From an uncultured Clostridia bacterium (GTDB lineage Bacteria > Bacillota > Clostridia > Christensenellales > Borkfalkiaceae): DNA of 54,417 nucleotides. The notes beneath the pieces are model-generated. The model did not search any database. It was not told the DNA's origin and saw only the letters and a program-made list of their open reading frames with translations. Shown here one piece after another: positions 1 to 54,417 of the stretch. The position numbers and the translations under genes are program-made. The DNA lies in contig CAYRAY010000001.1 in assembly GCA_964422405.1 (NCBI GenBank), positions 1 to 54,417 on the forward strand. The letters are read 5' to 3'. Every line of letters begins with the position of its first letter. Within the stretch, counting starts at the first letter, position 1.

Positions 1-975
1 GTGTACGACGCCCGTACCGTCGGAAAGGGTAACGTACCCGTCACAGGTGACGTAATGCGATTTTTCGCGATAGTTGAATTTCTGTTTGCCGAATGGATAC
101 AACGGCTCGTATTCGGTGTATTCGAACGCCTTACCTTTCTGCACGGAAAGCACGGTGTATCCCTCTTCGCCGAGCACGCTCTTCAACAGTCCTTCGGCAA
201 GGATATACTTTTCGCCGTCCTCCGTTTGTACGGTAACGTAGTCAAAGTCGGGATTCATACACAAAGCGACGTTAGAAGGCAACGTCCAAGGCGTAGTCGT
301 CCAAGCCAAAATATAGGTATTGTCCGCGCCCTTCACCTTGAATTTTACAAAGGCGGTCAGTTGCTTTACGTCCTTATAGCCCTGCGCCACTTCGTGCGAA
401 GAAAGCGCCGTGCCGCAACGGGGGCAGTAGGGCACGATTTTATGCCCTTTGTACAACAAACCCTTTTTGTGGATTTCTTTCAACGCCCACCATTCCGATT
501 CGATATAATCGTCGTGATAGGTGACGTAGGGGTTGTCCATATCACACCAATACCCCACGCGGTCGGACATCTTTTTCCACTCGTTGGAATATTGCCAAAC
601 GGATTCTTTGCATTGCTTAATGAAAGGCTCGATGCCGTAGCCTTCAATGCCCGTTTTGCTTTCCAAACCGAGTTTCTTTTCCACTTCCAGCTCTACGGGA
701 AGCCCGTGCGTATCCCAGCCCGCCTTTCTCAACACGTGCTGTCCCTTCATCGTTTTATAACGGGGCACGATGTCCTTCATGACACGGGTGAGAATATGCC
801 CGATGTGCGGCTTGCCGTTTGCGGTAGGAGGACCGTCATAAAAGGAAAATTCCTCTCCGCCCTCGCGTTCTTGCATACTCTTTTCAAAAATCTTTTTCTC
901 GTTCCAATATTCGACGATTTCTTTTTCCCTTTCCACAAAATGGAGGGAGGTATCCACCTTCTTGTACATAGACAT
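1..975 (-). CDS. ileS: isoleucyl-tRNA synthetase, N-terminal 325 codons (continues past left edge)
   Basis: Not in the ORF track because there is no stop in the window. Reverse-strand reading from ATG 975-973 gives [33 protein letters not shown]...[26 protein letters not shown], which contains the class I HIGH motif. RBS AAAGGAG lies upstream and a T-box leader precedes the gene. Confidence 0.9.
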
Positions 976-1031
976 ATCTTTTTCTCCTTTGGAGTGTTTT
1001 TTACAGATTGTATCATCACGGAATATTTCGG

Positions 1032-1282
1032 AAAAATAAAAAACAGCCGTAGCGTCTTGGAAAAACACTACGGCTTTTTTCACCACCAAAACAAACTGAC
1101 ATTTGTTGCGCTTGATAACGGAACGCAATCCCGTACCCGACTACTCGTCCCCTTTCGTCAAGTCGGCTGTCAAGGCGATATCCTTTACGAGCCCCTTCTT
1201 CCTTTCACCAAAACGGAATTTCTCTGTGCGGCGGCGTACCGTAAAGGCGTTGTCCTTGCTAAAACGCCTTTTCTATTTCATT
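1032..1282 (-). promoter_or_regulatory. T-box leader (Ile) with intrinsic terminator
   Basis: The minus-strand leader contains CAGAGA, GGTGAAAGG and GAGTAGTCGGGTA elements and a possible AUC specifier in GGATATCGCC. A T-box-like UUUGGUGGUGAAAAAAGCC overlaps the terminator AGCCGTAG...CTACGGCT followed by TTTTTTATTTTT. Confidence 0.6.
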
Positions 1283-1288
1283 ATTTAT

Positions 1289-1317
1289 ATTATACAAAAT
1301 ATTTTTTCGTTTGTAAA
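1289..1317 (-). promoter_or_regulatory. sigma-A type promoter for the ileS leader
   Basis: Minus strand reads TTTACA, 17 nt, TATAAT. Confidence 0.6.
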
Positions 1318-1332
1318 GCGATTTTCGGCAAT

Positions 1333-1563
1333 TTAACCGAATATCCCTTTCCGTTTTTCAATGGACAGCACGTGCATATCGGTATCCGCAAACACCGATT
1401 GCAACCGCTCGTCAGGGGTGTCCTCCGCTACGTCCACAAAAATGAGTTGCTTTTTATAACTCGCCTTTGCCGCGCGCACACCGTCCAACAGCGAAAGTCG
1501 CACCGCCATTTGCTTGGCACACCGCTCGCAACAAAGGTCGTCTACTCGAATGACTTTTTTCAT
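1333..1563 (-). CDS. small heavy-metal-associated (HMA)-like protein
   Basis: 76-aa ORF. The N-terminal VDDLCCERCAKQM resembles the CxxC metal-binding loop of HMA/CopZ-like domains. GAGG RBS. Confidence 0.5.
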   Translation of the reverse strand: MKKVIRVDDLCCERCAKQMAVRLSLLDGVRAAKASYKKQLIFVDVAEDTPDERLQSVFADTDMHVLSIEKRKGIFG

Positions 1564-1622
1564 GCCAGCGCCTCGCTATGCCCTGCGTAACCATACAGAG
1601 CCGCAAAACCTTACGTATTCCG

Positions 1623-2954
1623 TCAAGGCGTAACGCGGTTGATGTCGCGGGGGAACATGGTCGCTTCGCGAACGTTCTTCGCGCCGAGCAAGTGCATCGT
1701 CAATCTTTCCAAACCCAAGCCCAAGCCGCCGTGAGGGGGCGCACCGTACTTGTGAAGCATCAAATACGTTTCAAACTGTTCGGGATCCATACCCAACTTC
1801 TTCATCTTTTCCACTTGTTGATGATAATCGTGTACACGCTGACCACCCGACGTAATTTCCAAACCGCGGAACAACAAGTCGAACGACAAGGTGTATTCGG
1901 GGTCTTCGGGGTCGTCCATGGTATAGAAAGGACGCTTTTTGGAAGGATAGTGCGTAATGAAGATGAAGTCAGAGTTAAACTGCTTCTTTGCGTACTTACC
2001 AAGGAGCTGTTCTTCTTCGGGGTCGAAGTCCTTCATATCGGTAGGTTGATACTTAAACTTCTTCATGATAATCTCTTTCGCTTCCATAAATTTCAGCACG
2101 GGGATCTCGGTAATTTCAGGAATGTCTACGTGGAGCAAATCCACTTCGTTTTTATATTCCGTCTTCAACAAATTCATGATGTACTTCAACGCGCCCGTTT
2201 CCATGTTCATAATATCTTCAAAGCTGTCGATAAAGCCCATTTCAAAGTCCATGGAAATGTATTCGTTCAAGTGACGACTAGTGTCGTGGTGTTCGGCACG
2301 GAATACGGGCGCAATTTCAAACACCCTTTCGTATACCGCCACCAACGCCTGCTTATAAAGCTGGGGAGATTGTGCAAGATAAACTTGCTTGCCGAAGTAA
2401 TCCAGCTTAAACACGTTCGTGCCGCCTTCCGCGCCGGCAAAGTTGATTTTCGGCGAACGGATTTCAGTAAAGCCTTGTCCCGACAAAAATTCGCGGAAGC
2501 CGCGCGCAATCCCTTCTTGCAACTTGAAAATCGCACGTTCCTTGGGGTTACGCAGGGTCACGGGACGATAATCGAGCTTGGTGGAAAGATCGCAATTCAC
2601 CTGCTTTTTGGTGATAACCACGGGGGGAATCGCCGCAGGGGTCGACAAAATTTCAATGTTGTGGATTTGGAGTTCGTAACGCTTGCCGCCGTCCTTGGTT
2701 TCGCCGGCAACAATTTTACCCGTCACTTTCGCCGCACATTCTTCCTTCACGCTTTCGTCCATGCGATAATCGGAAAAACTTTCCGCGTAAACGCATTGCA
2801 CCGTTTCGCGTGCGGTACGCAAAATGACAAAGGCAAAATCCGACATCATACGGATGTTGTGGATCGTACCTTTAATGGTCACGACTTCGTTTTCGTGTTT
2901 TTCAAAATCGGCATACGCAACGGTATCGATTTTATTTTCGCCTGTAATGAACAT
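1623..2954 (-). CDS. aspS: aspartyl-tRNA synthetase, archaeal/type 2
   Basis: Class II motifs FRAEHHDTSRHLNEYISMDFEM, AQSPQLYKQ and GAPPHGGLGLGLERL. The ATG at 2954 (MFITGENK) is preferred over the upstream GTG because of GAGAGG RBS spacing. Confidence 0.85.
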   Translation of the reverse strand: MFITGENKIDTVAYADFEKHENEVVTIKGTIHNIRMMSDFAFVILRTARETVQCVYAESFSDYRMDESVKEECAAKVTGKIVAGETKDGGKRYELQIHNIEILSTPAAIPPVVITKKQVNCDLSTKLDYRPVTLRNPKERAIFKLQEGIARGFREFLSGQGFTEIRSPKINFAGAEGGTNVFKLDYFGKQVYLAQSPQLYKQALVAVYERVFEIAPVFRAEHHDTSRHLNEYISMDFEMGFIDSFEDIMNMETGALKYIMNLLKTEYKNEVDLLHVDIPEITEIPVLKFMEAKEIIMKKFKYQPTDMKDFDPEEEQLLGKYAKKQFNSDFIFITHYPSKKRPFYTMDDPEDPEYTLSFDLLFRGLEITSGGQRVHDYHQQVEKMKKLGMDPEQFETYLMLHKYGAPPHGGLGLGLERLTMHLLGAKNVREATMFPRDINRVTP

Positions 2955-3021
2955 ATTTAATAAACCTCTCGTCACAGTAAAAAATTTTTTTACTTTTTAT
3001 TACGATACTATTTTAATCCGT

Positions 3022-3050
3022 TTGACAAAAAAAAGCAAGAATTTTATAAT
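3022..3050 (+). promoter_or_regulatory. promoter of pdxK
   Basis: TTGACA, 17 nt, TATAAT. Confidence 0.6.
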
Positions 3051-3088
3051 AGATTTAGCAATTTTTTCTTTTAGGAGGTCAAAATTCC

Positions 3089-3916
3089 GTGCGAGTACTT
3101 GCCATAAACGATATTTCTTGCGTCGGAAAATGCTCTTTGGGGGCAACTTTGCCCATTCTTTCCGCCTGCGGCGTAGAATGCAACGTCCTGCCCACCGCCC
3201 TCTTGTCCACACACACGGGCGGATTTTCGGGCTATACCTTCCTCGACCTCACCGACGAGATTTCTAAAATTTTATCCCACTGGCAGAGTTTGGGTCTGAA
3301 ATTCGATTACATTTACAGTGGCTACCTCGGCAGCGAACGGCAAATCGATTTGCTGTTCCAAATCAAAAAAACGTTTTTGAAAACGGGAGGAAAATTCATC
3401 GTCGACCCCGTCATGGGCGATAGCGGCGCGCTGTACAACGGCTTTACCCAAAGCTATGTAAAGCGCCTGAAAACCCTCTGTCAGGAAGCCGATTATATCC
3501 TGCCCAACGCCACCGAAGCCTGCCTTTTGACGGACGAACCCTACCCCCCGAAAAAGACAACCTGCGGCACACTCTTGCAAAAATTGCAAGCCGTCTGCCC
3601 CCGCCCCGTCATCACGGGCATCGACGACGGAAACGATATGCTGGTGGCTTACCCCGACGCGCAAGGAAGTCCTGCTTTTTACGCGCACGAAAACGTAGAA
3701 GGATTTTTCTGCGGCGCAGGCGACGTGTTCGCCTCGGCATTCGTCGGCTGTTTGGCGCGCGGCAAGGACGAACAAACGGCAATCCGCCTCGCTTCCGACT
3801 TCGTTACGGCGGCAATTCGGCGTTCTGCCCATGAAGTACCCGACAAACGTTACGGCTTGCCCTTTGAAAAGGAAATTTTCCCGTTTTTGCAAAAACTGAA
3901 CAAAATCGACAGCTGA
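3089..3916 (+). CDS. pdxK: pyridoxal/pyridoxamine kinase
   Basis: 275-aa ORF with a GTG start after AGGAGG. The N-terminus VLAINDISCVGKCSLGATLPILSACG and the body are typical of the PdxK/PdxY ribokinase-fold family. Confidence 0.8.
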   Translation: MRVLAINDISCVGKCSLGATLPILSACGVECNVLPTALLSTHTGGFSGYTFLDLTDEISKILSHWQSLGLKFDYIYSGYLGSERQIDLLFQIKKTFLKTGGKFIVDPVMGDSGALYNGFTQSYVKRLKTLCQEADYILPNATEACLLTDEPYPPKKTTCGTLLQKLQAVCPRPVITGIDDGNDMLVAYPDAQGSPAFYAHENVEGFFCGAGDVFASAFVGCLARGKDEQTAIRLASDFVTAAIRRSAHEVPDKRYGLPFEKEIFPFLQKLNKIDS

Positions 3917-3947
3917 AAAATTCCCGCGGGCGAACTGCTTTCAATCA

Positions 3948-3976
3948 GTTGACAAAGCGTAAAAAAAGGAATATAA
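3948..3976 (+). promoter_or_regulatory. orphan consensus sigma-A promoter
   Basis: TTGACA (3948-3953), exactly 17 nt, TATAAT (3971-3976). No credible CDS lies downstream. Confidence 0.65.
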
Positions 3977-3982
3977 TAAATA

Positions 3983-4250
3983 CGAAAGTCTGCGGTGTAC
4001 GGAGTTCGGCGTTTTTGCGGAATCCACGTTATTTATTCGGGAGCGGTCATTCGTGACGATAGACAAGGTCTGTTTTACGGAAAGTTCGAGGCGTCAAGAT
4101 GCGGCACCCACCTGCTATACAGCGGGTTCACCTCCGCCGAGGTGCGGCACAGGCGGATTTTTCCTTTGGAATCCCTTACCCGTTCGGGCAATGCACATAT
4201 TGCGCCTTTGGCAACAAAACCGAGCCTTCCGCTCGGATTTTCTTTTTTCT
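3983..4250 (+). ncRNA. candidate structured non-coding RNA of about 270 nt, class unknown
   Basis: Bounded by the consensus promoter and an intrinsic terminator. It contains many local hairpins, including GUCA-UUCG-UGAC, CACCUC-cgcc-GAGGUG, CCCG-uu-CGGG and GCAAU-gcacau-AUUGC, and an internal repeat TACGGA(AA)GTTCG(A)GGCG. ORFs across it are R/P/S-rich and read through terminators. Confidence 0.45.
4217..4250 (+). terminator. intrinsic terminator
   Basis: Hairpin CCGAGC-cttcc-GCTCGG followed by ATTTTCTTTTTTC. Confidence 0.7.
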
Positions 4251-4304
4251 TGCCACTTTTTCACAGAACAAGACCGCACTTTTCCACTTCTCCTTTTCAA
4301 AACA

Positions 4305-4330
4305 AAAACCGAGTCCCCGCTCGGTTTTTA
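4305..4330 (-). terminator. intrinsic terminator, potentially bidirectional, for the lipoprotein gene
   Basis: AAAAACCGAG-tccccg-CTCGGTTTTTATTTTT, with A and T tracts on both sides. Confidence 0.65.
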
Positions 4331-4353
4331 TTTTTACAGCATTTTTCCTTCCG

Positions 4354-4403
4354 TGTATACCTCCTGGGGGTGCGTTCCACACCCGAACGGAGCGTATCTT
4401 ACG
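4354..4403 (+). repeat. dispersed repeat family 1, copy A (divergent)
   Basis: GTGTATACC..GGGGTG-cgttcca-CACCC-GAACGGAGCGTATCTTAC. It shares the 3-prime arm and the hairpin architecture with copies B, C and D. Confidence 0.6.
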
Positions 4404-4487
4404 ACAAATCCGCACCCCACCACACTCGTTGCTACATAAAAGAACCATGCCAACGCGCTAAATTTGCGCTACCACGCTAAGCTTGCC

Positions 4488-5015
4488 TTACCTACGCCCT
4501 ATAAAAGTCACGCTTGTTGTGTCCGTTTTTTTCATAATGACAGTGAAACATCTTTGAAACGGAGCAGTCGAATAACCTGTTCCTTTAGATTCCTCCAATT
4601 TATAATAGATGTTTAATTGTTCGTTTTTTATTTTTATATCGTCGATATAATATTTTCGGCCAGGATAAATATCGGAAAAAATATACAAATATACAACCTG
4701 TTTCTCAAAGTCTACGTCCAATGCGCCTTTCCCGTAAATTGCGCTATAGTCCTCTTGATTATCAATGATAAATGTCCTATTGCTTGGAGCGGATTCGTCG
4801 TAATAATATTCATCTTCCGGATTGTTGGCGGTTTCATCGTAATTCGGATTTTTATAAAAGGCTTTCACATGATTTTCTTCCAAAAAAGACGGCAACACCC
4901 AAGATTCGGATTCACTATACATGGTCGCGCTATATTTAAGAACGAAACACCCCGTTAAAAAACATAAAAACGTAAACATAACCATAAACAAAGCTATCCA
5001 TTTTGTCTTTCTCAT
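4488..5015 (-). CDS. lipoprotein, function unknown
   Basis: MRKTKWIALFMVMFTFLCFLTGC carries a lipobox. RBS AAGAGGA. The start at 5015 is preferred over the track start at 5069. Confidence 0.65.
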   Translation of the reverse strand: MRKTKWIALFMVMFTFLCFLTGCFVLKYSATMYSESESWVLPSFLEENHVKAFYKNPNYDETANNPEDEYYYDESAPSNRTFIIDNQEDYSAIYGKGALDVDFEKQVVYLYIFSDIYPGRKYYIDDIKIKNEQLNIYYKLEESKGTGYSTAPFQRCFTVIMKKTDTTSVTFIGRR

Positions 5016-5300
5016 AAAAATCCTCTTTATTATTGATATAAAAACAGCGCATAGAATGCAAAGACACAACGCCCTACAATTCTACACGCTATAACGTTTG
5101 TTTACCAACGTCATCTATATGTTTTTCACAGCATAGACCACACGGTAAAATATAGCCATAGTTGGTCGGGTTTGTGTAAGTCTTTCACATTGTTTCCACT
5201 GTGCAATTCTAGCATAGCACAACTTCTTTCCCTTGTCAATATTTTTTCAAAAAATTTCGCCAATTTTTCCAAAAGTGTAATGTCTGTATATCCCCTATCG

Positions 5301-5376
5301 TGTCATACTGCCCCACCGCCTTGGCGGCGTGTGTCATACCGACCGAGGACGAAGTCCGAGCGGAGCGTATCTTACC
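5301..5376 (+). repeat. dispersed repeat family 1, copy B, plus an extra upstream half-site
   Basis: TGTCATACCGACCGA-GGAC-gaa-GTCC-GAGCGGAGCGTATCTTACC, preceded 31 bp upstream by TGTCATACTGCCCC. Confidence 0.7.
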
Positions 5377-5429
5377 ACAAAGCCGTATACATAAAGCAAT
5401 CGTTTCCCACCCCGACATTATATAAAATT

Positions 5430-5459
5430 AGCGGCGGCTGTCCAAAGACAACCGCCGCT
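5430..5459 (-). terminator. intrinsic terminator downstream of the CmpB-like gene
   Basis: Hairpin AGCGGCGG..CCGCCGCT followed on the minus strand by AATTTTATA. Confidence 0.5.
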
Positions 5460-5492
5460 TCCATTCTCTATTTTATTCTCAAAACCCCCACG

Positions 5493-6486
5493 TTACATCA
5501 TCGCAAACTGATACACCGTGTCAATAAACACCGCCAATGCCGACAGCGCAAAAAACACCATGGCAGGCTTTCGTTTTGCCGTCTGCACAAAGTTCCGAAT
5601 CGGCATAAACCCAAACCGCATAAACAGCGTAATCAGCACCGACCACGCCAACGAAATGGGCAAACTGACAAATCCCATAATGTTGAGCGGCAGCGTGGAA
5701 TAATCCCACAACCGCACCCCGAAAAAACCTTGATAGAACGCACCCACGGCAAGTTCGGCAATGCTCGGCAACAAAAAGGCGAAAAATAGATACGCCGCAT
5801 ACCGCCACACGGGCTTTTGAATTTTCTGCAAGCCGTGTCTGCCCTCTTTCGGCGTTCCCAACAAAAAGTACACCGTCATCAAGGTCACACCGTAAATGGG
5901 GCATATCCGTGTCAATAAACACCGCCAATGCCGACAGCGCAAAAAACACCATGGCAGGCTTTCGTTTTGCCGTCTGCACAAAGTTCCGAATCGGCATAAA
6001 CCCAAACCGCATAAACAGCGTAATCAGCACCGACCACGCCAACGAAATGGGCAAACTGACAAATCCCATAATGTTGAGCGGCAGCGTGGAATAATCCCAC
6101 AACCGCACCCCGAAAAAACCTTGATAGAACGCACCCACGGCAAGTTCGGCAATGCTCGGCAACAAAAAGGCGAAAAATAGATACGCCGCATACCGCCACA
6201 CGGGCTTTTGAATTTTCTGCAAGCCGTGTCTGCCCTCTTTCGGCGTTCCCAACAAAAAGTACACCGTCATCAAGGTCACACCGTAAATGGGGCATATCGG
6301 CAGAAACAGAAATCCTCTGTCCACCCATTCCCCTGCCTGCGCCGAAAGCAAAATCGTTTCCCACAGCCACCCAAAAAAGGAGAGGCACAAAAACAAAATC
6401 CAATCCTTGGCAAGCCGTTCCACTCTGTCTTGCACCAACGCCTCGACTTGCGCGTTTTCGTCTTCTAATACGTCCTTTCTTTCCAT
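5493..6486 (-). pseudogene. CmpB-like (putative ABC-transporter type IV family) membrane protein, frameshifted by an internal 391-bp tandem duplication
   Basis: The N-terminal part FFGWLWETILL...GFLFLPICPIYG is typical of the family. The reading frame breaks at the duplication junction (track ORFs 5521-6513 and 5493-6005). Deleting one copy gives a clean 200-aa ORF. Confidence 0.75.
5516..6298. repeat. perfect tandem duplication, 2 x 391 bp
   Basis: 5516-5906 is repeated at 5907-6297 with 1 bp of junction microhomology. The track shows identical 61-aa and 94-aa shadow ORFs in both copies. Confidence 0.95.
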
Positions 6487-6758
6487 CTCGTTTCCTCGTC
6501 TTTTCATGCCCACGACGGCAGTATACGGAATTCTCCGCTAAACTATGTACGCACCGCCTCCCAAGCCAACTTTCCATATTTTCGTGTATATTATACAATG
6601 TCAATATTAATATTTCTTTAAGAAAATGTTAAAATTTTGTGACAAAGAAAAAAATTTCCTTAACAATTCGTCGCAATGTGTTCAAATTCGACACTCCCCT
6701 CGTTTTTTGCCCACGATCCGAAACAGAACCGCCGCCCCGACCGCCGTACTACCACCGC

Positions 6759-6791
6759 AAAACGGAAAAGGCGCGCAAACCCTTGCGCGCC
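6759..6791 (-). terminator. intrinsic terminator of the 507-aa lipoprotein gene
   Basis: GGCGCGCAA-ggg-TTGCGCGCC followed on the minus strand by TTTTCCGTTTT. Confidence 0.7.
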
Positions 6792-6870
6792 CTGCCATAT
6801 TTTATAATTGCATTTTACCATTCCGTCCGCGCCGTGCCGAAAAGGCTCGCCGCAAAACTTCCGTCACCGC

Positions 6871-8391
6871 TTACGCAAGGTAACCAAAAACCACGCCTTC
6901 GTACACTTCGCTTTCAGGCGGCGCCGTCACCGTTGCCACGCTTGCGGAAAGTTCCACCACCGAAAAAGCAACGTCCACCTGCGCATACAGCGTGCCGAAA
7001 ACGTATTCTACCCACACGTCGTCCACAAAATCCGCGCCCTTCAACGCCATTTGCACGTCCGCTTTCAAACCCAAATCCAACGCACGGAGCGCATCACCTG
7101 CCTTGTTCAACGCAAGTCCTGCCGAAAGGGTAAAATCGTTCACTCTCGTGCCGCTGAAATCGGGAACGGACACGCCCAAATCGTCCAACGTCCTCTGCAA
7201 TGCCGCTTCCAAAGCCACCACAAACTTGCCGTAATAATCCACCGCCTCGTCAGGGTTTTCTTCGGGCGCGGAATCGTCGTTTTCGGCAAATACCTCGTCA
7301 CCCGTAACGTCGTCGTCCATGCCGCCGACCACCATGGCAACCACCATATTCACCGCGTCGCCAAGGCGAAGCGTGCCAAATTGCGCCTTCATAGTTTCCA
7401 GCTTAAATGCCTTCAACTGCAAAATCGTCTGTTGCGGCACGCCCAACACTTCCGTAAACAGAATGTTTGCCACGTCCGAATTCAAAATCCCGTCGTAAAT
7501 CCCTTGCAACGAAGTGCCGTATTTTGCCAACGCGCCGTCGATGGCGGTCAACGACTCCGTCACGGTCTGATTGCGGTATGCCTTCAACAAGCCGACAAGC
7601 CCTTCCGCCGTCAGCGCGGGATTGATTTTCACCAACACCTTGTTCAGCGTTTCGCCCAAGGTATCCGTGCCGTCGATGCCCGAAAGGAAATCCAACGTCG
7701 CATTCCAATCGGTCGCAAAATTTTTAGACAGAGTCACTTCCCCGTCCTTCACTTCGCCATTGAAAATCTGTTGCGCAACGACCTCTTGCGCCGCCGCCCA
7801 CATCTTCGCACTGTACTCCTTCACTTCCTTGGCGTTCATCAACTGTTCCGCCATCGTCAGCATTGCGGCGGCTTGTTCCGAGCTCGCAATCTGCCCCTTC
7901 GTCCAGTACCCTTTCGCCGCGGCAATCTCTTCCGCCGTCATATCGTCCTCGATCTCGTACGAACGCTGATAAATATACCCGTCCTTAACGATGATTTCCG
8001 CCTGCATAAACTCGTGTTCGAACTCCCCTTCTTCCCGTTCGGTTTCCGTCTGTTGATAGAAGAAGGAAAGGGCATAACCGTTTGCGCCGTCCTCGGTGAT
8101 GACCAGTTCCAAAACCCCTGCCTCCGTTTCTTCTTCCGTCAGCGTCCCGTCCACCGTCTCGCCATCGTCGCCGAAATATTCCTCTTTGGTATGCACGCGC
8201 ACGCTACCCGTAATTTTACAGCTTTTCGCGCTGTCCAAAGCCGTCGAAAGGACGTTTACGTATTGTTTAGCCGTTTTCGCCGCTTGCTTTTTGGCTTCTT
8301 CCTCGCTCATTCCCGTTTCGCCGCACGCCGTCGCGCCGCAAAACATCGTCAAACAAAGTGCCATACAAGTCGCTTTTTTCCACTGTTTCAT
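6871..8391 (-). CDS. large lipoprotein, function unknown
   Basis: MKQWKKATCMALCLTMFCGATACGE has a signal peptide and lipobox. GGAGG RBS. The long acidic ORF has normal coding composition. The start at 8391 is preferred over 8448. Confidence 0.7.
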   Translation of the reverse strand: MKQWKKATCMALCLTMFCGATACGETGMSEEEAKKQAAKTAKQYVNVLSTALDSAKSCKITGSVRVHTKEEYFGDDGETVDGTLTEEETEAGVLELVITEDGANGYALSFFYQQTETEREEGEFEHEFMQAEIIVKDGYIYQRSYEIEDDMTAEEIAAAKGYWTKGQIASSEQAAAMLTMAEQLMNAKEVKEYSAKMWAAAQEVVAQQIFNGEVKDGEVTLSKNFATDWNATLDFLSGIDGTDTLGETLNKVLVKINPALTAEGLVGLLKAYRNQTVTESLTAIDGALAKYGTSLQGIYDGILNSDVANILFTEVLGVPQQTILQLKAFKLETMKAQFGTLRLGDAVNMVVAMVVGGMDDDVTGDEVFAENDDSAPEENPDEAVDYYGKFVVALEAALQRTLDDLGVSVPDFSGTRVNDFTLSAGLALNKAGDALRALDLGLKADVQMALKGADFVDDVWVEYVFGTLYAQVDVAFSVVELSASVATVTAPPESEVYEGVVFGYLA

Positions 8392-8675
8392 GATAAAAAA
8401 CCTCCTTCGATTTTTCTTTATTATAACACGGATATATCGGCTTGTCAATACTTTTTACAAAAAAATCCGCAGCCCTGCACGCCACGGATTTTTACGGCTT
8501 TTTACCGTAACTTCTTTTTCGTTTTTTCGCCGCTCCGCACAACCTATATATATGCGGAACAGAGTGGCTTTCGTGCCGACTTTTTGTTAAGCAATTCCGT
8601 AAAAAATCAGGTGTTTTCTATAGAAAATTCTCGCCCTTCATTCACGGACAAAGCCACCGCTTCCTCTTCCGTTTT

Positions 8676-10049
8676 TTACACGGAAATCACGTCCTCGCCC
8701 TTCTTTTTGCTCCGTCCGCGATAGCCGTACTTCTTGCCGTTCGCAAGCAAGAATGCCGCCGAAAGCACCGCCGCGGTAAATTCCGCCACAATCACCGATG
8801 CCCACACCCCGTCCAAATCGAAGATGAGCGGCAACAAGAACACCGCCCCCACTTGGAAGAGCAACGTTCGCAAAAAGGAAATGATTGCCGAAACCAACCC
8901 GTTGTTGAGCGCGGTAAAAAATCCCGACCCGAAAATCGAAAAACCGCAAAACAGGAATTGAAAGGAGAAAATGCGGAATCCATGCACCGTCATCTGCAAA
9001 ATATGCTCGTTTTTGCTAACAAAAATCATAGCAAGCGGCTTGGCAAACACCTCGCAAATTGCAAACATCGCCAAGGCAAAAATGGCGGTCAGCACCAAGC
9101 TCTTTTTATAAATGCTTTTCAGCTCGCGCTTGTTTTCCGCGCCGTAATGATACCCCACAATCGGTGCAGTACCCACGGAATAGCCGATGAATACGGCGTT
9201 GAAAATCCACGCCACATACATCATTACGCCGTATGCCGCCACACCGTCCTCCCCTGCGTACTCCATCAACTGCACGTTATACAAAAGCCCGACCAAGGAC
9301 ATCGCCACGTTACTCAACAGCTCGGACGAGCCGTTCGCGCATACTTTCAGCAAGGATTTTATGTCCGCTTTCGGCTTGCCGAGGACAAGCAAACTGCCGT
9401 TGTTCTTGCGCAAGAAATAGAAAATGGGCAACACGCCGCCGACAATTTGGCTTGCCGCCGTCGCCAACGCCGCACCTGCCAAACCCAAATCGAACCCGAT
9501 GATAAACATCGCATCCAACACCATGTTGGTGATGCCTGCCGCAATGGTGATGACCAACCCGACCTTCGGTTTTTCCGCCGTCACAAACAAGCTTTGGAAC
9601 TGTTGTTGCAACATAAACGCAGGCAATGCGGCAAGGATAATCCGCCCGTACAAACCGCAATCCGATTGCAACGCGCCCTCCGCACCCAACACGCCTGCCA
9701 ACGGTTCTACAACGAACACGCCCAACACACCCATGGCAATCCCTACCGCCGCCGAAACGATGGTCAACATCGAAAAGAGCTGTTTCGCTTTTTCGTGGTT
9801 TCCCTCGCCCAGCGTTTTAGAAATGAGCGCGCTACCGCCCGTACCGAACATAAACCCGAACGAACCGAGAATCATAATAAAGGGATAAATGAAATTGATG
9901 GCGGTAAAAGGCGTGTCGCCGACAAAGTTCGACACAAAAAAGCCGTCCACCACGCCGTAGATAGAGGTAAACACCATCATCGCAATGGAAGGCAGTACAA
10001 ACCGCAATAACTTTTTATAATGGAAATGATCGGATAATCGAATCGCCAT
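8676..10049 (-). CDS. MATE family efflux transporter
   Basis: About 12 TM segments, with the N-terminal YKKLLRFVLPSIAMMVFTSIYGVVDGFFVSNFVG typical of MATE/NorM-like pumps. The start MAIRLSD follows GGAG. Confidence 0.8.
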   Translation of the reverse strand: MAIRLSDHFHYKKLLRFVLPSIAMMVFTSIYGVVDGFFVSNFVGDTPFTAINFIYPFIMILGSFGFMFGTGGSALISKTLGEGNHEKAKQLFSMLTIVSAAVGIAMGVLGVFVVEPLAGVLGAEGALQSDCGLYGRIILAALPAFMLQQQFQSLFVTAEKPKVGLVITIAAGITNMVLDAMFIIGFDLGLAGAALATAASQIVGGVLPIFYFLRKNNGSLLVLGKPKADIKSLLKVCANGSSELLSNVAMSLVGLLYNVQLMEYAGEDGVAAYGVMMYVAWIFNAVFIGYSVGTAPIVGYHYGAENKRELKSIYKKSLVLTAIFALAMFAICEVFAKPLAMIFVSKNEHILQMTVHGFRIFSFQFLFCGFSIFGSGFFTALNNGLVSAIISFLRTLLFQVGAVFLLPLIFDLDGVWASVIVAEFTAAVLSAAFLLANGKKYGYRGRSKKKGEDVISV

Positions 10050-10209
10050 TTTCACAACTCCTGCAAAGCGCAACCGCGCCGTTTTTATCGTTAACAGAAC
10101 AGCTTTCCGCCAACGACACACTACTTTTTATCGTCAGCAAAACGGTTTGCCGCCGCCCACGCGCCGACAAACCGCTCCGTTATTTCGTTATACACATTTT
10201 CTCCCTGAT

Positions 10210-10228
10210 TTGTGGAAACTTTCCACAA
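10210..10228. promoter_or_regulatory. perfect 9-1-9 palindrome, operator-like
   Basis: TTGTGGAAA-C-TTTCCACAA, about 160 bp upstream of the MATE start. It overlaps the -35 position of a possible TATAAC promoter on the minus strand. Confidence 0.4.
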
Positions 10229-10297
10229 GTTTTCTATCCAAACGCAGCCTTATCCGCAATTTTTATCGCCAACAAAGCAGAAAACCACCCCACCCCC

Positions 10298-10344
10298 TGT
10301 CATACCGACCGAACCCCGTAGGGGTGAGCGGAGCGTATCTTACC
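10298..10344 (+). repeat. dispersed repeat family 1, copy C
   Basis: TGTCATACCGACCGAA-CCCC-gta-GGGG-TGAGCGGAGCGTATCTTACC. Confidence 0.75.
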
Positions 10345-10353
10345 CTAAAACCA

Positions 10354-10415
10354 TTGTCATTTTTTAAGATATACTCCACTCACTCTCGCTCGGTCGATAT
10401 AACAAAAAATGACAA
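10354..10415 (-). repeat. dispersed repeat family 1, degenerate inverted copy C-prime, flanked by a 12-bp inverted repeat
   Basis: The reverse complement reads TGTTATATCGACCGA-gcgagag-TGAGTGGAGTATATCTTA, bracketed by TTGTCATTTTTT and AAAAAATGACAA. Confidence 0.6.
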
Positions 10416-10485
10416 ACCAGACAAATCCGCATGCCCAAACAATCGTTGTCCGCTAAAAGAATGTCGCTAACACGCTAAAACTACG

Positions 10486-11771
<1,286 letters not shown>

Positions 11772-11867
11772 CTACTCCTTCCGCCGCCCCCAAAAGCGCG
11801 GCTCTATTCTGTCACGGATTTCCCGCAACCATACATACTTTTTCTTGTTTCCGCCCATACTCTCGGC

Positions 11868-12026
11868 ATGAAACGAAACGTCCTCGCGCTTGTCGCCCTG
11901 CTTTTTCTCTCCGCCGTCGCCCTTACCGTATTCGGAATCCATAACGCGGAAAAACGAGAGTCCGCTCCCGTCTTTCAAACCAATCATGCACGGATTTTCC
12001 ACCGAAAACCGTCCTTTTTCCGCTAA
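11868..12026 (+). CDS. possible 52-aa signal-peptide/TM micro-protein (weak)
   Basis: MKRNVLALVALLFLSAVALTVFG... is followed by a plus-strand terminator, but no Shine-Dalgarno sequence is visible. Confidence 0.2.
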   Translation: MKRNVLALVALLFLSAVALTVFGIHNAEKRESAPVFQTNHARIFHRKPSFFR

Positions 12027-12049
12027 GTAATAACGACAGTACTCCCTTT

Positions 12050-12076
12050 GCCTTGCCACTTTCGGCAAGGCTTTTT
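12050..12076 (+). terminator. plus-strand intrinsic terminator with no annotated plus-strand gene
   Basis: GCCTTGCC-actttc-GGCAAGGC followed by TTTTT. Confidence 0.55.
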
Positions 12077-12135
12077 CCGGAAAAATTTGCCGTAAAATTC
12101 ACCGTAAAAAACAGAACGCACGCCTTAAAAACCGC

Positions 12136-12798
12136 TTACTTCGCGCCGTACGTTTCGCGATAAGCGTACATAGCAGGCAAATGCTCCTTGCCGTCGATGA
12201 CGCCGTTTTCAATGGCAGAAATAATGTCGTCCATCGTCACCACCGAATACACGTCAATGCCAAATTCGCGCTTGGCTTCCGCCACGGCGGACAAATCGCT
12301 CGTCAAACCCTTTTCCTTGCGGTCCACGGAAATGACCATGCCCACCACCTGCACCTTTGCCGCCGCTTCCAGCTTGGGCAAAATTTCGCGCAGGGCTTTG
12401 CCCGACGTCATAACGTCCTCGATAATGATGACCTTTTCGCCGTCGGCAAGCTGTTTCCCTACGAACAGACCGCCTTCGCCGTGGTCCTTCACTTCCTTTC
12501 TGTCGAAGCAATAGCTGATGTCCCTGTCATACTCCTTGGCAAGCGCAATCGCCGTCGCCACCGAAAGGGGAATCCCCTTGTACGCAGGACCGACCAGCGT
12601 TTCCGCATGCAGACCGTTTTCGTGAATGCACGCCGCGTAATATTCGCCGAGTTTTGCAAGCTGCTTGCCCGTTTTATAGTTGCCCGTATTGATAAAATAG
12701 GGGGCAAGTCTGCCGCTCTTCAACGTAAACTCGCCAAAGCGCAAAACGCCGTTCTGCACCATAAACCGAATAAATTCTTCCTTGTAAGTGTAAGCCAT
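12136..12798 (-). CDS. pyrE: orotate phosphoribosyltransferase
   Basis: 220 aa with the PRPP-binding motif VIIIEDVMTSGKA and pyr operon context. Confidence 0.9.
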   Translation of the reverse strand: MAYTYKEEFIRFMVQNGVLRFGEFTLKSGRLAPYFINTGNYKTGKQLAKLGEYYAACIHENGLHAETLVGPAYKGIPLSVATAIALAKEYDRDISYCFDRKEVKDHGEGGLFVGKQLADGEKVIIIEDVMTSGKALREILPKLEAAAKVQVVGMVISVDRKEKGLTSDLSAVAEAKREFGIDVYSVVTMDDIISAIENGVIDGKEHLPAMYAYRETYGAK

Positions 12799-12869
12799 AT
12801 TTTCTCCTTCTTCCGCTCCCTTTTTTATCGGAAACGGAACGTCATTTTTTCGCTATATTCTTCCCACCG

Positions 12870-13787
12870 TCAACGCTGATGCACTTGCAACGTGCCCGTC
12901 AGCTCGGCAATGTTTTTCACACCGTGCCCGTCGCACCAAGCGTTCAAATCGGCAATGATTTTAGGCATTGCGTACGGATCGGTAAAATTCGCCGTACCCA
13001 CTTGCACCGCCGTCGCGCCCGCCATCAAAAACTCAATGGCGTCCGCCGCGCAAGTAATGCCGCCCATACCCACCACGGGGATTTTGACCGCTTGCGCCGC
13101 CTCGTATACCATACGCACCGCAATCGGCTTTACGCCAGCGCCCGAAACGCCGCCCGTGTTGTTGGCGATAATGGGTTTTCTGCGCTCGATATCGATTGCC
13201 ATGCCCGTCAGGGTGTTAATTAACGATACGCAATCCGCGCCGCCCTTTTCCGCCGCCATCGCGTTGACGGCTATGCTTTCCACGTTGGGGGAAAGTTTTA
13301 CCATCAAAGGCGTATTCTTCAACGCACCCTTTGCCGCCGCCGTCACCTCTTGTACCGACTGCGGTTTAATGCCGAACGCCATACCGCCGCTTTTCACGTT
13401 TGGGCAGGAAATGTTGAGTTCCACCATATCCACAAGCCCGTCCAACCGTGCGCAAATTTGTGCGTATTCGTCCAAGGTCTTGCCTGCCACGTTGGCAATC
13501 ACGCAAACATCCCTTTCTTTCAGCCATTCCAAATCCTCGCGGATAAAATGCTCCACACCGGGGTTTTGCAACCCGACGGCATTCAAAATCACTCCGCGCG
13601 ATTCCGCAATACGCGGTGTAGGATTCCCCAACCGCGCCTCCAACGTCATGCCCTTGGTCGAAATGCCGCCCAACACGCCGATGTCGTACAACTCGTTAAA
13701 TTCCCGTCCGAAACCGAACGTTCCCGATGCCGCAATTACGGGATTTTTCAACTGCACGCCGCAAAGCTCTACCGATAAATTCGCCAT
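12870..13787 (-). CDS. pyrD: dihydroorotate dehydrogenase B, catalytic subunit
   Basis: MANLSVELCGVQLKNPVIAASGTFGFG...NISCPNVK. Start chosen at 13787. Confidence 0.9.
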   Translation of the reverse strand: MANLSVELCGVQLKNPVIAASGTFGFGREFNELYDIGVLGGISTKGMTLEARLGNPTPRIAESRGVILNAVGLQNPGVEHFIREDLEWLKERDVCVIANVAGKTLDEYAQICARLDGLVDMVELNISCPNVKSGGMAFGIKPQSVQEVTAAAKGALKNTPLMVKLSPNVESIAVNAMAAEKGGADCVSLINTLTGMAIDIERRKPIIANNTGGVSGAGVKPIAVRMVYEAAQAVKIPVVGMGGITCAADAIEFLMAGATAVQVGTANFTDPYAMPKIIADLNAWCDGHGVKNIAELTGTLQVHQR

Positions 13788-13929
13788 ACTCCGTCCTTTC
13801 CGCGTCCTGCCGCGGTCCTTCTCCGTCGTTCCTTCTAAAAACGAGTCATCTTCGCGCATTCTTTTGCGCTCTCTATCACTATCCTAACCAAGCAAACACT
13901 GCCGCCTGCCCTTCCGCCGCCCACCGATT

Positions 13930-14376
13930 TTATCGGTCTATCGGCGCGTTGCAACCGCTCAAACGGCGGCTCAACAATCGCTGTTGCGTTTCCGCCACGT
14001 CCGCCACAAACGGATAGACGAACGTCTTGCCGTCCAACTCGATGACGAGGCTTCCCCAACGCACGCCGATAATGGAATAATACAGCCGATACGAAACGTC
14101 CAAGACCTCTTTCATCGCATACCTGCCCTCGGGTAATTGCATTTCCGTGTCCGAAACGGAAACAATTTCATCAGGCAATTTTTTCCAACAAACGCACCTC
14201 CAAATACCCAAACCGCCTATGGCGACGCCGATGAGGATACTCACCACACCGGGCAAAAGGGTATACAGCCCCAGTGCGCACAAAACCACGCCGAAGCCCG
14301 TAAACAGCACACCGAGCGTAATCACCGCAATAAAATACGGCAACAGCCTCTGTTTTTTTCTTGCTATACATTCCAT
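13930..14376 (-). CDS. small membrane protein inserted between pyrK and pyrD
   Basis: 148 aa with two N-terminal TM helices and a soluble C-terminal domain. The start lies 2 nt after the pyrK stop. Confidence 0.55.
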   Translation of the reverse strand: MECIARKKQRLLPYFIAVITLGVLFTGFGVVLCALGLYTLLPGVVSILIGVAIGGLGIWRCVCWKKLPDEIVSVSDTEMQLPEGRYAMKEVLDVSYRLYYSIIGVRWGSLVIELDGKTFVYPFVADVAETQQRLLSRRLSGCNAPIDR

Positions 14377-14378
14377 GC

Positions 14379-15134
14379 CTATAAAACGACCTCCTTGGCG
14401 TTGAACACGGGTCCGTCCTTACAAACGCGGGCATTTTTACCGTTCGTCTGCTGACAAACGCACACCAAGCACGCGCCGATGCCGCAACCCATGCGTTCTT
14501 CTAAGGATACGTAGCAGAGCAAACCCTCCCGTTCCGTCACCTGCTTTAAGGCACGGAGCATCGGGGTCGGGCCGCACGCAAACACTACGTCGGGGCGGTT
14601 GCCTTTTTTCAAATCCGCCTCAAAGGCTTGCACGGCGTTCATCTGCGCGCCGTAACTGCCGTCGTCGGTCACCGCAATAAATTTTTGCGCTTTTACAAAT
14701 TCTTCCACGCCGCAAACCGCCGCGCGGTTTCTGTAACCGATATATGCCGCAATCTCTTTTTTATCGCCGTATTGCCGCAATACCGAAATCAGGGGAAACG
14801 TCCCCACGCCGCCGCCGACCAAGGCGATTTTCTTTTCGTTTTCTTCGGCAAAGAACCCGTTGCCCAGCGGCATCAGCACGCTTAAACGCGTACCTGCCCC
14901 CATGCTTTTCAAAATTTGCGTGCCTTCGCCTTTGATTTGGTAACAGAACGTCGCCGTGCTGCCCTCCGTTTTGCAAATGGCAATGGGACGGCGCAAAAGG
15001 TGTGTGCCGCCTACGGAAAGATCGGCAAACTGCCCTGCGCGGACGTCGACGACCTCGCCCAAATCCACCGTCAGCTCGTAAATGTTTTCCGCAATGTTTC
15101 TGTTGCTCAATACGGTTGCGTTAAAGTCTTTCAT
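14379..15134 (-). CDS. pyrK: dihydroorotate dehydrogenase electron-transfer subunit
   Basis: FAD/NAD-binding fold with a C-terminal Cys cluster CGIGACLVCVC for a 2Fe-2S centre. Confidence 0.9.
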   Translation of the reverse strand: MKDFNATVLSNRNIAENIYELTVDLGEVVDVRAGQFADLSVGGTHLLRRPIAICKTEGSTATFCYQIKGEGTQILKSMGAGTRLSVLMPLGNGFFAEENEKKIALVGGGVGTFPLISVLRQYGDKKEIAAYIGYRNRAAVCGVEEFVKAQKFIAVTDDGSYGAQMNAVQAFEADLKKGNRPDVVFACGPTPMLRALKQVTEREGLLCYVSLEERMGCGIGACLVCVCQQTNGKNARVCKDGPVFNAKEVVL

Positions 15135-15203
15135 GCTCTCTTTCCTTTGCCCTTGGCACTCTCGGCAACGTTGCCGCGTGGACGCATTTTTTGTCCGTGT
15201 TCC

Positions 15204-16115
15204 TTAGTCTGCACGCATTTCGCCGATGACGGAAGACAAGTCCTTTTGCATATCGATACAAGCCTGTCTTGCCGCCTCGTAATAGCTGCCGCCGTTCTTT
15301 TTATACGCACACAAAATCCCGCGCGAATTGTTGACGACGCCGCCCAAACCGTTTTGCTTAAAGCAGCTTTTCAGCATTTCCGCCTTGCCGCCTTGCGCGC
15401 CGTAACCGGGGATTAAGAAGAAGGTGTGGGGCAGAATACTGCGCAAGCGCGCCGCCTCTTCGGGGTGGGTTGCGCCGACCACCGCACCGACAGCGGAATA
15501 GCCGTATCTACCGACCGTGCTCTCCCCCCATTTTTCCACCAAACCGCCCATATACTCGTACATGGGTACGCCGTTTTGCAAAACGACGTTTTGAATTTCC
15601 GCGCCCGACGGGTTAGACGTCTTGACCAAAACAAAGATGCCTTTGTCATGTTTTTCACATTCTTCCACAAAGGGCAAAATGCCGTCCGAACCCAAATACC
15701 CGTTTACGGTGACGTAATCGGAAGGGAATGCGGAAAGGGTGTTCTCATTGACCTGCGAACAGCCCAAAAACGCCTTGGCATAGCAAGCTGCGGTAGAACC
15801 GATGTCGTTGCGCTTGGCGTCTGCAATCACGTACAAACCCTTGCTTTTTGCATATTGCAGGGTTTGGTAATAGGTCTGCATACCTGCCGCACCATACATT
15901 TCGTAATATGCAATTTGCACCTTGACGGAAGGCACGATGTCCGCAATGGAATCGATAATTTTTTTGTTGAACGCCAACACGCGTTCCGCCACGTCCTCAA
16001 AGTTCGTCGCCCCTTGACGCATATCGTCGGGAAGGTAGTCGAACAAAGTATCTAACCCCACGCAGGTCGGGTTTTGGGTTGCTATAATGCCGTCAATCAG
16101 CTTATCCGTAATCAT
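15204..16115 (-). CDS. pyrF: orotidine-5-phosphate decarboxylase (long type 2)
   Basis: 303 aa with operon context and the motif DAKRNDIGSTA. Confidence 0.85.
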   Translation of the reverse strand: MITDKLIDGIIATQNPTCVGLDTLFDYLPDDMRQGATNFEDVAERVLAFNKKIIDSIADIVPSVKVQIAYYEMYGAAGMQTYYQTLQYAKSKGLYVIADAKRNDIGSTAACYAKAFLGCSQVNENTLSAFPSDYVTVNGYLGSDGILPFVEECEKHDKGIFVLVKTSNPSGAEIQNVVLQNGVPMYEYMGGLVEKWGESTVGRYGYSAVGAVVGATHPEEAARLRSILPHTFFLIPGYGAQGGKAEMLKSCFKQNGLGGVVNNSRGILCAYKKNGGSYYEAARQACIDMQKDLSSVIGEMRAD

Positions 16116-16147
16116 GCTTTTTTCACTCCTAAAATGTTCTGTTGCGT

Positions 16148-17410
16148 TTACGCTTGATACTTCACTTCGCCGTCCACCACGGTATACTTCACCGCGCCGA
16201 ACAGTTTTTCACCGCCGAAGGGGCTGTTTTTGCCTTTGCTTACAAACGCTTGCGGATCGACCACCCAGCTTTCGTCCAAGTCCGCTATGGTGAAATCCGC
16301 CGCCTTGCCCTCTGCAATTTCGCCGCCGTCCAAACCCAAAATTCGGGCAGGAGCGTAAGACATTCTTTCCGCAATCTGCGGCAGAGTCAAAATCCCCGTC
16401 TTGTACAGCTTGGTCACGGCAAACCCGAACGAGGTTTCTATGCCGCTGATCCCGAACGCCGCCTGTTCGTATTCCACATTTTTATCGTCGAAGTGGTGAG
16501 GCGCGTGGTCAGTGACGATACAATCGATGGTGCCGTCTTGCAAGCCTTCCAAAATGGCTTGCTTGTCCCTTTCTTCACGAATGGGCGGATTCACTTTGGT
16601 GTTGGGGTCGTAGCCCTTGATAATCTCGTCCGTGAACGCATAGTAATGGGGGCAGGTTTCTGCCGTCACTTGCACGCCTGCCGCCTTTGCGTTGCGGATC
16701 ATTCTCACGCCGCTGTACGTCGAAACGTGGCAGATATGCACGGGGCAATCCAGCTCCTCCGCCAACGAAATTTCTCTGGCGATAATCACGTCCTCTGCGC
16801 TACGGGGAATACCGCGGAGTCCTGCAATGGTCGCGCTCAACCCTTCGTGTACGCAACCGCCGTCTACCAGGTCCTTATCCTCGCAATGGCAAAGGCAACG
16901 CACGTTAAAGCCCTTGGCGTATTCCATGGCAAGCCGCATCAATCTTGCGTTTTTCACAGTGACGCCGTCATCGGAAATCGCCACCGCACCCGCCTTTTTC
17001 ATGCCGCCGATTGCCGCCATTTCCTCCCCTTTCAAACCCTTGGTGATAGCGCCGATGGGGTGGATTTTGCAAAGACCCACTTCCTTGGCACGAGCTTTGA
17101 TGTAGGTCACCACCACTTTATTATCGACGACGGGGTTGGTGTTGGGCATACAGCAGATTTGCGTAAATCCGCCCTTGACCGCCGCCTTTGCACCGCTTTC
17201 TATGTCCTCTTTCTTTTCAAATCCCGGTTCGCGAAGATGTACGTGCATATCGATAAGTCCGGGGAACACGTGCAATCCGTCCGCACGGATTTCCTTGCCG
17301 CCGTCGGCAGGGATACAATCGGCAATCTTGACGATTTTGCCGTTCTCCACCAAAATGTCCTTCTTTGCTACGCCGTCCTTAAAAACAACTTGTCCGCCGC
17401 GAATAATCAT
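16148..17410 (-). CDS. pyrC: dihydroorotase
   Basis: 420 aa with the amidohydrolase motifs DMHVHLREPG and DHAPH. Confidence 0.9.
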   Translation of the reverse strand: MIIRGGQVVFKDGVAKKDILVENGKIVKIADCIPADGGKEIRADGLHVFPGLIDMHVHLREPGFEKKEDIESGAKAAVKGGFTQICCMPNTNPVVDNKVVVTYIKARAKEVGLCKIHPIGAITKGLKGEEMAAIGGMKKAGAVAISDDGVTVKNARLMRLAMEYAKGFNVRCLCHCEDKDLVDGGCVHEGLSATIAGLRGIPRSAEDVIIAREISLAEELDCPVHICHVSTYSGVRMIRNAKAAGVQVTAETCPHYYAFTDEIIKGYDPNTKVNPPIREERDKQAILEGLQDGTIDCIVTDHAPHHFDDKNVEYEQAAFGISGIETSFGFAVTKLYKTGILTLPQIAERMSYAPARILGLDGGEIAEGKAADFTIADLDESWVVDPQAFVSKGKNSPFGGEKLFGAVKYTVVDGEVKYQA

Positions 17411-18339
17411 ACCCCTCTCTCCTTTCTGTATTCGTTCAACAGCGTCAACGCCGACATACGTACGGCAACGCCCGAAAGCACTTGATCCTCGATACGGCTG
17501 CGCTCGTGGTCGATGACGCCGCTGGTCAGTTCTACGCCGCGGTTAACGGGACCGGGGTGCAACACAATGGCGTGCGGTTTGGCAAGCGAAAGCAATTCTT
17601 CATTGACGCCGAAGTTCGCCGCGTATTCGCCGAGCGAAGGGAAGTTGCCTGCCTTTTGGCGTTCCAACTGAATACGCAAACCCATAACGGCATCTGCTCC
17701 GTCTAACGCTTCTTCACGGGAGCGGCACACCTTTGCACCCAACTCCTCGATCCCTTTCGGCAACAGGGTGTTGGGGGCATACATCGCCACTTCCGCGCCC
17801 ATGGTCTTTAAGCCGAATAGATTGGATTTTGCCACACGGGAGTGTTTGATATCCCCCAAAATTGCCACCTTTAAGCCTTTCAGCGTGCCAAAGGTCTGGC
17901 GCAGAGTCAGCATATCCAACAAAGCTTGCGTGGGGTGTTCGTTAATGCCGTCGCCTGCGTTGAGGACGCTCGCCTTTACCGTTCTTGCCAAAAGGTAGGG
18001 CGCGCCGCCCATGGGATGACGCATCACCAAAAAATCGTTCTTTTGTGCATCCAATGTTTTGCCCGTATCCACAAGCGTTTCCCCTTTCGCCACCGACGAA
18101 GTGGAAGCCGCGATGTTGACAGTGGTCGCGCCGAGGTATTTTGCCGCTTGCTCAAAGCTGGTTCTCGTTCGGGTGCTGTTCTCGTAAAAGAGAATGGTCA
18201 CCGTTTTCCCGTCTAAAACGCTCGTCTTTTTTTCGCCGCGCTGAATACGGGTTTTGTATTCGTGCGCCAGATCGAGGAGTTCGGTAATCTCCCCTTCGGA
18301 CGCGTCGATAAGTCCCAACAGATCCTTTCCTTTCAGCAT
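17407..18339 (-). CDS. pyrB: aspartate carbamoyltransferase catalytic subunit
   Basis: Motifs STRTR and HPTQ are present. 4-bp overlap with pyrC. Confidence 0.9.
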   Translation of the reverse strand: MLKGKDLLGLIDASEGEITELLDLAHEYKTRIQRGEKKTSVLDGKTVTILFYENSTRTRTSFEQAAKYLGATTVNIAASTSSVAKGETLVDTGKTLDAQKNDFLVMRHPMGGAPYLLARTVKASVLNAGDGINEHPTQALLDMLTLRQTFGTLKGLKVAILGDIKHSRVAKSNLFGLKTMGAEVAMYAPNTLLPKGIEELGAKVCRSREEALDGADAVMGLRIQLERQKAGNFPSLGEYAANFGVNEELLSLAKPHAIVLHPGPVNRGVELTSGVIDHERSRIEDQVLSGVAVRMSALTLLNEYRKERGV

Positions 18340-18375
18340 ACTCTGCTCCTTTGTATTTTCGTGTTCGGGGTATCA

Positions 18376-18421
18376 AATAAACGGGGGAATTATACATACC
18401 CGTTTAAACGATAGTTTAAAC
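18376..18421 (-). promoter_or_regulatory. candidate transcription attenuator in the pyrB leader
   Basis: On the minus strand, GTTTAAAC-tatc-GTTTAAAC can pair with itself. It overlaps the 5-prime arm of AAACGGG-(12 nt)-CCCGTTT followed by ATTTGAT. No PyrR-box-like sequence was seen. Confidence 0.35.
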
Positions 18422-18440
18422 ACATTTTTTCTCATTTTTT

Positions 18441-18469
18441 ATTATAACACTTTTTTTTATAAAAGTAAA
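18441..18469 (-). promoter_or_regulatory. pyr operon promoter
   Basis: Minus strand reads TTTACT, 17 nt, TATAAT. Confidence 0.6.
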
Positions 18470-18524
18470 GAGTTCGACAGCCGTTTTTAGCGACCTTTCA
18501 AACTCTTTTTCCGTGATTTTTCCG

Positions 18525-19220
18525 TTAATAAATTTGGACGAGCTTAAACCCCGTCTTATCGCACGAGGTCAAAAGGTATTCCGTCTTCCCCCGCCACGTC
18601 TTTAAGGGGAAATAGGTATTGCCGTGGATATGCCCAAACACAACCTTGTCCACACCGTAATTTTGGAACAAATCGGTGAACAGCGTATCGGGGTTTTTGG
18701 GGCTGAACGGCGGATAGTGAATCATCGCCACCATTCTATCCCCCTCCTCGCGCAGTTTTTCCGCCGAGTGAAAGGCAAGGCGGAAACGCTCCGCTTCCCG
18801 TAAGTACAGCTTTTGGTCCTGCTCGGTATAGTCCGCGCTGCCGGGGCAAGTCCACCCGCGGGAGCCGACGAACACCACGTCGCCGATTTTGGCGGCGTCC
18901 GTCTGCAAGAACACGAAATTCTCGTCGGGGGCGTTATCGCGGAGCTTAGTGATGCCGTTCCACCAAAAATCGTGGTTGCCGCGGATAAACACCTTTTTGC
19001 CGGGCAGATCGGCAAGGGCGCGCAAGTCCGTCAACGCATCGTCCAGCTTCATCGCCCAACTGATGTCCCCTGCAATCAGCACCACGTCGTCGGGTTGCAC
19101 CACGGCGCGCCAATCGGATTTTATTTTTTCAAAATGCCCTGTCCAATTTTCCCCGAACACGTCCATGGGCTTGTCCGAAGAAAGGGAAAGGTGCAAATCG
19201 CTAATCGCATATATCTTCAT
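18525..19220 (-). CDS. metallophosphoesterase family protein
   Basis: Calcineurin-like phosphoesterase motifs ISDLHL, GDISW and GNHDFWW. Confidence 0.8.
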   Translation of the reverse strand: MKIYAISDLHLSLSSDKPMDVFGENWTGHFEKIKSDWRAVVQPDDVVLIAGDISWAMKLDDALTDLRALADLPGKKVFIRGNHDFWWNGITKLRDNAPDENFVFLQTDAAKIGDVVFVGSRGWTCPGSADYTEQDQKLYLREAERFRLAFHSAEKLREEGDRMVAMIHYPPFSPKNPDTLFTDLFQNYGVDKVVFGHIHGNTYFPLKTWRGKTEYLLTSCDKTGFKLVQIY

Positions 19221-19226
19221 GCTTAC

Positions 19227-19255
19227 AGTATAGCCGATAATTTTGTTTTTGTCAA
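19227..19255 (-). promoter_or_regulatory. promoter giving an apparently leaderless mRNA
   Basis: Minus strand reads TTGACA, 17 nt, TATACT, then only GTAAGC before the ATG at 19220. Confidence 0.5.
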
Positions 19256-19374
19256 GTTTTGCAAGGGCAAAAGCGGACGATCTCCCCTTGAAAAATAAGA
19301 AGATCGCCCTGTTTTTTATCCGCCTTGCTATTTTATCCGCCGCCGTGGCGGTTCCGCAAAAAATTTATCGGCAA

Positions 19375-20037
19375 TTATCGGCAAGTTTTGCACGCCCCTG
19401 CCTTGCTCTGCGGATACAGCGGCAGTTCAAAGAACCCTGCGCACACCTCTTGCGAATATTCCTGTGCAGGCGGAATGGCGCAATAGCCGTACGTCGGCAC
19501 CAACAATTCCACCGTCATGGCGATTTTCAAAATGACCGTCGCGCAGAAGTTGACGGTGAATCCCTCTGCCTCGCTTACGAACGTGCCGTCGGGCGCAACC
19601 ACGCTGACCACCGCATTGACGTTGAAGGGCATAATGGACGGGGCAGGCACGTACAGCAACACGTCTACGGGCAAGGACACCGTACCCGTCGCCCTGCCGT
19701 CTGCGCCCGTTGCGTCGGTATACAACACCTCTACGGGAACGCTGACCGTGCCTTGCACTCTGGCGCACGGTCTGTCCGTCTGCCGCTCGATGTTCAAGTT
19801 GGTTATGGTCGCCGCACTGCCCGTGGAGCGGGCGGAAACGAAGGTCAAAGGATATGTAGGCGTGGCAGGGGTGAGGTCGGTGATTGCCAAAGCGTAGTTT
19901 TCCATCTGCGTTTGCCGAATACACGCATCGAAGATTTTTTCCGCCTGAATACACACCTTTTCCGTCAAGCCGTTTAAGGGATTGCCCGTGATTGCCGACG
20001 GGCATTTATCCGATTGAAAGTTGGAATAAAAGGACAT
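19375..20037 (-). CDS. Cys-containing hypothetical protein, beta-rich
   Basis: 220-aa ORF with a strong GGAGG RBS and coding-like composition. I recognise no family with confidence. Confidence 0.55.
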   Translation of the reverse strand: MSFYSNFQSDKCPSAITGNPLNGLTEKVCIQAEKIFDACIRQTQMENYALAITDLTPATPTYPLTFVSARSTGSAATITNLNIERQTDRPCARVQGTVSVPVEVLYTDATGADGRATGTVSLPVDVLLYVPAPSIMPFNVNAVVSVVAPDGTFVSEAEGFTVNFCATVILKIAMTVELLVPTYGYCAIPPAQEYSQEVCAGFFELPLYPQSKAGACKTCR

Positions 20038-20167
20038 GGTTACCTCCTTGGTACGAAAGGACGAAAAAGGGCGACGCGCCGTGTTTTTTCATCTTTCGCA
20101 TTGTCGTTTTCTTACTACATCGTATGCCGAAGCCGCCACCGTTTGTGTTTTTTTGTCGGCAATGCGG

Positions 20168-20458
20168 TTACGGAAAGGGAATACGGACGGGCATACCCAA
20201 ATAGAAAACGTCGGTGCCGTTGAGGGCGAAAAAGGCGGATTCGCTGCCGCAAAGCAGGGTTTTGGTGTCCCCTTCTTGGACGATATAGGGGTTGCCGCGC
20301 GCCGTGGGAATGGTTAAAATTTGCCCTGTATACGGTTGGGCGGTCAGGGCGTTGGTCTTGGCAAGCAAACGGGCGGAAACGAAAAAATGCGCAGCAATTT
20401 TTTCCAGCGTTTGCCCCGGTTTCACTTGGTAATACATACAAAATTCCGTGTTCAGCAT
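20168..20458 (-). CDS. LysM domain protein
   Basis: YYQVKPGQTLEKIAAHFFVSARLLAKTNAL fits a LysM fold. The start is uncertain (20458 or 20437). Confidence 0.6.
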   Translation of the reverse strand: MLNTEFCMYYQVKPGQTLEKIAAHFFVSARLLAKTNALTAQPYTGQILTIPTARGNPYIVQEGDTKTLLCGSESAFFALNGTDVFYLGMPVRIPFP

Positions 20459-20542
20459 TTGTTTATAGCCTATGCGGCAGGGCGGAAAAATAGTACGACG
20501 TAACGAAAAACGTATACGGAGTTCCGTTTTTATTGCCGTTTT

Positions 20543-20589
20543 TAAGATACACTCCGCTCACCTGCGTTGCAGGTTCGGTCGGTATGACA
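20543..20589 (-). repeat. dispersed repeat family 1, copy D
   Basis: The reverse complement reads TGTCATACCGACCGAA-CCTGC-aac-GCAGG-TGAGCGGAGTGTATCTTA. The adjacent TACGGAGTTCCGTTTTT (20515-20531) also matches 3997-4015. Confidence 0.75.
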
Positions 20590-20652
20590 GCAAGATGAGT
20601 TTTGACATAGACAAGCGTTCTATTTTTGGGGTGAGCGGCGTAGAATAGCGGT

Positions 20653-22206
20653 ATGAAAAACAATATCTACGCCAACGCCACCGTGGTTACGGGGCTGTCC
20701 GTTGCCGAACGCGCCCTCGGCTTTTTATACCGTATCGTCCTCTCCCGTCTGCTCGGCGAAGAAGGGTTGGGGTTATACCAAGTCGCCCTGTCCGTATTCG
20801 CCCTGTTTATCACCCTCTGTTCGGGCGGAATCCCCATGACGGTATCGAGGACGGTTGCCAAATACCGCGCGGACGGCGACGAGCGTACAGCAAGTGCCGT
20901 GGTGGGTGCAGGGGTGACGGCAAGTCTGCTTTTCACCCTGCCCGTATGTCTGTTCTTCGGCTTGTTCGGGCGGAAGATGACCTTTCTGTTTTCCGACGAG
21001 CGGACGTACGACGTGTTCCGCATCTTGTTGTTGGGGCTGACCTGCAACTGCGTGTACGCCGTGTTCCGCGGACATTTTTGGGGGCGGAAAGTCTTTCTGC
21101 TCCCCTCCGTTGCCGATTTTTTAGAGGAATCGGTGATGGTGATTATCGGGGTTTTGTTGTTGCAATCGGCGCACGAACCCCTGCACGGGGCAAAGTTGGC
21201 GGCATGGGCGGTCGTCCTTTCGTACCTGTTCTCGTTTGCGCTGTCGGGGATATTTTTTGCGATCAAGGGCGGAAAAGTGCGCGCGGAAAAAGGGCAACTT
21301 CCCAAACTCTTGCGCGCGGCAACCCCCGTCACCGCCGTGCGCGCCGTGGGGGCGTTGGTCAATTCTGCCATTGCCGTGTTGTTGCCTGCCATGCTGGTCA
21401 AATCGGGCATAGACGAACGGGAAGCGTTGCGGCAATTCGGCGCGGTTTCGGGCATGGTTGCGCCCATGTTGATGATCCCTGCCACCTTAATCGGCTCGTT
21501 GGCGTTGGTGTTGATGCCCGAACTTTCGGAAGATTTCCACAAAAAACGGTTAGCGCGGTTGCGGCGCAATCTGGCGCGCGGCATCAAATTTTCCTTTCTG
21601 GTTGCTTGCTCCCTGATTCCCTTTTATTTTGCCTTGGGCGAGGACTTCGGCAAGCTGATTTTCCACAGCCCCTACGCAGGGAAAATGCTGAAAAATAGCT
21701 GTCTTTTGCTGCTGCCCATGAGCCTTTCCATGATTTCCTCTGCCATGCTCAACTCGTTAGGGTTTGAAAAACAGACGTTGTTTTTCTACTTTGTCGGCGC
21801 GGCAGCAAACTTGCTTTGCGTGCTGCTGTTGCCTCCGCTCTGCGGCGGTTACGCCTATATTTTGGGACTTTTTGCGAGCTATGTTTTTACCGCCCTCTGC
21901 AACCTAATTTTTATTGCCAAAAAATGCCCGATTTATCCAAAACGGAGGGGGCAGGTATGCGTTCACGAGTATTTTCCACACCTTTTCGCCATGCTGTTTT
22001 TAAGCCTTTCCGCCGCCTTTTTGCACAGCATTTTTAAGAAAATCACAGGGGAAACTGCCGCCGTTGCGCTGACCGCAGCCCTGCTTACTGCAGAAACGCT
22101 TTTCGCCTTTTGGGCGACGGGGTGCATACCGCGCAACATAATAAAAAAGCTGTTGCCGCACAAAACAACCGCCCCGACTTCCGTTCCGCATAAAAAACGC
22201 CCGTAA
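20653..22206 (+). CDS. SpoVB/MurJ-family polysaccharide/lipid II flippase
   Basis: 517 aa with about 14 TM segments. The N-terminus LGFLYRIVLSRLLGEEGLGLYQ is typical of SpoVB/MurJ. Confidence 0.8.
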   Translation: MKNNIYANATVVTGLSVAERALGFLYRIVLSRLLGEEGLGLYQVALSVFALFITLCSGGIPMTVSRTVAKYRADGDERTASAVVGAGVTASLLFTLPVCLFFGLFGRKMTFLFSDERTYDVFRILLLGLTCNCVYAVFRGHFWGRKVFLLPSVADFLEESVMVIIGVLLLQSAHEPLHGAKLAAWAVVLSYLFSFALSGIFFAIKGGKVRAEKGQLPKLLRAATPVTAVRAVGALVNSAIAVLLPAMLVKSGIDEREALRQFGAVSGMVAPMLMIPATLIGSLALVLMPELSEDFHKKRLARLRRNLARGIKFSFLVACSLIPFYFALGEDFGKLIFHSPYAGKMLKNSCLLLLPMSLSMISSAMLNSLGFEKQTLFFYFVGAAANLLCVLLLPPLCGGYAYILGLFASYVFTALCNLIFIAKKCPIYPKRRGQVCVHEYFPHLFAMLFLSLSAAFLHSIFKKITGETAAVALTAALLTAETLFAFWATGCIPRNIIKKLLPHKTTAPTSVPHKKRP

Positions 22207-22272
22207 AAAGCGGAAACGGCGATTATTTTTCGTTTTTCCTCGGTTTTTGGCAAACTTTTTTTGCTTTGCCCC

Positions 22273-22301
22273 TTGACAACGGGCAAGATATGGAGTACAA
22301 T
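22273..22301 (+). promoter_or_regulatory. pgi promoter
   Basis: TTGACA, 17 nt, TACAAT. Confidence 0.6.
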
Positions 22302-22341
22302 AAAGTGGTAAGTAAAAAATGAAAAGGAAGGAGATTTTTTT

Positions 22342-23775
22342 ATGAGCTACAAAACCAGAGAATGGCGCAATTCCATGCGCGTACGTTTGGATTACAACAA
22401 CATGACGGACACGTTTTTGGGCGACAAAGGGTTCACCGACAAAAAGTTGGCGTCGTATGCTTCCAAGGCGAACGCCGCTTTCCGTTACGTGAAAGAAAAC
22501 CGTGGCAAAGACGAATTGTTTATGGGCTGGACGGAACTTCCGTACAACCAAAAAGAGATTGTTTCCGACATTCAGCAAACGGCGAAACGGGTGCGCAAAG
22601 ATTTTCAATATTTCGTAGTCCTCGGTATCGGCGGCAGTGCGCTCGGTCCTATCATGGCGTTTAACGCGCTCTGTCATTTGCATTATAACGATCTGCCCAA
22701 GTCCAAGCGCAAAGGTCCTAAATTTTACGTAGAGGACAACGTTGACCCCGTACGTATGCGCGATCTTTTGGACGTTATCGAACCCGAAAAGACCTGTTTT
22801 AACGTCATTTCTAAGTCGGGTGCAACCAGCGAAACAATGACGCAATACCTGATTATTTTGGACCTTTTGACCAAGGCAGGCGTCAACGTAAAAGACAACG
22901 TTATCTTTACCACGGACGCGAAAAAGGGCAATTTGAAAAAGATTTCCGACGAATGCGGCGGCATTAAGAGCTATATTTTGCCCGACGGCGTCGGCGGAAG
23001 ATTTTCCGAACTCTCCCCCGTCGGTTTGTTGCCTGCGGCGGTACTCGGTATCGATATCGTGGGCTTGCTTGCCGGCGCGGCGTATATGGATTCCATTTGC
23101 AACAAGCCTGCCATGCGCCACAACCCTGCATTGATGTGCGCGGTGTTGCAGGTTGCGGCGATGGAAGAAGGCAAAAACGTGGGCGTTATGATGCCCTATT
23201 CGGATAACCTGAAATACCTTGCCGACTGGTATTGCCAGCTTTGGGCAGAGTCCTTGGGCAAGAACGTGACGTTGGACGGCAAGCCTTGCAACGTAGGTCA
23301 GACCCCTGTAAAGAGCTTGGGCGTCACCGACCAGCACTCGCAAGTACAACTGTACACCGAAGGTCCTTACGACAAGGTCGTTACCTTCCTTTCCTTGCAG
23401 AAATACGGTTGCGAAATGCCCATTCCTCACGGTTGCGAAAATATCCCCGACGTGTCCTTCCTTGGCGGACATACCATGGAAGAGTTGATTCAGGCAGAAA
23501 ACGCGGCAACAGCGTACGCGCTGACCAAGGCAGGCAGAATGAATTACACCCTTTGGTTGCCCGAACTGAACGCGTTTACCTTGGGGCAACTGCTCTTCTT
23601 GTTTGAATTGCAAACGGCGTATGCAGGCGCGATGCTCAACATCGACACCTTTAATCAGCCGGGCGTGGAAGAAGGCAAAAAGGCAACCTTTGCGTTGCTT
23701 GGCAAAGCCGGGTACGAGAACAAGAGCAAGGAGTTGGAATCCCTGCCGCAAAAGAAGGAAGCGTATATCATTTAA
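22342..23775 (+). CDS. pgi: glucose-6-phosphate isomerase
   Basis: 477 aa with GIGGSALGP, ISKSGATSET and QHSQVQLY motifs. GGAGAT RBS. Confidence 0.9.
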   Translation: MSYKTREWRNSMRVRLDYNNMTDTFLGDKGFTDKKLASYASKANAAFRYVKENRGKDELFMGWTELPYNQKEIVSDIQQTAKRVRKDFQYFVVLGIGGSALGPIMAFNALCHLHYNDLPKSKRKGPKFYVEDNVDPVRMRDLLDVIEPEKTCFNVISKSGATSETMTQYLIILDLLTKAGVNVKDNVIFTTDAKKGNLKKISDECGGIKSYILPDGVGGRFSELSPVGLLPAAVLGIDIVGLLAGAAYMDSICNKPAMRHNPALMCAVLQVAAMEEGKNVGVMMPYSDNLKYLADWYCQLWAESLGKNVTLDGKPCNVGQTPVKSLGVTDQHSQVQLYTEGPYDKVVTFLSLQKYGCEMPIPHGCENIPDVSFLGGHTMEELIQAENAATAYALTKAGRMNYTLWLPELNAFTLGQLLFLFELQTAYAGAMLNIDTFNQPGVEEGKKATFALLGKAGYENKSKELESLPQKKEAYII

Positions 23776-23819
23776 CGCTTTCTGAACGAAAAACCGCATA
23801 GCCGAACGGCTTTTGACAA

Positions 23820-23849
23820 GCGATCCCGTAGTTCACGGGGTCGCTTTTT
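23820..23849 (+). terminator. pgi terminator
   Basis: GCGATCCCG-tagttca-CGGGGTCGC followed by TTTTT. Confidence 0.75.
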
Positions 23850-23995
23850 CCGTTTCCGATACAAAAGCACACAAAATAATAGGTATATCCCCCGAAAAAG
23901 TGGATATACTTTGCATAACAAAAAGGACGGAACGGCACCGCGCAGACTTTACATATAATAGAGTATGGGCGATCGGTTTTCAAAAGAGGTATGTT

Positions 23996-24355
23996 ATGAA
24001 CGTGAAACGAGGCGAACTATATTATGCGGATCTTTCCCCCGTGGTGGGCAGCGAACAGGGCGGCATACGTCCCGTTCTGGTGGTGCAAAACGACGTCGGC
24101 AACAAGTATTCCCCCACCGTCATTGCCGCCGCCGTCACCAGCAAAATCAACAAAGCCAAACTGCCTACGCATATCGAGTTGCCCTCTGCCTACGGACTCG
24201 CCAAAGACAGCGTGATTTTGTTGGAACAAATCCGCACGCTAGATAAACGACGATTAAAAGAACGAATCGGCGAACTGCCCCCTGCCACCATGCTCCGCGT
24301 CAATCGGGCAATTTTAATCAGCCTCGGTTTTCCCGTCAACGAACAGAACCGCTGA
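23996..24355 (+). CDS. mazF: MazF/PemK-family endoribonuclease toxin
   Basis: [33 protein letters not shown]...[13 protein letters not shown] closely resembles EndoA/MazF. AAGAGG RBS. Confidence 0.85.
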
Positions 24356-24378
24356 CGGCGGTTTTCGTTTTTTTGGAG
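24347..24378 (+). terminator. mazF terminator
   Basis: AACCGC-tgacg-GCGGTT followed by a T tract. Confidence 0.65.
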
Positions 24379-24587
24379 CTTTTGGGGCGGTCGGTTTTGG
24401 AGCGTTGTCGGTTTTTGGGCATAGTCGGGCGGCATTTTGGGACGATTTTTTGCGAACGGAGGGGCGGAAAAATCCGTTATTGACAAAGGTTGCGGCAAAT
24501 CGGCAAAATAAGTAATTTTCCGCGCGGCAATCGGGCGTATACTGAACGTACTTTTTGCGCCGAAAGGCGGAGTACGGAGGTTAAAAA

Positions 24588-26894
24588 ATGCGTTTTCCTA
24601 AAAAGATTGATTTTTCGCGGACGGGGTTTTACGCGCTGTTCGGGGTTGCCGCGCTGTTTTTACAGTTTGTGGGGGACAACGGCGAGCCACTGTCGCTTGC
24701 GCTTTTATACGGGGTGGTCGGCATGGGTTTTTCGCCCACGCTGTCCGCCCTTTGTTGCGCCTATCCCGTACTGCTTTTCGGCGAGCTGAAATTCAGCCTG
24801 CTCTTTTTCGGACAAGCCGCTTTGGTGGCGTTGGGGCAAGCTTTGCAAGGGAAATTGCGCAGAGAACGCTGGCGACGTTCGGGCGTGCTTGCGCTGACCT
24901 GCCTTGCGCTTGCCCTGTGCTTGTTCGTGCGGTTTGCGCCCTTTGCGCCCTATGCGTTGCCCCTGCCGCATCGGTGGCAACCCACCGCCCTTACGCAAAA
25001 AATTTTGATTGCCGCCGCCGTACTTTTGTTTGCCGCCGTCTTTTCCGTTGCCTTAAAAACGCTTTTAAGAAAGTTTTTGCGGTGCAAATTACGCAACGAC
25101 GAAAAGGTTTTTACGCTGTTGTTCTTATTACTTGTCGGGGTGGGAGCGTGCCGTTTTTTGGGTGTGAACGCGTACATGGGTGCCTCATTTTTCATTTTGT
25201 TGGTGTTTGCAAGCTGTACAAAAAATGCCGAAAGCATGCTTTGTGCGTTTGCGCTTGCACTGCCGCCATTGCTGGTGGCGCAAGTGTCAGTGGTAAAGCT
25301 GTGTCTGTACGGCGTAGCCGTTTCCGTTGCCATAAAATCGGGAAAGGTCGCCGCCGTGTGCGCGCTTTTGACGGTGTTTTTCGCCGTCGGGTACTTCGAG
25401 GGGTTGTACCAAGCCCCTGCCGCGCGGTTGGTGCCGACCTTGCTATCCGCACTGATCCCCACCCTGCTATTCGTTTTGATTCCGCCGCCCCTATTGCGAG
25501 GGTTAGAAAACAAGGTAGAATTTTACCGAGAAAAGCATTTGACTCGCGTAGCAATCAACCGCAACCGTGCCGCCATCGGCGAAAAGTTGTTTGAAATTTC
25601 GGCGGTGTTCCGTGAAATTCAGGCGGCATTTACCGCCATCGGCGCGGAGGAAGCAGAGGCAGGTGCGCGAGAGTACATACAAAATTGCGTCCTTGACGAG
25701 GCATGCAAGGGTTGTCCGCAATTTTTACTCTGTCAAAAACGGAATGTCTTTTCCGCCCTGCCCTCTCTCATCGGGGTTGGGTGCGCGAAGGGGCGAGTGA
25801 CGCTCATCGATCTGCCGCGTGCGGTGGCGGACGCGTGCAACAACCAAAGCGCGCTGTTGTACGCACTCAATCGGCAACTGACCGAGTACCAAAGCTACGT
25901 ATCCGAAACGGAAAACGCGGCAAGCGGCAGGGCGTTGTTGGCAGGGCAGGCGCAGGGCGTGAGCGAGATTTTGAAATCGCTTGCCTTGGAACAGAGCGAG
26001 CCTTTGAAAGTGTACGCGGAAAAGGAGCGGTGTTTGTGTGCCGCCCTGATGCGCGTGGGCGTTGTGTGCAGCGAGGTGCTGTTGTACGGCGAGGAAGAAA
26101 ACGTGACCCTGTCCTTGGTGTCCTTTGGAAAGGCGGACGTGAAATTGATTGCCGACACGGCAACGAGGGTGTTGCAAACGACGATGACCATTTCTGAACG
26201 GCTCCCCCTTTCCGACGATAAATTCTGTTGCATTTTACGCAAAAGACCCGTGTTCGATGCGGCATTCGGGGTTTCCGCCGTCAAAAAGCACGGACAAACG
26301 GCAAGCGGTGACACGCATTCTGTCATTCGTTTGGACGAGCGGAAGTTTATGGTTGCCCTGTCCGACGGCATGGGGAGCGGCGAGTATGCCAAGCGTGTTT
26401 CCGAAAGCACCATTGCACTGTTGGAGAGTTTTTATCGAGCAAAAATGCCGTCGCCGCTGGTGCTTTCTTCCGTGAACAAATTGCTGACGTTCGGCAAAGA
26501 GGAAAGTTTTGCGTGCGTGGACGTTGCCACCGTGGATTTAGACAGCGGCGTTGCCGATATCGTCAAAATCGGTTCTCCCCTCGCCTTTATTCTTTCTGGC
26601 AATACCGTGAAGATTTTAGAAAGCGCGTCTTTGCCGCTCGGCATTTTAGACGCCTTGCGCCCCGATGCGTCCAGCTATATTTTGGAAGAGAACGACGTGT
26701 TGCTGTTCATCAGCGACGGCGTAAGCGATGCGTTCGGTTCGGCAACAGATTTGTACGAGGCATTGCGGAATATTCCCATACACAACCCGCAACTGCTTGC
26801 CGAAAAATTGATTGAAAGCGGTTTGCGCGCGAGTGGCGGCGTAGCCAAAGACGATATGACAGCGGTTGCCGTGCGGCTGTTCAAAGCGGCATAA
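24588..26894 (+). CDS. spoIIE: stage II sporulation protein E (PP2C phosphatase with polytopic N-terminus)
   Basis: 768 aa with about 10 N-terminal TM helices, a central region, and a C-terminal PP2C domain (GDTHSV...SDGMGSG...ISDGV...DDMT). Confidence 0.85.
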   Translation: MRFPKKIDFSRTGFYALFGVAALFLQFVGDNGEPLSLALLYGVVGMGFSPTLSALCCAYPVLLFGELKFSLLFFGQAALVALGQALQGKLRRERWRRSGVLALTCLALALCLFVRFAPFAPYALPLPHRWQPTALTQKILIAAAVLLFAAVFSVALKTLLRKFLRCKLRNDEKVFTLLFLLLVGVGACRFLGVNAYMGASFFILLVFASCTKNAESMLCAFALALPPLLVAQVSVVKLCLYGVAVSVAIKSGKVAAVCALLTVFFAVGYFEGLYQAPAARLVPTLLSALIPTLLFVLIPPPLLRGLENKVEFYREKHLTRVAINRNRAAIGEKLFEISAVFREIQAAFTAIGAEEAEAGAREYIQNCVLDEACKGCPQFLLCQKRNVFSALPSLIGVGCAKGRVTLIDLPRAVADACNNQSALLYALNRQLTEYQSYVSETENAASGRALLAGQAQGVSEILKSLALEQSEPLKVYAEKERCLCAALMRVGVVCSEVLLYGEEENVTLSLVSFGKADVKLIADTATRVLQTTMTISERLPLSDDKFCCILRKRPVFDAAFGVSAVKKHGQTASGDTHSVIRLDERKFMVALSDGMGSGEYAKRVSESTIALLESFYRAKMPSPLVLSSVNKLLTFGKEESFACVDVATVDLDSGVADIVKIGSPLAFILSGNTVKILESASLPLGILDALRPDASSYILEENDVLLFISDGVSDAFGSATDLYEALRNIPIHNPQLLAEKLIESGLRASGGVAKDDMTAVAVRLFKAA

Positions 26895-26972
26895 AAATTT
26901 TGGCTTCTCCTGCGGCTGTTCAAGTCGGCATAAAAACGACACGCAGTGCGATTACACAATGCCGTATAAAGG

Positions 26973-27020
26973 AAAAACCGACTTTTGCAATCGGCAAAAG
27001 TCGGTTTGTTTTCTGTTTTT
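26973..27020. terminator. bidirectional terminator between spoIIE and the ABC ATPase gene
   Basis: AAAAACCGACTTTTGC-aatcg-GCAAAAGTCGGTTTGTTTT. Confidence 0.8.
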
Positions 27021-27032
27021 ACTTTTGAAAAA

Positions 27033-28445
27033 TTATTCTGCTTGTTCTTCGTCCTGAGGTTCTTCGGTAGCAACGGGTGCTTCGTCAGCGACAGGAGTTT
27101 CAGCCGCAGCCTTAGCTTCCATCTTTGCGTGTGCCTTAGCCATTCTTGCGTCCTTTCTTGCTTGCGCCTTCATTTCCTTGGTGACGATACGAGCCGCGTC
27201 GATGCGAGCGCGCATTTCTTGAGGTGTAGGAGGCACGAATGCAGAACCTTCTGCGTTTTCTTCAATAACTTCGTAACCTGCGTCTCTTTCCAAAATGGAA
27301 GCTTCGGTTTCGCCGTCGAAGAGGTGAATATGGTTTGCGTCGAATGCAAGGTCGATGATGTCGTTCAAAGCAACAACGGCACGGCTGGAAATCTTTGCGA
27401 TCATCTGCGTGGAGTTGTCGATAATGGACGCTTCTTTGCCTTCGTGGTCAAGTTCGCAGTAGATTTGCGTTTCAGCACCCAACTTTTCGATAACTTCGAT
27501 ACGCGCCTTAACAAGGGTGTCGGGCGAGTTGGAGATGAACAACTGGTCTTGGTGAATATCTTCGGGACGAACGCCGAGGGTTACCTTTTTATCCGTGTTC
27601 AAGTATTCGTCCAAATTCTTAATTCTTGCAGAAACGGACTTAGGCAAACGAATCGAGTTGCCACCAACGATATTTACGTTTACTTCGTCAACGCTGCCAG
27701 TCAAGGTTGCGTCTTTGAAGAAGTTCATCTGAGGCGTACCGATGAAGCTTGCAACGAAAAGGTTTACGGGATAATCGTACAAGTTTTGAGGGGTATCTAC
27801 TTGTTGCATGAAACCGTCTTTCATAACAACGATTCTGGTACCCATGGTCATAGCTTCGATTTGGTCGTGCGTAACGTAGATGAACGTGGTAGCAAGACGA
27901 GCGTGAAGCTTGGAAATTTCCGTTCTCATCGAAGCACGGAGCTTTGCGTCGAGGTTGGACAAAGGTTCGTCCAAAAGGAACACTTTGGGTTCACGAACGA
28001 TGGTACGGCCGAGCGCAACACGTTGTCTTTGACCGCCGGACAAAGCCTTCGGCTTTCTGGAAAGGTAATCGGTGATACCAAGGATTTCAGCCGCAGCTTT
28101 TACCTTTTTATCGATAACTTCCTTGGGTACTTTACGAAGCTTCAAACCGAACGCCATGTTGTCGTAAACGGACATGTGGGGATACAAAGCGTAGTTCTGG
28201 AATACCATGGCGATATCTCTGTCCTTGGGAACGACATCGTTCACCAACTTACCGTCGATATAAAGTTCGCCCGAAGAAATTTCTTCCAAACCTGCGATCA
28301 TACGAAGGGTAGTGGACTTACCGCAACCGGAAGGACCTACCAACACGATGAATTCCTTGTCGCGAATATCGAGACAGAAATCGAACACTGCTTGTACACC
28401 CGAGGGATATACTTTGTTAATGCCTTTCAGCAAAAGACCTGACAT
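27033..28445 (-). CDS. MsmX/MalK/UgpC-like ABC transporter ATPase with a charged C-terminal tail of about 100 aa
   Basis: Walker A GPSGCGKST, signature LSGGQRQR and Walker B FLLDEPLS. The protein is 470 aa, against my recollection of about 365-370 aa for this family. Confidence 0.85.
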   Translation of the reverse strand: MSGLLLKGINKVYPSGVQAVFDFCLDIRDKEFIVLVGPSGCGKSTTLRMIAGLEEISSGELYIDGKLVNDVVPKDRDIAMVFQNYALYPHMSVYDNMAFGLKLRKVPKEVIDKKVKAAAEILGITDYLSRKPKALSGGQRQRVALGRTIVREPKVFLLDEPLSNLDAKLRASMRTEISKLHARLATTFIYVTHDQIEAMTMGTRIVVMKDGFMQQVDTPQNLYDYPVNLFVASFIGTPQMNFFKDATLTGSVDEVNVNIVGGNSIRLPKSVSARIKNLDEYLNTDKKVTLGVRPEDIHQDQLFISNSPDTLVKARIEVIEKLGAETQIYCELDHEGKEASIIDNSTQMIAKISSRAVVALNDIIDLAFDANHIHLFDGETEASILERDAGYEVIEENAEGSAFVPPTPQEMRARIDAARIVTKEMKAQARKDARMAKAHAKMEAKAAAETPVADEAPVATEEPQDEEQAE

Positions 28446-28653
28446 AATCTTTTCCTCCTAATGGATTGACCATAATTTTCATTACTATCATTTTACTATA
28501 TTTTCAAAAAAAATACAATAGGTAAAATCAACAAATTTCCAAACCGCTTTTATCTACTTTGCACATATTTGCCGCCTTCCGCGCCCGTTTTTGCGCAAAA
28601 TGCACCATTATACAGACAAAAGCCTGTCGTTTTACCCCTTTTTGCACTGTGGT

Positions 28654-29574
28654 TTAGGGCAGATTTTTGCCCGTCGCCGCATACAAATCGTACCACTCCT
28701 CGTGCGTGAGCGTAATATCCGCCGCTGCGCAAAGCTCTTTCATGTGCTCGGGCGAGGTCGTTCCCGTGACCACCTGCCCGAAGGCAGGGTGGCGCAAAAT
28801 CCACGCCAACGCGATTGCCGCAGGCGTGACGGCATATTTGTTTGCCAACGTTTCCAACGCGGCGTTGAGCTTGGGATAGTTCTCGTTGCCGAGGAAGCTC
28901 CCTTCAAAAAATCCGTACTGCAAGGGCGACCACGCCTGCAAAGGAATTTTGTGCAAGCGCGCGTACGAAACCACGTCCCCTGCGCGCGCGATATTTTCTT
29001 CCCTACATAAATTAAAGAAGAATTCGCCGTCTACGGGGGCGGTGTGCGCCAACGAGAACTGAATTTGGTTTGCCGCAATTTCTACGCCTGCCGACTGCAA
29101 AAGTTGCATTTGCGCCGCCGTGAAGTTGCTGACAGCAAAAGCACGCACTTTGCCCTGTTCGGCAAGCCGCGTAAACGCTTCCGCTACCTCGTCGGGTTCT
29201 ATAAGCGTATCAGGGCGGTGCAAGGTGAACACGTCGATATAGTCGGTGTTCAGCCGTTTCAAGTTGCCCTCCGCCGCCGAAAGGATATACTCTTTTGTAA
29301 AATCGAAACGGCAGACATTGTTTGCGTTACGGCGAATGCCGCACTTCGTCTGGATCAAAAAGTCCTTGCGTGGAATGGTCAAATCGCGCACCGCCACGCC
29401 AAACGTCCGTTCCGCGTCGCCGTACACGTCGGCAAGGTCAAAGGTGTTTACGCCCATACTCATCGCCGTGACGATGGTCTGTTCCACACGTTCTAAGTTC
29501 TTACTGTTGATGCGCATACAGCCCATAACGATTTTTGAGGACTGCATACCGCCAAGAGTGCAATATTTCATCAA
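28654..29574 (-). CDS. aldo/keto reductase
   Basis: 306 aa with AKR-type motifs FDLADVYG, LHRPD and GTTSPEHM. Confidence 0.8.
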   Translation of the reverse strand: MMKYCTLGGMQSSKIVMGCMRINSKNLERVEQTIVTAMSMGVNTFDLADVYGDAERTFGVAVRDLTIPRKDFLIQTKCGIRRNANNVCRFDFTKEYILSAAEGNLKRLNTDYIDVFTLHRPDTLIEPDEVAEAFTRLAEQGKVRAFAVSNFTAAQMQLLQSAGVEIAANQIQFSLAHTAPVDGEFFFNLCREENIARAGDVVSYARLHKIPLQAWSPLQYGFFEGSFLGNENYPKLNAALETLANKYAVTPAAIALAWILRHPAFGQVVTGTTSPEHMKELCAAADITLTHEEWYDLYAATGKNLP

Positions 29575-29629
29575 GGTTACCTCCTTGGATTTAGAGTTTG
29601 AGTTTTGTATATTTTAATAAGTAGCAGAG

Positions 29630-30268
29630 TTAGTCTTCGATTTGGAAAGGTGCGTAATAGCTATCCCCTTTTTCCACCGAAATTCTGCCCTGTAAAAAGT
29701 CGATAAGCCCCGTGGTAAACCCGTCCGTTTCCGCTTTTTTTACAGCGATTTTGAAGGTCACTTTTTCTCCGTAATCGCAAGAAAGGAGGGAACAGGTATG
29801 CGATGAAAGGTATTTTTGCAGGCTGTCCACCTCCGAATACCCCACCGACAAAAGCAGCTCTTCGCACATTTCTAAAACACGGATATCCGCCCCGTCTAAG
29901 TTCTCCGCCGCCGAGGAAGAATAGGCGCGCACCAAGCCGCCGGCACCGAGTTTAATCCCCCCGAAATACCGCACGACCGCTACCGCCGTTTCAAACAATT
30001 TTTTGTTTTTCAACACCTCTAAAATGGGAACGCCTGCCGTGCCTTGCGGTTCTCCGTCGTCGGAAAAGCGTTGCAAGTTGCCCGCCTTATCGGAAATGAA
30101 CGCAAAACAGACATGGGTTGCAAGGCTGTGTTTTGCACGGATTTCCGCAATGAACGCGCGCGACTCCTCCTCTGTTTCCACGTGTGCGGAGTAGGTGATG
30201 AACCGAGAACGCTCGATTATTTTTTCGCTTTCGTGACGGCTAAACACCGTCCGTACCGATTTTTCCAT
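29630..30268 (-). CDS. yigZ: YigZ/IMPACT family protein
   Basis: 212 aa. KSRFI-like IERSRFITY, DDGEPQGTAG and RYFGGIKLGAGGL are hallmarks of UPF0029. Confidence 0.8.
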   Translation of the reverse strand: MEKSVRTVFSRHESEKIIERSRFITYSAHVETEEESRAFIAEIRAKHSLATHVCFAFISDKAGNLQRFSDDGEPQGTAGVPILEVLKNKKLFETAVAVVRYFGGIKLGAGGLVRAYSSSAAENLDGADIRVLEMCEELLLSVGYSEVDSLQKYLSSHTCSLLSCDYGEKVTFKIAVKKAETDGFTTGLIDFLQGRISVEKGDSYYAPFQIED

Positions 30269-30327
30269 AGATCCTCTACATCATCTATTTTTAGGAAAAA
30301 GGGACGGAATAAACCCGCCCCTCGCCC

Positions 30328-31521
30328 TTATTTCACGATAATTTTCAAGTGTACTTTTTTGCCTTTGTGCAACACAAATTCAGGCGCAGGCACAGGCATA
30401 TTGCCGTCCGTCACCTTGGTATCGTCCACCGAAACGCCGCCTTGATCGATCAGTCTGCGCGCCTCGCCCTTGGACTTGGCTACGCCCGCCGCTACCATGG
30501 CGTCCACCACGGTTACAACGTCCGACACTTCCTTGGTCAACAGTTCTGCATTTGCGCCGCCGAATGCCGCTTTTGCCTGACTTTGCGCCAAAGCTGCTTT
30601 TTCTTCGCCATGTACTTCCTTCGTCAGTTCGTACGCAAGCACCTCTTTCGCATGGTTGATACGTTCGTCTTTGTGTGCGCAAAGTTCCGCAATTTCTTCG
30701 AGTGGCAAGAAGGTCAAAAGCTTCATGCACTTTTCCACGTCCTCGTCCGCGATGTTGCGCCAGTATTGATAAAATTCGTACGGGGTGGTTTTATTTTCAT
30801 CCAACCACACCGCGCCCTTGGCGGTTTTGCCCATCTTTTTGCCGTCCGACGTCGTCAACAACGTGAACGTCATGGCGTAAGCGGGTTTCTGTTCCTTAAT
30901 ACGGATCAAGTTTGCACCTGCCAAAATGTTGCTCCACTGGTCGTCGCCGCCCAGCTCTAACTGACAGCCGTATTTGCGGTACAGCACCAAGAAATCGTAG
31001 CCCTGCATCAGCATGTAGTTGAATTCCAAAAAGGAAAGGCCGCGTTCCAAACGCTGCTTAAAACATTCCGCGCGGAGCATGGTGTTGACGGAGAAGTGCG
31101 CACCGATTTCACGCAAGAAGTCGATGTAGTTCAAGTCCATCAGCCAGTCGCCGTTGTCCACGACGATCGCCGCGTTTTCACCCTCAAAGTCGATAAATCT
31201 GGACATCTGCTTTTTGAAACATTCCACGTTGTGACGAATGGTTTCCTTTGTCATCATCGAACGCATATCCGTTCTGCCCGAAGGGTCGCCGACCATCGCC
31301 GTGCCGCCGCCGATCAAGATGATGGGACGATGCCCTGCCTGTTGCATGTGGTGCATGGCGATAAGCTGCATAAAGTGTCCTACGTGCAAAGAATCCGCCG
31401 TAGGATCGAATCCGATATAAAAAGGCACGCTTTCCTTGCCGAGTTTTTCGTACAGTTCGTCTTCGTAAACCGTCTGCTTTACAAAACCGCGCGCACGAAG
31501 GGTGTCCATTACGTTTGCCAT
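30328..31521 (-). CDS. tyrS: tyrosyl-tRNA synthetase
   Basis: 397 aa with HVGH (HIGH), KMGKT (KMSKS) and a C-terminal S4-like domain. Confidence 0.9.
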
Positions 31522-31648
31522 AAATATAATCTCCTTTTTTCCTATTCCGTCGGCGAAGCGAAAAAATCACCGCGCCGCCCTCTATATTTTCTATTTTTCC
31601 GTATGAAATTTTTTGTAAAAAACCGCTGTGTTTTCCCGTTCAGGATAC

Positions 31649-31795
31649 AAAAAAAACGGCTTACGCCCTTGCGCAAACCGCTACCAAACGATGGTTTAGC
31701 GAGTTTTTTCGGGCGCGTTAAAAGCTTCTACCGTTACGGTAGAGGTACTCATAGATGTAATAACGCCCGTTTTCTCTCAAAAAACTTTTCATAAT
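31649..31795 (-). promoter_or_regulatory. T-box leader (Tyr) with terminator
   Basis: The minus strand contains GAGAGA, GAGTACC, a UAC specifier candidate in CCUCUACCG, and a T-box-like UUUGGUAGCGGUUUGCG. The last overlaps the terminator CGGTTTGCGC-aagg-GCGTAAGCCG followed by TTTTTTTT. Confidence 0.65.
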
Positions 31796-31801
31796 ATCCA
31801 T

Positions 31802-31830
31802 AGTTTACACGTTTTTGTCAGGATTGTCAA
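31802..31830 (-). promoter_or_regulatory. tyrS leader promoter
   Basis: Minus strand reads TTGACA, 17 nt, TAAACT. Confidence 0.6.
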
Positions 31831-31915
31831 GCGTTTTTCGGCATTTTCTGCCGCGAAAGCGAAAAACAGAGAAATAAGGGTTGACACGGCGCAAAAAATG
31901 TGATAGAGTAGAGCC

Positions 31916-32593
31916 ATGCAATTATCCACTTTGACCGAAATTTTGTTTACACTGTTAAAAGACCGTAAAGTGACCGCCGCCGAACTTGCAGAGCGGTATG
32001 GTTTTTCTGCGCGCACCGCCTACCGCTATATCGACGTGTTGGCGGACACCCTGCCCTTGCAAATCAAACGGGGCAGAAACGGCCGCGCGTTCCTTTCCGA
32101 TAGCTATACCCTGCCCGTAGAATTTATGCGCGCGGAAGAATACACCGCCGCGATCGACGCCCTGACTTCCGCCTACGCGCAGACGGGCGAATCGAGGTTT
32201 TTGACGGCGCGAAGGAAGCTTTCTGCACAAAGCAAAACAGAAGCGCGTCACGCAGTGCTTGGGGACTGCAACGAGGTGATTGTCTTTGACAAACGGAGCA
32301 ACAAGCTTTCTGCGACCCTGCTCACCCTGCAAGCGAGTATCGAAGCGCGCGAAGTGGTGACCTTGCGCTTGCGCTCTGCCGAAAACACGGAAACAGCGGC
32401 GGAAGATCGGCGGGTAGAACCGCACGCTTTGGTGTTTGACGGAAGTGCGTGGCAGCTGTTTGCTTTTTGCCATACCCTGCGCGCGTTTGCCGCTTTCCCC
32501 CTTGCCGACGTGGCGGCGGTGTTCCGTTCCAACGATACCTTCCGCAAACGCCCGTTCAAAAGATCGGACGTAATAAAGCAAGTCGGCTTATAA
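31916..32593 (+). CDS. HTH plus WYL-domain transcriptional regulator (YafY-like)
   Basis: N-terminal DeoR-type HTH ELAERYGFSARTAYRYIDVL and a C-terminal WYL-like segment EPHALVFDGSAWQLFAFCHTLRAFAAFPL. Confidence 0.7.
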   Translation: MQLSTLTEILFTLLKDRKVTAAELAERYGFSARTAYRYIDVLADTLPLQIKRGRNGRAFLSDSYTLPVEFMRAEEYTAAIDALTSAYAQTGESRFLTARRKLSAQSKTEARHAVLGDCNEVIVFDKRSNKLSATLLTLQASIEAREVVTLRLRSAENTETAAEDRRVEPHALVFDGSAWQLFAFCHTLRAFAAFPLADVAAVFRSNDTFRKRPFKRSDVIKQVGL

Positions 32594-32700
32594 AGGCTTT
32601 GGGCAAAATTTTACGATAAAAAATAGCGTATAAAAACAAAAATGAACGGGGCAGGTATGCGACGAACGCAAAATCAGTTCCGTTTCCGTTACCATTTTTT

Positions 32701-32725
32701 GCGGCGGTTTCCCGTCGCTTTTTTT
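32701..32725 (+). terminator. terminator after the WYL regulator gene
   Basis: GCGGCGG-tttc-CCGTCGC followed by TTTTTTT. Confidence 0.6.
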
Positions 32726-32798
32726 ATGCGGAAAAGGAATATCCGCCCCCGACCGCGGCTATAATAATAGTGTTAAAAAAACGACGTAAGGGACGGAT

Positions 32799-33848
32799 AT
32801 GAAAAAGATTTTATTCACGGGTGGCGGCAGTGCGGGGCACGTTATCCCCAATCTTGCCTTGATAGAAGAATTGCTTTCGGAGGGCGCGGACGTGTGCTAT
32901 ATGGGCACGAACGGCATCGAAAAGGCGCTGGTTTTGCCGTGGCATATCCCCTTTTACACCGTTGATTGCCCCAAACTTATTCGCGGCGGCGGGTGGTCGG
33001 CGTTCCGCAACAATCTATCCATTCCCTTTGCGTTGCGCAAGGCGGTGCAGCAAGCCAAAATTGCCCTAAAAACTTGCAAACCCGACCTCGTTTTTTCCAA
33101 GGGCGGTTATGCGGCGTTGCCTGCCGTGTTGGCGGCGGCGCAACTCGGTATCCCCTGTTTCGCGCACGAAAGCGATTTTTCGGCAGGTTTGACCACACGG
33201 CTGACGGCGAAAAAATGCCAAACGGTGTTTACGTCCTTTCCCGAAACGGCGGCGACCATTCCGCACGGCGCATACAGCGGCGCACCCCTGCGGCGAAGTC
33301 TGTTCGCCTATACAAAAGCCGAGGCAAGGCGGCAGTTGCAAATCCCTTTCCACGCCAAAACCCTGCTGATTTTCGGGGGCGGAAGCGGTAGCCGCGCGCT
33401 GAACGACGCCGTAGAAAAACACCTGCCGACGCTCACCAAAACCTACACCGTTTTGCACGTGTGCGGCAAGGGAAACGAACGGCAAATCGACATGAAAAAT
33501 TACAAGCAATTCCCTTTCGTCGCGGACATGGGTAGGCTGTATGCCTGTGCGGACGTGGTGGTCAGCCGTTCTGGCGCAGGCGCGGCATTTGAATTGCTCG
33601 CCTTAAAAAAGCGTACGATTTTTGTGCCGCTCGAAGGGCAAACGCGCGGCGACCAGTGGGAAAACGCACTCTATTTTCAACGCAAAGGACTTTGCCGCAT
33701 TCTGCCGCAGAAAAACCTTTCCGCTTTGCCAAAAACCGTGGACGAGGTCGCCGCAGACCAAGCCTTGCAAGCCTGTTTGGACAAAAGCGAATTTTCGGCA
33801 GGAAACGCACGGATTTTGCGTGCAATGAAAGAGGCTCTGGGGCAATGA
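32799..33848 (+). CDS. murG: UDP-N-acetylglucosamine--lipid I transferase
   Basis: 349 aa with GGGSAGHV at the N-terminus and a glycosyltransferase 28 pattern. Confidence 0.85.
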   Translation: MKKILFTGGGSAGHVIPNLALIEELLSEGADVCYMGTNGIEKALVLPWHIPFYTVDCPKLIRGGGWSAFRNNLSIPFALRKAVQQAKIALKTCKPDLVFSKGGYAALPAVLAAAQLGIPCFAHESDFSAGLTTRLTAKKCQTVFTSFPETAATIPHGAYSGAPLRRSLFAYTKAEARRQLQIPFHAKTLLIFGGGSGSRALNDAVEKHLPTLTKTYTVLHVCGKGNERQIDMKNYKQFPFVADMGRLYACADVVVSRSGAGAAFELLALKKRTIFVPLEGQTRGDQWENALYFQRKGLCRILPQKNLSALPKTVDEVAADQALQACLDKSEFSAGNARILRAMKEALGQ

Positions 33849-34588
33849 GCCGCTTTTCCGAGTACGGTTTGCCCGTGTATTCACCTTGCGCGCCGCGCTC
33901 CGCTTCCAATAAAAAACGGAAGGGCAACCGCAAAAAACGACGGCGGCCGAGGGTGGTTTTGGCTGTGATTGTGTGCGTTTGCGGCACGGGCGGTTTGGTG
34001 TTTGCGCACTTTCAACGCAACGTCACGCGCGTGCTGATTTCCATTAGCGAGGCGACGATGCGCGCCAGCACCACCGTTGCCGTCAACGATGCCGTGTATT
34101 ATACCCTGTCCGACGAAATGCGGTATGAGGATTTGATGAAGATTACCCGCAACGAAAACGGGGACATCGTTGCCGTTGCCGCCAACCCGTTGAAGATTAA
34201 CAAAATCGCCCGAGATACCGCTTCCATTTCTCAAGCCAACTTAAAAAATTTGAGCCTGAACGGAATCCCCGTGCCGCTCGGCGCGCTGTCGGGCGTGGAA
34301 GCGTTTGCCGGCGTCGGGCCGAATATCCATTTCCGCATTATCCCCGTCAGCAGCGTTTCGTGCGGTTTTTCGTCGCAATTTGAAAGCGTGGGCATCAACC
34401 ACACCAAGCACTCCATTTACTTAAACGTGATTGCGGATATTAATATCGTTATGCCGTCGCGCACCGAAAATTTTGCCGTGCGGACGGATATTTTGGTGGG
34501 GGAATGGATTATCGTCGGCAAAATCCCCGACGTGTATTTGCAGTCGGACGTGTTCGGCAACCGAACGCCCCTTTCGCCGCAAGCATAA
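33845..34588 (+). CDS. yunB: sporulation protein YunB
   Basis: The ATG overlaps the murG stop (ATGA). One TM helix follows a basic N-terminus, and the body resembles the YunB family. The track ORF 33656-34588 has an upstream extension inside murG. Confidence 0.65.
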   Translation: MSRFSEYGLPVYSPCAPRSASNKKRKGNRKKRRRPRVVLAVIVCVCGTGGLVFAHFQRNVTRVLISISEATMRASTTVAVNDAVYYTLSDEMRYEDLMKITRNENGDIVAVAANPLKINKIARDTASISQANLKNLSLNGIPVPLGALSGVEAFAGVGPNIHFRIIPVSSVSCGFSSQFESVGINHTKHSIYLNVIADINIVMPSRTENFAVRTDILVGEWIIVGKIPDVYLQSDVFGNRTPLSPQA

Positions 34589-34597
34589 CAAAAACTC

Positions 34598-34646
34598 AAC
34601 GCGTACATGGTATGTCCGTTTTATTTTCAACACGTACCTGCCCTAT
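34598..34646 (+). repeat. composite repeat E1 (two family 2 cores, 31-bp phasing)
   Basis: AAAACTCAACGCGTACATGGTATGTCCGTTTTATTTTCAACACGTACCTGCCC. About 45 nt are shared with E2 at 43722. Confidence 0.75.
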
Positions 34647-34680
34647 CCGTTTGGATAGGGCAGGTATTCTGTATTTTATA
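34635..34680 (+). terminator. yunB terminator built from an inverted pair of family 2 cores
   Basis: TACCTGCCCTATCC-gttt-GGATAGGGCAGGTA (14-bp stem) followed by a T-rich tract. Confidence 0.75.
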
Positions 34681-34709
34681 CGATTTTTATGCAAAACCAG
34701 CCGCCATAC

Positions 34710-35093
34710 TCAGTTCTTTTTGGTTTTAGAACGAAAAATCATTGCCATCAAAAAAGAAAAAATCACCGCGGCGGACACGCCTGCGCTCGCCGACGACAAC
34801 GCTCCCGTGAACGCACCGAAGAACCCCCGTTCCGCACCGCGCATTGCGCCGTTCGCCAACAGATACCCAAAGCCGCAAATGGGTACGGTTGCCCCTGCGC
34901 CTGCAAAATCCACCAAATACTGATACACGCCCAAGCCCTGCAACGCAACCCCGACCAGCATAAAGGTGACCAAAATTTTCCCTGCCGTCAAATCGGTGAA
35001 GTTGATGACAATTTGCGCAACGGCGCAAATGCCTCCGCCCACCAAAAAGGCTTTACAAAATCCCCACAAAATTTGCAAAAATTCCTCGTACAT
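34710..35093 (-). CDS. spoVAE: stage V sporulation protein AE
   Basis: 127-aa polytopic protein, with operon context alongside spoVAC and spoVAD. Confidence 0.8.
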   Translation of the reverse strand: MYEEFLQILWGFCKAFLVGGGICAVAQIVINFTDLTAGKILVTFMLVGVALQGLGVYQYLVDFAGAGATVPICGFGYLLANGAMRGAERGFFGAFTGALSSASAGVSAAVIFSFLMAMIFRSKTKKN

Positions 35094-35102
35094 ACCCCCT
35101 CC

Positions 35103-36095
35103 TCAACCTTCCGTTTCCACCGCCACGGCGTGCGCGACGGCAGGGATACTCTCCCCCTGACCGCTCGACACGGTGGACAGCAACGCGCCCGTGGCAATAA
35201 ACAGCACCTTTTTCAGCTCGCCGTTTTTGATTTTGTGCATAATATACGAAAGGAAAACCACCGCACTGCAACCTGCACCGCTGCCGCCTTGAAACTCGTC
35301 TTCCAAAACGTTATACACAATCTCTCCGCAATCGACATGGTTGGCGGACACGTCCACCCCCTTCTCCCACGTCAAGTCCTTAAAAATGCGACTGCCGAGC
35401 GCGCCGAGATCGCCTGTCACAATCAAATCGTACTCCGTCGCGCGCCGCCCCGTATCCTGCAAATGCGCCAGCAGGGTATGCGCCGCCGCAGGTGCCATTG
35501 CCGCGCCCATATTATTGACGTCCGTCACCCCGAAATCGACCGCCTTGCCAAAGGTCGCGCACGAAAGAAAGACAGAGCTCCCCGACGGCGCAATCACACA
35601 ACCGCCTGCCCCCGTCACCGTCCACTGCGCTTGTGGCGGACGAGTATTGCCGAGCTCCAACGGGTAACGATACTGCCGCTCCGCCGAAGAAAAATGACTG
35701 CCCGTCGCCGCCACTATCCGCCGATAATAGCCTGCATTGACAAGCGCCGCGCCGATTGCCATACTTTCCGCCATTGTGGAACATGCGCCGTACACACCCA
35801 AAAAGGGAAAGTCGAAATCGCGCGCGGTGAACGAGGCGGAAATGATTTGGTTGAGCAAATCCCCCGAGATAAACAAATCGATTTCCTTTTCCGTCAAGCC
35901 CGATTTTTCAATGGCTTTGGATGCAGCGTAAAACAGCATTTTACACTCCGCCTTTTCATACGTACTTTCGCCAAAGCGGTCGTCCGCCAGCCGTTTATCC
36001 ACATAGTTGCCCACCACGCCGACGCACTCTTTCGGGCCGGCAATCGTACCCGTGCCCAAAATCCGCGGCTTGTTCTTAAAAAATATCGTCTGCAA
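35103..36095 (-). CDS. spoVAD: stage V sporulation protein AD (thiolase-like fold)
   Basis: 330 aa with SpoVAD-like sequence throughout. Confidence 0.85.
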   Translation of the reverse strand: MQTIFFKNKPRILGTGTIAGPKECVGVVGNYVDKRLADDRFGESTYEKAECKMLFYAASKAIEKSGLTEKEIDLFISGDLLNQIISASFTARDFDFPFLGVYGACSTMAESMAIGAALVNAGYYRRIVAATGSHFSSAERQYRYPLELGNTRPPQAQWTVTGAGGCVIAPSGSSVFLSCATFGKAVDFGVTDVNNMGAAMAPAAAHTLLAHLQDTGRRATEYDLIVTGDLGALGSRIFKDLTWEKGVDVSANHVDCGEIVYNVLEDEFQGGSGAGCSAVVFLSYIMHKIKNGELKKVLFIATGALLSTVSSGQGESIPAVAHAVAVETEG

Positions 36096-36108
36096 TTTCT
36101 TCCCCCGA

Positions 36109-36561
36109 TTATAAAAACAGATAAATCAGTCCGACCGCCGTACCTGCCAGCACGCCGTAGACAATGATGGGCCCTGCAACCACAAACATTTTTGCCGCAA
36201 GACCGTAAACAAGCCCCTCCGTTTTGAACTCCATCGCCGGCGAAGCCACGCTGTTGGCAAACCCCGTAATGGGCACGATAGACCCGGCGCCTGCATTTCT
36301 GCCGATACGGTCGTACACGCCGAGCCCCGTCAACAGCGTACCCAAAAAGATGAGTACAATGCTGACCGCCCCAGCCAACTCGTCGCCGTATAGCCCGAAT
36401 GCCCGTTCCAAAATTACCCGAAGGCTTTGCCCGACGCAACAAATCAAACCGCCCACCATAAACGCGCGGAAGCAATTTTTGAAATGCTTTGTCGGCGGCA
36501 AAAAAGAATTGACGTAAGCCAAATAATTCTTGTTATAGTTTTCTCTGTTCTTTCCCGTCAT
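36109..36561 (-). CDS. spoVAC: stage V sporulation protein AC
   Basis: 150 aa from the ATG at 36561 (MTGKNRENYNKNYLAYVN...), a 4-TM SpoVAC pattern. Confidence 0.8.
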   Translation of the reverse strand: MTGKNRENYNKNYLAYVNSFLPPTKHFKNCFRAFMVGGLICCVGQSLRVILERAFGLYGDELAGAVSIVLIFLGTLLTGLGVYDRIGRNAGAGSIVPITGFANSVASPAMEFKTEGLVYGLAAKMFVVAGPIIVYGVLAGTAVGLIYLFL

Positions 36562-36611
36562 CGCGTACCTGCCCCCTATATCCAAATTTCATCGCGCACC
36601 TGCCCCTATGC
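36559..36611 (+). repeat. tandem pair of family 2 cores at the spoVAC start, 31-bp phasing
   Basis: CATCGCGTACCTGCCCCCTAT and CATCGCGCACCTGCCCCTATGC. Confidence 0.8.
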
Positions 36612-36874
36612 TTTTATTTCCGTTATGTTGCGGAAAACAGCTCTCTTTTTCGTCACGGAGCTTGCCTTCCCTGTCTACAATTCGTATCTTTTTCATACGA
36701 ACAGTTTGTGGAAGTTTTTTTCTTTTATGCAAAAAACATACGGAGGGGCGGCGAAAATATTTCGCCGCCCCAACTGCTCCGCCCATTAAAAATACAAGCC
36801 GAAACAAAGCATCAAAAAAGGAACGCACCGTACTATGCGTTCCTTTTTGTTCGATATTCGATATATTATTTTTA

Positions 36875-37855
36875 TTACGAATAAAATTCCGACTTGGTAT
36901 CGCGAGCAAACAAGCGCGCCAAAATCTGTTCGCAATGTCCGCGATAGTCCTCCGTTTCGGTATAGCAGAACTCGTACACGGCATCCGTCAAAGGCAAATC
37001 CACCCCGTACTTTTCGCCCAAGGCTTTCATCGCCGCCGACGTAGGCACACCCTCGGCAAGTTTAGAAAATCTTTCGCCCTTCACCAGCATTTCGCCATAC
37101 TTGCGGTTGTGGGAAAATTCGCTGAACAACGTTGCTTCGTAATCCCCCAAATGCGCCAAACCATAAGCGGAAAGCTCGTTTCCTCCCATGGCTTTAATCA
37201 GCCGCGCCACCTCGCGCGCGCCACGGGACATCAACGCGCCCTTCATGGCGCCATAGCCGCAACCGTCCAACACGCCTGCGATAATACCGATGACGTTCTT
37301 TGCCGCCGCACCCAGCTCCGAACCGATCAAATCCTCGCCGTAATAGAAACGAATCAAATCGCTCTTGAACTCGTTAGCAAGCTTCACTTTCAAATCGGGG
37401 TTGGCAGAATCAATGACCATACAGTTCGGAATACCTGCCGTAAAGGCTTGGATATGCCCGGGACCGACCCAAACGGCAATTTTCATCGGGTCGATACCGC
37501 TTTGCGTAAGCACTTCCGAAAGGCGACAACCCGTCGACACCTCGATGCCCTTCATGCACAGCACAAAATTTTTATCGGACACGTCGTATGCGGTGATCCG
37601 TTGCATAAAGCCGCGCAAACCTTGCGACGAAATGGAAATGATAATCGTTTCCGCGTGTTCCACCGCCGACTGCAAGTCGCAAGTCAAATGGATGCGCTTG
37701 TCTAGCTCTACATATTCGTTTTTGCCCGTATCGCGCAAAACTTGATACGAATAATCCTCTTCAGGTCCCCACGAATACACGTCGTGACCATGATTGCAAA
37801 GATACCATGCGATAAACGAGCCCCAACGCCCGCAACCAAGTACAGATACTTTCAT
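36875..37855 (-). CDS. gpsA: NAD(P)H-dependent glycerol-3-phosphate dehydrogenase
   Basis: MKVSVLGCGRWGS Rossmann N-terminus with a GGAGG RBS. The track start at 37966 is an upstream extension. Confidence 0.85.
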   Translation of the reverse strand: MKVSVLGCGRWGSFIAWYLCNHGHDVYSWGPEEDYSYQVLRDTGKNEYVELDKRIHLTCDLQSAVEHAETIIISISSQGLRGFMQRITAYDVSDKNFVLCMKGIEVSTGCRLSEVLTQSGIDPMKIAVWVGPGHIQAFTAGIPNCMVIDSANPDLKVKLANEFKSDLIRFYYGEDLIGSELGAAAKNVIGIIAGVLDGCGYGAMKGALMSRGAREVARLIKAMGGNELSAYGLAHLGDYEATLFSEFSHNRKYGEMLVKGERFSKLAEGVPTSAAMKALGEKYGVDLPLTDAVYEFCYTETEDYRGHCEQILARLFARDTKSEFYS

Positions 37856-37974
37856 TTTAGGAATTCCTCCTGCATCTTCTCTTTTTATTTTATCGGGAAC
37901 GGAACCGCCCCATGGATACGGAAACGCAACCGCCTCCGCCGCCTGCCCAAGCCGAAAGCTCGGCAAGGTCTTGT

Positions 37975-38568
37975 TTAGATTTTATTGCGCTCAACAAAGG
38001 CGCGCGCCAACGTCACGTCGTCGGTGTATTCGATTTCCGAGCCGATGGGGATACCGTGCGCCAAGCGCGTGACGGTGATATCGAACGGCTTAATCAGCTT
38101 TGCGATATACATCGCCGTAGCGTCGCCCGAAACGTCGGGGTTGGTCGCTACAATCACTTCTTTCACGTCGCCACCCTGCAAACGCGCCAACAGCTCGCGA
38201 ATACGAATATCGTTCGGACCGACGCCCGAAAGTGGGTCGATGACCCCGTGCAACACGTGATAAACGCCCTTAAACTCTCGCAATTTTTCAATGGCGAGCA
38301 CATCTTTCGGTTCTTTCACCACGCAAATCACGCTCTTATCGCGCGTGCGGCAAATTTCGCACGTTTCCGCTTCGGTGAAGTTTCCGCAAACGCTGCAATA
38401 TTTAATTTTGCGTTTCGCGCCCAGAATGGCGTCCGCAAACGCGCGCGCGTCCGATTCGGACATGTCGATAATTTTATACGCATAGCGTTGTGCCGTCTTT
38501 TTGCCTACCCCCGGCAGTTTGGAAAATTCGTTAATCAACCTGCCGAGCGGTTCAATGAAGATTTCCAT
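37975..38568 (-). CDS. recR: recombination protein RecR
   Basis: 197 aa with a C4 zinc finger CSVCGNFTEAETCEIC and a Toprim domain. Confidence 0.9.
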   Translation of the reverse strand: MEIFIEPLGRLINEFSKLPGVGKKTAQRYAYKIIDMSESDARAFADAILGAKRKIKYCSVCGNFTEAETCEICRTRDKSVICVVKEPKDVLAIEKLREFKGVYHVLHGVIDPLSGVGPNDIRIRELLARLQGGDVKEVIVATNPDVSGDATAMYIAKLIKPFDITVTRLAHGIPIGSEIEYTDDVTLARAFVERNKI

Positions 38569-38571
38569 GAA

Positions 38572-38904
38572 TTACAACATTCCCCCAAGTGCGCCCATAT
38601 CGCCGTACTTGCCCATTTTTTCTTCGTAGACCTTGTCCGCCTTGGCATACCCGTCGTTGATTGCCGCCATAATCAAGTCTTCCAGCATTTCCACGTCGGT
38701 GGGGTCGACAATACTTTCGTCCAGCTCGATACCATTGATAATCTTTTTCGCGTTCATGTACACCACAACCGCTTCGCCTGCCGCCGTGCCGACCACTTCC
38801 CAATCGTCCAACAGCTCTGCCGTTTTCTCCATTTCCTCTTGCATTTTCTGCGCTTGACGCATCAAGTTTTGCATATTGCCGTTTCCGCCTTTGAAGCCTG
38901 CCAT
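38572..38904 (-). CDS. ybaB: YbaB/EbfC nucleoid-associated protein
   Basis: 110 aa, NMQNLMRQAQKMQEEM, with conserved dnaX-ybaB-recR synteny. Confidence 0.9.
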   Translation of the reverse strand: MAGFKGGNGNMQNLMRQAQKMQEEMEKTAELLDDWEVVGTAAGEAVVVYMNAKKIINGIELDESIVDPTDVEMLEDLIMAAINDGYAKADKVYEEKMGKYGDMGALGGML

Positions 38905-38947
38905 ATTCTTTTTTTCTCCTATTTATTGTTTTTTATGTTGCGAACGC

Positions 38948-40822
38948 TTATTTCACGTCCACTTTTACGCCGCCGAACGTCGATTTAATTTCCTCGACGG
39001 CTTTATTAAAATCATCTGTTTTTTTGCCGCGCAAACGGATTTCAAACCCGTCGCTGTCTATACCGATTGCCGCAAACGCCTGCGTGATCAGCGCGTAATG
39101 ATCCTCGCGCATCAACGAACGATACGCTGTTTCGCTTTGGGTAGACAGAACGAGTTTCCCGTTCTCGAATGCACTGTCCAAATCCATGCAAATGGTAATC
39201 AGCACCCCGTTTTTCGCCGTTTTGCGCACACTCCGCAAAAACAAACCGAAGGTCACGCGCGGATCGCCGCTCGCCGCGGCGCGTTGCCGCTCGGTAATCC
39301 CCATCTGTTTCGCCGTTTGCACGCCGTCCGAAACGGTCGTTTTTCTCTCCGCCGCAAAAACGGGCGAAGGCTCTGTCACGCTTGCGCTTGCACGGAGGGG
39401 GCGCTCCGCACTCTGTTCCGTTTTCCGCTCCGTCCGCCGCGTGCATACGGGCGCATCGAAGTAAGCGCTGCCGCCCATTTCCGCCTCGTCGGGGGGGGCT
39501 TCGGGCAAGGGATAGTCCTCTTCCATCGGTGCGGAGGACAACGCCTCGGCCTCGTTTTTCACCGACGACAACGGTTTTTGTTGAGTCATAGCTTTCGGCT
39601 CGGTTGCCACAGTCGCCGCCTCGGAATTTGCGTTCATCGCGTACATGGGTGCCGTATTTGCGGCAAATGCGCCCTGCGCAAGCTTGGTTTCCAGCTCGTT
39701 CACGCGCGCAATCAACGCGTCGATATCGTAATCAGCAGAAGGCATACTCGCCTTCAACACCGCCGTTTCAAACAAAATTCTAGGCGAGGTGGAATACTTC
39801 AAATCCGTTTCCACGTTGGCAAAAATTTCCGTCACGCGCAGAAGCCTGTGTCCGTCCGTCGCCTTGGCAATTTGCGCCACTTCCGCATACATATCGTCGG
39901 GCAAAGCCAAAATCGCCTTGCCGTCGCGGCAGGTCTTTGCCACGGCGCACCCGTTCAAAAAGTTCAGCACGTCGCCAAGCAACATACCCACGCTTTTGCC
40001 TGCGGACAAAAACCCTTCCGTCCGCTCGAACGCGTCGCCGGCGTTTGCCGAAAGCACCGCCGAACAGAGCTTCGCCACCGCCGAAAAATCCGCCGTGCCC
40101 AGCACCGCCGTCACGTGCGCGTACGTCAGTTTGCCGCCCGTGTACGAAGCGCAAGTATCCGCCACCGAAAGCATATCGCGCACGCTCCCTGCGCCCGCTC
40201 TGGCAATGGCAGAAATCGCCTCGTCGTCGTACGTTTTGCCGATACTGTCAAACACGTAACGCAACCGACTTTCCAAATCCGCTTGCGGAATCAACTTAAA
40301 ATCGAACCGCATACAACGGGAAAGAATGGTCGCAGGAATTTTTTGCGATTCCGTAGTTGCCAAAATGAACACCGCGTGCGAAGGCGGTTCTTCCAACGTC
40401 TTCAAAAGCGCATTGAACGCGCCAGTCGAAAGCATGTGCACTTCGTCGATGATATACACTTTATATCTGCCTGCCACGGGCGGATATTGCACCTTTTCGC
40501 GTAGGTCGCGCATTTCGTTCACACCGTTGTTCGACGCCGCGTCAATTTCCGTAATATCCAAATTTGACGGGTCTTTCAATGCCTTGCACGCCGCGCACAC
40601 GCCGCAGGGCGAACCGTCCTTGGGGTCGGTGCAGTTGATTGCTGCGGCAAAAATTTTGGCAATACTCGTCTTGCCCGTGCCGCGCGGACCGCAAAACAGA
40701 TATGCGTGCCCGATTTTGCCCGTGTTGATTTGATTTTTCAATACCGTAACGATATGTTCCTGCCGCACCACGTCGTTCAACGTTTTGGGTCGGAACATAC
40801 GGTATAAAGCCAAATGCGCCAT
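38948..40822 (-). CDS. dnaX: DNA polymerase III subunit gamma/tau
   Basis: Walker A GPRGTGKTS, a zinc module CGVCAACK and YIIDEVHML. Start MAHLALYRMFRP follows GGAG. Confidence 0.9.
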   Translation of the reverse strand: MAHLALYRMFRPKTLNDVVRQEHIVTVLKNQINTGKIGHAYLFCGPRGTGKTSIAKIFAAAINCTDPKDGSPCGVCAACKALKDPSNLDITEIDAASNNGVNEMRDLREKVQYPPVAGRYKVYIIDEVHMLSTGAFNALLKTLEEPPSHAVFILATTESQKIPATILSRCMRFDFKLIPQADLESRLRYVFDSIGKTYDDEAISAIARAGAGSVRDMLSVADTCASYTGGKLTYAHVTAVLGTADFSAVAKLCSAVLSANAGDAFERTEGFLSAGKSVGMLLGDVLNFLNGCAVAKTCRDGKAILALPDDMYAEVAQIAKATDGHRLLRVTEIFANVETDLKYSTSPRILFETAVLKASMPSADYDIDALIARVNELETKLAQGAFAANTAPMYAMNANSEAATVATEPKAMTQQKPLSSVKNEAEALSSAPMEEDYPLPEAPPDEAEMGGSAYFDAPVCTRRTERKTEQSAERPLRASASVTEPSPVFAAERKTTVSDGVQTAKQMGITERQRAAASGDPRVTFGLFLRSVRKTAKNGVLITICMDLDSAFENGKLVLSTQSETAYRSLMREDHYALITQAFAAIGIDSDGFEIRLRGKKTDDFNKAVEEIKSTFGGVKVDVK

Positions 40823-40848
40823 CGTTTTTTCTCCGTTAACGTTCTCCG

Positions 40849-41451
40849 TTACTCTTTCCATACCTCTTGCAGTTTGCGCTTACTGCGCTGAATGGCGTTG
40901 CGCACGCTCTTTTCCGATTTACCCGTAGCCGCGCAAATTTCCGCCGTCGTTCTGCTTTCGATATACATACTCACCACCCGATACTCAAAATCGGAAAGGT
41001 GCATCAACAATTTTTGTTGCAACTCTCTGGTTTCGTCGCCGATAATCAACAACTCCTCGGGGTTGAACGTGGAATGCAACAACCAACCGTCCACTTCCGA
41101 AACAGGCACGCCATTGTTCAAAGGCGCGTTCTTTTTCCGTGCTGCCGCCTTCACCGCGTCAATAATCTGCCGCGTAATACACAGCCGCGCAAAACTCTTA
41201 AACGAGCAACCGCCCTCGCGCCGTTCATACCGCATAATGCCGCTGTACAGCCCGATCATGCCCTCTTGGATCAAATCCTCCGTCTCGCCGCCCAGCAAAA
41301 AGAAACCGCGTGCGCAACTTTTGACCAGCTCCGAATGTCTGCGGATCAACCGCTCCATCGCTTGCGAATCCCCTGCTTGGGCGTCCAAAACCAATGCCTC
41401 GTCCTCGCTATTTTCGTCCAAAAAACTCTCGTCCGTTCTCCGTTCGTCCAT
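40849..41451 (-). CDS. sigH: sporulation sigma factor SigH-like (sigma-70 family)
   Basis: 200 aa with region 2 DLIQEGMIGL and a region 4 HTH. The mrnC-rlmB-sigH synteny matches Bacillus. Confidence 0.8.
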   Translation of the reverse strand: MDERRTDESFLDENSEDEALVLDAQAGDSQAMERLIRRHSELVKSCARGFFLLGGETEDLIQEGMIGLYSGIMRYERREGGCSFKSFARLCITRQIIDAVKAAARKKNAPLNNGVPVSEVDGWLLHSTFNPEELLIIGDETRELQQKLLMHLSDFEYRVVSMYIESRTTAEICAATGKSEKSVRNAIQRSKRKLQEVWKE

Positions 41452-41472
41452 ACGCCCTTCCTACACCAACGT

Positions 41473-42192
41473 TTACGAAAGGCGACTGCGCACCACTTCG
41501 TACGCGGCAATGCCCAGCGCCACCGAAGCGTTGAGGGAGTTGACTTTGCCCTGCAAGGGAATGGACAAAATTTTATCGCACTTTTCCTTGGTCAAACGCT
41601 TTACGCCGCTGTCCTCGCCACCGACGACCAACGCCACGTTCCCCGTAAAGTTTTCGCGATAGATGTCCTCGCCGCCTGCCTCCAAGCCGTACACCCAATA
41701 GCCTTCCTTTTGGATTTTCTCAATCGCCTGATTGAGGTTGGCAACCTTCGCCACCTTCATGTGCTCCGCCGCACCCGCGGAAATGCGAATGACGCTCTCC
41801 GTCACCGATGCGCTGCCAGATTTGGGAATCACCACGCCGTCCGCGCCTGCGCACTCCGCCACACGGATAATGCTGCCCAAATTATGCACGTCCTCGATGC
41901 CGTCGCAAAGAATGATAAAGCCACCCTTTTCGCTCTTTTTCGCAGCAAGAATATCCTCTAAATCGTAATATTCATAATCGGTAGTGAACGCAATCACGCC
42001 CTGATGACGGCGCGTTTCGCTTTCCTTGTCCAGCACCTGCTTGTCCACGAATTGCACGCGGATATTCTTCCGTCTTGCCTCGGCAAAAATCAAACCAAGC
42101 GAGCCTTGCGCGCCCTTTTCCAACAAGATTTTATCAATATTTTTTCCCGTTTTCAGCAGCTCGATTACTGCGTTTCTTCCTTCCGTTTTCAC
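41473..42192 (-). CDS. rlmB: 23S rRNA 2-prime-O-methyltransferase RlmB (SpoU/TrmH family)
   Basis: 239 aa with SpoU motifs DGIEDVHNLGSIIR, LVVGGEDSG and SLNASVA. Confidence 0.85.
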   Translation of the reverse strand: MKTEGRNAVIELLKTGKNIDKILLEKGAQGSLGLIFAEARRKNIRVQFVDKQVLDKESETRRHQGVIAFTTDYEYYDLEDILAAKKSEKGGFIILCDGIEDVHNLGSIIRVAECAGADGVVIPKSGSASVTESVIRISAGAAEHMKVAKVANLNQAIEKIQKEGYWVYGLEAGGEDIYRENFTGNVALVVGGEDSGVKRLTKEKCDKILSIPLQGKVNSLNASVALGIAAYEVVRSRLS

Positions 42193-42244
42193 TATTTTTT
42201 TCCTCTATATGCTTATGTTTTTCGCCGTTTTCAGGCGGTATTTT

Positions 42245-42691
42245 TTATCTGTGCACAGGCTTAAAGGGTTGCGCCGCCGTATCCACGGCAAAATCCTCTT
42301 GCCGCCACGCGGACAACAATTCGCTTATTCGCGCCTCGTTCCCCGTCACGTATAAAAAACCGAGCACCGCCTCGAAACCCGTCGAACGGTTATATTCCAG
42401 CGTACTCGCACTCTTGCTTTTGCTCGCCTTTTTTGCATTTTTTCCGCGACGGAACACGTCCGACTCCGCCTCGGTAAACGTCGGCAAAATCCGTTCCAAA
42501 AATCGGCTTTGCCCCTGCGCGGACACAATTTTCGACGCCGTGCGTTGCAAATCCGCGCTTCTGCCGCCGACGTCCAACATCAAGCGTTCTCGCACGAACA
42601 GCGAATACACCGCGTCCCCCAAAAACGCCAAAGTCACGGGGCTGATTTGCGCCGCTTCCTGTTCGGTTAAATTGTTGCGTTCCGTCAGCAT
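42245..42691 (-). CDS. mrnC: mini-ribonuclease III
   Basis: LAFLGDAVYSLFVRERL RNase III signature. Start MLTERNN follows GGAGG. Confidence 0.8.
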   Translation of the reverse strand: MLTERNNLTEQEAAQISPVTLAFLGDAVYSLFVRERLMLDVGGRSADLQRTASKIVSAQGQSRFLERILPTFTEAESDVFRRGKNAKKASKSKSASTLEYNRSTGFEAVLGFLYVTGNEARISELLSAWRQEDFAVDTAAQPFKPVHR

Positions 42692-42910
42692 AGTCCGCCT
42701 CCGCACTCATTTTTCGCTACACTGCCGCCCCTTGCAAGGCGCACGATCGCATTATGCTACATTATTATAACACAAACCCGCCAAAAAAACAAGTGATTAC
42801 GCAAATTTTTTGTCCGCCGTCCCGCAGATTTTCGTTATTTTTCACACAAATCCGCCCCAAGCTCGCCCTTTCCGCTTGATCGACACGGATTACGTCGACA
42901 CGGAACGCGG

Positions 42911-43663
42911 CTATGCCGCGCCCATCAAATACGCCGCAGCCCCTGCGGCAACGGCGTGCGCGATTTTTTGTTGCCACACCGTATCGACCAGCAACGCCTC
43001 GTCCGCCGCGTTGGACAAAAATCCGCATTCCACAAGCACGGACGGCACCTCCGCACACCGCAAAATGAAAAAATCCGCCTCCGAAGCCGACCGCCCTTTC
43101 ACGCCGACTTCCCCGTACAAATCGTTCAAATTCCGTTGCACGCAAGCGGCAAATGCCGCATTTCCGCGCCCTGTAAACACCGAATTTTCCGCCGACGAAA
43201 TTCCGTTTTCGCCCTGTCTTCCAACCTCCTTGCCGTAAAAGACCTGCGCACCACGTTGCATTTTAGACGGGTAAAAATTTTGGTGCACGGACACAACCAA
43301 CGCAGGGTTTGCGGCTTGAATAATCTCCTTGCGCCGTTGCATATCCCGCTTTTTAAAACCGCGAGTCGCCGTATCGTACAGCCCTGCCTCCGTGCGCCTC
43401 GTCATCACCACCTCAAACCCCATTTCCGTCAGCGTATCCCGAACCCGAAAGGCAATCGCCAAATTTAAATCGCTCTCCTTCACCCCCGTTTTCCGCCCCG
43501 TCACGCCGCCGTCTATGCCGCCGTGCCCGGCGTCCACCACAATCCGCATTTGCGTATCGAAGGCGGAAACCTCCGCCGCATGAATGGCGCGTACGCAAAG
43601 CGCCACCGCCGTAAAAAAGCAAGCCAACAACACTGCCGCACAGGCAAACACACTCTTTTTCAT
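42911..43663 (-). CDS. cwlD: N-acetylmuramoyl-L-alanine amidase CwlD-like
   Basis: Signal/TM N-terminus followed by an Amidase_3 domain: VVDAGHGGIDGG, SVHQN and ECGFLSN. Confidence 0.8.
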   Translation of the reverse strand: MKKSVFACAAVLLACFFTAVALCVRAIHAAEVSAFDTQMRIVVDAGHGGIDGGVTGRKTGVKESDLNLAIAFRVRDTLTEMGFEVVMTRRTEAGLYDTATRGFKKRDMQRRKEIIQAANPALVVSVHQNFYPSKMQRGAQVFYGKEVGRQGENGISSAENSVFTGRGNAAFAACVQRNLNDLYGEVGVKGRSASEADFFILRCAEVPSVLVECGFLSNAADEALLVDTVWQQKIAHAVAAGAAAYLMGAA

Positions 43664-43721
43664 ATCCCTATTTTACGGCACTCCGCCCCCGAATATGCCC
43701 GTTTTTTTATTTTTAACAACC

Positions 43722-43775
43722 AAAACTCAACGCGTACATGGTATGCCTGTTTTCTTTTCATCGCGTACATGGTAG
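43722..43775 (+). repeat. composite repeat E2 (two family 2 cores, 31-bp phasing)
   Basis: AAAACTCAACGCGTACATGGTATGCCTGTTTTCTTTTCATCGCGTACATGGTAG. Confidence 0.75.
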
Positions 43776-43833
43776 TGGCATTTAATAAACGGAAAAGCGC
43801 GCCGCAATGGGCGCGCTCCGCTCTCTTTTCATT

Positions 43834-44755
43834 TTACACTGTCGTTTTTGTTTCCGCCGTTTTCGGCAAGGGCAACAAGGGCAATTTTTCCTCTTTCAGC
43901 ACGGAATTTTCCATCGTCTTTTCCCCTTTTCCGCGCAACTCCGCACCAAACCTCAACACCTCTGCGCGTGTTTTCAGTTCGGGGAAGTCGATTTTCTCCA
44001 CCTCTTTCATCCACTCCGAATACATCTCCCACGCGCGCGAAGTAACGATTCGTCGCACACCTGCTGCCCGCATTTTCTTAAAAGCGGTCAACGTATTCAC
44101 TTCCGACACCTGCAAAAGACAGCCGTTTTTCAAATCCTGTTTCAACTTTTCGCACCCCTCAAAGTAAGGCACGCAAAAATATTGCAACCCCGTTTCCGCG
44201 CAAATCCTCCCCACTTCCGAAAGCACGGACGCGCCGTACACCCGATCCACTCGGCATTTCAGCACCGCCTTTTTTGTGGCGCGCCGCAACTTTTTCAGCT
44301 CCTTTCGGATTGCTCCGTAACGGCAATTCGCCACCGAGTACGGCGACAACATCACCGTAATTTCCTTGGCTTTCAGCCGCAGAGCGCGCCGCGCCTCATA
44401 CGCCTTCACGCGCGCAATCGTTTCGCCGTCGCCGCCCACCGTGCAATCCACCGCCACGCCGCTGCGGATAAAAATTTCGCCCAGCTGTTCCAGCCGCTCC
44501 GTAGACATACGCACCGCCGCCTGCCTAAGCCGCATCGCCCGCTCACGCACCCGTTTCACGTCCTCGAAGTTGGTCAACACTCCCTCGGAATCGGCAATCG
44601 CACCCAAAATTTCCGCACGCTTCCTCTGCCGTTTATACTCCCGATACTCCACCGCCTCGTCCGCCGTAATACTCACACGCCGTTGTTGCCACAAATCCGC
44701 TTTCGTAAAATTCGTTTGACTTTCCGTTTGCTGTTCCATGCGCAAATTATGCGAC
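43834..44755 (-). CDS. DeoC-like aldolase-fold protein, probably non-canonical
   Basis: The central region VAVDCTVGGDGETIARVKAYEARRALRLKAKEITVMLSP...AVLKCRVD resembles deoxyribose-phosphate aldolase. A TTG start at 44755 follows AAAGGAG. The N-terminal part of track ORF 43834-44949 is doubtful. Confidence 0.45.
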
Positions 44756-44820
44756 AAACAAACTCCTTTTATACCCTTTTTATCCTTTTTATGACAGAAC
44801 GCACGTTGTATACTTTCCGC

Positions 44821-45180
44821 ATGAATACTTTTTTCCTCGCCGCCAAGCGCGACCCTATCCCACTCCACAACCTGCTCCTCAGCGCGCAACTCACGGGCGG
44901 CGCGTTCGGGGTCGTGTTCCTGTTCGCCTTCTGTTTCTTCCTCGTCCACCTTTTGAAATATGCCAAACTCGGCTGGTCATTACGGAACACACCCCTGCCC
45001 GACAAAAAGCAACCGACCGACCAAGCCGCCAAGCCTTCCGCTCCCATCAAAACGGAATCCCCACCGCCGCCAAAAGAAAAAGCCCCTGCTGTGCAAGAGC
45101 CTATCTATTATATCGTGGAACGCAAGCGCACGCGTTCCAAAACAAAATACGGCGAGCCGAAAGAAATCCGTTTTCAATAA
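44821..45180 (+). CDS. possible small membrane protein (weak)
   Basis: MNTFFLAAKR...GGAFGVVFLFAFCFFLVHLL has a TM helix and a P/K-rich tail, but there is no clear RBS. It is the tail of an otherwise antisense track ORF. Confidence 0.25.
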   Translation: MNTFFLAAKRDPIPLHNLLLSAQLTGGAFGVVFLFAFCFFLVHLLKYAKLGWSLRNTPLPDKKQPTDQAAKPSAPIKTESPPPPKEKAPAVQEPIYYIVERKRTRSKTKYGEPKEIRFQ

Positions 45181-45300
45181 ACGCCGCACGCTAAAACCAT
45201 GTGTTCAAGCGCGCGTGAAAACCACACACTTCCGTTTTTCGTCCGCGTGTTTTCTATACAGAGCTTCGCCGCGCGCAAAAACGCGCCGCAAAAAATCGTC

Positions 45301-45696
45301 TTACTTTTCTGGGGTAACAGTGTACAATTCCCCCGTTTTTTCATTGAAATATTCCACGTTGCCGCCGTCCGTCCACAAGCGTTCCAAGTGGTAGAACAAT
45401 CTGGTTTCGTCGTTGAAAATGTGCGCGATAACGTCACCATAATCCAACACCGCCCAGCGCCCGTCGCGCACGCCCTCGGTACGGGAAGGCACCAAGCCCA
45501 AATTCTTTTCCACAAGTTCTTCCACGCGCTCGCCCATCGCCTTAATTTGCGGCGCGTTGCTACCGCTCGCAATGACGAAATAATCGCAAAGGTCGGTCTT
45601 TTCGCGCACGTACAACGCCACGATGTCCTTGCCCAACTTATCCGACAACGCCTTGCAAATTTCTTCTGCCAATGCCTTACTGCTTACTTTTTCCAT
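45301..45696 (-). CDS. rsfS: ribosome silencing factor RsfS
   Basis: 131 aa. DYFVIASGSN and WAVLDYGDVIAHIF are typical of the iojap/RsfS family. Confidence 0.85.
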   Translation of the reverse strand: MEKVSSKALAEEICKALSDKLGKDIVALYVREKTDLCDYFVIASGSNAPQIKAMGERVEELVEKNLGLVPSRTEGVRDGRWAVLDYGDVIAHIFNDETRLFYHLERLWTDGGNVEYFNEKTGELYTVTPEK

Positions 45697-45721
45697 TTTA
45701 ATAACTCCTTTATTTTTCCTT

Positions 45722-46855
45722 TTATTCAGCGTAATACCGATACGCCTCTTCCGTCAGCGAATACACCGCAAACCCCTTCCGTTCCAAATATTCCAGAATA
45801 TGTTTTAAGGTTTCCGCTAAACATTTTTCCAAGTCCTCGGCAAAGAGTTTTCTAAGCTCCTCCGCCTCCGCAAACGTCCTCGACGGCTCCAAAACGTCCG
45901 CCAAATACACCACTTTTTCCAAACGACTCATGTTCGCCCTGCCGCTGGTATGGAAGCGGATTGCATTCAACACGTCCTCATCCTTGACCCCAAAACGGGT
46001 TTCCGCCAAGTACGCGCCCGAAAATTGATGCGCGATGTTGGGCAGCACTTCACCCCACGTATTCGGCGGCGTAAAGCCACGCAAATATTCGCTATCCGTC
46101 GGCAGATTTTTGGCGCAATCGTGAAACAGAGCGGCGGTAATTGCCGCGCGTTCGTCCACGCCGTACCTCACCGCCATCTTCGCCGCAAGGCATGCCACAC
46201 GCAAACTATGCGCCGCGCGTTCGGGCTTTTCCAAGGCAAGCGCCTTATCCGCGTTTTCTATTTTGTACAAGCCATGTTTTTGAATATACGCTTCCACACT
46301 TTCGCTTACGTACGGCGTTAAACGCATACCTGCCCCTGCCAAAACACGAATTTGCGTAGACGAAACCGCCGCGCCGTTGTACGAAAAGGCGCAAAAATTT
46401 TTGCCGAATTTCGCAAAAAATGCTTGCTGTTCCTCCTGTTGCCAACCGTCGTTTTCCGCCCTGCCGCAAACGGCAAGGCTCACGTTCTCCAAAATATCTT
46501 CGGGGTTTTTCCACGTCGAAAAATCCCGCAACATATCCGTGCCGACAATCCAAAAAATCTCCGCCGTCGGGTACAGCGCACGGAAATGCCGACAGGTCAA
46601 ATAGGTATAGCTCGTCCCCTCGGCGCGCGCCTCAAAATCGCTGACCTCCGCCCTTGCTACGTCTGCAAACGCAAGGCGGCACATCGCCAACCGATCTTCC
46701 ATAGGCGACATTCTTTTCCCCGGCTTGTGCGGCGGCTGATAGGCAGGCATCACAATCAGCTTGTCCAACCCCAGTTCCAAAATTGCCGCTTGCGCCAAGC
46801 GAATATGCTCCGTATGCACGGGATCGAACGACCCACCAAAAATCGCTATTTTCAT
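45722..46855 (-). CDS. nadD: fused nicotinate-nucleotide adenylyltransferase (NadD) and YqeK-type HD hydrolase
   Basis: The N-terminal half has GGSFDPVHTEH. The C-terminal half has an HD domain (HSLRVA...LFHDCAK...RFHTSG). Start MKIAIFGG follows AAGGAG. Track residues upstream of 46855 were rejected. Confidence 0.8.
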   Translation of the reverse strand: MKIAIFGGSFDPVHTEHIRLAQAAILELGLDKLIVMPAYQPPHKPGKRMSPMEDRLAMCRLAFADVARAEVSDFEARAEGTSYTYLTCRHFRALYPTAEIFWIVGTDMLRDFSTWKNPEDILENVSLAVCGRAENDGWQQEEQQAFFAKFGKNFCAFSYNGAAVSSTQIRVLAGAGMRLTPYVSESVEAYIQKHGLYKIENADKALALEKPERAAHSLRVACLAAKMAVRYGVDERAAITAALFHDCAKNLPTDSEYLRGFTPPNTWGEVLPNIAHQFSGAYLAETRFGVKDEDVLNAIRFHTSGRANMSRLEKVVYLADVLEPSRTFAEAEELRKLFAEDLEKCLAETLKHILEYLERKGFAVYSLTEEAYRYYAE

Positions 46856-46998
46856 ATCTCTCCTTAACAATCCGCGTTCTAAAAACCACACTTGCTTTTC
46901 AGGCAACACACTCAACGCAAAAGGTCTTTTTACCATTATACTATATATTTTTGCGTTTTTCAAGTTTAATTTCAAACTTTTTAGACAAAAATGCAAAT

Positions 46999-47829
46999 AT
47001 GAAAAAATTTGCCTACGTTTCCGACCTGACTTTCTTCTTTTCGGTCAGTTTTTTATGCTCCGCGTGCGCCTTTCGCCTGCTCCGCCTGCCCTTTTGGCAG
47101 TCCGTCGCTCTCAGCACGCTCTGCGCCGTCTTAACCACCCTTTCCGCGGCGGCATTTCTCCGCAACAAATACCAACGCACCCTCTTAAAAAAGTCGGATG
47201 AACGTCAAAAAGAAAGGTTGCTTTTTCATCTCGCCCTGCAAGGCGATGAGCAAAACCGTCACTTCTTTTCTGATTTCTTCACGGCGACCGCGCCGAAAAA
47301 CACCCCTATCCAAATAGAATGCCCCGACGGGGCAACCGCAATAGAAGCAGCAACCGAGCGAGCCGCCGCTCACACAACCGAGCAAGCCGCCGTCCGCCAC
47401 AAAGACGGCACATTTACCTGCAACGGCGTGCGGCAACTTTGCCTGTTCCGCCTAACGCCGCTCACCGCCGACGACTTATTGCCCCTTCTGCGTATCCAAG
47501 CGGAAACGCCCAAGCGCCTGCTTTGCGCCGAGTTAGACGAAAAATCGCAAGCACTCTGCAAGCGGTATAACATAGAAATTTGGACAGGTGAACGGGTGTA
47601 TACCGAGCTCAAATCCGCCCGACTCTTGCCACCTCTGCCCGACGAAACCCCGACCAAAAAAGCAAGAAAAAAATTATGGTTCGCCAAATCCAACGCCAAG
47701 CGCTTTTTAACCAGCGCGGCGCTGTTACTACTCGCCGCCCAACTCACGCCCTTCTTCCTCTACTACCTACTGTTTGCCTTCGCCCTGCTCTGCGCAGCCG
47801 TGTTCACACGCATTTTTGGGTACGAATAA
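46999..47829 (+). CDS. membrane protein, function unknown
   Basis: 276 aa with two TM helices at each end and a soluble middle. Start at ATG 46999. Confidence 0.5.
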   Translation: MKKFAYVSDLTFFFSVSFLCSACAFRLLRLPFWQSVALSTLCAVLTTLSAAAFLRNKYQRTLLKKSDERQKERLLFHLALQGDEQNRHFFSDFFTATAPKNTPIQIECPDGATAIEAATERAAAHTTEQAAVRHKDGTFTCNGVRQLCLFRLTPLTADDLLPLLRIQAETPKRLLCAELDEKSQALCKRYNIEIWTGERVYTELKSARLLPPLPDETPTKKARKKLWFAKSNAKRFLTSAALLLLAAQLTPFFLYYLLFAFALLCAAVFTRIFGYE

Positions 47830-47835
47830 CGCCGC

Positions 47836-48540
47836 TCATTCCAACCGAACGGACACCTCAGCCGACGTCAATCTCCGTCTTTCGCCGCCGATTTCCGCAA
47901 TCAATCCACCCTGCTCGTCCACAGAAATCAGCCTACCATGTACGCGTTCATCGCCCAAAATCAAGGTCACCTCCCGTCCCAGATAGCCGATATACGCAAG
48001 GTACTCGTCCATCGTCCGCTCCTTATACAATTCCAAAAGCAGTCGCTCCGTCACTTCCTCTACCGAAAAGGTCTTGCCTGTCACAAGCTCCATGCTCGTG
48101 GCGATATCGCAAAGCTCGCCCTCAAACGCGCCGTTCACGTTCAAACCCACGCCCACCACGGACGATTGCACCTTGTCGCCGCAAAACACGTTTTCAATCA
48201 AAATGCCGCAAATTTTTTTATCTTGCACGAACACGTCGTTCGCCCACTTAATCACGGCGCTCACGCCAAACGCGCGCAACGTTTCGCACACGGAAACCGC
48301 CGCATTCGCCATAATCTTAAAACTATCCTTTGCTGAAAAATCGGTATAAAAACGGAGCAGAGAAAGGTACACGCCTCCCTTGTTAGAAACAAAGCCCCGT
48401 CCTTTCGTGCCTCTGCCCCCCGTCTGCACGGTGGCGGTCACCGCCAAATCCTCGCCGTTTTTTCGCATCGATTTGGCGTAATTATTTGTGGAATCAATCC
48501 TTTCAAAATGCACCCGTTTCAGCGAGTTTTTTTCATTCAT
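47836..48540 (-). CDS. birA: biotin--protein ligase without an N-terminal HTH
   Basis: 234 aa. QTGGRGTKGRGF matches the GRGRxGR biotin-binding loop. Confidence 0.8.
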   Translation of the reverse strand: MNEKNSLKRVHFERIDSTNNYAKSMRKNGEDLAVTATVQTGGRGTKGRGFVSNKGGVYLSLLRFYTDFSAKDSFKIMANAAVSVCETLRAFGVSAVIKWANDVFVQDKKICGILIENVFCGDKVQSSVVGVGLNVNGAFEGELCDIATSMELVTGKTFSVEEVTERLLLELYKERTMDEYLAYIGYLGREVTLILGDERVHGRLISVDEQGGLIAEIGGERRRLTSAEVSVRLE

Positions 48541-48569
48541 CGCATACCTGCCTATGCCGTTTTGATTTT

Positions 48570-49199
48570 TTAGTCGTCCTCGCAGTCTCCAAAAACAGAC
48601 AAAGCCGCCTTTGCCGCATCATACGAAAAGCCTTTGCCCAAAAGGTACCGATACGCCTTTTGCAAACCCTCTTTATCCGCCGCCTTGCCGCGCATATACT
48701 TTTCCAGAATCTGCTTAGCGGCTTCCGTTTCCGTGCCCTCGTCCACCGCCGAAAGCGCGGCGGCAATCTGCTCGTCCGCGACCCCCTTTCCGCGCAATTC
48801 CATACGGATCATACGGCTGCCCTTGCGCTTTGCGGCATATTCCACGTACGCCTCGGCATACTCCCCGTCGTTCAAAAAATCATAACCGCGCAACTTCTCC
48901 AACACGTAATCGACCACCGAGGGCAAATACCCCTTTTTCGTCAGATAATCGCGCATCTGCTTTTCCGTTTTTCGGGTGGCGGAAAGATGCCCCAACGCCT
49001 TGTCGAACGCGGTGTTCTTTTCGCTCTCCAACTGCATTTGCTCCAGCTCGGTTTCACTGACGATCTTGCCGACTTTCAACCTGTTTTTCACCACCGTTTC
49101 TAGGGTCAATCCGCAACAGAATCTGCCGTCCAAATAAATGTTACAGCGCGATTTATCCTTCGCTTGCGGCGTAATTTGCGTAATCTCGTTCACGGGCAT
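48570..49199 (-). CDS. recX: regulatory protein RecX
   Basis: 209 aa with a three-repeat helical RecX pattern: CNIYLDGRF, EKQMRDYLTKKGY and YLLGKGFSYD. Confidence 0.75.
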   Translation of the reverse strand: MPVNEITQITPQAKDKSRCNIYLDGRFCCGLTLETVVKNRLKVGKIVSETELEQMQLESEKNTAFDKALGHLSATRKTEKQMRDYLTKKGYLPSVVDYVLEKLRGYDFLNDGEYAEAYVEYAAKRKGSRMIRMELRGKGVADEQIAAALSAVDEGTETEAAKQILEKYMRGKAADKEGLQKAYRYLLGKGFSYDAAKAALSVFGDCEDD

Positions 49200-49322
49200 A
49201 CCTCCTCTTTTCGCTCACGGACAGTATACCAAATTTTCGCCCAAAAGTCAACTGCCGCAAACGTACAGAATACAGAAATCCGTCCGCCCCCAAAAAAATA
49301 TCCGTATCCCCCCGTTAAACGT

Positions 49323-49351
49323 TTCACATTTTTCGATTTTTATGCTACAAT
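49323..49351 (+). promoter_or_regulatory. promoter of the phosphoribosyltransferase gene
   Basis: TTCACA, 17 nt, TACAAT, with a TG at the extended -10 position. Confidence 0.55.
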
Positions 49352-49520
49352 ATATGCGAAAAACGGAATGTATCGGCAACGGAATCCGCCCTCCACCACA
49401 AACGGCGACAATCCCTTCCCCGACCCCGACGGCAACGCACACAGCGGCTACCCCTAAAAACGGCTATGCCAAAAGCACCCGCCGCCCCTTCCGTATCACG
49501 ATAAAAGGAGCGTTATTCCT

Positions 49521-50063
49521 ATGAAGTACCACACCGTAAACATTGCGGGCTTTGAAGCACAACTGCCCGTACTCCCCTTGCCCGGCGGCGTTTCCATCGC
49601 CTTTTTCAACCTGCACGGCGACAGCGTACTCACCGAGCACTGTGCCAAAGCACTCGCCCCCAAATTGAGCGACTGCGACGTGCTGATCACGGCGGAATCC
49701 AAGGGTCTGCAACTGACCCACTGCGTCGCAAGAGAGTTAGGGCACAGATACTACGCCGTAGCTAGAAAGACGAAAAAATTATATATGCAAGACGGCATCG
49801 AAATCACCATTCAGTCCTCGATCACGACGGGCAAGGAACAAAAATTATATCTTTCCAAGCACGACGTCGACTTGATTAAGGGCAAAAAAGTGGGCATCGT
49901 CGACGACGTCGTATCCACGGGCGCATCCCTTGCAGGGTTAGAAGAACTCGTACAAAAGGCAGGCGCAACCGTCCACAAAAAGGCGTTTGTCTTGGCGGAA
50001 GCAGACGCGGCGGACCGCAAGGACGTCATCTACCTTGCCAATATCCCCGTATTCAAAGATTAA
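49521..50063 (+). CDS. type I phosphoribosyltransferase (Apt/Xpt-like)
   Basis: 180 aa with the PRPP motif VGIVDDVVSTGAS. Confidence 0.7.
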   Translation: MKYHTVNIAGFEAQLPVLPLPGGVSIAFFNLHGDSVLTEHCAKALAPKLSDCDVLITAESKGLQLTHCVARELGHRYYAVARKTKKLYMQDGIEITIQSSITTGKEQKLYLSKHDVDLIKGKKVGIVDDVVSTGASLAGLEELVQKAGATVHKKAFVLAEADAADRKDVIYLANIPVFKD

Positions 50064-50195
50064 CCTCCCCTTCCCACTGCATACAAAACGGAAATAACGG
50101 CGGCTTTTTTATAAGGGCGTCCGTTGCATGATACCAAAATCCCAAGCGGCAACGAAGATTTTTTTCGTAGCCGCTCTTTTCTTTTTGTAAAAACA

Positions 50196-50224
50196 TTGCA
50201 TTTTTCTATTTTATAATGTATAAT
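50196..50224 (+). promoter_or_regulatory. promoter of the giant repeat-protein gene
   Basis: TTGCAT, 17 nt, TATAAT. Confidence 0.55.
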
Positions 50225-50331
50225 ATAGATAGTTACTATACCCGTCTACACGTTGTGACGTACGGAGGCTTTCCCCTCCGCCGCCCAACCTAGCCAAATG
50301 GCGGCAACACCGCCGCACAAGTTAAGGAGGT

Positions 50332-51887
50332 ACACCATGTCCGACAACACGGAAAACAAAGCAACCCAAGCGGCGCAGCCTACCGCGCAACCTGCCCCCA
50401 AACAGGCGCAACCGACCGCACAACAACCCGCACAGCCGCAACCCCAAGCAGCACAACAAAATCCGCAAGCGACACAAAAACAGTCCGCCCCTAACGGAGA
50501 AAAACCGAACGCCCAAAAACAGAGCGACCCAAAGCCGCAATCTTCGCCCCCGACCCGTCCGCAAGGCGAACGCCCCGACAAGCTCCGTAAAAAGAAAAAG
50601 AGAAAAACGGACTGGGGCGGCAGAATCATCACGGGCACGGTGGCAATCATCGTCGGCTTTGCAATCGGCGTCGGCTCGGTATACGGCACGGTGGCAGGCA
50701 TCGCCTACATGATCGGCTCGCAACCCGTCGACGAAAGCGTGCGCGTCATCGATACGTTGACAGGTCTGGATTTGTACTCCACGATCTTTGGCGAAGTGGA
50801 CGAAAACGGCAACTTGGTCAAAGGCGGCATTTTGGCAAAGAAGTACGAGTCGCTCAAACTCAAAGACTTGATTAACGACGTATCCGCCGCCATCGGCGGT
50901 TTGGTAAACGAAGGCACCACCCTCGGCGACGTCACGGAAATTTCCCCCTACGTCGGCGATACCGTGGATAAGCTTTTGAAAAGCATCGAAAAATATGGTA
51001 TTCCCTTCGAAAAAGAGGAACTCTTAAACGCGCCCTTCCAATCGAGCGGCGGCGACGAAATCCTCACCGACTACCTCCTTCGCTCCTTCATGCACGCTCC
51101 GGCAGGCGACACCATGTCCGACAACACGGAAAACAAAGCAACCCAAGCGGCGCAACCTACCGCGCAACCTGCCCCCAAACAGGCGCAACCGACCGCACAA
51201 CAACCCGCACAGCCGCAACCCCAAGCAGCACAACAAAATCCGCAAGCGACACAAAAACAGTCCGCCCCTAACGGAGAAAAACCGAACGCCCAAAAACAGA
51301 GCGACCCAAAGCCGCAATCTTCGCCCCCGACCCGTCCGCAAGGCGAACGCCCCGACAAGCTCCGTAAAAAGAAAAAGAGAAAAACGGACTGGGGCGGCAG
51401 AATCATCACGGGCACGGTGGCAATCATCGTCGGCTTTGCAATCGGCGTCGGCTCGGTATACGGCACGGTGGCAGGCATCGCCTACATGATCGGCTCGCAA
51501 CCCGTCGACGAAAGCGTGCGCGTCATCGATACGTTGACAGGTCTGGATTTGTACTCCACGATCTTTGGCGAAGTGGACGAAAACGGCAACTTGGTCAAAG
51601 GCGGCATTTTGGCAAAGAAGTACGAGTCGCTCAAACTCAAAGACTTGATTAACGACGTATCCGCCGCCATCGGCGGTTTGGTAAACGAAGGCACCACCCT
51701 CGGCGACGTCACGGAAATTTCCCCCTACGTCGGCGATACCGTGGATAAGCTTTTGAAAAGCATCGAAAAATATGGTATTCCCTTCGAAAAAGAGGAACTC
51801 TTAAACGCGCCCTTCCAATCGAGCGGCGGCGACGAAATCCTCACCGACTACCTCCTTCGCTCCTTCATGCACGCTCCGGCAGGCGAC
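50332..51887. repeat. tandem duplication, 2 x 777 bp, in frame, one mismatch
   Basis: 50332-51108 is repeated at 51109-51885 with 2 bp (AC) of junction microhomology. The only difference I found is G50378 versus A51155. Confidence 0.95.
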
Positions 51888-54417
51888 CTAATCAGCGCGC
51901 TTTTGGACGACGGCACCACCCTTTCCCCGATCATCACGGCATTCTGCTACGGCGCGGAAGGCATCGACTACGTGCTGGCAGAAGACGGTTCTATCGTCAT
52001 GTTAGAAGGCAAACATAAGGTCACCTTGCAAGACGTGTTCGGCGGCGACACCTTCGCCATGCTCAACAACGTGCCTATCGACCTCCTTCTCACCGTCGAT
52101 ACGTCCGATGCCTTGATGTGCGCATTCGCTTACGGAGAAAGCTATCGCTACACCCTCCTTTCCGAAGGCGGAGAAAGCAAGGTGCAAATGAACCAAGTCA
52201 CCTACACGTGGCAAAATTCCGCAAGCGGTTACCAATTTTTCGACCACGGCGACAAGATCACCTACGCAAAAGCCACGGTGGAAAATCACACGGCAACCTT
52301 GCAAATCGATACGGGCAAAACGGACGAAAATGCCTCCCCCGTCTACGAAACCCTCTACGTTGACCTCAACGATACGGACGGCAATGTTTGGTTAGATGCC
52401 GCCAAAACCCAACCCAAGCGTTACGGCAAAGTCACCATCGGCGGCTTGCAAGCGGACGCCATGGCAGTCATCGACGGCATCGCCCTGTCTGACGTGTTGA
52501 CGATTGACCCCGACGAGGCAGGTCCTCTCCAATCCATCGTCTTTGCGGCGGACGGCTCGCCCAGAACGATCGGTGACCTCCGCGCCAACAGCAACAATAT
52601 CGTAAACGACATCAAACTCACCGACGTGTTCGGCACCGACAATACCCAGCTCGATTCCATTCTGTATAAAACGGACGAACACGGCGAGTATATCTTGGTG
52701 AACGGCGAAAAACAACCCCGAACGATCGGCGATTTGCAAAACGATTCCGACCTACTGAACAACGTCAAAGTGGCGGATATCCTCGGCGTGACCTACGGCG
52801 ACGGCAGCCCGTTAGAGTCCATTCTCTTCAAAGAAAATCCCACCACCCACCAAATGCAGGCGCTTACCATCAAGCAGTTGGGCGAAGACGACGATCTCAT
52901 CAACGATATTCAGCTTGCCAAAGTGCTTTCCGTGGACAAAAACACCAACAAAGCCTTGCTTTCTATCATCTTTGACGGCGCGTATAACATCGAACTCGAC
53001 GGCTCGGTCAGCGGTACTTCCCGCACCCTCGGTCAGTTGGTTTCCGACCCCGACGTCATCAGCAACATCAAGCTTTGCGACGTGGTGGAAGTAGACGAAA
53101 ACACCAACAAGGCACTCCTTTCTATCCTCTACGAGGGCGGTGATACCTCCAAACCTCGTACGGTCAATGACCTCAGCCAAAACAGCAACGAAATTATCAA
53201 CGGCATCAAACTCTGCGACGTCATTCAGGTGGACGAAAGCGCCAACAAGGCAATCCTTTCTATCCTCTACGAGGGCGGCGATACCTCCAAGCCTCGCACG
53301 GTGCAAGACCTCAGCCAAAACAGCGACGACATTATCAACGGCATTAAGCTTTGCGACGTCATTCAACCCGACGCAAGCAACGCCATGCTCCACTCCTTGC
53401 TGTACGTAAACGGCGACACTTCCATGCCCCGTACCTTGGGCGATTTCTCCGCCAACAGCGAACAGATTATCAACGACATCAAACTTGCGGACGTGCTCCA
53501 AATCACCGATTCTTCGCACAAGGCGCTCATCTTCTTGGCGTACGGTTGCGATTCGACGAGTGGCACGCCGCGCACCCTCGGCGATATCCGTAATTCGGGC
53601 GATGCCCTCATCAACGATATCCCTCTCTCCTACGTCGTCCCTACGGACATGAACGACAAAATCACTTCCTATCTCCTCTACGGAACGCAAGGCGTGCATT
53701 ACACCGTCACGACGGAAGGCACGGCGCAAATGCTCCGTCGCGTGGTCGCGGTCAAAGGGGACACGGTGTATAACGAATACGGCGAAGCGTTGGCGGCGGA
53801 TCGCTACACCCTTTCGGGCAATACGTTTACCGAAAAGGGCACGGCGTACACCCTGACAGAAAGCGGACTTGCAGATACAACGTTGGCAGACGGCAGCACG
53901 GCAACCACCTATTATTTGTTGGATAGCCAAGGCAACGCCGTGTACTTTAAGGAACGGACAATCGCCAGCTTCTCGGGCACAGACAGCCCCGTTTCCACCC
54001 TCACCGCACATTTGACCGCTCGCGACGTGCTCGGCAGCTCGGTCGACGATAACGTCATGTTAAAACACCTTGCCGATACCCCCGTCAACCAGCTTTCCAC
54101 CGCAGTGAAAAAGCTCACCTTCGGGCAGGTGTTCGAGGATAAAATTTACAAAACGGACAGCGAAGGTCACCGCTCGCTCGATAGCATTTGGCGGTATATG
54201 ATGACGGACGAAACGGGCAGAGATATGTCCAACGAATACACCGTCGTGGACGATATGAACAAGCTTGTGGACAATATGAAAATCAACGTCAAAAAGGCGA
54301 CCTTGAACGAGTTGCAGACGGACGGTTTCATGTCCTTCCCGCAATCTACCCTCAACGCAAGCGTCACCACAAAGGTCACAATCAACGGCATTCCGTTAAA
54401 AATTGATTTCCACGATA
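50337..54417 (+). CDS. giant membrane-anchored repeat protein, more than 1360 aa, continuing past the right edge
   Basis: Not in the ORF track because there is no stop. ATG follows AAGGAGG, and I read the frame open to the window end. It has a Q/P-rich N-terminus, a KKKKRK patch, a TM helix IITGTVAIIVGFAIGVGSVYGTVAGIAYMIG, then about 8 degenerate 45-50-aa repeats (PRT.GDL..NS..IIN.IKL.DV....N.ALLSILY). Confidence 0.85.
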   Translation, partial: MSDNTENKATQAAQPTAQPAPKQAQPTAQQPAQPQPQAAQQNPQATQKQSAPNGEKPNAQKQSDPKPQSSPPTRPQGERPDKLRKKKKRKTDWGGRIITGTVAIIVGFAIGVGSVYGTVAGIAYMIGSQPVDESVRVIDTLTGLDLYSTIFGEVDENGNLVKGGILAKKYESLKLKDLINDVSAAIGGLVNEGTTLGDVTEISPYVGDTVDKLLKSIEKYGIPFEKEELLNAPFQSSGGDEILTDYLLRSFMHAPAGDTMSDNTENKATQAAQPTAQPAPKQAQPTAQQPAQPQPQAAQQNPQATQKQSAPNGEKPNAQKQSDPKPQSSPPTRPQGERPDKLRKKKKRKTDWGGRIITGTVAIIVGFAIGVGSVYGTVAGIAYMIGSQPVDESVRVIDTLTGLDLYSTIFGEVDENGNLVKGGILAKKYESLKLKDLINDVSAAIGGLVNEGTTLGDVTEISPYVGDTVDKLLKSIEKYGIPFEKEELLNAPFQSSGGDEILTDYLLRSFMHAPAGDLISALLDDGTTLSPIITAFCYGAEGIDYVLAEDGSIVMLEGKHKVTLQDVFGGDTFAMLNNVPIDLLLTVDTSDALMCAFAYGESYRYTLLSEGGESKVQMNQVTYTWQNSASGYQFFDHGDKITYAKATVENHTATLQIDTGKTDENASPVYETLYVDLNDTDGNVWLDAAKTQPKRYGKVTIGGLQADAMAVIDGIALSDVLTIDPDEAGPLQSIVFAADGSPRTIGDLRANSNNIVNDIKLTDVFGTDNTQLDSILYKTDEHGEYILVNGEKQPRTIGDLQNDSDLLNNVKVADILGVTYGDGSPLESILFKENPTTHQMQALTIKQLGEDDDLINDIQLAKVLSVDKNTNKALLSIIFDGAYNIELDGSVSGTSRTLGQLVSDPDVISNIKLCDVVEVDENTNKALLSILYEGGDTSKPRTVNDLSQNSNEIINGIKLCDVIQVDESANKAILSILYEGGDTSKPRTVQDLSQNSDDIINGIKLCDVIQPDASNAMLHSLLYVNGDTSMPRTLGDFSANSEQIINDIKLADVLQITDSSHKALIFLAYGCDSTSGTPRTLGDIRNSGDALINDIPLSYVVPTDMNDKITSYLLYGTQGVHYTVTTEGTAQMLRRVVAVKGDTVYNEYGEALAADRYTLSGNTFTEKGTAYTLTESGLADTTLADGSTATTYYLLDSQGNAVYFKERTIASFSGTDSPVSTLTAHLTARDVLGSSVDDNVMLKHLADTPVNQLSTAVKKLTFGQVFEDKIYKTDSEGHRSLDSIWRYMMTDETGRDMSNEYTVVDDMNKLVDNMKINVKKATLNELQTDGFMSFPQSTLNASVTTKVTINGIPLKIDFHD

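Follow-up and report, generated by a model that had tools for sequence, protein, structure and literature searches.

An apparently undescribed intergenic hairpin repeat family of about 46 bases in some uncultured gut Clostridia

What is the short repeat that recurs between the genes of this Clostridia contig, and what kind of molecule would read it? The window, by which we mean the whole 54,417-nucleotide stretch of DNA analyzed, had been said in a preliminary description to carry five copies of it, and all five are found at those positions by direct reading of the sequence, by searches with the arms and by a covariance model. The two-arm pattern ATACCGACCGA-N(4-24)-GAGCGGAG has 3 matches in the window against 0 expected. 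With up to 3 mismatches allowed, the right arm alone has 5 matches against 0.11 expected and the left arm 5 against 1.25; the left-arm matches are Copies B to E and a fragment at 5301, while the diverged left arm of Copy A is missed. The covariance model was trained solely on copies from other genomes, and when the 54-kb window was scanned with its filters off, it returned just the five reported copies, the next match being at E = 5.9. It is confirmed that the five copies are members of a real ~46-base intergenic hairpin repeat family of some uncultured gut Clostridia.

The copies differ in how well they are preserved. Copy E (20543..20589, minus strand) is canonical, has the terminal hairpin ACCTGC AAC GCAGGT and receives the top model score among the window copies (20545-20589, minus, E 1.9e-12, 58.9 bits). 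Copy C (10298..10342, plus; model match 10298-10340, plus, E 4.1e-11, 53.6 bits) is also canonical, with the terminal hairpin ACCCC GTA GGGGT, and its neighbors by Pfam are the 3' end of trpS and the 5' end of a MatE transporter gene, both on the minus strand. Copy B (5332..5374, plus; model match 5332-5372, plus, E 9e-11, 52.3 bits) is a third canonical unit, TGTCATACCGACCGA - GGAC GAA GTCC - GAGCGGAGCGTATCTTA. On its two sides a terminator/promoter scan calls a terminator-like hairpin (5459-5430, minus) and a promoter-like site (5239-5211, minus), and both flanking genes are antisense relative to the copy. Contigs from public runs end at Copy B, with loose ends at 5331/5332 and 5374, which are the unit boundaries. 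A possible left-arm fragment at 5301..5315 (plus; TGTCATACTGCCCCA, 3 mismatches), 31 nt upstream of Copy B, is weak and has no right arm after it.

Copy D (10365..10404, minus; model match 10367-10404, minus, E 4.6e-07, 37.5 bits) is diverged, with a short hairpin GC GAGA GU and a basal stem that is compensated, AUAU/AUAU replacing AUAC/GUAU. Together with Copy C it forms the sole pair in the window (10298-10404), arranged tail-to-tail with a gap of 26 nt. The perfect 12-bp inverted repeat described as bracketing this copy is exact (TTGTCATTTTTT / AAAAAATGACAA, 10354-10365 / 10404-10415), and it duplicates the element's own 5' TGTCAT on either side. Copy A (4354..4401, plus; model match 4354-4399, plus, E 6e-04, 25.0 bits) had been listed among the copies without being called degenerate. 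Its right arm GAACGGAGCGTATCTTA is intact (matched at 1 mismatch), but the copy is degenerate: the left arm is altered to UAUACCUCCUGG, so that the outer G·A tandem has turned into Watson-Crick pairs (CCUCC/GGAG). Its terminal hairpin is GGGGTG-CGTTCCA-CACCC, and its fold comes to -20.3 kcal/mol. The stems originally quoted, GGAC/GTCC, (A)CCCC/GGGG(T), (A)CCTGC/GCAGG(T) and GGGGTG/CACCC, are correct.

Other proposed connections are not supported. This goes for a 17-nt block neighboring the element, shared between 3997-4015 and 20515-20531, as a part of it: the copy at 3997-4015 is inside a 6S RNA gene (Rfam RF00013, 54.3 bits), and the two sites have only an exact 10-mer plus an indel in common. 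By our estimate, a window of this size contains thousands of pairs of exact 10-mers by chance. The 12-mer CGCATACCTGCC of 'family 2' is real (8 matches against 0.25 expected), but kinship with the element is not supported: no CGCATACCTGCC site scores with the element model, and the letters in common are just CATACC. No ribozyme-like core emerged.

A scan of public genomes found 171 further copies at 39 loci (327 kb), most of them from one Christensenella-like MAG. In that MAG, the element combines with a second family that also begins TGTCAT, and for that reason some of the composites end TGTCAT...ATGACA. That the preliminary description could match the element to no known ribozyme or riboswitch agrees with Rfam. 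At gathering thresholds the only match is the 6S RNA, with no family, ribozymes and riboswitches included, on any copy, and at E up to 5 over 3900-21000 no match overlaps any copy. A search of the published literature found no description of the element, and the family is apparently undescribed until now.

The repeat family is lineage-specific. The nearest TrpS relatives have zero copies in 906 kb from 80 metagenome loci; these loci have at most 82% nucleotide identity, are not syntenic downstream of trpS and offer no clean empty site. Viral contigs contain no copies. Metagenome contigs break at copies and read depth spikes there; the contigs of the DNA runs break inside copies and likewise show no empty site. 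The DNA examined revealed no insertion or excision polymorphism, and an exact-protein look-up for sequence beyond the window returned nothing or one 1.6-kb contig. Three metatranscriptome runs gave 6S RNAs of relatives only (90-95% identity), with no coverage of the copies.

The element folds as a hairpin of three tiers. On the 5' side stands a single-stranded foot (G)UGUC, in which T1 G2 T3 C4 is conserved in at least 150 of 151 copies. The basal stem has 5 bp with a bulged pyrimidine. Above it are two near-invariant tandem G·A/A·G loops, spaced by two covarying pairs and a bulged C, and at the tip is a terminal hairpin that is free in sequence and in length, from 7 to >100 nt. The 3' tail is CU(A). 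The pairs G10·A7', A11·G6', G14·A2' and A15·G1' are conserved at 96-100%. By covariation, C13 pairs with G3' and C12 with G5', adjoining the G·A tandems, and the sole bulges are single nucleotides on the 3' strand. Readings of 'CUGA...GA' as a hammerhead, kink-turn or C/D box were rejected, since neither the spacing nor the covarying pairs agree with them; a kink-turn has a 3-nt bulge followed directly by tandem G·A/A·G on the bulged strand, and the bulges here are of one nucleotide.

Covariation was measured on an ungapped alignment of 38 distinct 46-mers against 500 shuffles and slid controls. Paired cells amount to 97.8% versus 72.8% in the shuffles, and the covariation score is 0.732 versus 0.230, a real score reached by 0 of the 500 shuffles; the slid controls score at most 0.18. 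An alignment of 150 sequences agrees. The picture of conserved arms around a covarying hairpin needs amendment: the hairpin varies as described, but covariation is strong in the arms as well as in the central stem, and the arms hold the two G·A motifs and the two bulges. Compensatory changes in the arms include A:U to U:A (14 copies), C:G to U:A (41), C:G to G:C (19) and, again, C:G to U:A (35). The proposal that selection for a single-strand fold, and not drift, shapes the element is supported.

The departures from Watson-Crick pairing are strand-asymmetric. Wobble pairs comprise 17-20 G:T versus 0-1 A:C (p about 2e-5), which implies that a single strand folds, and mismatch pairs comprise 35 G·A/A·G versus 3 C·T/T·C. 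At the tip, GNA occurs in 9 of 17 triloops and GNNA in 29 of 47 tetraloops, mostly C:G-closed. We take GNA/GNNA loops closed by C:G to be the class of unusually stable DNA mini-hairpins exemplified by d(GCGAAGC).

ORFs take up ~77% of the DNA, yet 136 of 151 copies fall outside those of at least 110 aa. Of the copies flanked by co-directional genes, 28 run sense and 35 antisense, so there is no orientation bias. An intrinsic terminator was considered and rejected, as no copy is called by the terminator scan, orientation is unbiased, and the 3' flank consists of A and then mixed bases without a U-tract. Immediately before the unit there is a G in 123 of 151 copies, and an A follows it in 131. 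A target-site duplication was sought as an enriched direct repeat of 2-5 nt, and none appears at any offset.

Neighboring units are commonly paired. Of 43 head-to-head pairs of neighbors, 36 have a spacer of 16-19 nt. The suggestion that the inverted pair in the window resembles a REPIN is borne out insofar as REP/REPIN-type doublets are common in the family, but the window pair itself is tail-to-tail at 26 nt, whereas the usual doublet outside the window is head-to-head at 16-19 nt. The partners in a doublet carry different terminal hairpins and therefore would not fold into one long REPIN hairpin. One identical unit was found at 6 loci with differing partners, and arms and hairpins are mixed in many combinations.

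We put the chances about even that the family is a REP/REPIN-like non-autonomous element recognized as folded single-stranded DNA. The copies would be small non-autonomous repeats of the REP/REPIN/BIME type, selfish or domesticated, and would be copied or maintained via a folded single strand, most likely of DNA. The features read by a structure-specific protein would be the G·A loops, the conserved bulges and the UGUC and CU stretches that flank the stem as single strands, and the protein would ignore the terminal hairpin. The latter may be needed merely to nucleate folding, which would account for its free variation and its wealth of stable GNA/GNNA loops. By analogy, this partner would be a RAYT- or IS200-type HUH/Y1 nuclease. 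The fold, its covariation, the intergenic placement, the doublets of fixed spacing and the lineage-specific range all speak for this reading.

The likeness to REP/REPIN/BIME elements, which are mobilized by RAYT (TnpA_REP, Y1), extends to a short imperfect palindrome (20-65 nt) that is intergenic and in high copy, a conserved single-stranded tetranucleotide at the 5' foot, a conserved CT beside the hairpin, inverted doublets of fixed spacing, mosaic clusters with other motifs and a lineage-specific range. REP hairpins measure 21-65 nt and have, 5' of the foot, a conserved tetranucleotide, canonically GT[AG]G at 0-2 nt from it, though atypical feet exist (PMC6006769). Our element has UGUC in place of GT[AG]G, two near-invariant tandem G·A loops and two bulges in its stem, a hypervariable terminal hairpin with many subfamilies, and doublets that, unlike a REPIN, cannot form one long hairpin. 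It likewise shares imperfect hairpins, a tetranucleotide 5' of the foot, strand specificity and the absence of a target-site duplication with the LE/RE hairpins of IS200/IS605 and with PATEs, which are recognized as single-stranded DNA. However, its units are single hairpins, not LE...RE pairs, and have no transposase gene beside them in the DNA examined. BOX, RUP and SPRITE of Streptococcus pneumoniae, ERIC and Correia are similarly modular intergenic hairpin repeats in mosaic arrays, but they are longer (about 100-150 nt and more), differ in sequence and lack the two tandem G·A loops and the variable hairpin.

The partner gene is one difficulty for the REP-like reading. In a REP genome, the gene for RAYT, a Y1 HUH transposase, is single-copy and usually flanked by the repeats. 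With E. coli RayT as the tblastn query, the window and the 39 copy-bearing loci (327 kb) gave no RAYT/Y1 transposase, the best match being at E = 0.45. The Pfam scan took 178 ORFs as two pseudo-alignments and covers the 25 commonest families per batch, through which a single Y1_Tnp would escape. Where copies bracket an ORF, it is an ordinary gene (RNase H, a CBS protein, a DGR-type reverse transcriptase) and no transposase, and no transposase gene was seen between or beside units in the DNA examined. The reverse transcriptase at locus L037 was rejected as the element's partner; it is part of a diversity-generating retroelement whose AAC-rich template repeat lies upstream. In favor of the reading, Clostridia contain Group 1 RAYTs (PMC5581495). 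Also against the REP-like reading are the foot, the differing hairpins of doublet partners, the lack of a visible insertion or excision polymorphism, and the many arm/hairpin combinations, which would not be expected if the units had simply been copied and pasted. Tandem G·A motifs and GNRA-like loops are also just as characteristic of functional RNAs.

A rival reading, which we consider rather unlikely though ahead of the others, is that the copies are structured RNA modules: docking sites for an RNA-binding protein or RNase barriers, serving as transcript stabilizers, processing sites or sponges, and multiplied secondarily. The element combines covarying pairs with non-canonical G·A pairs and GNRA-type tetraloops, as functional RNAs classically do, and its G:U-type wobbles are confined to one strand. 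A head-to-head doublet would also give either direction of transcription one correctly oriented unit, and mRNA stabilization by E. coli REPs is on record among the work cited in PMC6006769. This is countered by the lack of orientation preference (28 sense versus 35 antisense), by Copy B sitting between a terminator-like hairpin and the next promoter-like site, and by the failure of any copy to match Rfam at thresholds as loose as E = 5. Since the closest relatives lack the element, it fills no conserved cellular role. Moreover, C:G-closed GNA triloops are more typical of DNA.

A further alternative, to which we assign a small chance, is a structure-coded 'socket' consisting of the two tandem G·A loops, the two bulges and the UGUC/CU flanks, carrying any terminal hairpin or a cargo of >100 nt and read by a protein on single-stranded DNA or RNA. 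Strand exchange at the socket, site-specific and akin to that of attC, would then lie behind the reshuffled arms, hairpins and spacers. That the element is more narrowly an attC analogue, a folded single-stranded DNA recombination site whose recombinase reads paired boxes and extrahelical bases and leaves the terminal structure free, seems to us quite improbable. The function of integron attC depends on the folded strand, and the strand asymmetry of the element fits this, as do its paired arms, single-base bulges on one strand, unpaired internal spacers and terminal structure of 7 to >100 nt. Its arm consensus, however, lacks the R/L cores (GTTRRRY; RYYYAAC), and the copies stand in both orientations among housekeeping genes and not in co-oriented cassette arrays. 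No adjoining integrase is among the 25 commonest Pfam families per batch, which is a weak check.

We see similarly little prospect for a MITE of a DDE-transposase insertion sequence, with the arms as remnants of terminal inverted repeats. High copy number, intergenic location, identical units at several loci and the MAG composites ending TGTCAT...ATGACA would suit it, but the outermost bases TGTC / ATCT are not complementary, a target-site duplication is seen at no offset and no unit was found to enclose a gene. The conserved G·A pairs, compensatory changes and one-sided wobbles indicate a strand that folds, not a site that a transposase reads as duplex. Least credible of all is a double-stranded site for a nucleoid or regulatory protein, or a DNA-uptake-type tag: the arms are highly conserved and the element is dispersed, but such a site needs neither hairpin nor compensatory changes, its half-sites would shift relative to each other as the central part varies from 7 to 18 nt and beyond, and G:T without A:C wobbles is inexplicable on duplex DNA.

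To our knowledge, work on small interspersed hairpin repeats has been extensive in Proteobacteria and streptococci and has hardly touched gut Clostridia. In practical terms, the copies break short-read assemblies of the genomes that carry them and are potential strain markers. The combination of near-invariant non-Watson-Crick motifs, covarying pairs and a variable tip pinpoints what a partner protein must read. Should a RAYT-like nuclease using UGUC as a new guide prove to be that partner, Clostridia would come under the REP-RAYT paradigm; if the partner is something else, the element would belong to a new nucleic-acid recognition system, and if the socket reading is true, to a new recombination or processing system of gut Clostridia.

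The hairpin repeat occurs five times in the window, on the forward strand at 4354..4401, 5332..5374 and 10298..10342 (copies A, B and C) and on the reverse strand at 10365..10404 and 20543..20589 (copies D and E). Direct reading of the sequence confirms the five copies of the preliminary description, all within the first 20.6 kb. In the window, the two-arm pattern matches three times with 0 expected, and the right arm with up to three mismatches matches five times with 0.11 expected. The left arm at the same tolerance also matches five times (1.25 expected), namely in copies B to E and a possible partial arm upstream of copy B at 5301..5315 (+), without copy A. R1, a covariance model trained only on copies from other genomes, returned exactly the five copies (E 1.9e-12 to 6e-4) when all 54 kb were searched with its filters disabled. 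The next match is at E=5.9, and the inventory of the window is therefore complete.

A 22-base pattern covering both arms was scanned once against a collection of species-representative genomes and hit 39 loci, which hold 151 copies by fuzzy search and 171 by R1. The majority of the loci are in one MAG labelled as uncultured Christensenella sp. (CAYVXW01). The remainder are in Oscillospiraceae MAGs (CAYPIJ01, SVRE01), Candidatus Onthoplasma (family Christensenellaceae), a Christensenellaceae MAG, two Clostridia MAGs and a Firmicutes MAG. A short copy-bearing contig assigned to Bacteroidaceae stems from the co-assembly that yielded CAYVXW01 and is probably mis-binned. In public gut metagenomes holding the window's organism, contigs stop inside copies, summed depth climbs four- to five-fold at copies, and many different flanks meet at 5331/5332 and 5374. 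Therefore, those samples hold further copies, and these positions mark the unit ends at copy B. The element is absent from 906 kb comprising the 80 metagenome loci with the closest TrpS relatives (73-96% amino-acid identity) and from the viral contigs searched, so its distribution is patchy and lineage-specific.

The fold was read from pair counts in the 151 copies, with the left arm numbered U1 G2 U3 C4 A5 U6 A7 C8 C9 G10 A11 C12 C13 G14 A15 and the right arm G1' A2' G3' C4' G5' G6' A7' G8' Y9' G10' U11' A12' U13' C14' U15'. A7:U11' is A:U in 136 copies and U:A in 14, C8:G10' is C:G in 108 and U:A in 41, C9:G8' is invariant, C12:G5' is C:G in 131 and G:C in 19, and C13:G3' is C:G in 97 and U:A in 35. 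The G10·A7', A11·G6', G14·A2' and A15·G1' positions are 96-100% conserved, and Y9' and C4' are unpaired bulges. These counts contradict the alternative CCG/CGG register given by minimum-free-energy folding. From 5' to 3', they point to a foot UGUC, a 5-bp basal stem with the bulged Y, a tandem G·A, a pair, the bulged C and another pair, a second tandem G·A, the terminal hairpin, and a tail CU. A G precedes the unit in 123/151 copies, and an A follows in 131/151. The terminal hairpin is 7 to 18 nt long in most copies and falls into many sequence subfamilies, and a given hairpin is seen with differing arm variants. Covariation is strong and bears out the selected structure of the preliminary description. 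When 38 distinct 46-mers are aligned without gaps, so that structure-guided alignment can introduce no bias, 97.8% of cells pair versus 72.8% in shuffles, and the covariation score is 0.732 versus 0.230 (slid controls at most 0.18). The picture is the same with 150 sequences.

Variant forms were also seen. At two loci (L037 4060-4205 and L008 about 7140-7290), a subfamily carries some 110 nt of conserved cargo where the short terminal hairpin would be, and its left arm has a 5-nt insertion (TGTCATATCG-TATTC-GACCG). Within a tandem array of variants on the minus strand of L023 (about 1275-1520), one minimal form of 28 nt, TGTCATCCCGACCGTAGCGGAGGGATCT, lacks the terminal hairpin and shows compensation in its basal stem (AUCC/GGAU).

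Units lie mostly between genes, with 136/151 outside ORFs of at least 110 aa, though such ORFs span ~77% of the DNA; those inside are mostly in spurious ORFs crossing repeat arrays. The neighboring genes are ordinary housekeeping genes among the Pfam families listed. Adjacent units are preferentially head-to-head, with a 16-19-nt spacer in 36/43 such pairs. Tail-to-tail pairs are a minor class (spacer ~22 nt); the window pair C/D is tail-to-tail, 26 nt apart. One identical 46-mer is present at six loci with differing partners, which indicates recent copying or conversion. No target-site duplication was found at the units. In the Christensenella-like MAG, units are mixed in many combinations with several spacer families, small flanking AAGGNT/ANCCTT hairpins and a second family (TGTCATTCTGA...GAAGAATCT, also TGTCATTCTGA-hairpin-GAAGAATCTAGAACG) that has the same foot and tail as the element. 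These mixed intergenic arrays of 400-560 nt (e.g., L018 4700-6170 and other CAYVXW01 loci) recall BIMEs.

The window has several other repeats and features. The family 2 12-mer CGCATACCTGCC is real (8 matches in the window with at most one mismatch versus 0.25 expected, at sites in 14116-48552) but separate from the element, and the kinship suggested for it is not supported; it is invisible to R1 and shares few letters with the element. Nor is the 17-nt block supported as part of the element. Its copy at 3997 lies within a 6S (SsrS) RNA gene, and the match at 20515 is no better than chance. That gene (3984-4163, +; Rfam RF00013, 54.3 bits versus a gathering score of 46.4) follows a perfect TTGACA-17-TATAAT promoter (3949-3977), precedes terminator-like hairpins (4220-4236 and 4304-4329), and probably accounts for the "orphan promoter plus terminator unit". 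6S RNAs of related type are present in gut metatranscriptomes, where a search for RNA of the window's organism brought up only these, and no transcript over the element copies, in three runs. A 60-nt segment (GACAAATCCGCA...TCGTTG...TAAAAGAA...CGCTAAA) at 4403-4462 and 10420-10479 (72% identity) closely follows, in both cases, the stop codon of a gene on the minus strand and adjoins an element copy; it may represent a second repeat family, associated with gene ends. Upstream of the MatE gene start are three copies (10082-10111, 10125-10154 and 10260-10289) of the 30-nt motif TTTTTATCG(N)AACA(R)AAC..., and a weaker fourth is at 12822. A perfect 391-bp tandem duplication in a CmpB-like gene (5516-5906/5907-6297) is missing in two public metagenome runs, whose contigs (X1 and X4, joint 5515 to 5907) are otherwise near-perfect matches to the window. 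It is strain-specific or else an artefact of assembly. A 230-bp tandem duplication in trpS (10854-11313) is single copy in 80/80 TrpS-relative loci, but the closest has only 82% nucleotide identity, a distance at which the comparison says little on whether the duplication is genuine.

Stem wobbles are one-sided, with G:T 17-20 versus A:C 0-1, as are mismatches, with G·A/A·G 35 versus C·T/T·C 3. Since units sit in both chromosome orientations, this asymmetry cannot be mutational strand bias. The strand reading TGTCAT... is thus the one selected to fold, and a plain duplex binding site is excluded. RNA and single-stranded DNA are not fully separable from the present data. Units located between co-directional genes comprise 28 in sense and 35 in antisense orientation; a terminator scan found no terminator tail on any unit; and copy B is flanked by a terminator-like hairpin and the promoter-like site that comes next. 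Among 92 distinct tips, 17 have triloops, 9 of them GNA and closed mostly by C:G, and GNA triloops closed by C:G are a mark of unusually stable DNA mini-hairpins. All of these lean towards DNA. Two features fit RNA equally well: the tetraloops in 47 tips (29/47 GNNA) and the tandem G·A pairs, which are frequent in functional RNAs. We regard an RNA module as unlikely overall.

A search with E. coli RayT found no match in the window or in any of the 39 loci (best E 0.45). The products of ORFs with units on both sides are RNase H, YolD-like, CBS/HepT-like and reverse transcriptase proteins and proteins of unknown function. The 366-aa reverse transcriptase (L037, 4289-5386; Pfam RVT_1, weak group II and DRT-type matches) has an AAC/AAT-rich template-like repeat upstream at about 3540-3660. 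An AAC-rich repeat there is typical of a diversity-generating retroelement, and L037 3500-5386 is likely one, ringed by element copies. We treat the enzyme as unrelated to the element.

The element fits no Rfam family and lacks the defining features of a terminator, a kink-turn, a MITE or an attC site. The readings as an attC-like site, a MITE or a duplex site share the probability that the others leave. The nearest known kind is REP/REPIN/BIME. REPs, which are hairpins 21-65 nt in length, have a conserved 5' tetranucleotide serving as guide, and some Y1 transposase classes have atypical feet (PMC6006769); RAYT group 1 occurs in Clostridia (PMC5581495). The element differs in its UGUC foot, its G·A and bulge architecture and its hypervariable tip, a trait reminiscent of integron attC sites, whose terminal structure also varies. 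It is a real, strongly structured dispersed repeat family, apparently undescribed so far, and we put at about an even chance that it is REP/REPIN-like and would act through folded single-stranded DNA.

Follow-up and report, generated by a model that had tools for sequence, protein, structure and literature searches.

The window analysed here, a stretch of 54,417 nucleotides from an uncultured Clostridia bacterium, raises the question of why one DNA word recurs in unrelated genes and in the spacers between them, and at which level it is recognised. Written on the majority-gene strand, the motif is W5-N-S-N2-WWW-N7-8(S-rich)-[S]CAKGTAYGCG-WTSA, a word of about 35 bp with the core CAKGTAYGCG-TTGAA, which carries about 27 bits of information and is present once per 3-7 kb in genes and spacers. 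Two forms that differ upstream are found together in this one genome, the G-rich variant A (GGGGCAGGTAYGCG) and the balanced variant B (ATACCATGTAYGCG). The over-representation of a 12-mer/11-mer family, claimed in an earlier note on this DNA, was borne out, with 13 exact cores where about 0.04 are expected. The string CGCRTACCTGCC occurs seven times (plus strand at 14116, 14887, 36562, 46323 and 48541; minus strand at 21950-21961 and 32650-32661; 0.01 expected from shuffles) and CGCGTACATGG six times (plus strand at 25169, 34600, 39638, 43731 and 43762; minus strand at 47936-47946; 0.03 expected from shuffles). The one-mismatch copies reported at 34631, 36593, 25659-25669 (minus strand) and 15877 are all present. 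A rescan of the window with a 20-nt position-weight matrix (PWM), with the background taken from shuffles, gave 17 matches against 0.05 in the shuffles. The scores are bimodal: 16 of the 17 matches score at least 19.8, the range from 9 to 15 is nearly empty, and the distribution shows no tail of decayed copies. The core of the roughly 30-nt consensus proposed earlier stands, while its flanks were revised, one side reading TTSAW and the other CC...WWW...W5. As far as we found, the motif corresponds to no Rfam family and no paper reports its string in a relevant context, in agreement with the statement that it is not a described element.

The copies lie within unrelated genes, as had been noticed, in all three phases and in both orientations; pyrK, the MurJ/SpoVB-type flippase, SpoIIE, DnaX, NadD-HD and BirA were confirmed with Pfam. 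In the sense orientation (strands are those of the motif as written above), variant A is found in pyrK (14887..14897, -; phase 0, coding GAGTRL), in the lagging-strand flippase gene (21951..21961, +; phase 2) and in the nadD-HD gene (46323..46333, -; phase 0, coding GAGMRL), and variant B in dnaX, within its variable linker (39638..39648, -; phase 1). The antisense copies are variant B in spoIIE (CCATGTACGCG; 25169..25179, -) and in birA (47936..47946, +), and a near copy with one mismatch (ACAGGTATGCG then ATGAA) in a UPF0029 gene (29792..29802, +). A weak copy (GCAGGTGTGCG; PWM 15.0) lies at 44054..44064 (-) in a 371-aa gene without a Pfam match. Against a codon-aware null, a protein-preserving shuffle of synonymous codons run 2000 times, the six coding copies represent a sixfold excess over the approximately 1.0 expected, and the four sense copies were matched by 0 of the 2000 shuffles.

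By position, 203 copies were classified. About half of them are intragenic, 36 being antisense; about 40% fall between genes and a further 10% or so immediately precede starts, although non-coding DNA makes up at most 17%; the enrichment between genes is 3-5 fold. Conserved in the flanks are two A/T tracts (-20..-16 and -11..-9), an S at -14 and WTSA at +11..+14. All of these are equally present in the 26 sense and the 15 antisense coding copies, the tracts as A-runs or as T-runs, which places recognition at the DNA level. The occurrence in all phases and both orientations, the excess over synonymous shuffles and the equality of the flanks thus uphold the view that this is a nucleic-acid signal and not a protein motif.

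When 185,579 species genomes were scanned for the motif, at least 120 stretches matched, and of the 120 listed about 110 belong to one uncultured gut Clostridia clade, Candidatus Scatosoma and its relatives. The listed clade stretches come from at least about 57 assemblies (MAGs), and the motif is found in at least 50 related species. The listed clade loci hold 111 further copies in 770 kb, i.e. 0.144 per kb beyond those matched, and the nine unrelated chance loci among the listed matches hold zero extra copies. Comparison of orthologs of 66-84% DNA identity showed that copies are gained and lost by point substitution, with no indels in genes, and that identical runs of 20-32 nt occur where the motif is kept. 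The nadD-HD copy is identical over 20 nt in one relative (L037), partial in L111 and missing in L093 and L008; the dnaX copy is degenerate in L037 and missing in L041 and L099; the antisense birA copy lies in a 32-nt run identical with L111 despite 68% overall identity. Replacement of a canonical Shine-Dalgarno by the motif was also observed between orthologs: a variant A copy adjoins the spoVAC ATG (36561) at 36562..36572 (-), where the ortholog in L087 has the canonical Shine-Dalgarno instead.

Taken together, these patterns may well reflect one long double-stranded DNA recognition motif, comparable to the uptake signal sequences USS and DUS, that would be kept by sequence-biased uptake or recombination and co-opted in spacers; we prefer this reading and hold it tentatively. 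The motif, at presumably hundreds of copies per genome, would be kept by a process acting on DNA, not by transposition or protein coding. A step in DNA uptake or recombination that prefers the sequence would favour word-bearing fragments, and point mutations toward the word would therefore be fixed wherever coding and regulatory constraints permit. Copies that arise in spacers are co-opted, GGCAGGT-N5-WTG-AA as Shine-Dalgarno and start codon, and two inverted copies as a terminator hairpin. The motif and its excess, the restriction to the clade, the flanks at the DNA level, the turnover by substitution and the co-option are all seen in the data; that biased uptake is the driving process we infer only.

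Among the analogies drawn earlier, the uptake signal gave the best fit. As in USS and DUS, an excess word is shared by a clade, arises within genes by point mutation in several frames and both orientations, and forms inverted pairs at terminators in a minority of copies. The USS of Pasteurellaceae (core AAGTGCGGT) consists, like the motif, of a near-invariant core and one-sided A/T tracts spaced by about one helical turn. Its hundreds of copies likewise occupy several frames in genes, in either orientation, and are enriched in spacers, and it shares with the motif terminator inverted pairs, clade specificity and an orientation bias in genes (PMC2346458, PMC1852404). The motif differs from it in its unrelated sequence, its host phylum (Bacillota), its lower density, its stronger co-orientation with transcription in spacers and its two upstream variants. 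The DUS of Neisseriaceae (ATGCCGTCTGAA and dialects; receptor ComP) shares with it a word on the 12-mer scale common to many species of the clade, frequent occurrence in terminator hairpins and an internal start-codon-like triplet at which ORFs begin; both presumably also terminate in TGAA. In contrast to DUS, no dialect structure was seen for the motif, and most of its copies are single and not in hairpins. The uptake words of Haemophilus and Neisseria occur about once per kb, and the motif is less dense (0.14-0.31 per kb). USS and DUS inverted pairs work as terminators (PMC1852404), and these words show an orientation bias of about 2:1 within genes, with ORFs beginning at the motif ATG (PMC2346458). 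Counting against the uptake reading are this lower density, an orientation bias above that published for USS and only partly compositional, the two upstream variants in one genome, and the copy-free ends of the window (the first 14 kb, where aminoacyl-tRNA synthetase and pyr genes lie, and 6 kb at the far end).

The length of the footprint bears on a second explanation, possible and in our view rather doubtful, in which the copies are high-affinity sites of a clade-specific chromosomal architectural protein (nucleoid-associated, chromosome-organising or DNA-bending) and selection acts on structure or global regulation. The footprint spans about 35 bp, and its A/T tracts, spaced by about one helical turn, suggest that the DNA is bent or wrapped; both the conservation of the motif across at least 50 species and the identical flanks in either coding orientation are consistent with such a protein. 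The pairs phased at 31 bp are relevant here, as neighbouring units pack at exactly this distance and share flanks. Three of the four phased loci reported earlier hold: a variant B copy at 34600..34610 (-), in the spacer of the convergent yunB and spoVAE-like genes, with a variant A near copy (GCAGGTACGTG) upstream at 34631..34641 (-); the spoVAC copy at 36562 with a near copy (GCAGGTGCGCG) 31 bp upstream at 36593..36603 (-); and two variant B copies upstream of an Amidase_3 gene, at 43731..43741 (-) for the downstream half and 43762..43772 (-) for the upstream half. The fourth, 5302/5333/5364, belongs to a separate repeat family (TGTCATACCGACC...GAGCGGAGCGTATCTTAC) and was rejected as a motif locus. 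The 31-bp phasing is the packing of two extended units end to end, this being the spacing at which TTGAA of one unit falls on the W5 tract of the next. In 770 kb of related genomes, one pair was found at 32 bp, one at 42 bp and one, sub-threshold, at 31 bp, and the phasing is not kept at orthologous loci, so that the expected conservation in relatives did not materialise. Given the packing, this rarity and the absent conservation, the phasing finds no support as a functional array. The architectural explanation is further weakened by an information content far above the need of a few hundred sites, by a positional turnover between species that is unusually fast for selected architectural sites, by the lack of visible clustering of copies in any chromosomal domain, and by the fact that no candidate protein was identified.

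The position of the spacer copies might instead suggest an RNA-level gene-boundary module, acting in mRNA as ribosome-binding site and start, as 3' end or terminator, or as processing or binding site, with the coding copies incidental; we judge this unlikely. Between co-directional gene pairs, 53 of the 63 spacer copies point with the genes, many of them 2-60 nt past a stop or adjoining a start; in the window, the variant A copy between a WYL/HTH regulator gene and murG (32651..32661, +) has both genes in its own direction. Some copies double as ribosome-binding site and start codon. GGCAGGT, as read off the sequence, is Shine-Dalgarno-like, 31 copies (about 15%) are start-like, in 17 of these the downstream ORF is in the frame of the WTG, and the starts of birA and spoVAC adjoin the motif. 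At birA, the variant A copy with an exact core at 48541..48551 (-) adjoins the ATG at 48540, and the 234-aa product from this ATG is a called gene in an independent assembly. In the small pyr-operon ORF without a Pfam match, the variant A copy at 14116..14126 (-; GCAGGTATGCG then ATGAA; PWM 28.1) is followed at once by the ATG at 14115, which is in frame. The inverted-pair terminator announced for yunB was also recovered, as a hairpin of 15 pairs at 34634..34667 between yunB and the spoVA operon, formed by two variant A copies tail to tail, one arm belonging to the 34631 copy; it is the top terminator-like site. Five perfect inverted pairs share a TTSAA loop; these pairs and the window hairpin also speak for the uptake reading. 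However, perfect hairpins account for about 3% of copies (about 3-5% for hairpins overall) and single copies show no conserved structure. About half of the copies are internal to genes, and the 36 antisense ones have the same W-tract flanks of either polarity; variant B is without the Shine-Dalgarno-like part, canonical AGGAG sites lie downstream of several copies, and in an Rfam search of the window 6S RNA alone reached the gathering threshold, with no match to the motif. With about 50% of copies internal, about 15% start-like and about 3-5% in hairpins, ordinary Shine-Dalgarno and terminator signals were rejected as an explanation of all copies.

Orientation is an argument for another candidate, a polar signal for genome maintenance like Chi (AddAB) or KOPS/SRS (FtsK/SpoIIIE) that follows the direction of replication, which appears quite improbable. 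The count of 13 of 17 window copies on one strand is correct, and with the leading strand assigned by GC skew at four-fold sites these 13 lie on the leading strand. Leading-strand genes contain 59 sense and 20 antisense copies (75% sense), and 83% of the copies in spacers between leading-strand genes are co-oriented; in lagging-strand genes the sense bias is gone (5 sense, 8 antisense). In its 5' half, GGGCAGGT, variant A also resembles what we take to be the KOPS sequence, GGGNAGGG. Like the Chi and KOPS/SRS octamers, the motif is over-represented with a majority on the leading strand, but it is 2-4 times longer, has flanks, occurs in inverted pairs and owes its polarity largely to composition. 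The strand bias is in part due to base composition: variant A (24 leading, 9 lagging) contains about 6 more G than C, which together with the measured strand skew predicts a strong orientation bias from composition alone, whereas the balanced variant B, with 14 leading and 10 lagging, shows no significant bias. The neighbourhood of the core gave 53% in the orientation test, all these samples being small, and a replication skew independent of composition was discarded. What is over-represented is a unit of at least 10-16 nt, to which the flanks add, and not one of 5-8 nt: the GTAYGCG 7-mers are near Markov expectation (16 observed for 8.4 expected, 18 for 14.6; 14 of 34 preceded by CAK), and the excess resides in a context of 10 nt or longer. 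This, the lack of bias in variant B and the frequent inverted pairs and antisense copies leave the earlier Chi/KOPS-like analogy without footing.

The least probable source is a miniature mobile element or REP-like palindrome that a transposase would have spread and whose decay would have left half-copies. High copy number, clade specificity and perfect 14-18-bp palindromes in some spacers speak for it. Against it, most copies are single and non-palindromic, half lie in conserved genes without indels, orthologs differ by point substitutions, the decay tail is absent and no target duplications were seen. REP/BIME sequences with RAYT transposases resemble the motif in being short, abundant and clade-specific, with some palindromic copies after genes; they are extragenic hairpins, unlike the motif with its half-intragenic, substitution-derived copies.

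If the uptake or recombination reading holds, sequence-specific preference for self-DNA would reach past two families of Proteobacteria to the abundant Bacillota of the gut, frequent gene exchange within the clade in the gut would be implied, and the word added to donor DNA would offer a genetic handle for organisms never cultured and never transformed. We know of no report of sequence-specific uptake in Bacillota. By extension, this clade of spore-forming gut Clostridia could possibly be naturally transformable with self-preferring uptake, making the motif the first Gram-positive USS and implying a new receptor of the Com machinery; we put this forward with little confidence. An architectural binding site would amount to a chromosomal code that is new and very rich in information. 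Under both readings, the motif serves as a clean marker of the clade, in binning as well as in calling DNA of host origin, and it misleads gene callers, since pseudo ribosome-binding sites and start codons come with it.

The two core words that the earlier note had reported as over-represented are present where it placed them and, in exact counts compared with shuffles, lie far above chance. CGCRTACCTGCC occurs 7 times in the window against 0.01 expected and CGCGTACATGG 6 times against 0.03, both rank among the most repeated 11-12-mers of the window, and 22 copies are found when one mismatch is allowed. A 20-nt position-weight matrix (PWM), trained on non-ascertained copies, detected 17 sites in the window compared with 0.05 in shuffles, and the motif density is 0.31 per kb. 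Sixteen of these sites score at least 19.8 and the range from 9 to 15 is nearly empty, so that a tail of decayed copies is absent. The distribution is patchy: positions 1-14100 (aminoacyl-tRNA synthetases, MatE, pyrD/pyrE) and the last 6 kb (48600-54417) are motif-free, and outside these ends the density is about 0.5 per kb.

We give the motif as it reads on the strand that carries most genes, i.e. as the reverse complement of the CGCRTAC form used previously. An unbiased logo, built from 69 copies not chosen by the search pattern, presents on the upstream side an A/T tract at -20 to -16, AAA/WWW at -11 to -9, G at -7 and GG at -2/-1, then the core [S]CAKGTAYGCG, followed 3' by W-T-S-A-a (T 84%, G 67%, A 93%). 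The upstream part takes the form GGGGCAGGTAYGCG in the G-rich variant A, and (C)ATACCATGTAYGCG or ATACCAGGTAYGCG in the compositionally balanced variant B.

The gene labels proposed in the earlier note were upheld by Pfam for pyrK, pyrF, the MurJ/SpoVB-type flippase, SpoIIE, YunB and the spoVA operon, as well as for DnaX-YbaB-RecR, NadD-HD, RsfS, BirA and RecX. Within genes of the window, the copies occupy all three phases and both orientations. In 2000 shuffles preserving every protein and the codon usage of each gene, 0.52 sense and 0.45 antisense copies were expected, compared with 4 and 2 observed, and none of the shuffles reached 4 sense copies. A context census of the window and comparison loci (894 kb) placed 81 of 203 exact cores between genes and about 20 within 45 nt of the upstream stop of an ORF, stop-to-stop ORFs covering 83% of this DNA; these classes are approximate, as gene calls came from our own codon-usage model and stop-to-stop ORFs.

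Among 31 start-like copies, 17 carry a WTG after GCG in frame with the downstream ORF. Such copies lie at spoVAC (ATG 36561) and at birA (ATG 48540), the latter being called as a gene in an independent assembly. Elsewhere, the exact product of birA turned up only on one 1.3-kb Logan contig. A 33-codon upstream ORF (43663-43761, minus strand) takes its ATG from a motif copy, at 43762, and its end overlaps (ATGA) with the Amidase_3 gene, which starts at 43663; this may reflect translational coupling or coincidence. Five perfect inverted pairs share a common TTSAA loop (offset 16), and the tail-to-tail pair at 34634-34667, between the convergent yunB and spoVAE, ranks first among terminator-like sites in 30-50 kb; perfect hairpins account for only about 3% of copies. 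Four related loci present perfect 15-18-bp palindromes (L014 7006-7040, L058 6742-6780, L114 379-415 and L087 ~3904), each made of two motif copies with the common TTSAA loop and flanked by A-runs and T-runs, and these look like bidirectional terminators.

When 185,579 species genomes were scanned with CGCRTACCTGCCCCNNNNNTTT, at least 120 stretches were returned. Among the matches listed, about 110 of 120 stretches are metagenome-assembled genomes labelled Candidatus Scatosoma or unnamed gut Clostridia, from at least about 57 assemblies and from chicken, human, deer, sheep and goat hosts. The window is syntenic with eight of the loci, whose DNA is 66-84% identical to it; its source is therefore a member of this clade. 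In 770 kb of clade loci, the PWM found 111 further matches beyond the ascertained ones (0.144 per kb), and none in the 9 unrelated chance loci. Viral contigs gave only 2 matches, one plausibly clade-derived; the IMG/VR contig L003 (4956 bp, 48% GC) carries one full-scoring copy at 1558-1577 (PWM 29.6) and may derive from a phage or prophage of the clade. In the literature, the motif string was found only in primers, and nothing relevant was found on uptake signals in Firmicutes.

The W5 tract, the S at -14, the WWW and the WTSA are alike in sense (n = 26) and antisense (n = 15) coding copies, some of which are orthologs of one another, and the flank tracts of coding copies occur as A-runs or T-runs. 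The same flanks on antisense copies, which an mRNA signal would not impose, point to duplex DNA being recognised over about 35 bp. Our first-ranked reading, held tentatively, is a DNA-level recognition motif resembling the uptake signal sequences (USS/DUS) of Haemophilus/Pasteurellaceae and Neisseria, with uptake as its putative driver. It is ranked first because the core length and invariance and the one-sided A/T tracts match uptake-signal behaviour, as do the sharing of the motif across the clade while its positions turn over, the presence of copies within genes in all frames, their enrichment between genes, and the occurrence of terminator pairs and of start codons within the motif. In USS/DUS, copies in genes are documented to favour one orientation by about 2:1, and ORFs to start at the motif (PMC2346458). 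The main rival, in which these duplex words are sites for a candidate clade-specific architectural DNA-binding protein, appears rather unlikely. An RNA-level boundary element, to which the flanks of the antisense copies are opposed, is less likely.

A Chi/KOPS-type signal is also less likely. GTAYGCG heptamers by themselves are close to the Markov expectation and CAK precedes 14 of the 34 in the window; the unit is therefore long and not Chi-sized. The copies do show an orientation bias. On the coding strand, four-fold degenerate sites have a GC skew of +0.19 in minus-strand genes and -0.13 in plus-strand genes, indicating that the minus strand is leading across the window. With this measure applied to the loci, leading-strand genes contain 59 sense vs 20 antisense internal coding copies, and the small sample of lagging-strand genes 5 vs 8. 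Most of the bias comes from variant A, which carries about 6 more G than C and is found 24 times leading vs 9 lagging, compared with 14 vs 10 for the small sample of variant B; sequences 2-5 mismatches away from the balanced 11-nt core stand at 51-53%. Therefore, the bias in coding regions seems to stem in part, perhaps for the most part, from composition or codon usage. Of 63 copies between co-directional genes, 53 point the same way as the genes, which probably reflects the tolerated or useful direction, the sense copy being Shine-Dalgarno-like and the antisense one anti-Shine-Dalgarno-like.

A REP-like mobile element is less likely as well, given how copies differ at orthologous sites. The nadD copy has 20 nt identical in the related locus L037, is partial in L111 and is absent, with no gaps, in L093 and L008. 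For the antisense birA copy, a run of 32 nt is identical in L111, where overall identity is 68%, and the copy is absent in L093. The dnaX copy is found in degenerate form in L037, and two species lack it. The spoVAC start has the motif in the window and in L099, and a canonical AAGGAG instead in L087; in the yunB/spoVA spacer, the window and L087 both have motif hairpins, of differing architecture. Copies are therefore gained and lost by substitution and then tightly held, unlike the behaviour of mobile elements.

Several other identities were rejected. Sigma-70, ECF, sigma-54 and sporulation sigma promoters, compared by eye with consensus sequences, do not fit in spacing and key bases, and a promoter is also opposed by the many copies adjoining start codons or within genes. 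No convincing match was obtained with the consensus sequences of Spo0A, cre and IHF. A Shine-Dalgarno sequence as the sole explanation is opposed by variant B, which has no Shine-Dalgarno-like part, and by the canonical AGGAG that follows several copies. A general hairpin pairing the upstream flank with TAYGC found no support in the unbiased logo, and no periodic, CRISPR-like arrays were found.

The 31-bp phasing described earlier for four loci holds for three window pairs; the fourth locus (5302/5333/5364) belongs to another repeat family. At this spacing, the TTGAA of one unit (+11 to +15) coincides exactly with the W5 tract of the next (-20 to -16), so this is the tightest arrangement that two 36-bp units can adopt. 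Orthologous loci do not conserve the pairs. Across 770 kb of relatives, PWM matches were paired only once at 32 bp and once at 42 bp, and a sub-threshold 31-bp pair is present in the related locus L095.

The second, unrelated repeat family, TGTCATACCGACCGA...(G)TGAGCGGAGCGTATCTTAC(C), lies at 4375-4402, 5301-5375, 10298-10404 and 20542-20589 (minus strand). At 10298-10404 the repeat precedes an imperfect inverted copy of itself, forming a long palindrome. Rfam at E<=1 gave no convincing match to this family, only a weak, implausible mir-299. Over the whole window, the only Rfam family above its gathering score is 6S RNA (RF00013; 3984-4163, plus strand, 54.3 bits). An ORF of more than 1386 aa (50259-54416, plus strand) extends past the end of the window; it is devoid of Pfam domains and of motif copies, and contains repeated 12-mers (ACGGGCACGGTG). 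Finally, a class Ib aminoacyl-tRNA synthetase (Trp/Tyr type; 10486-11768, minus strand) is encoded in two overlapping ORFs, 11004-11768 covering profile positions 7-227 and 10486-11073 covering 164-291, which could reflect a frameshift, a pseudogene or an assembly error.
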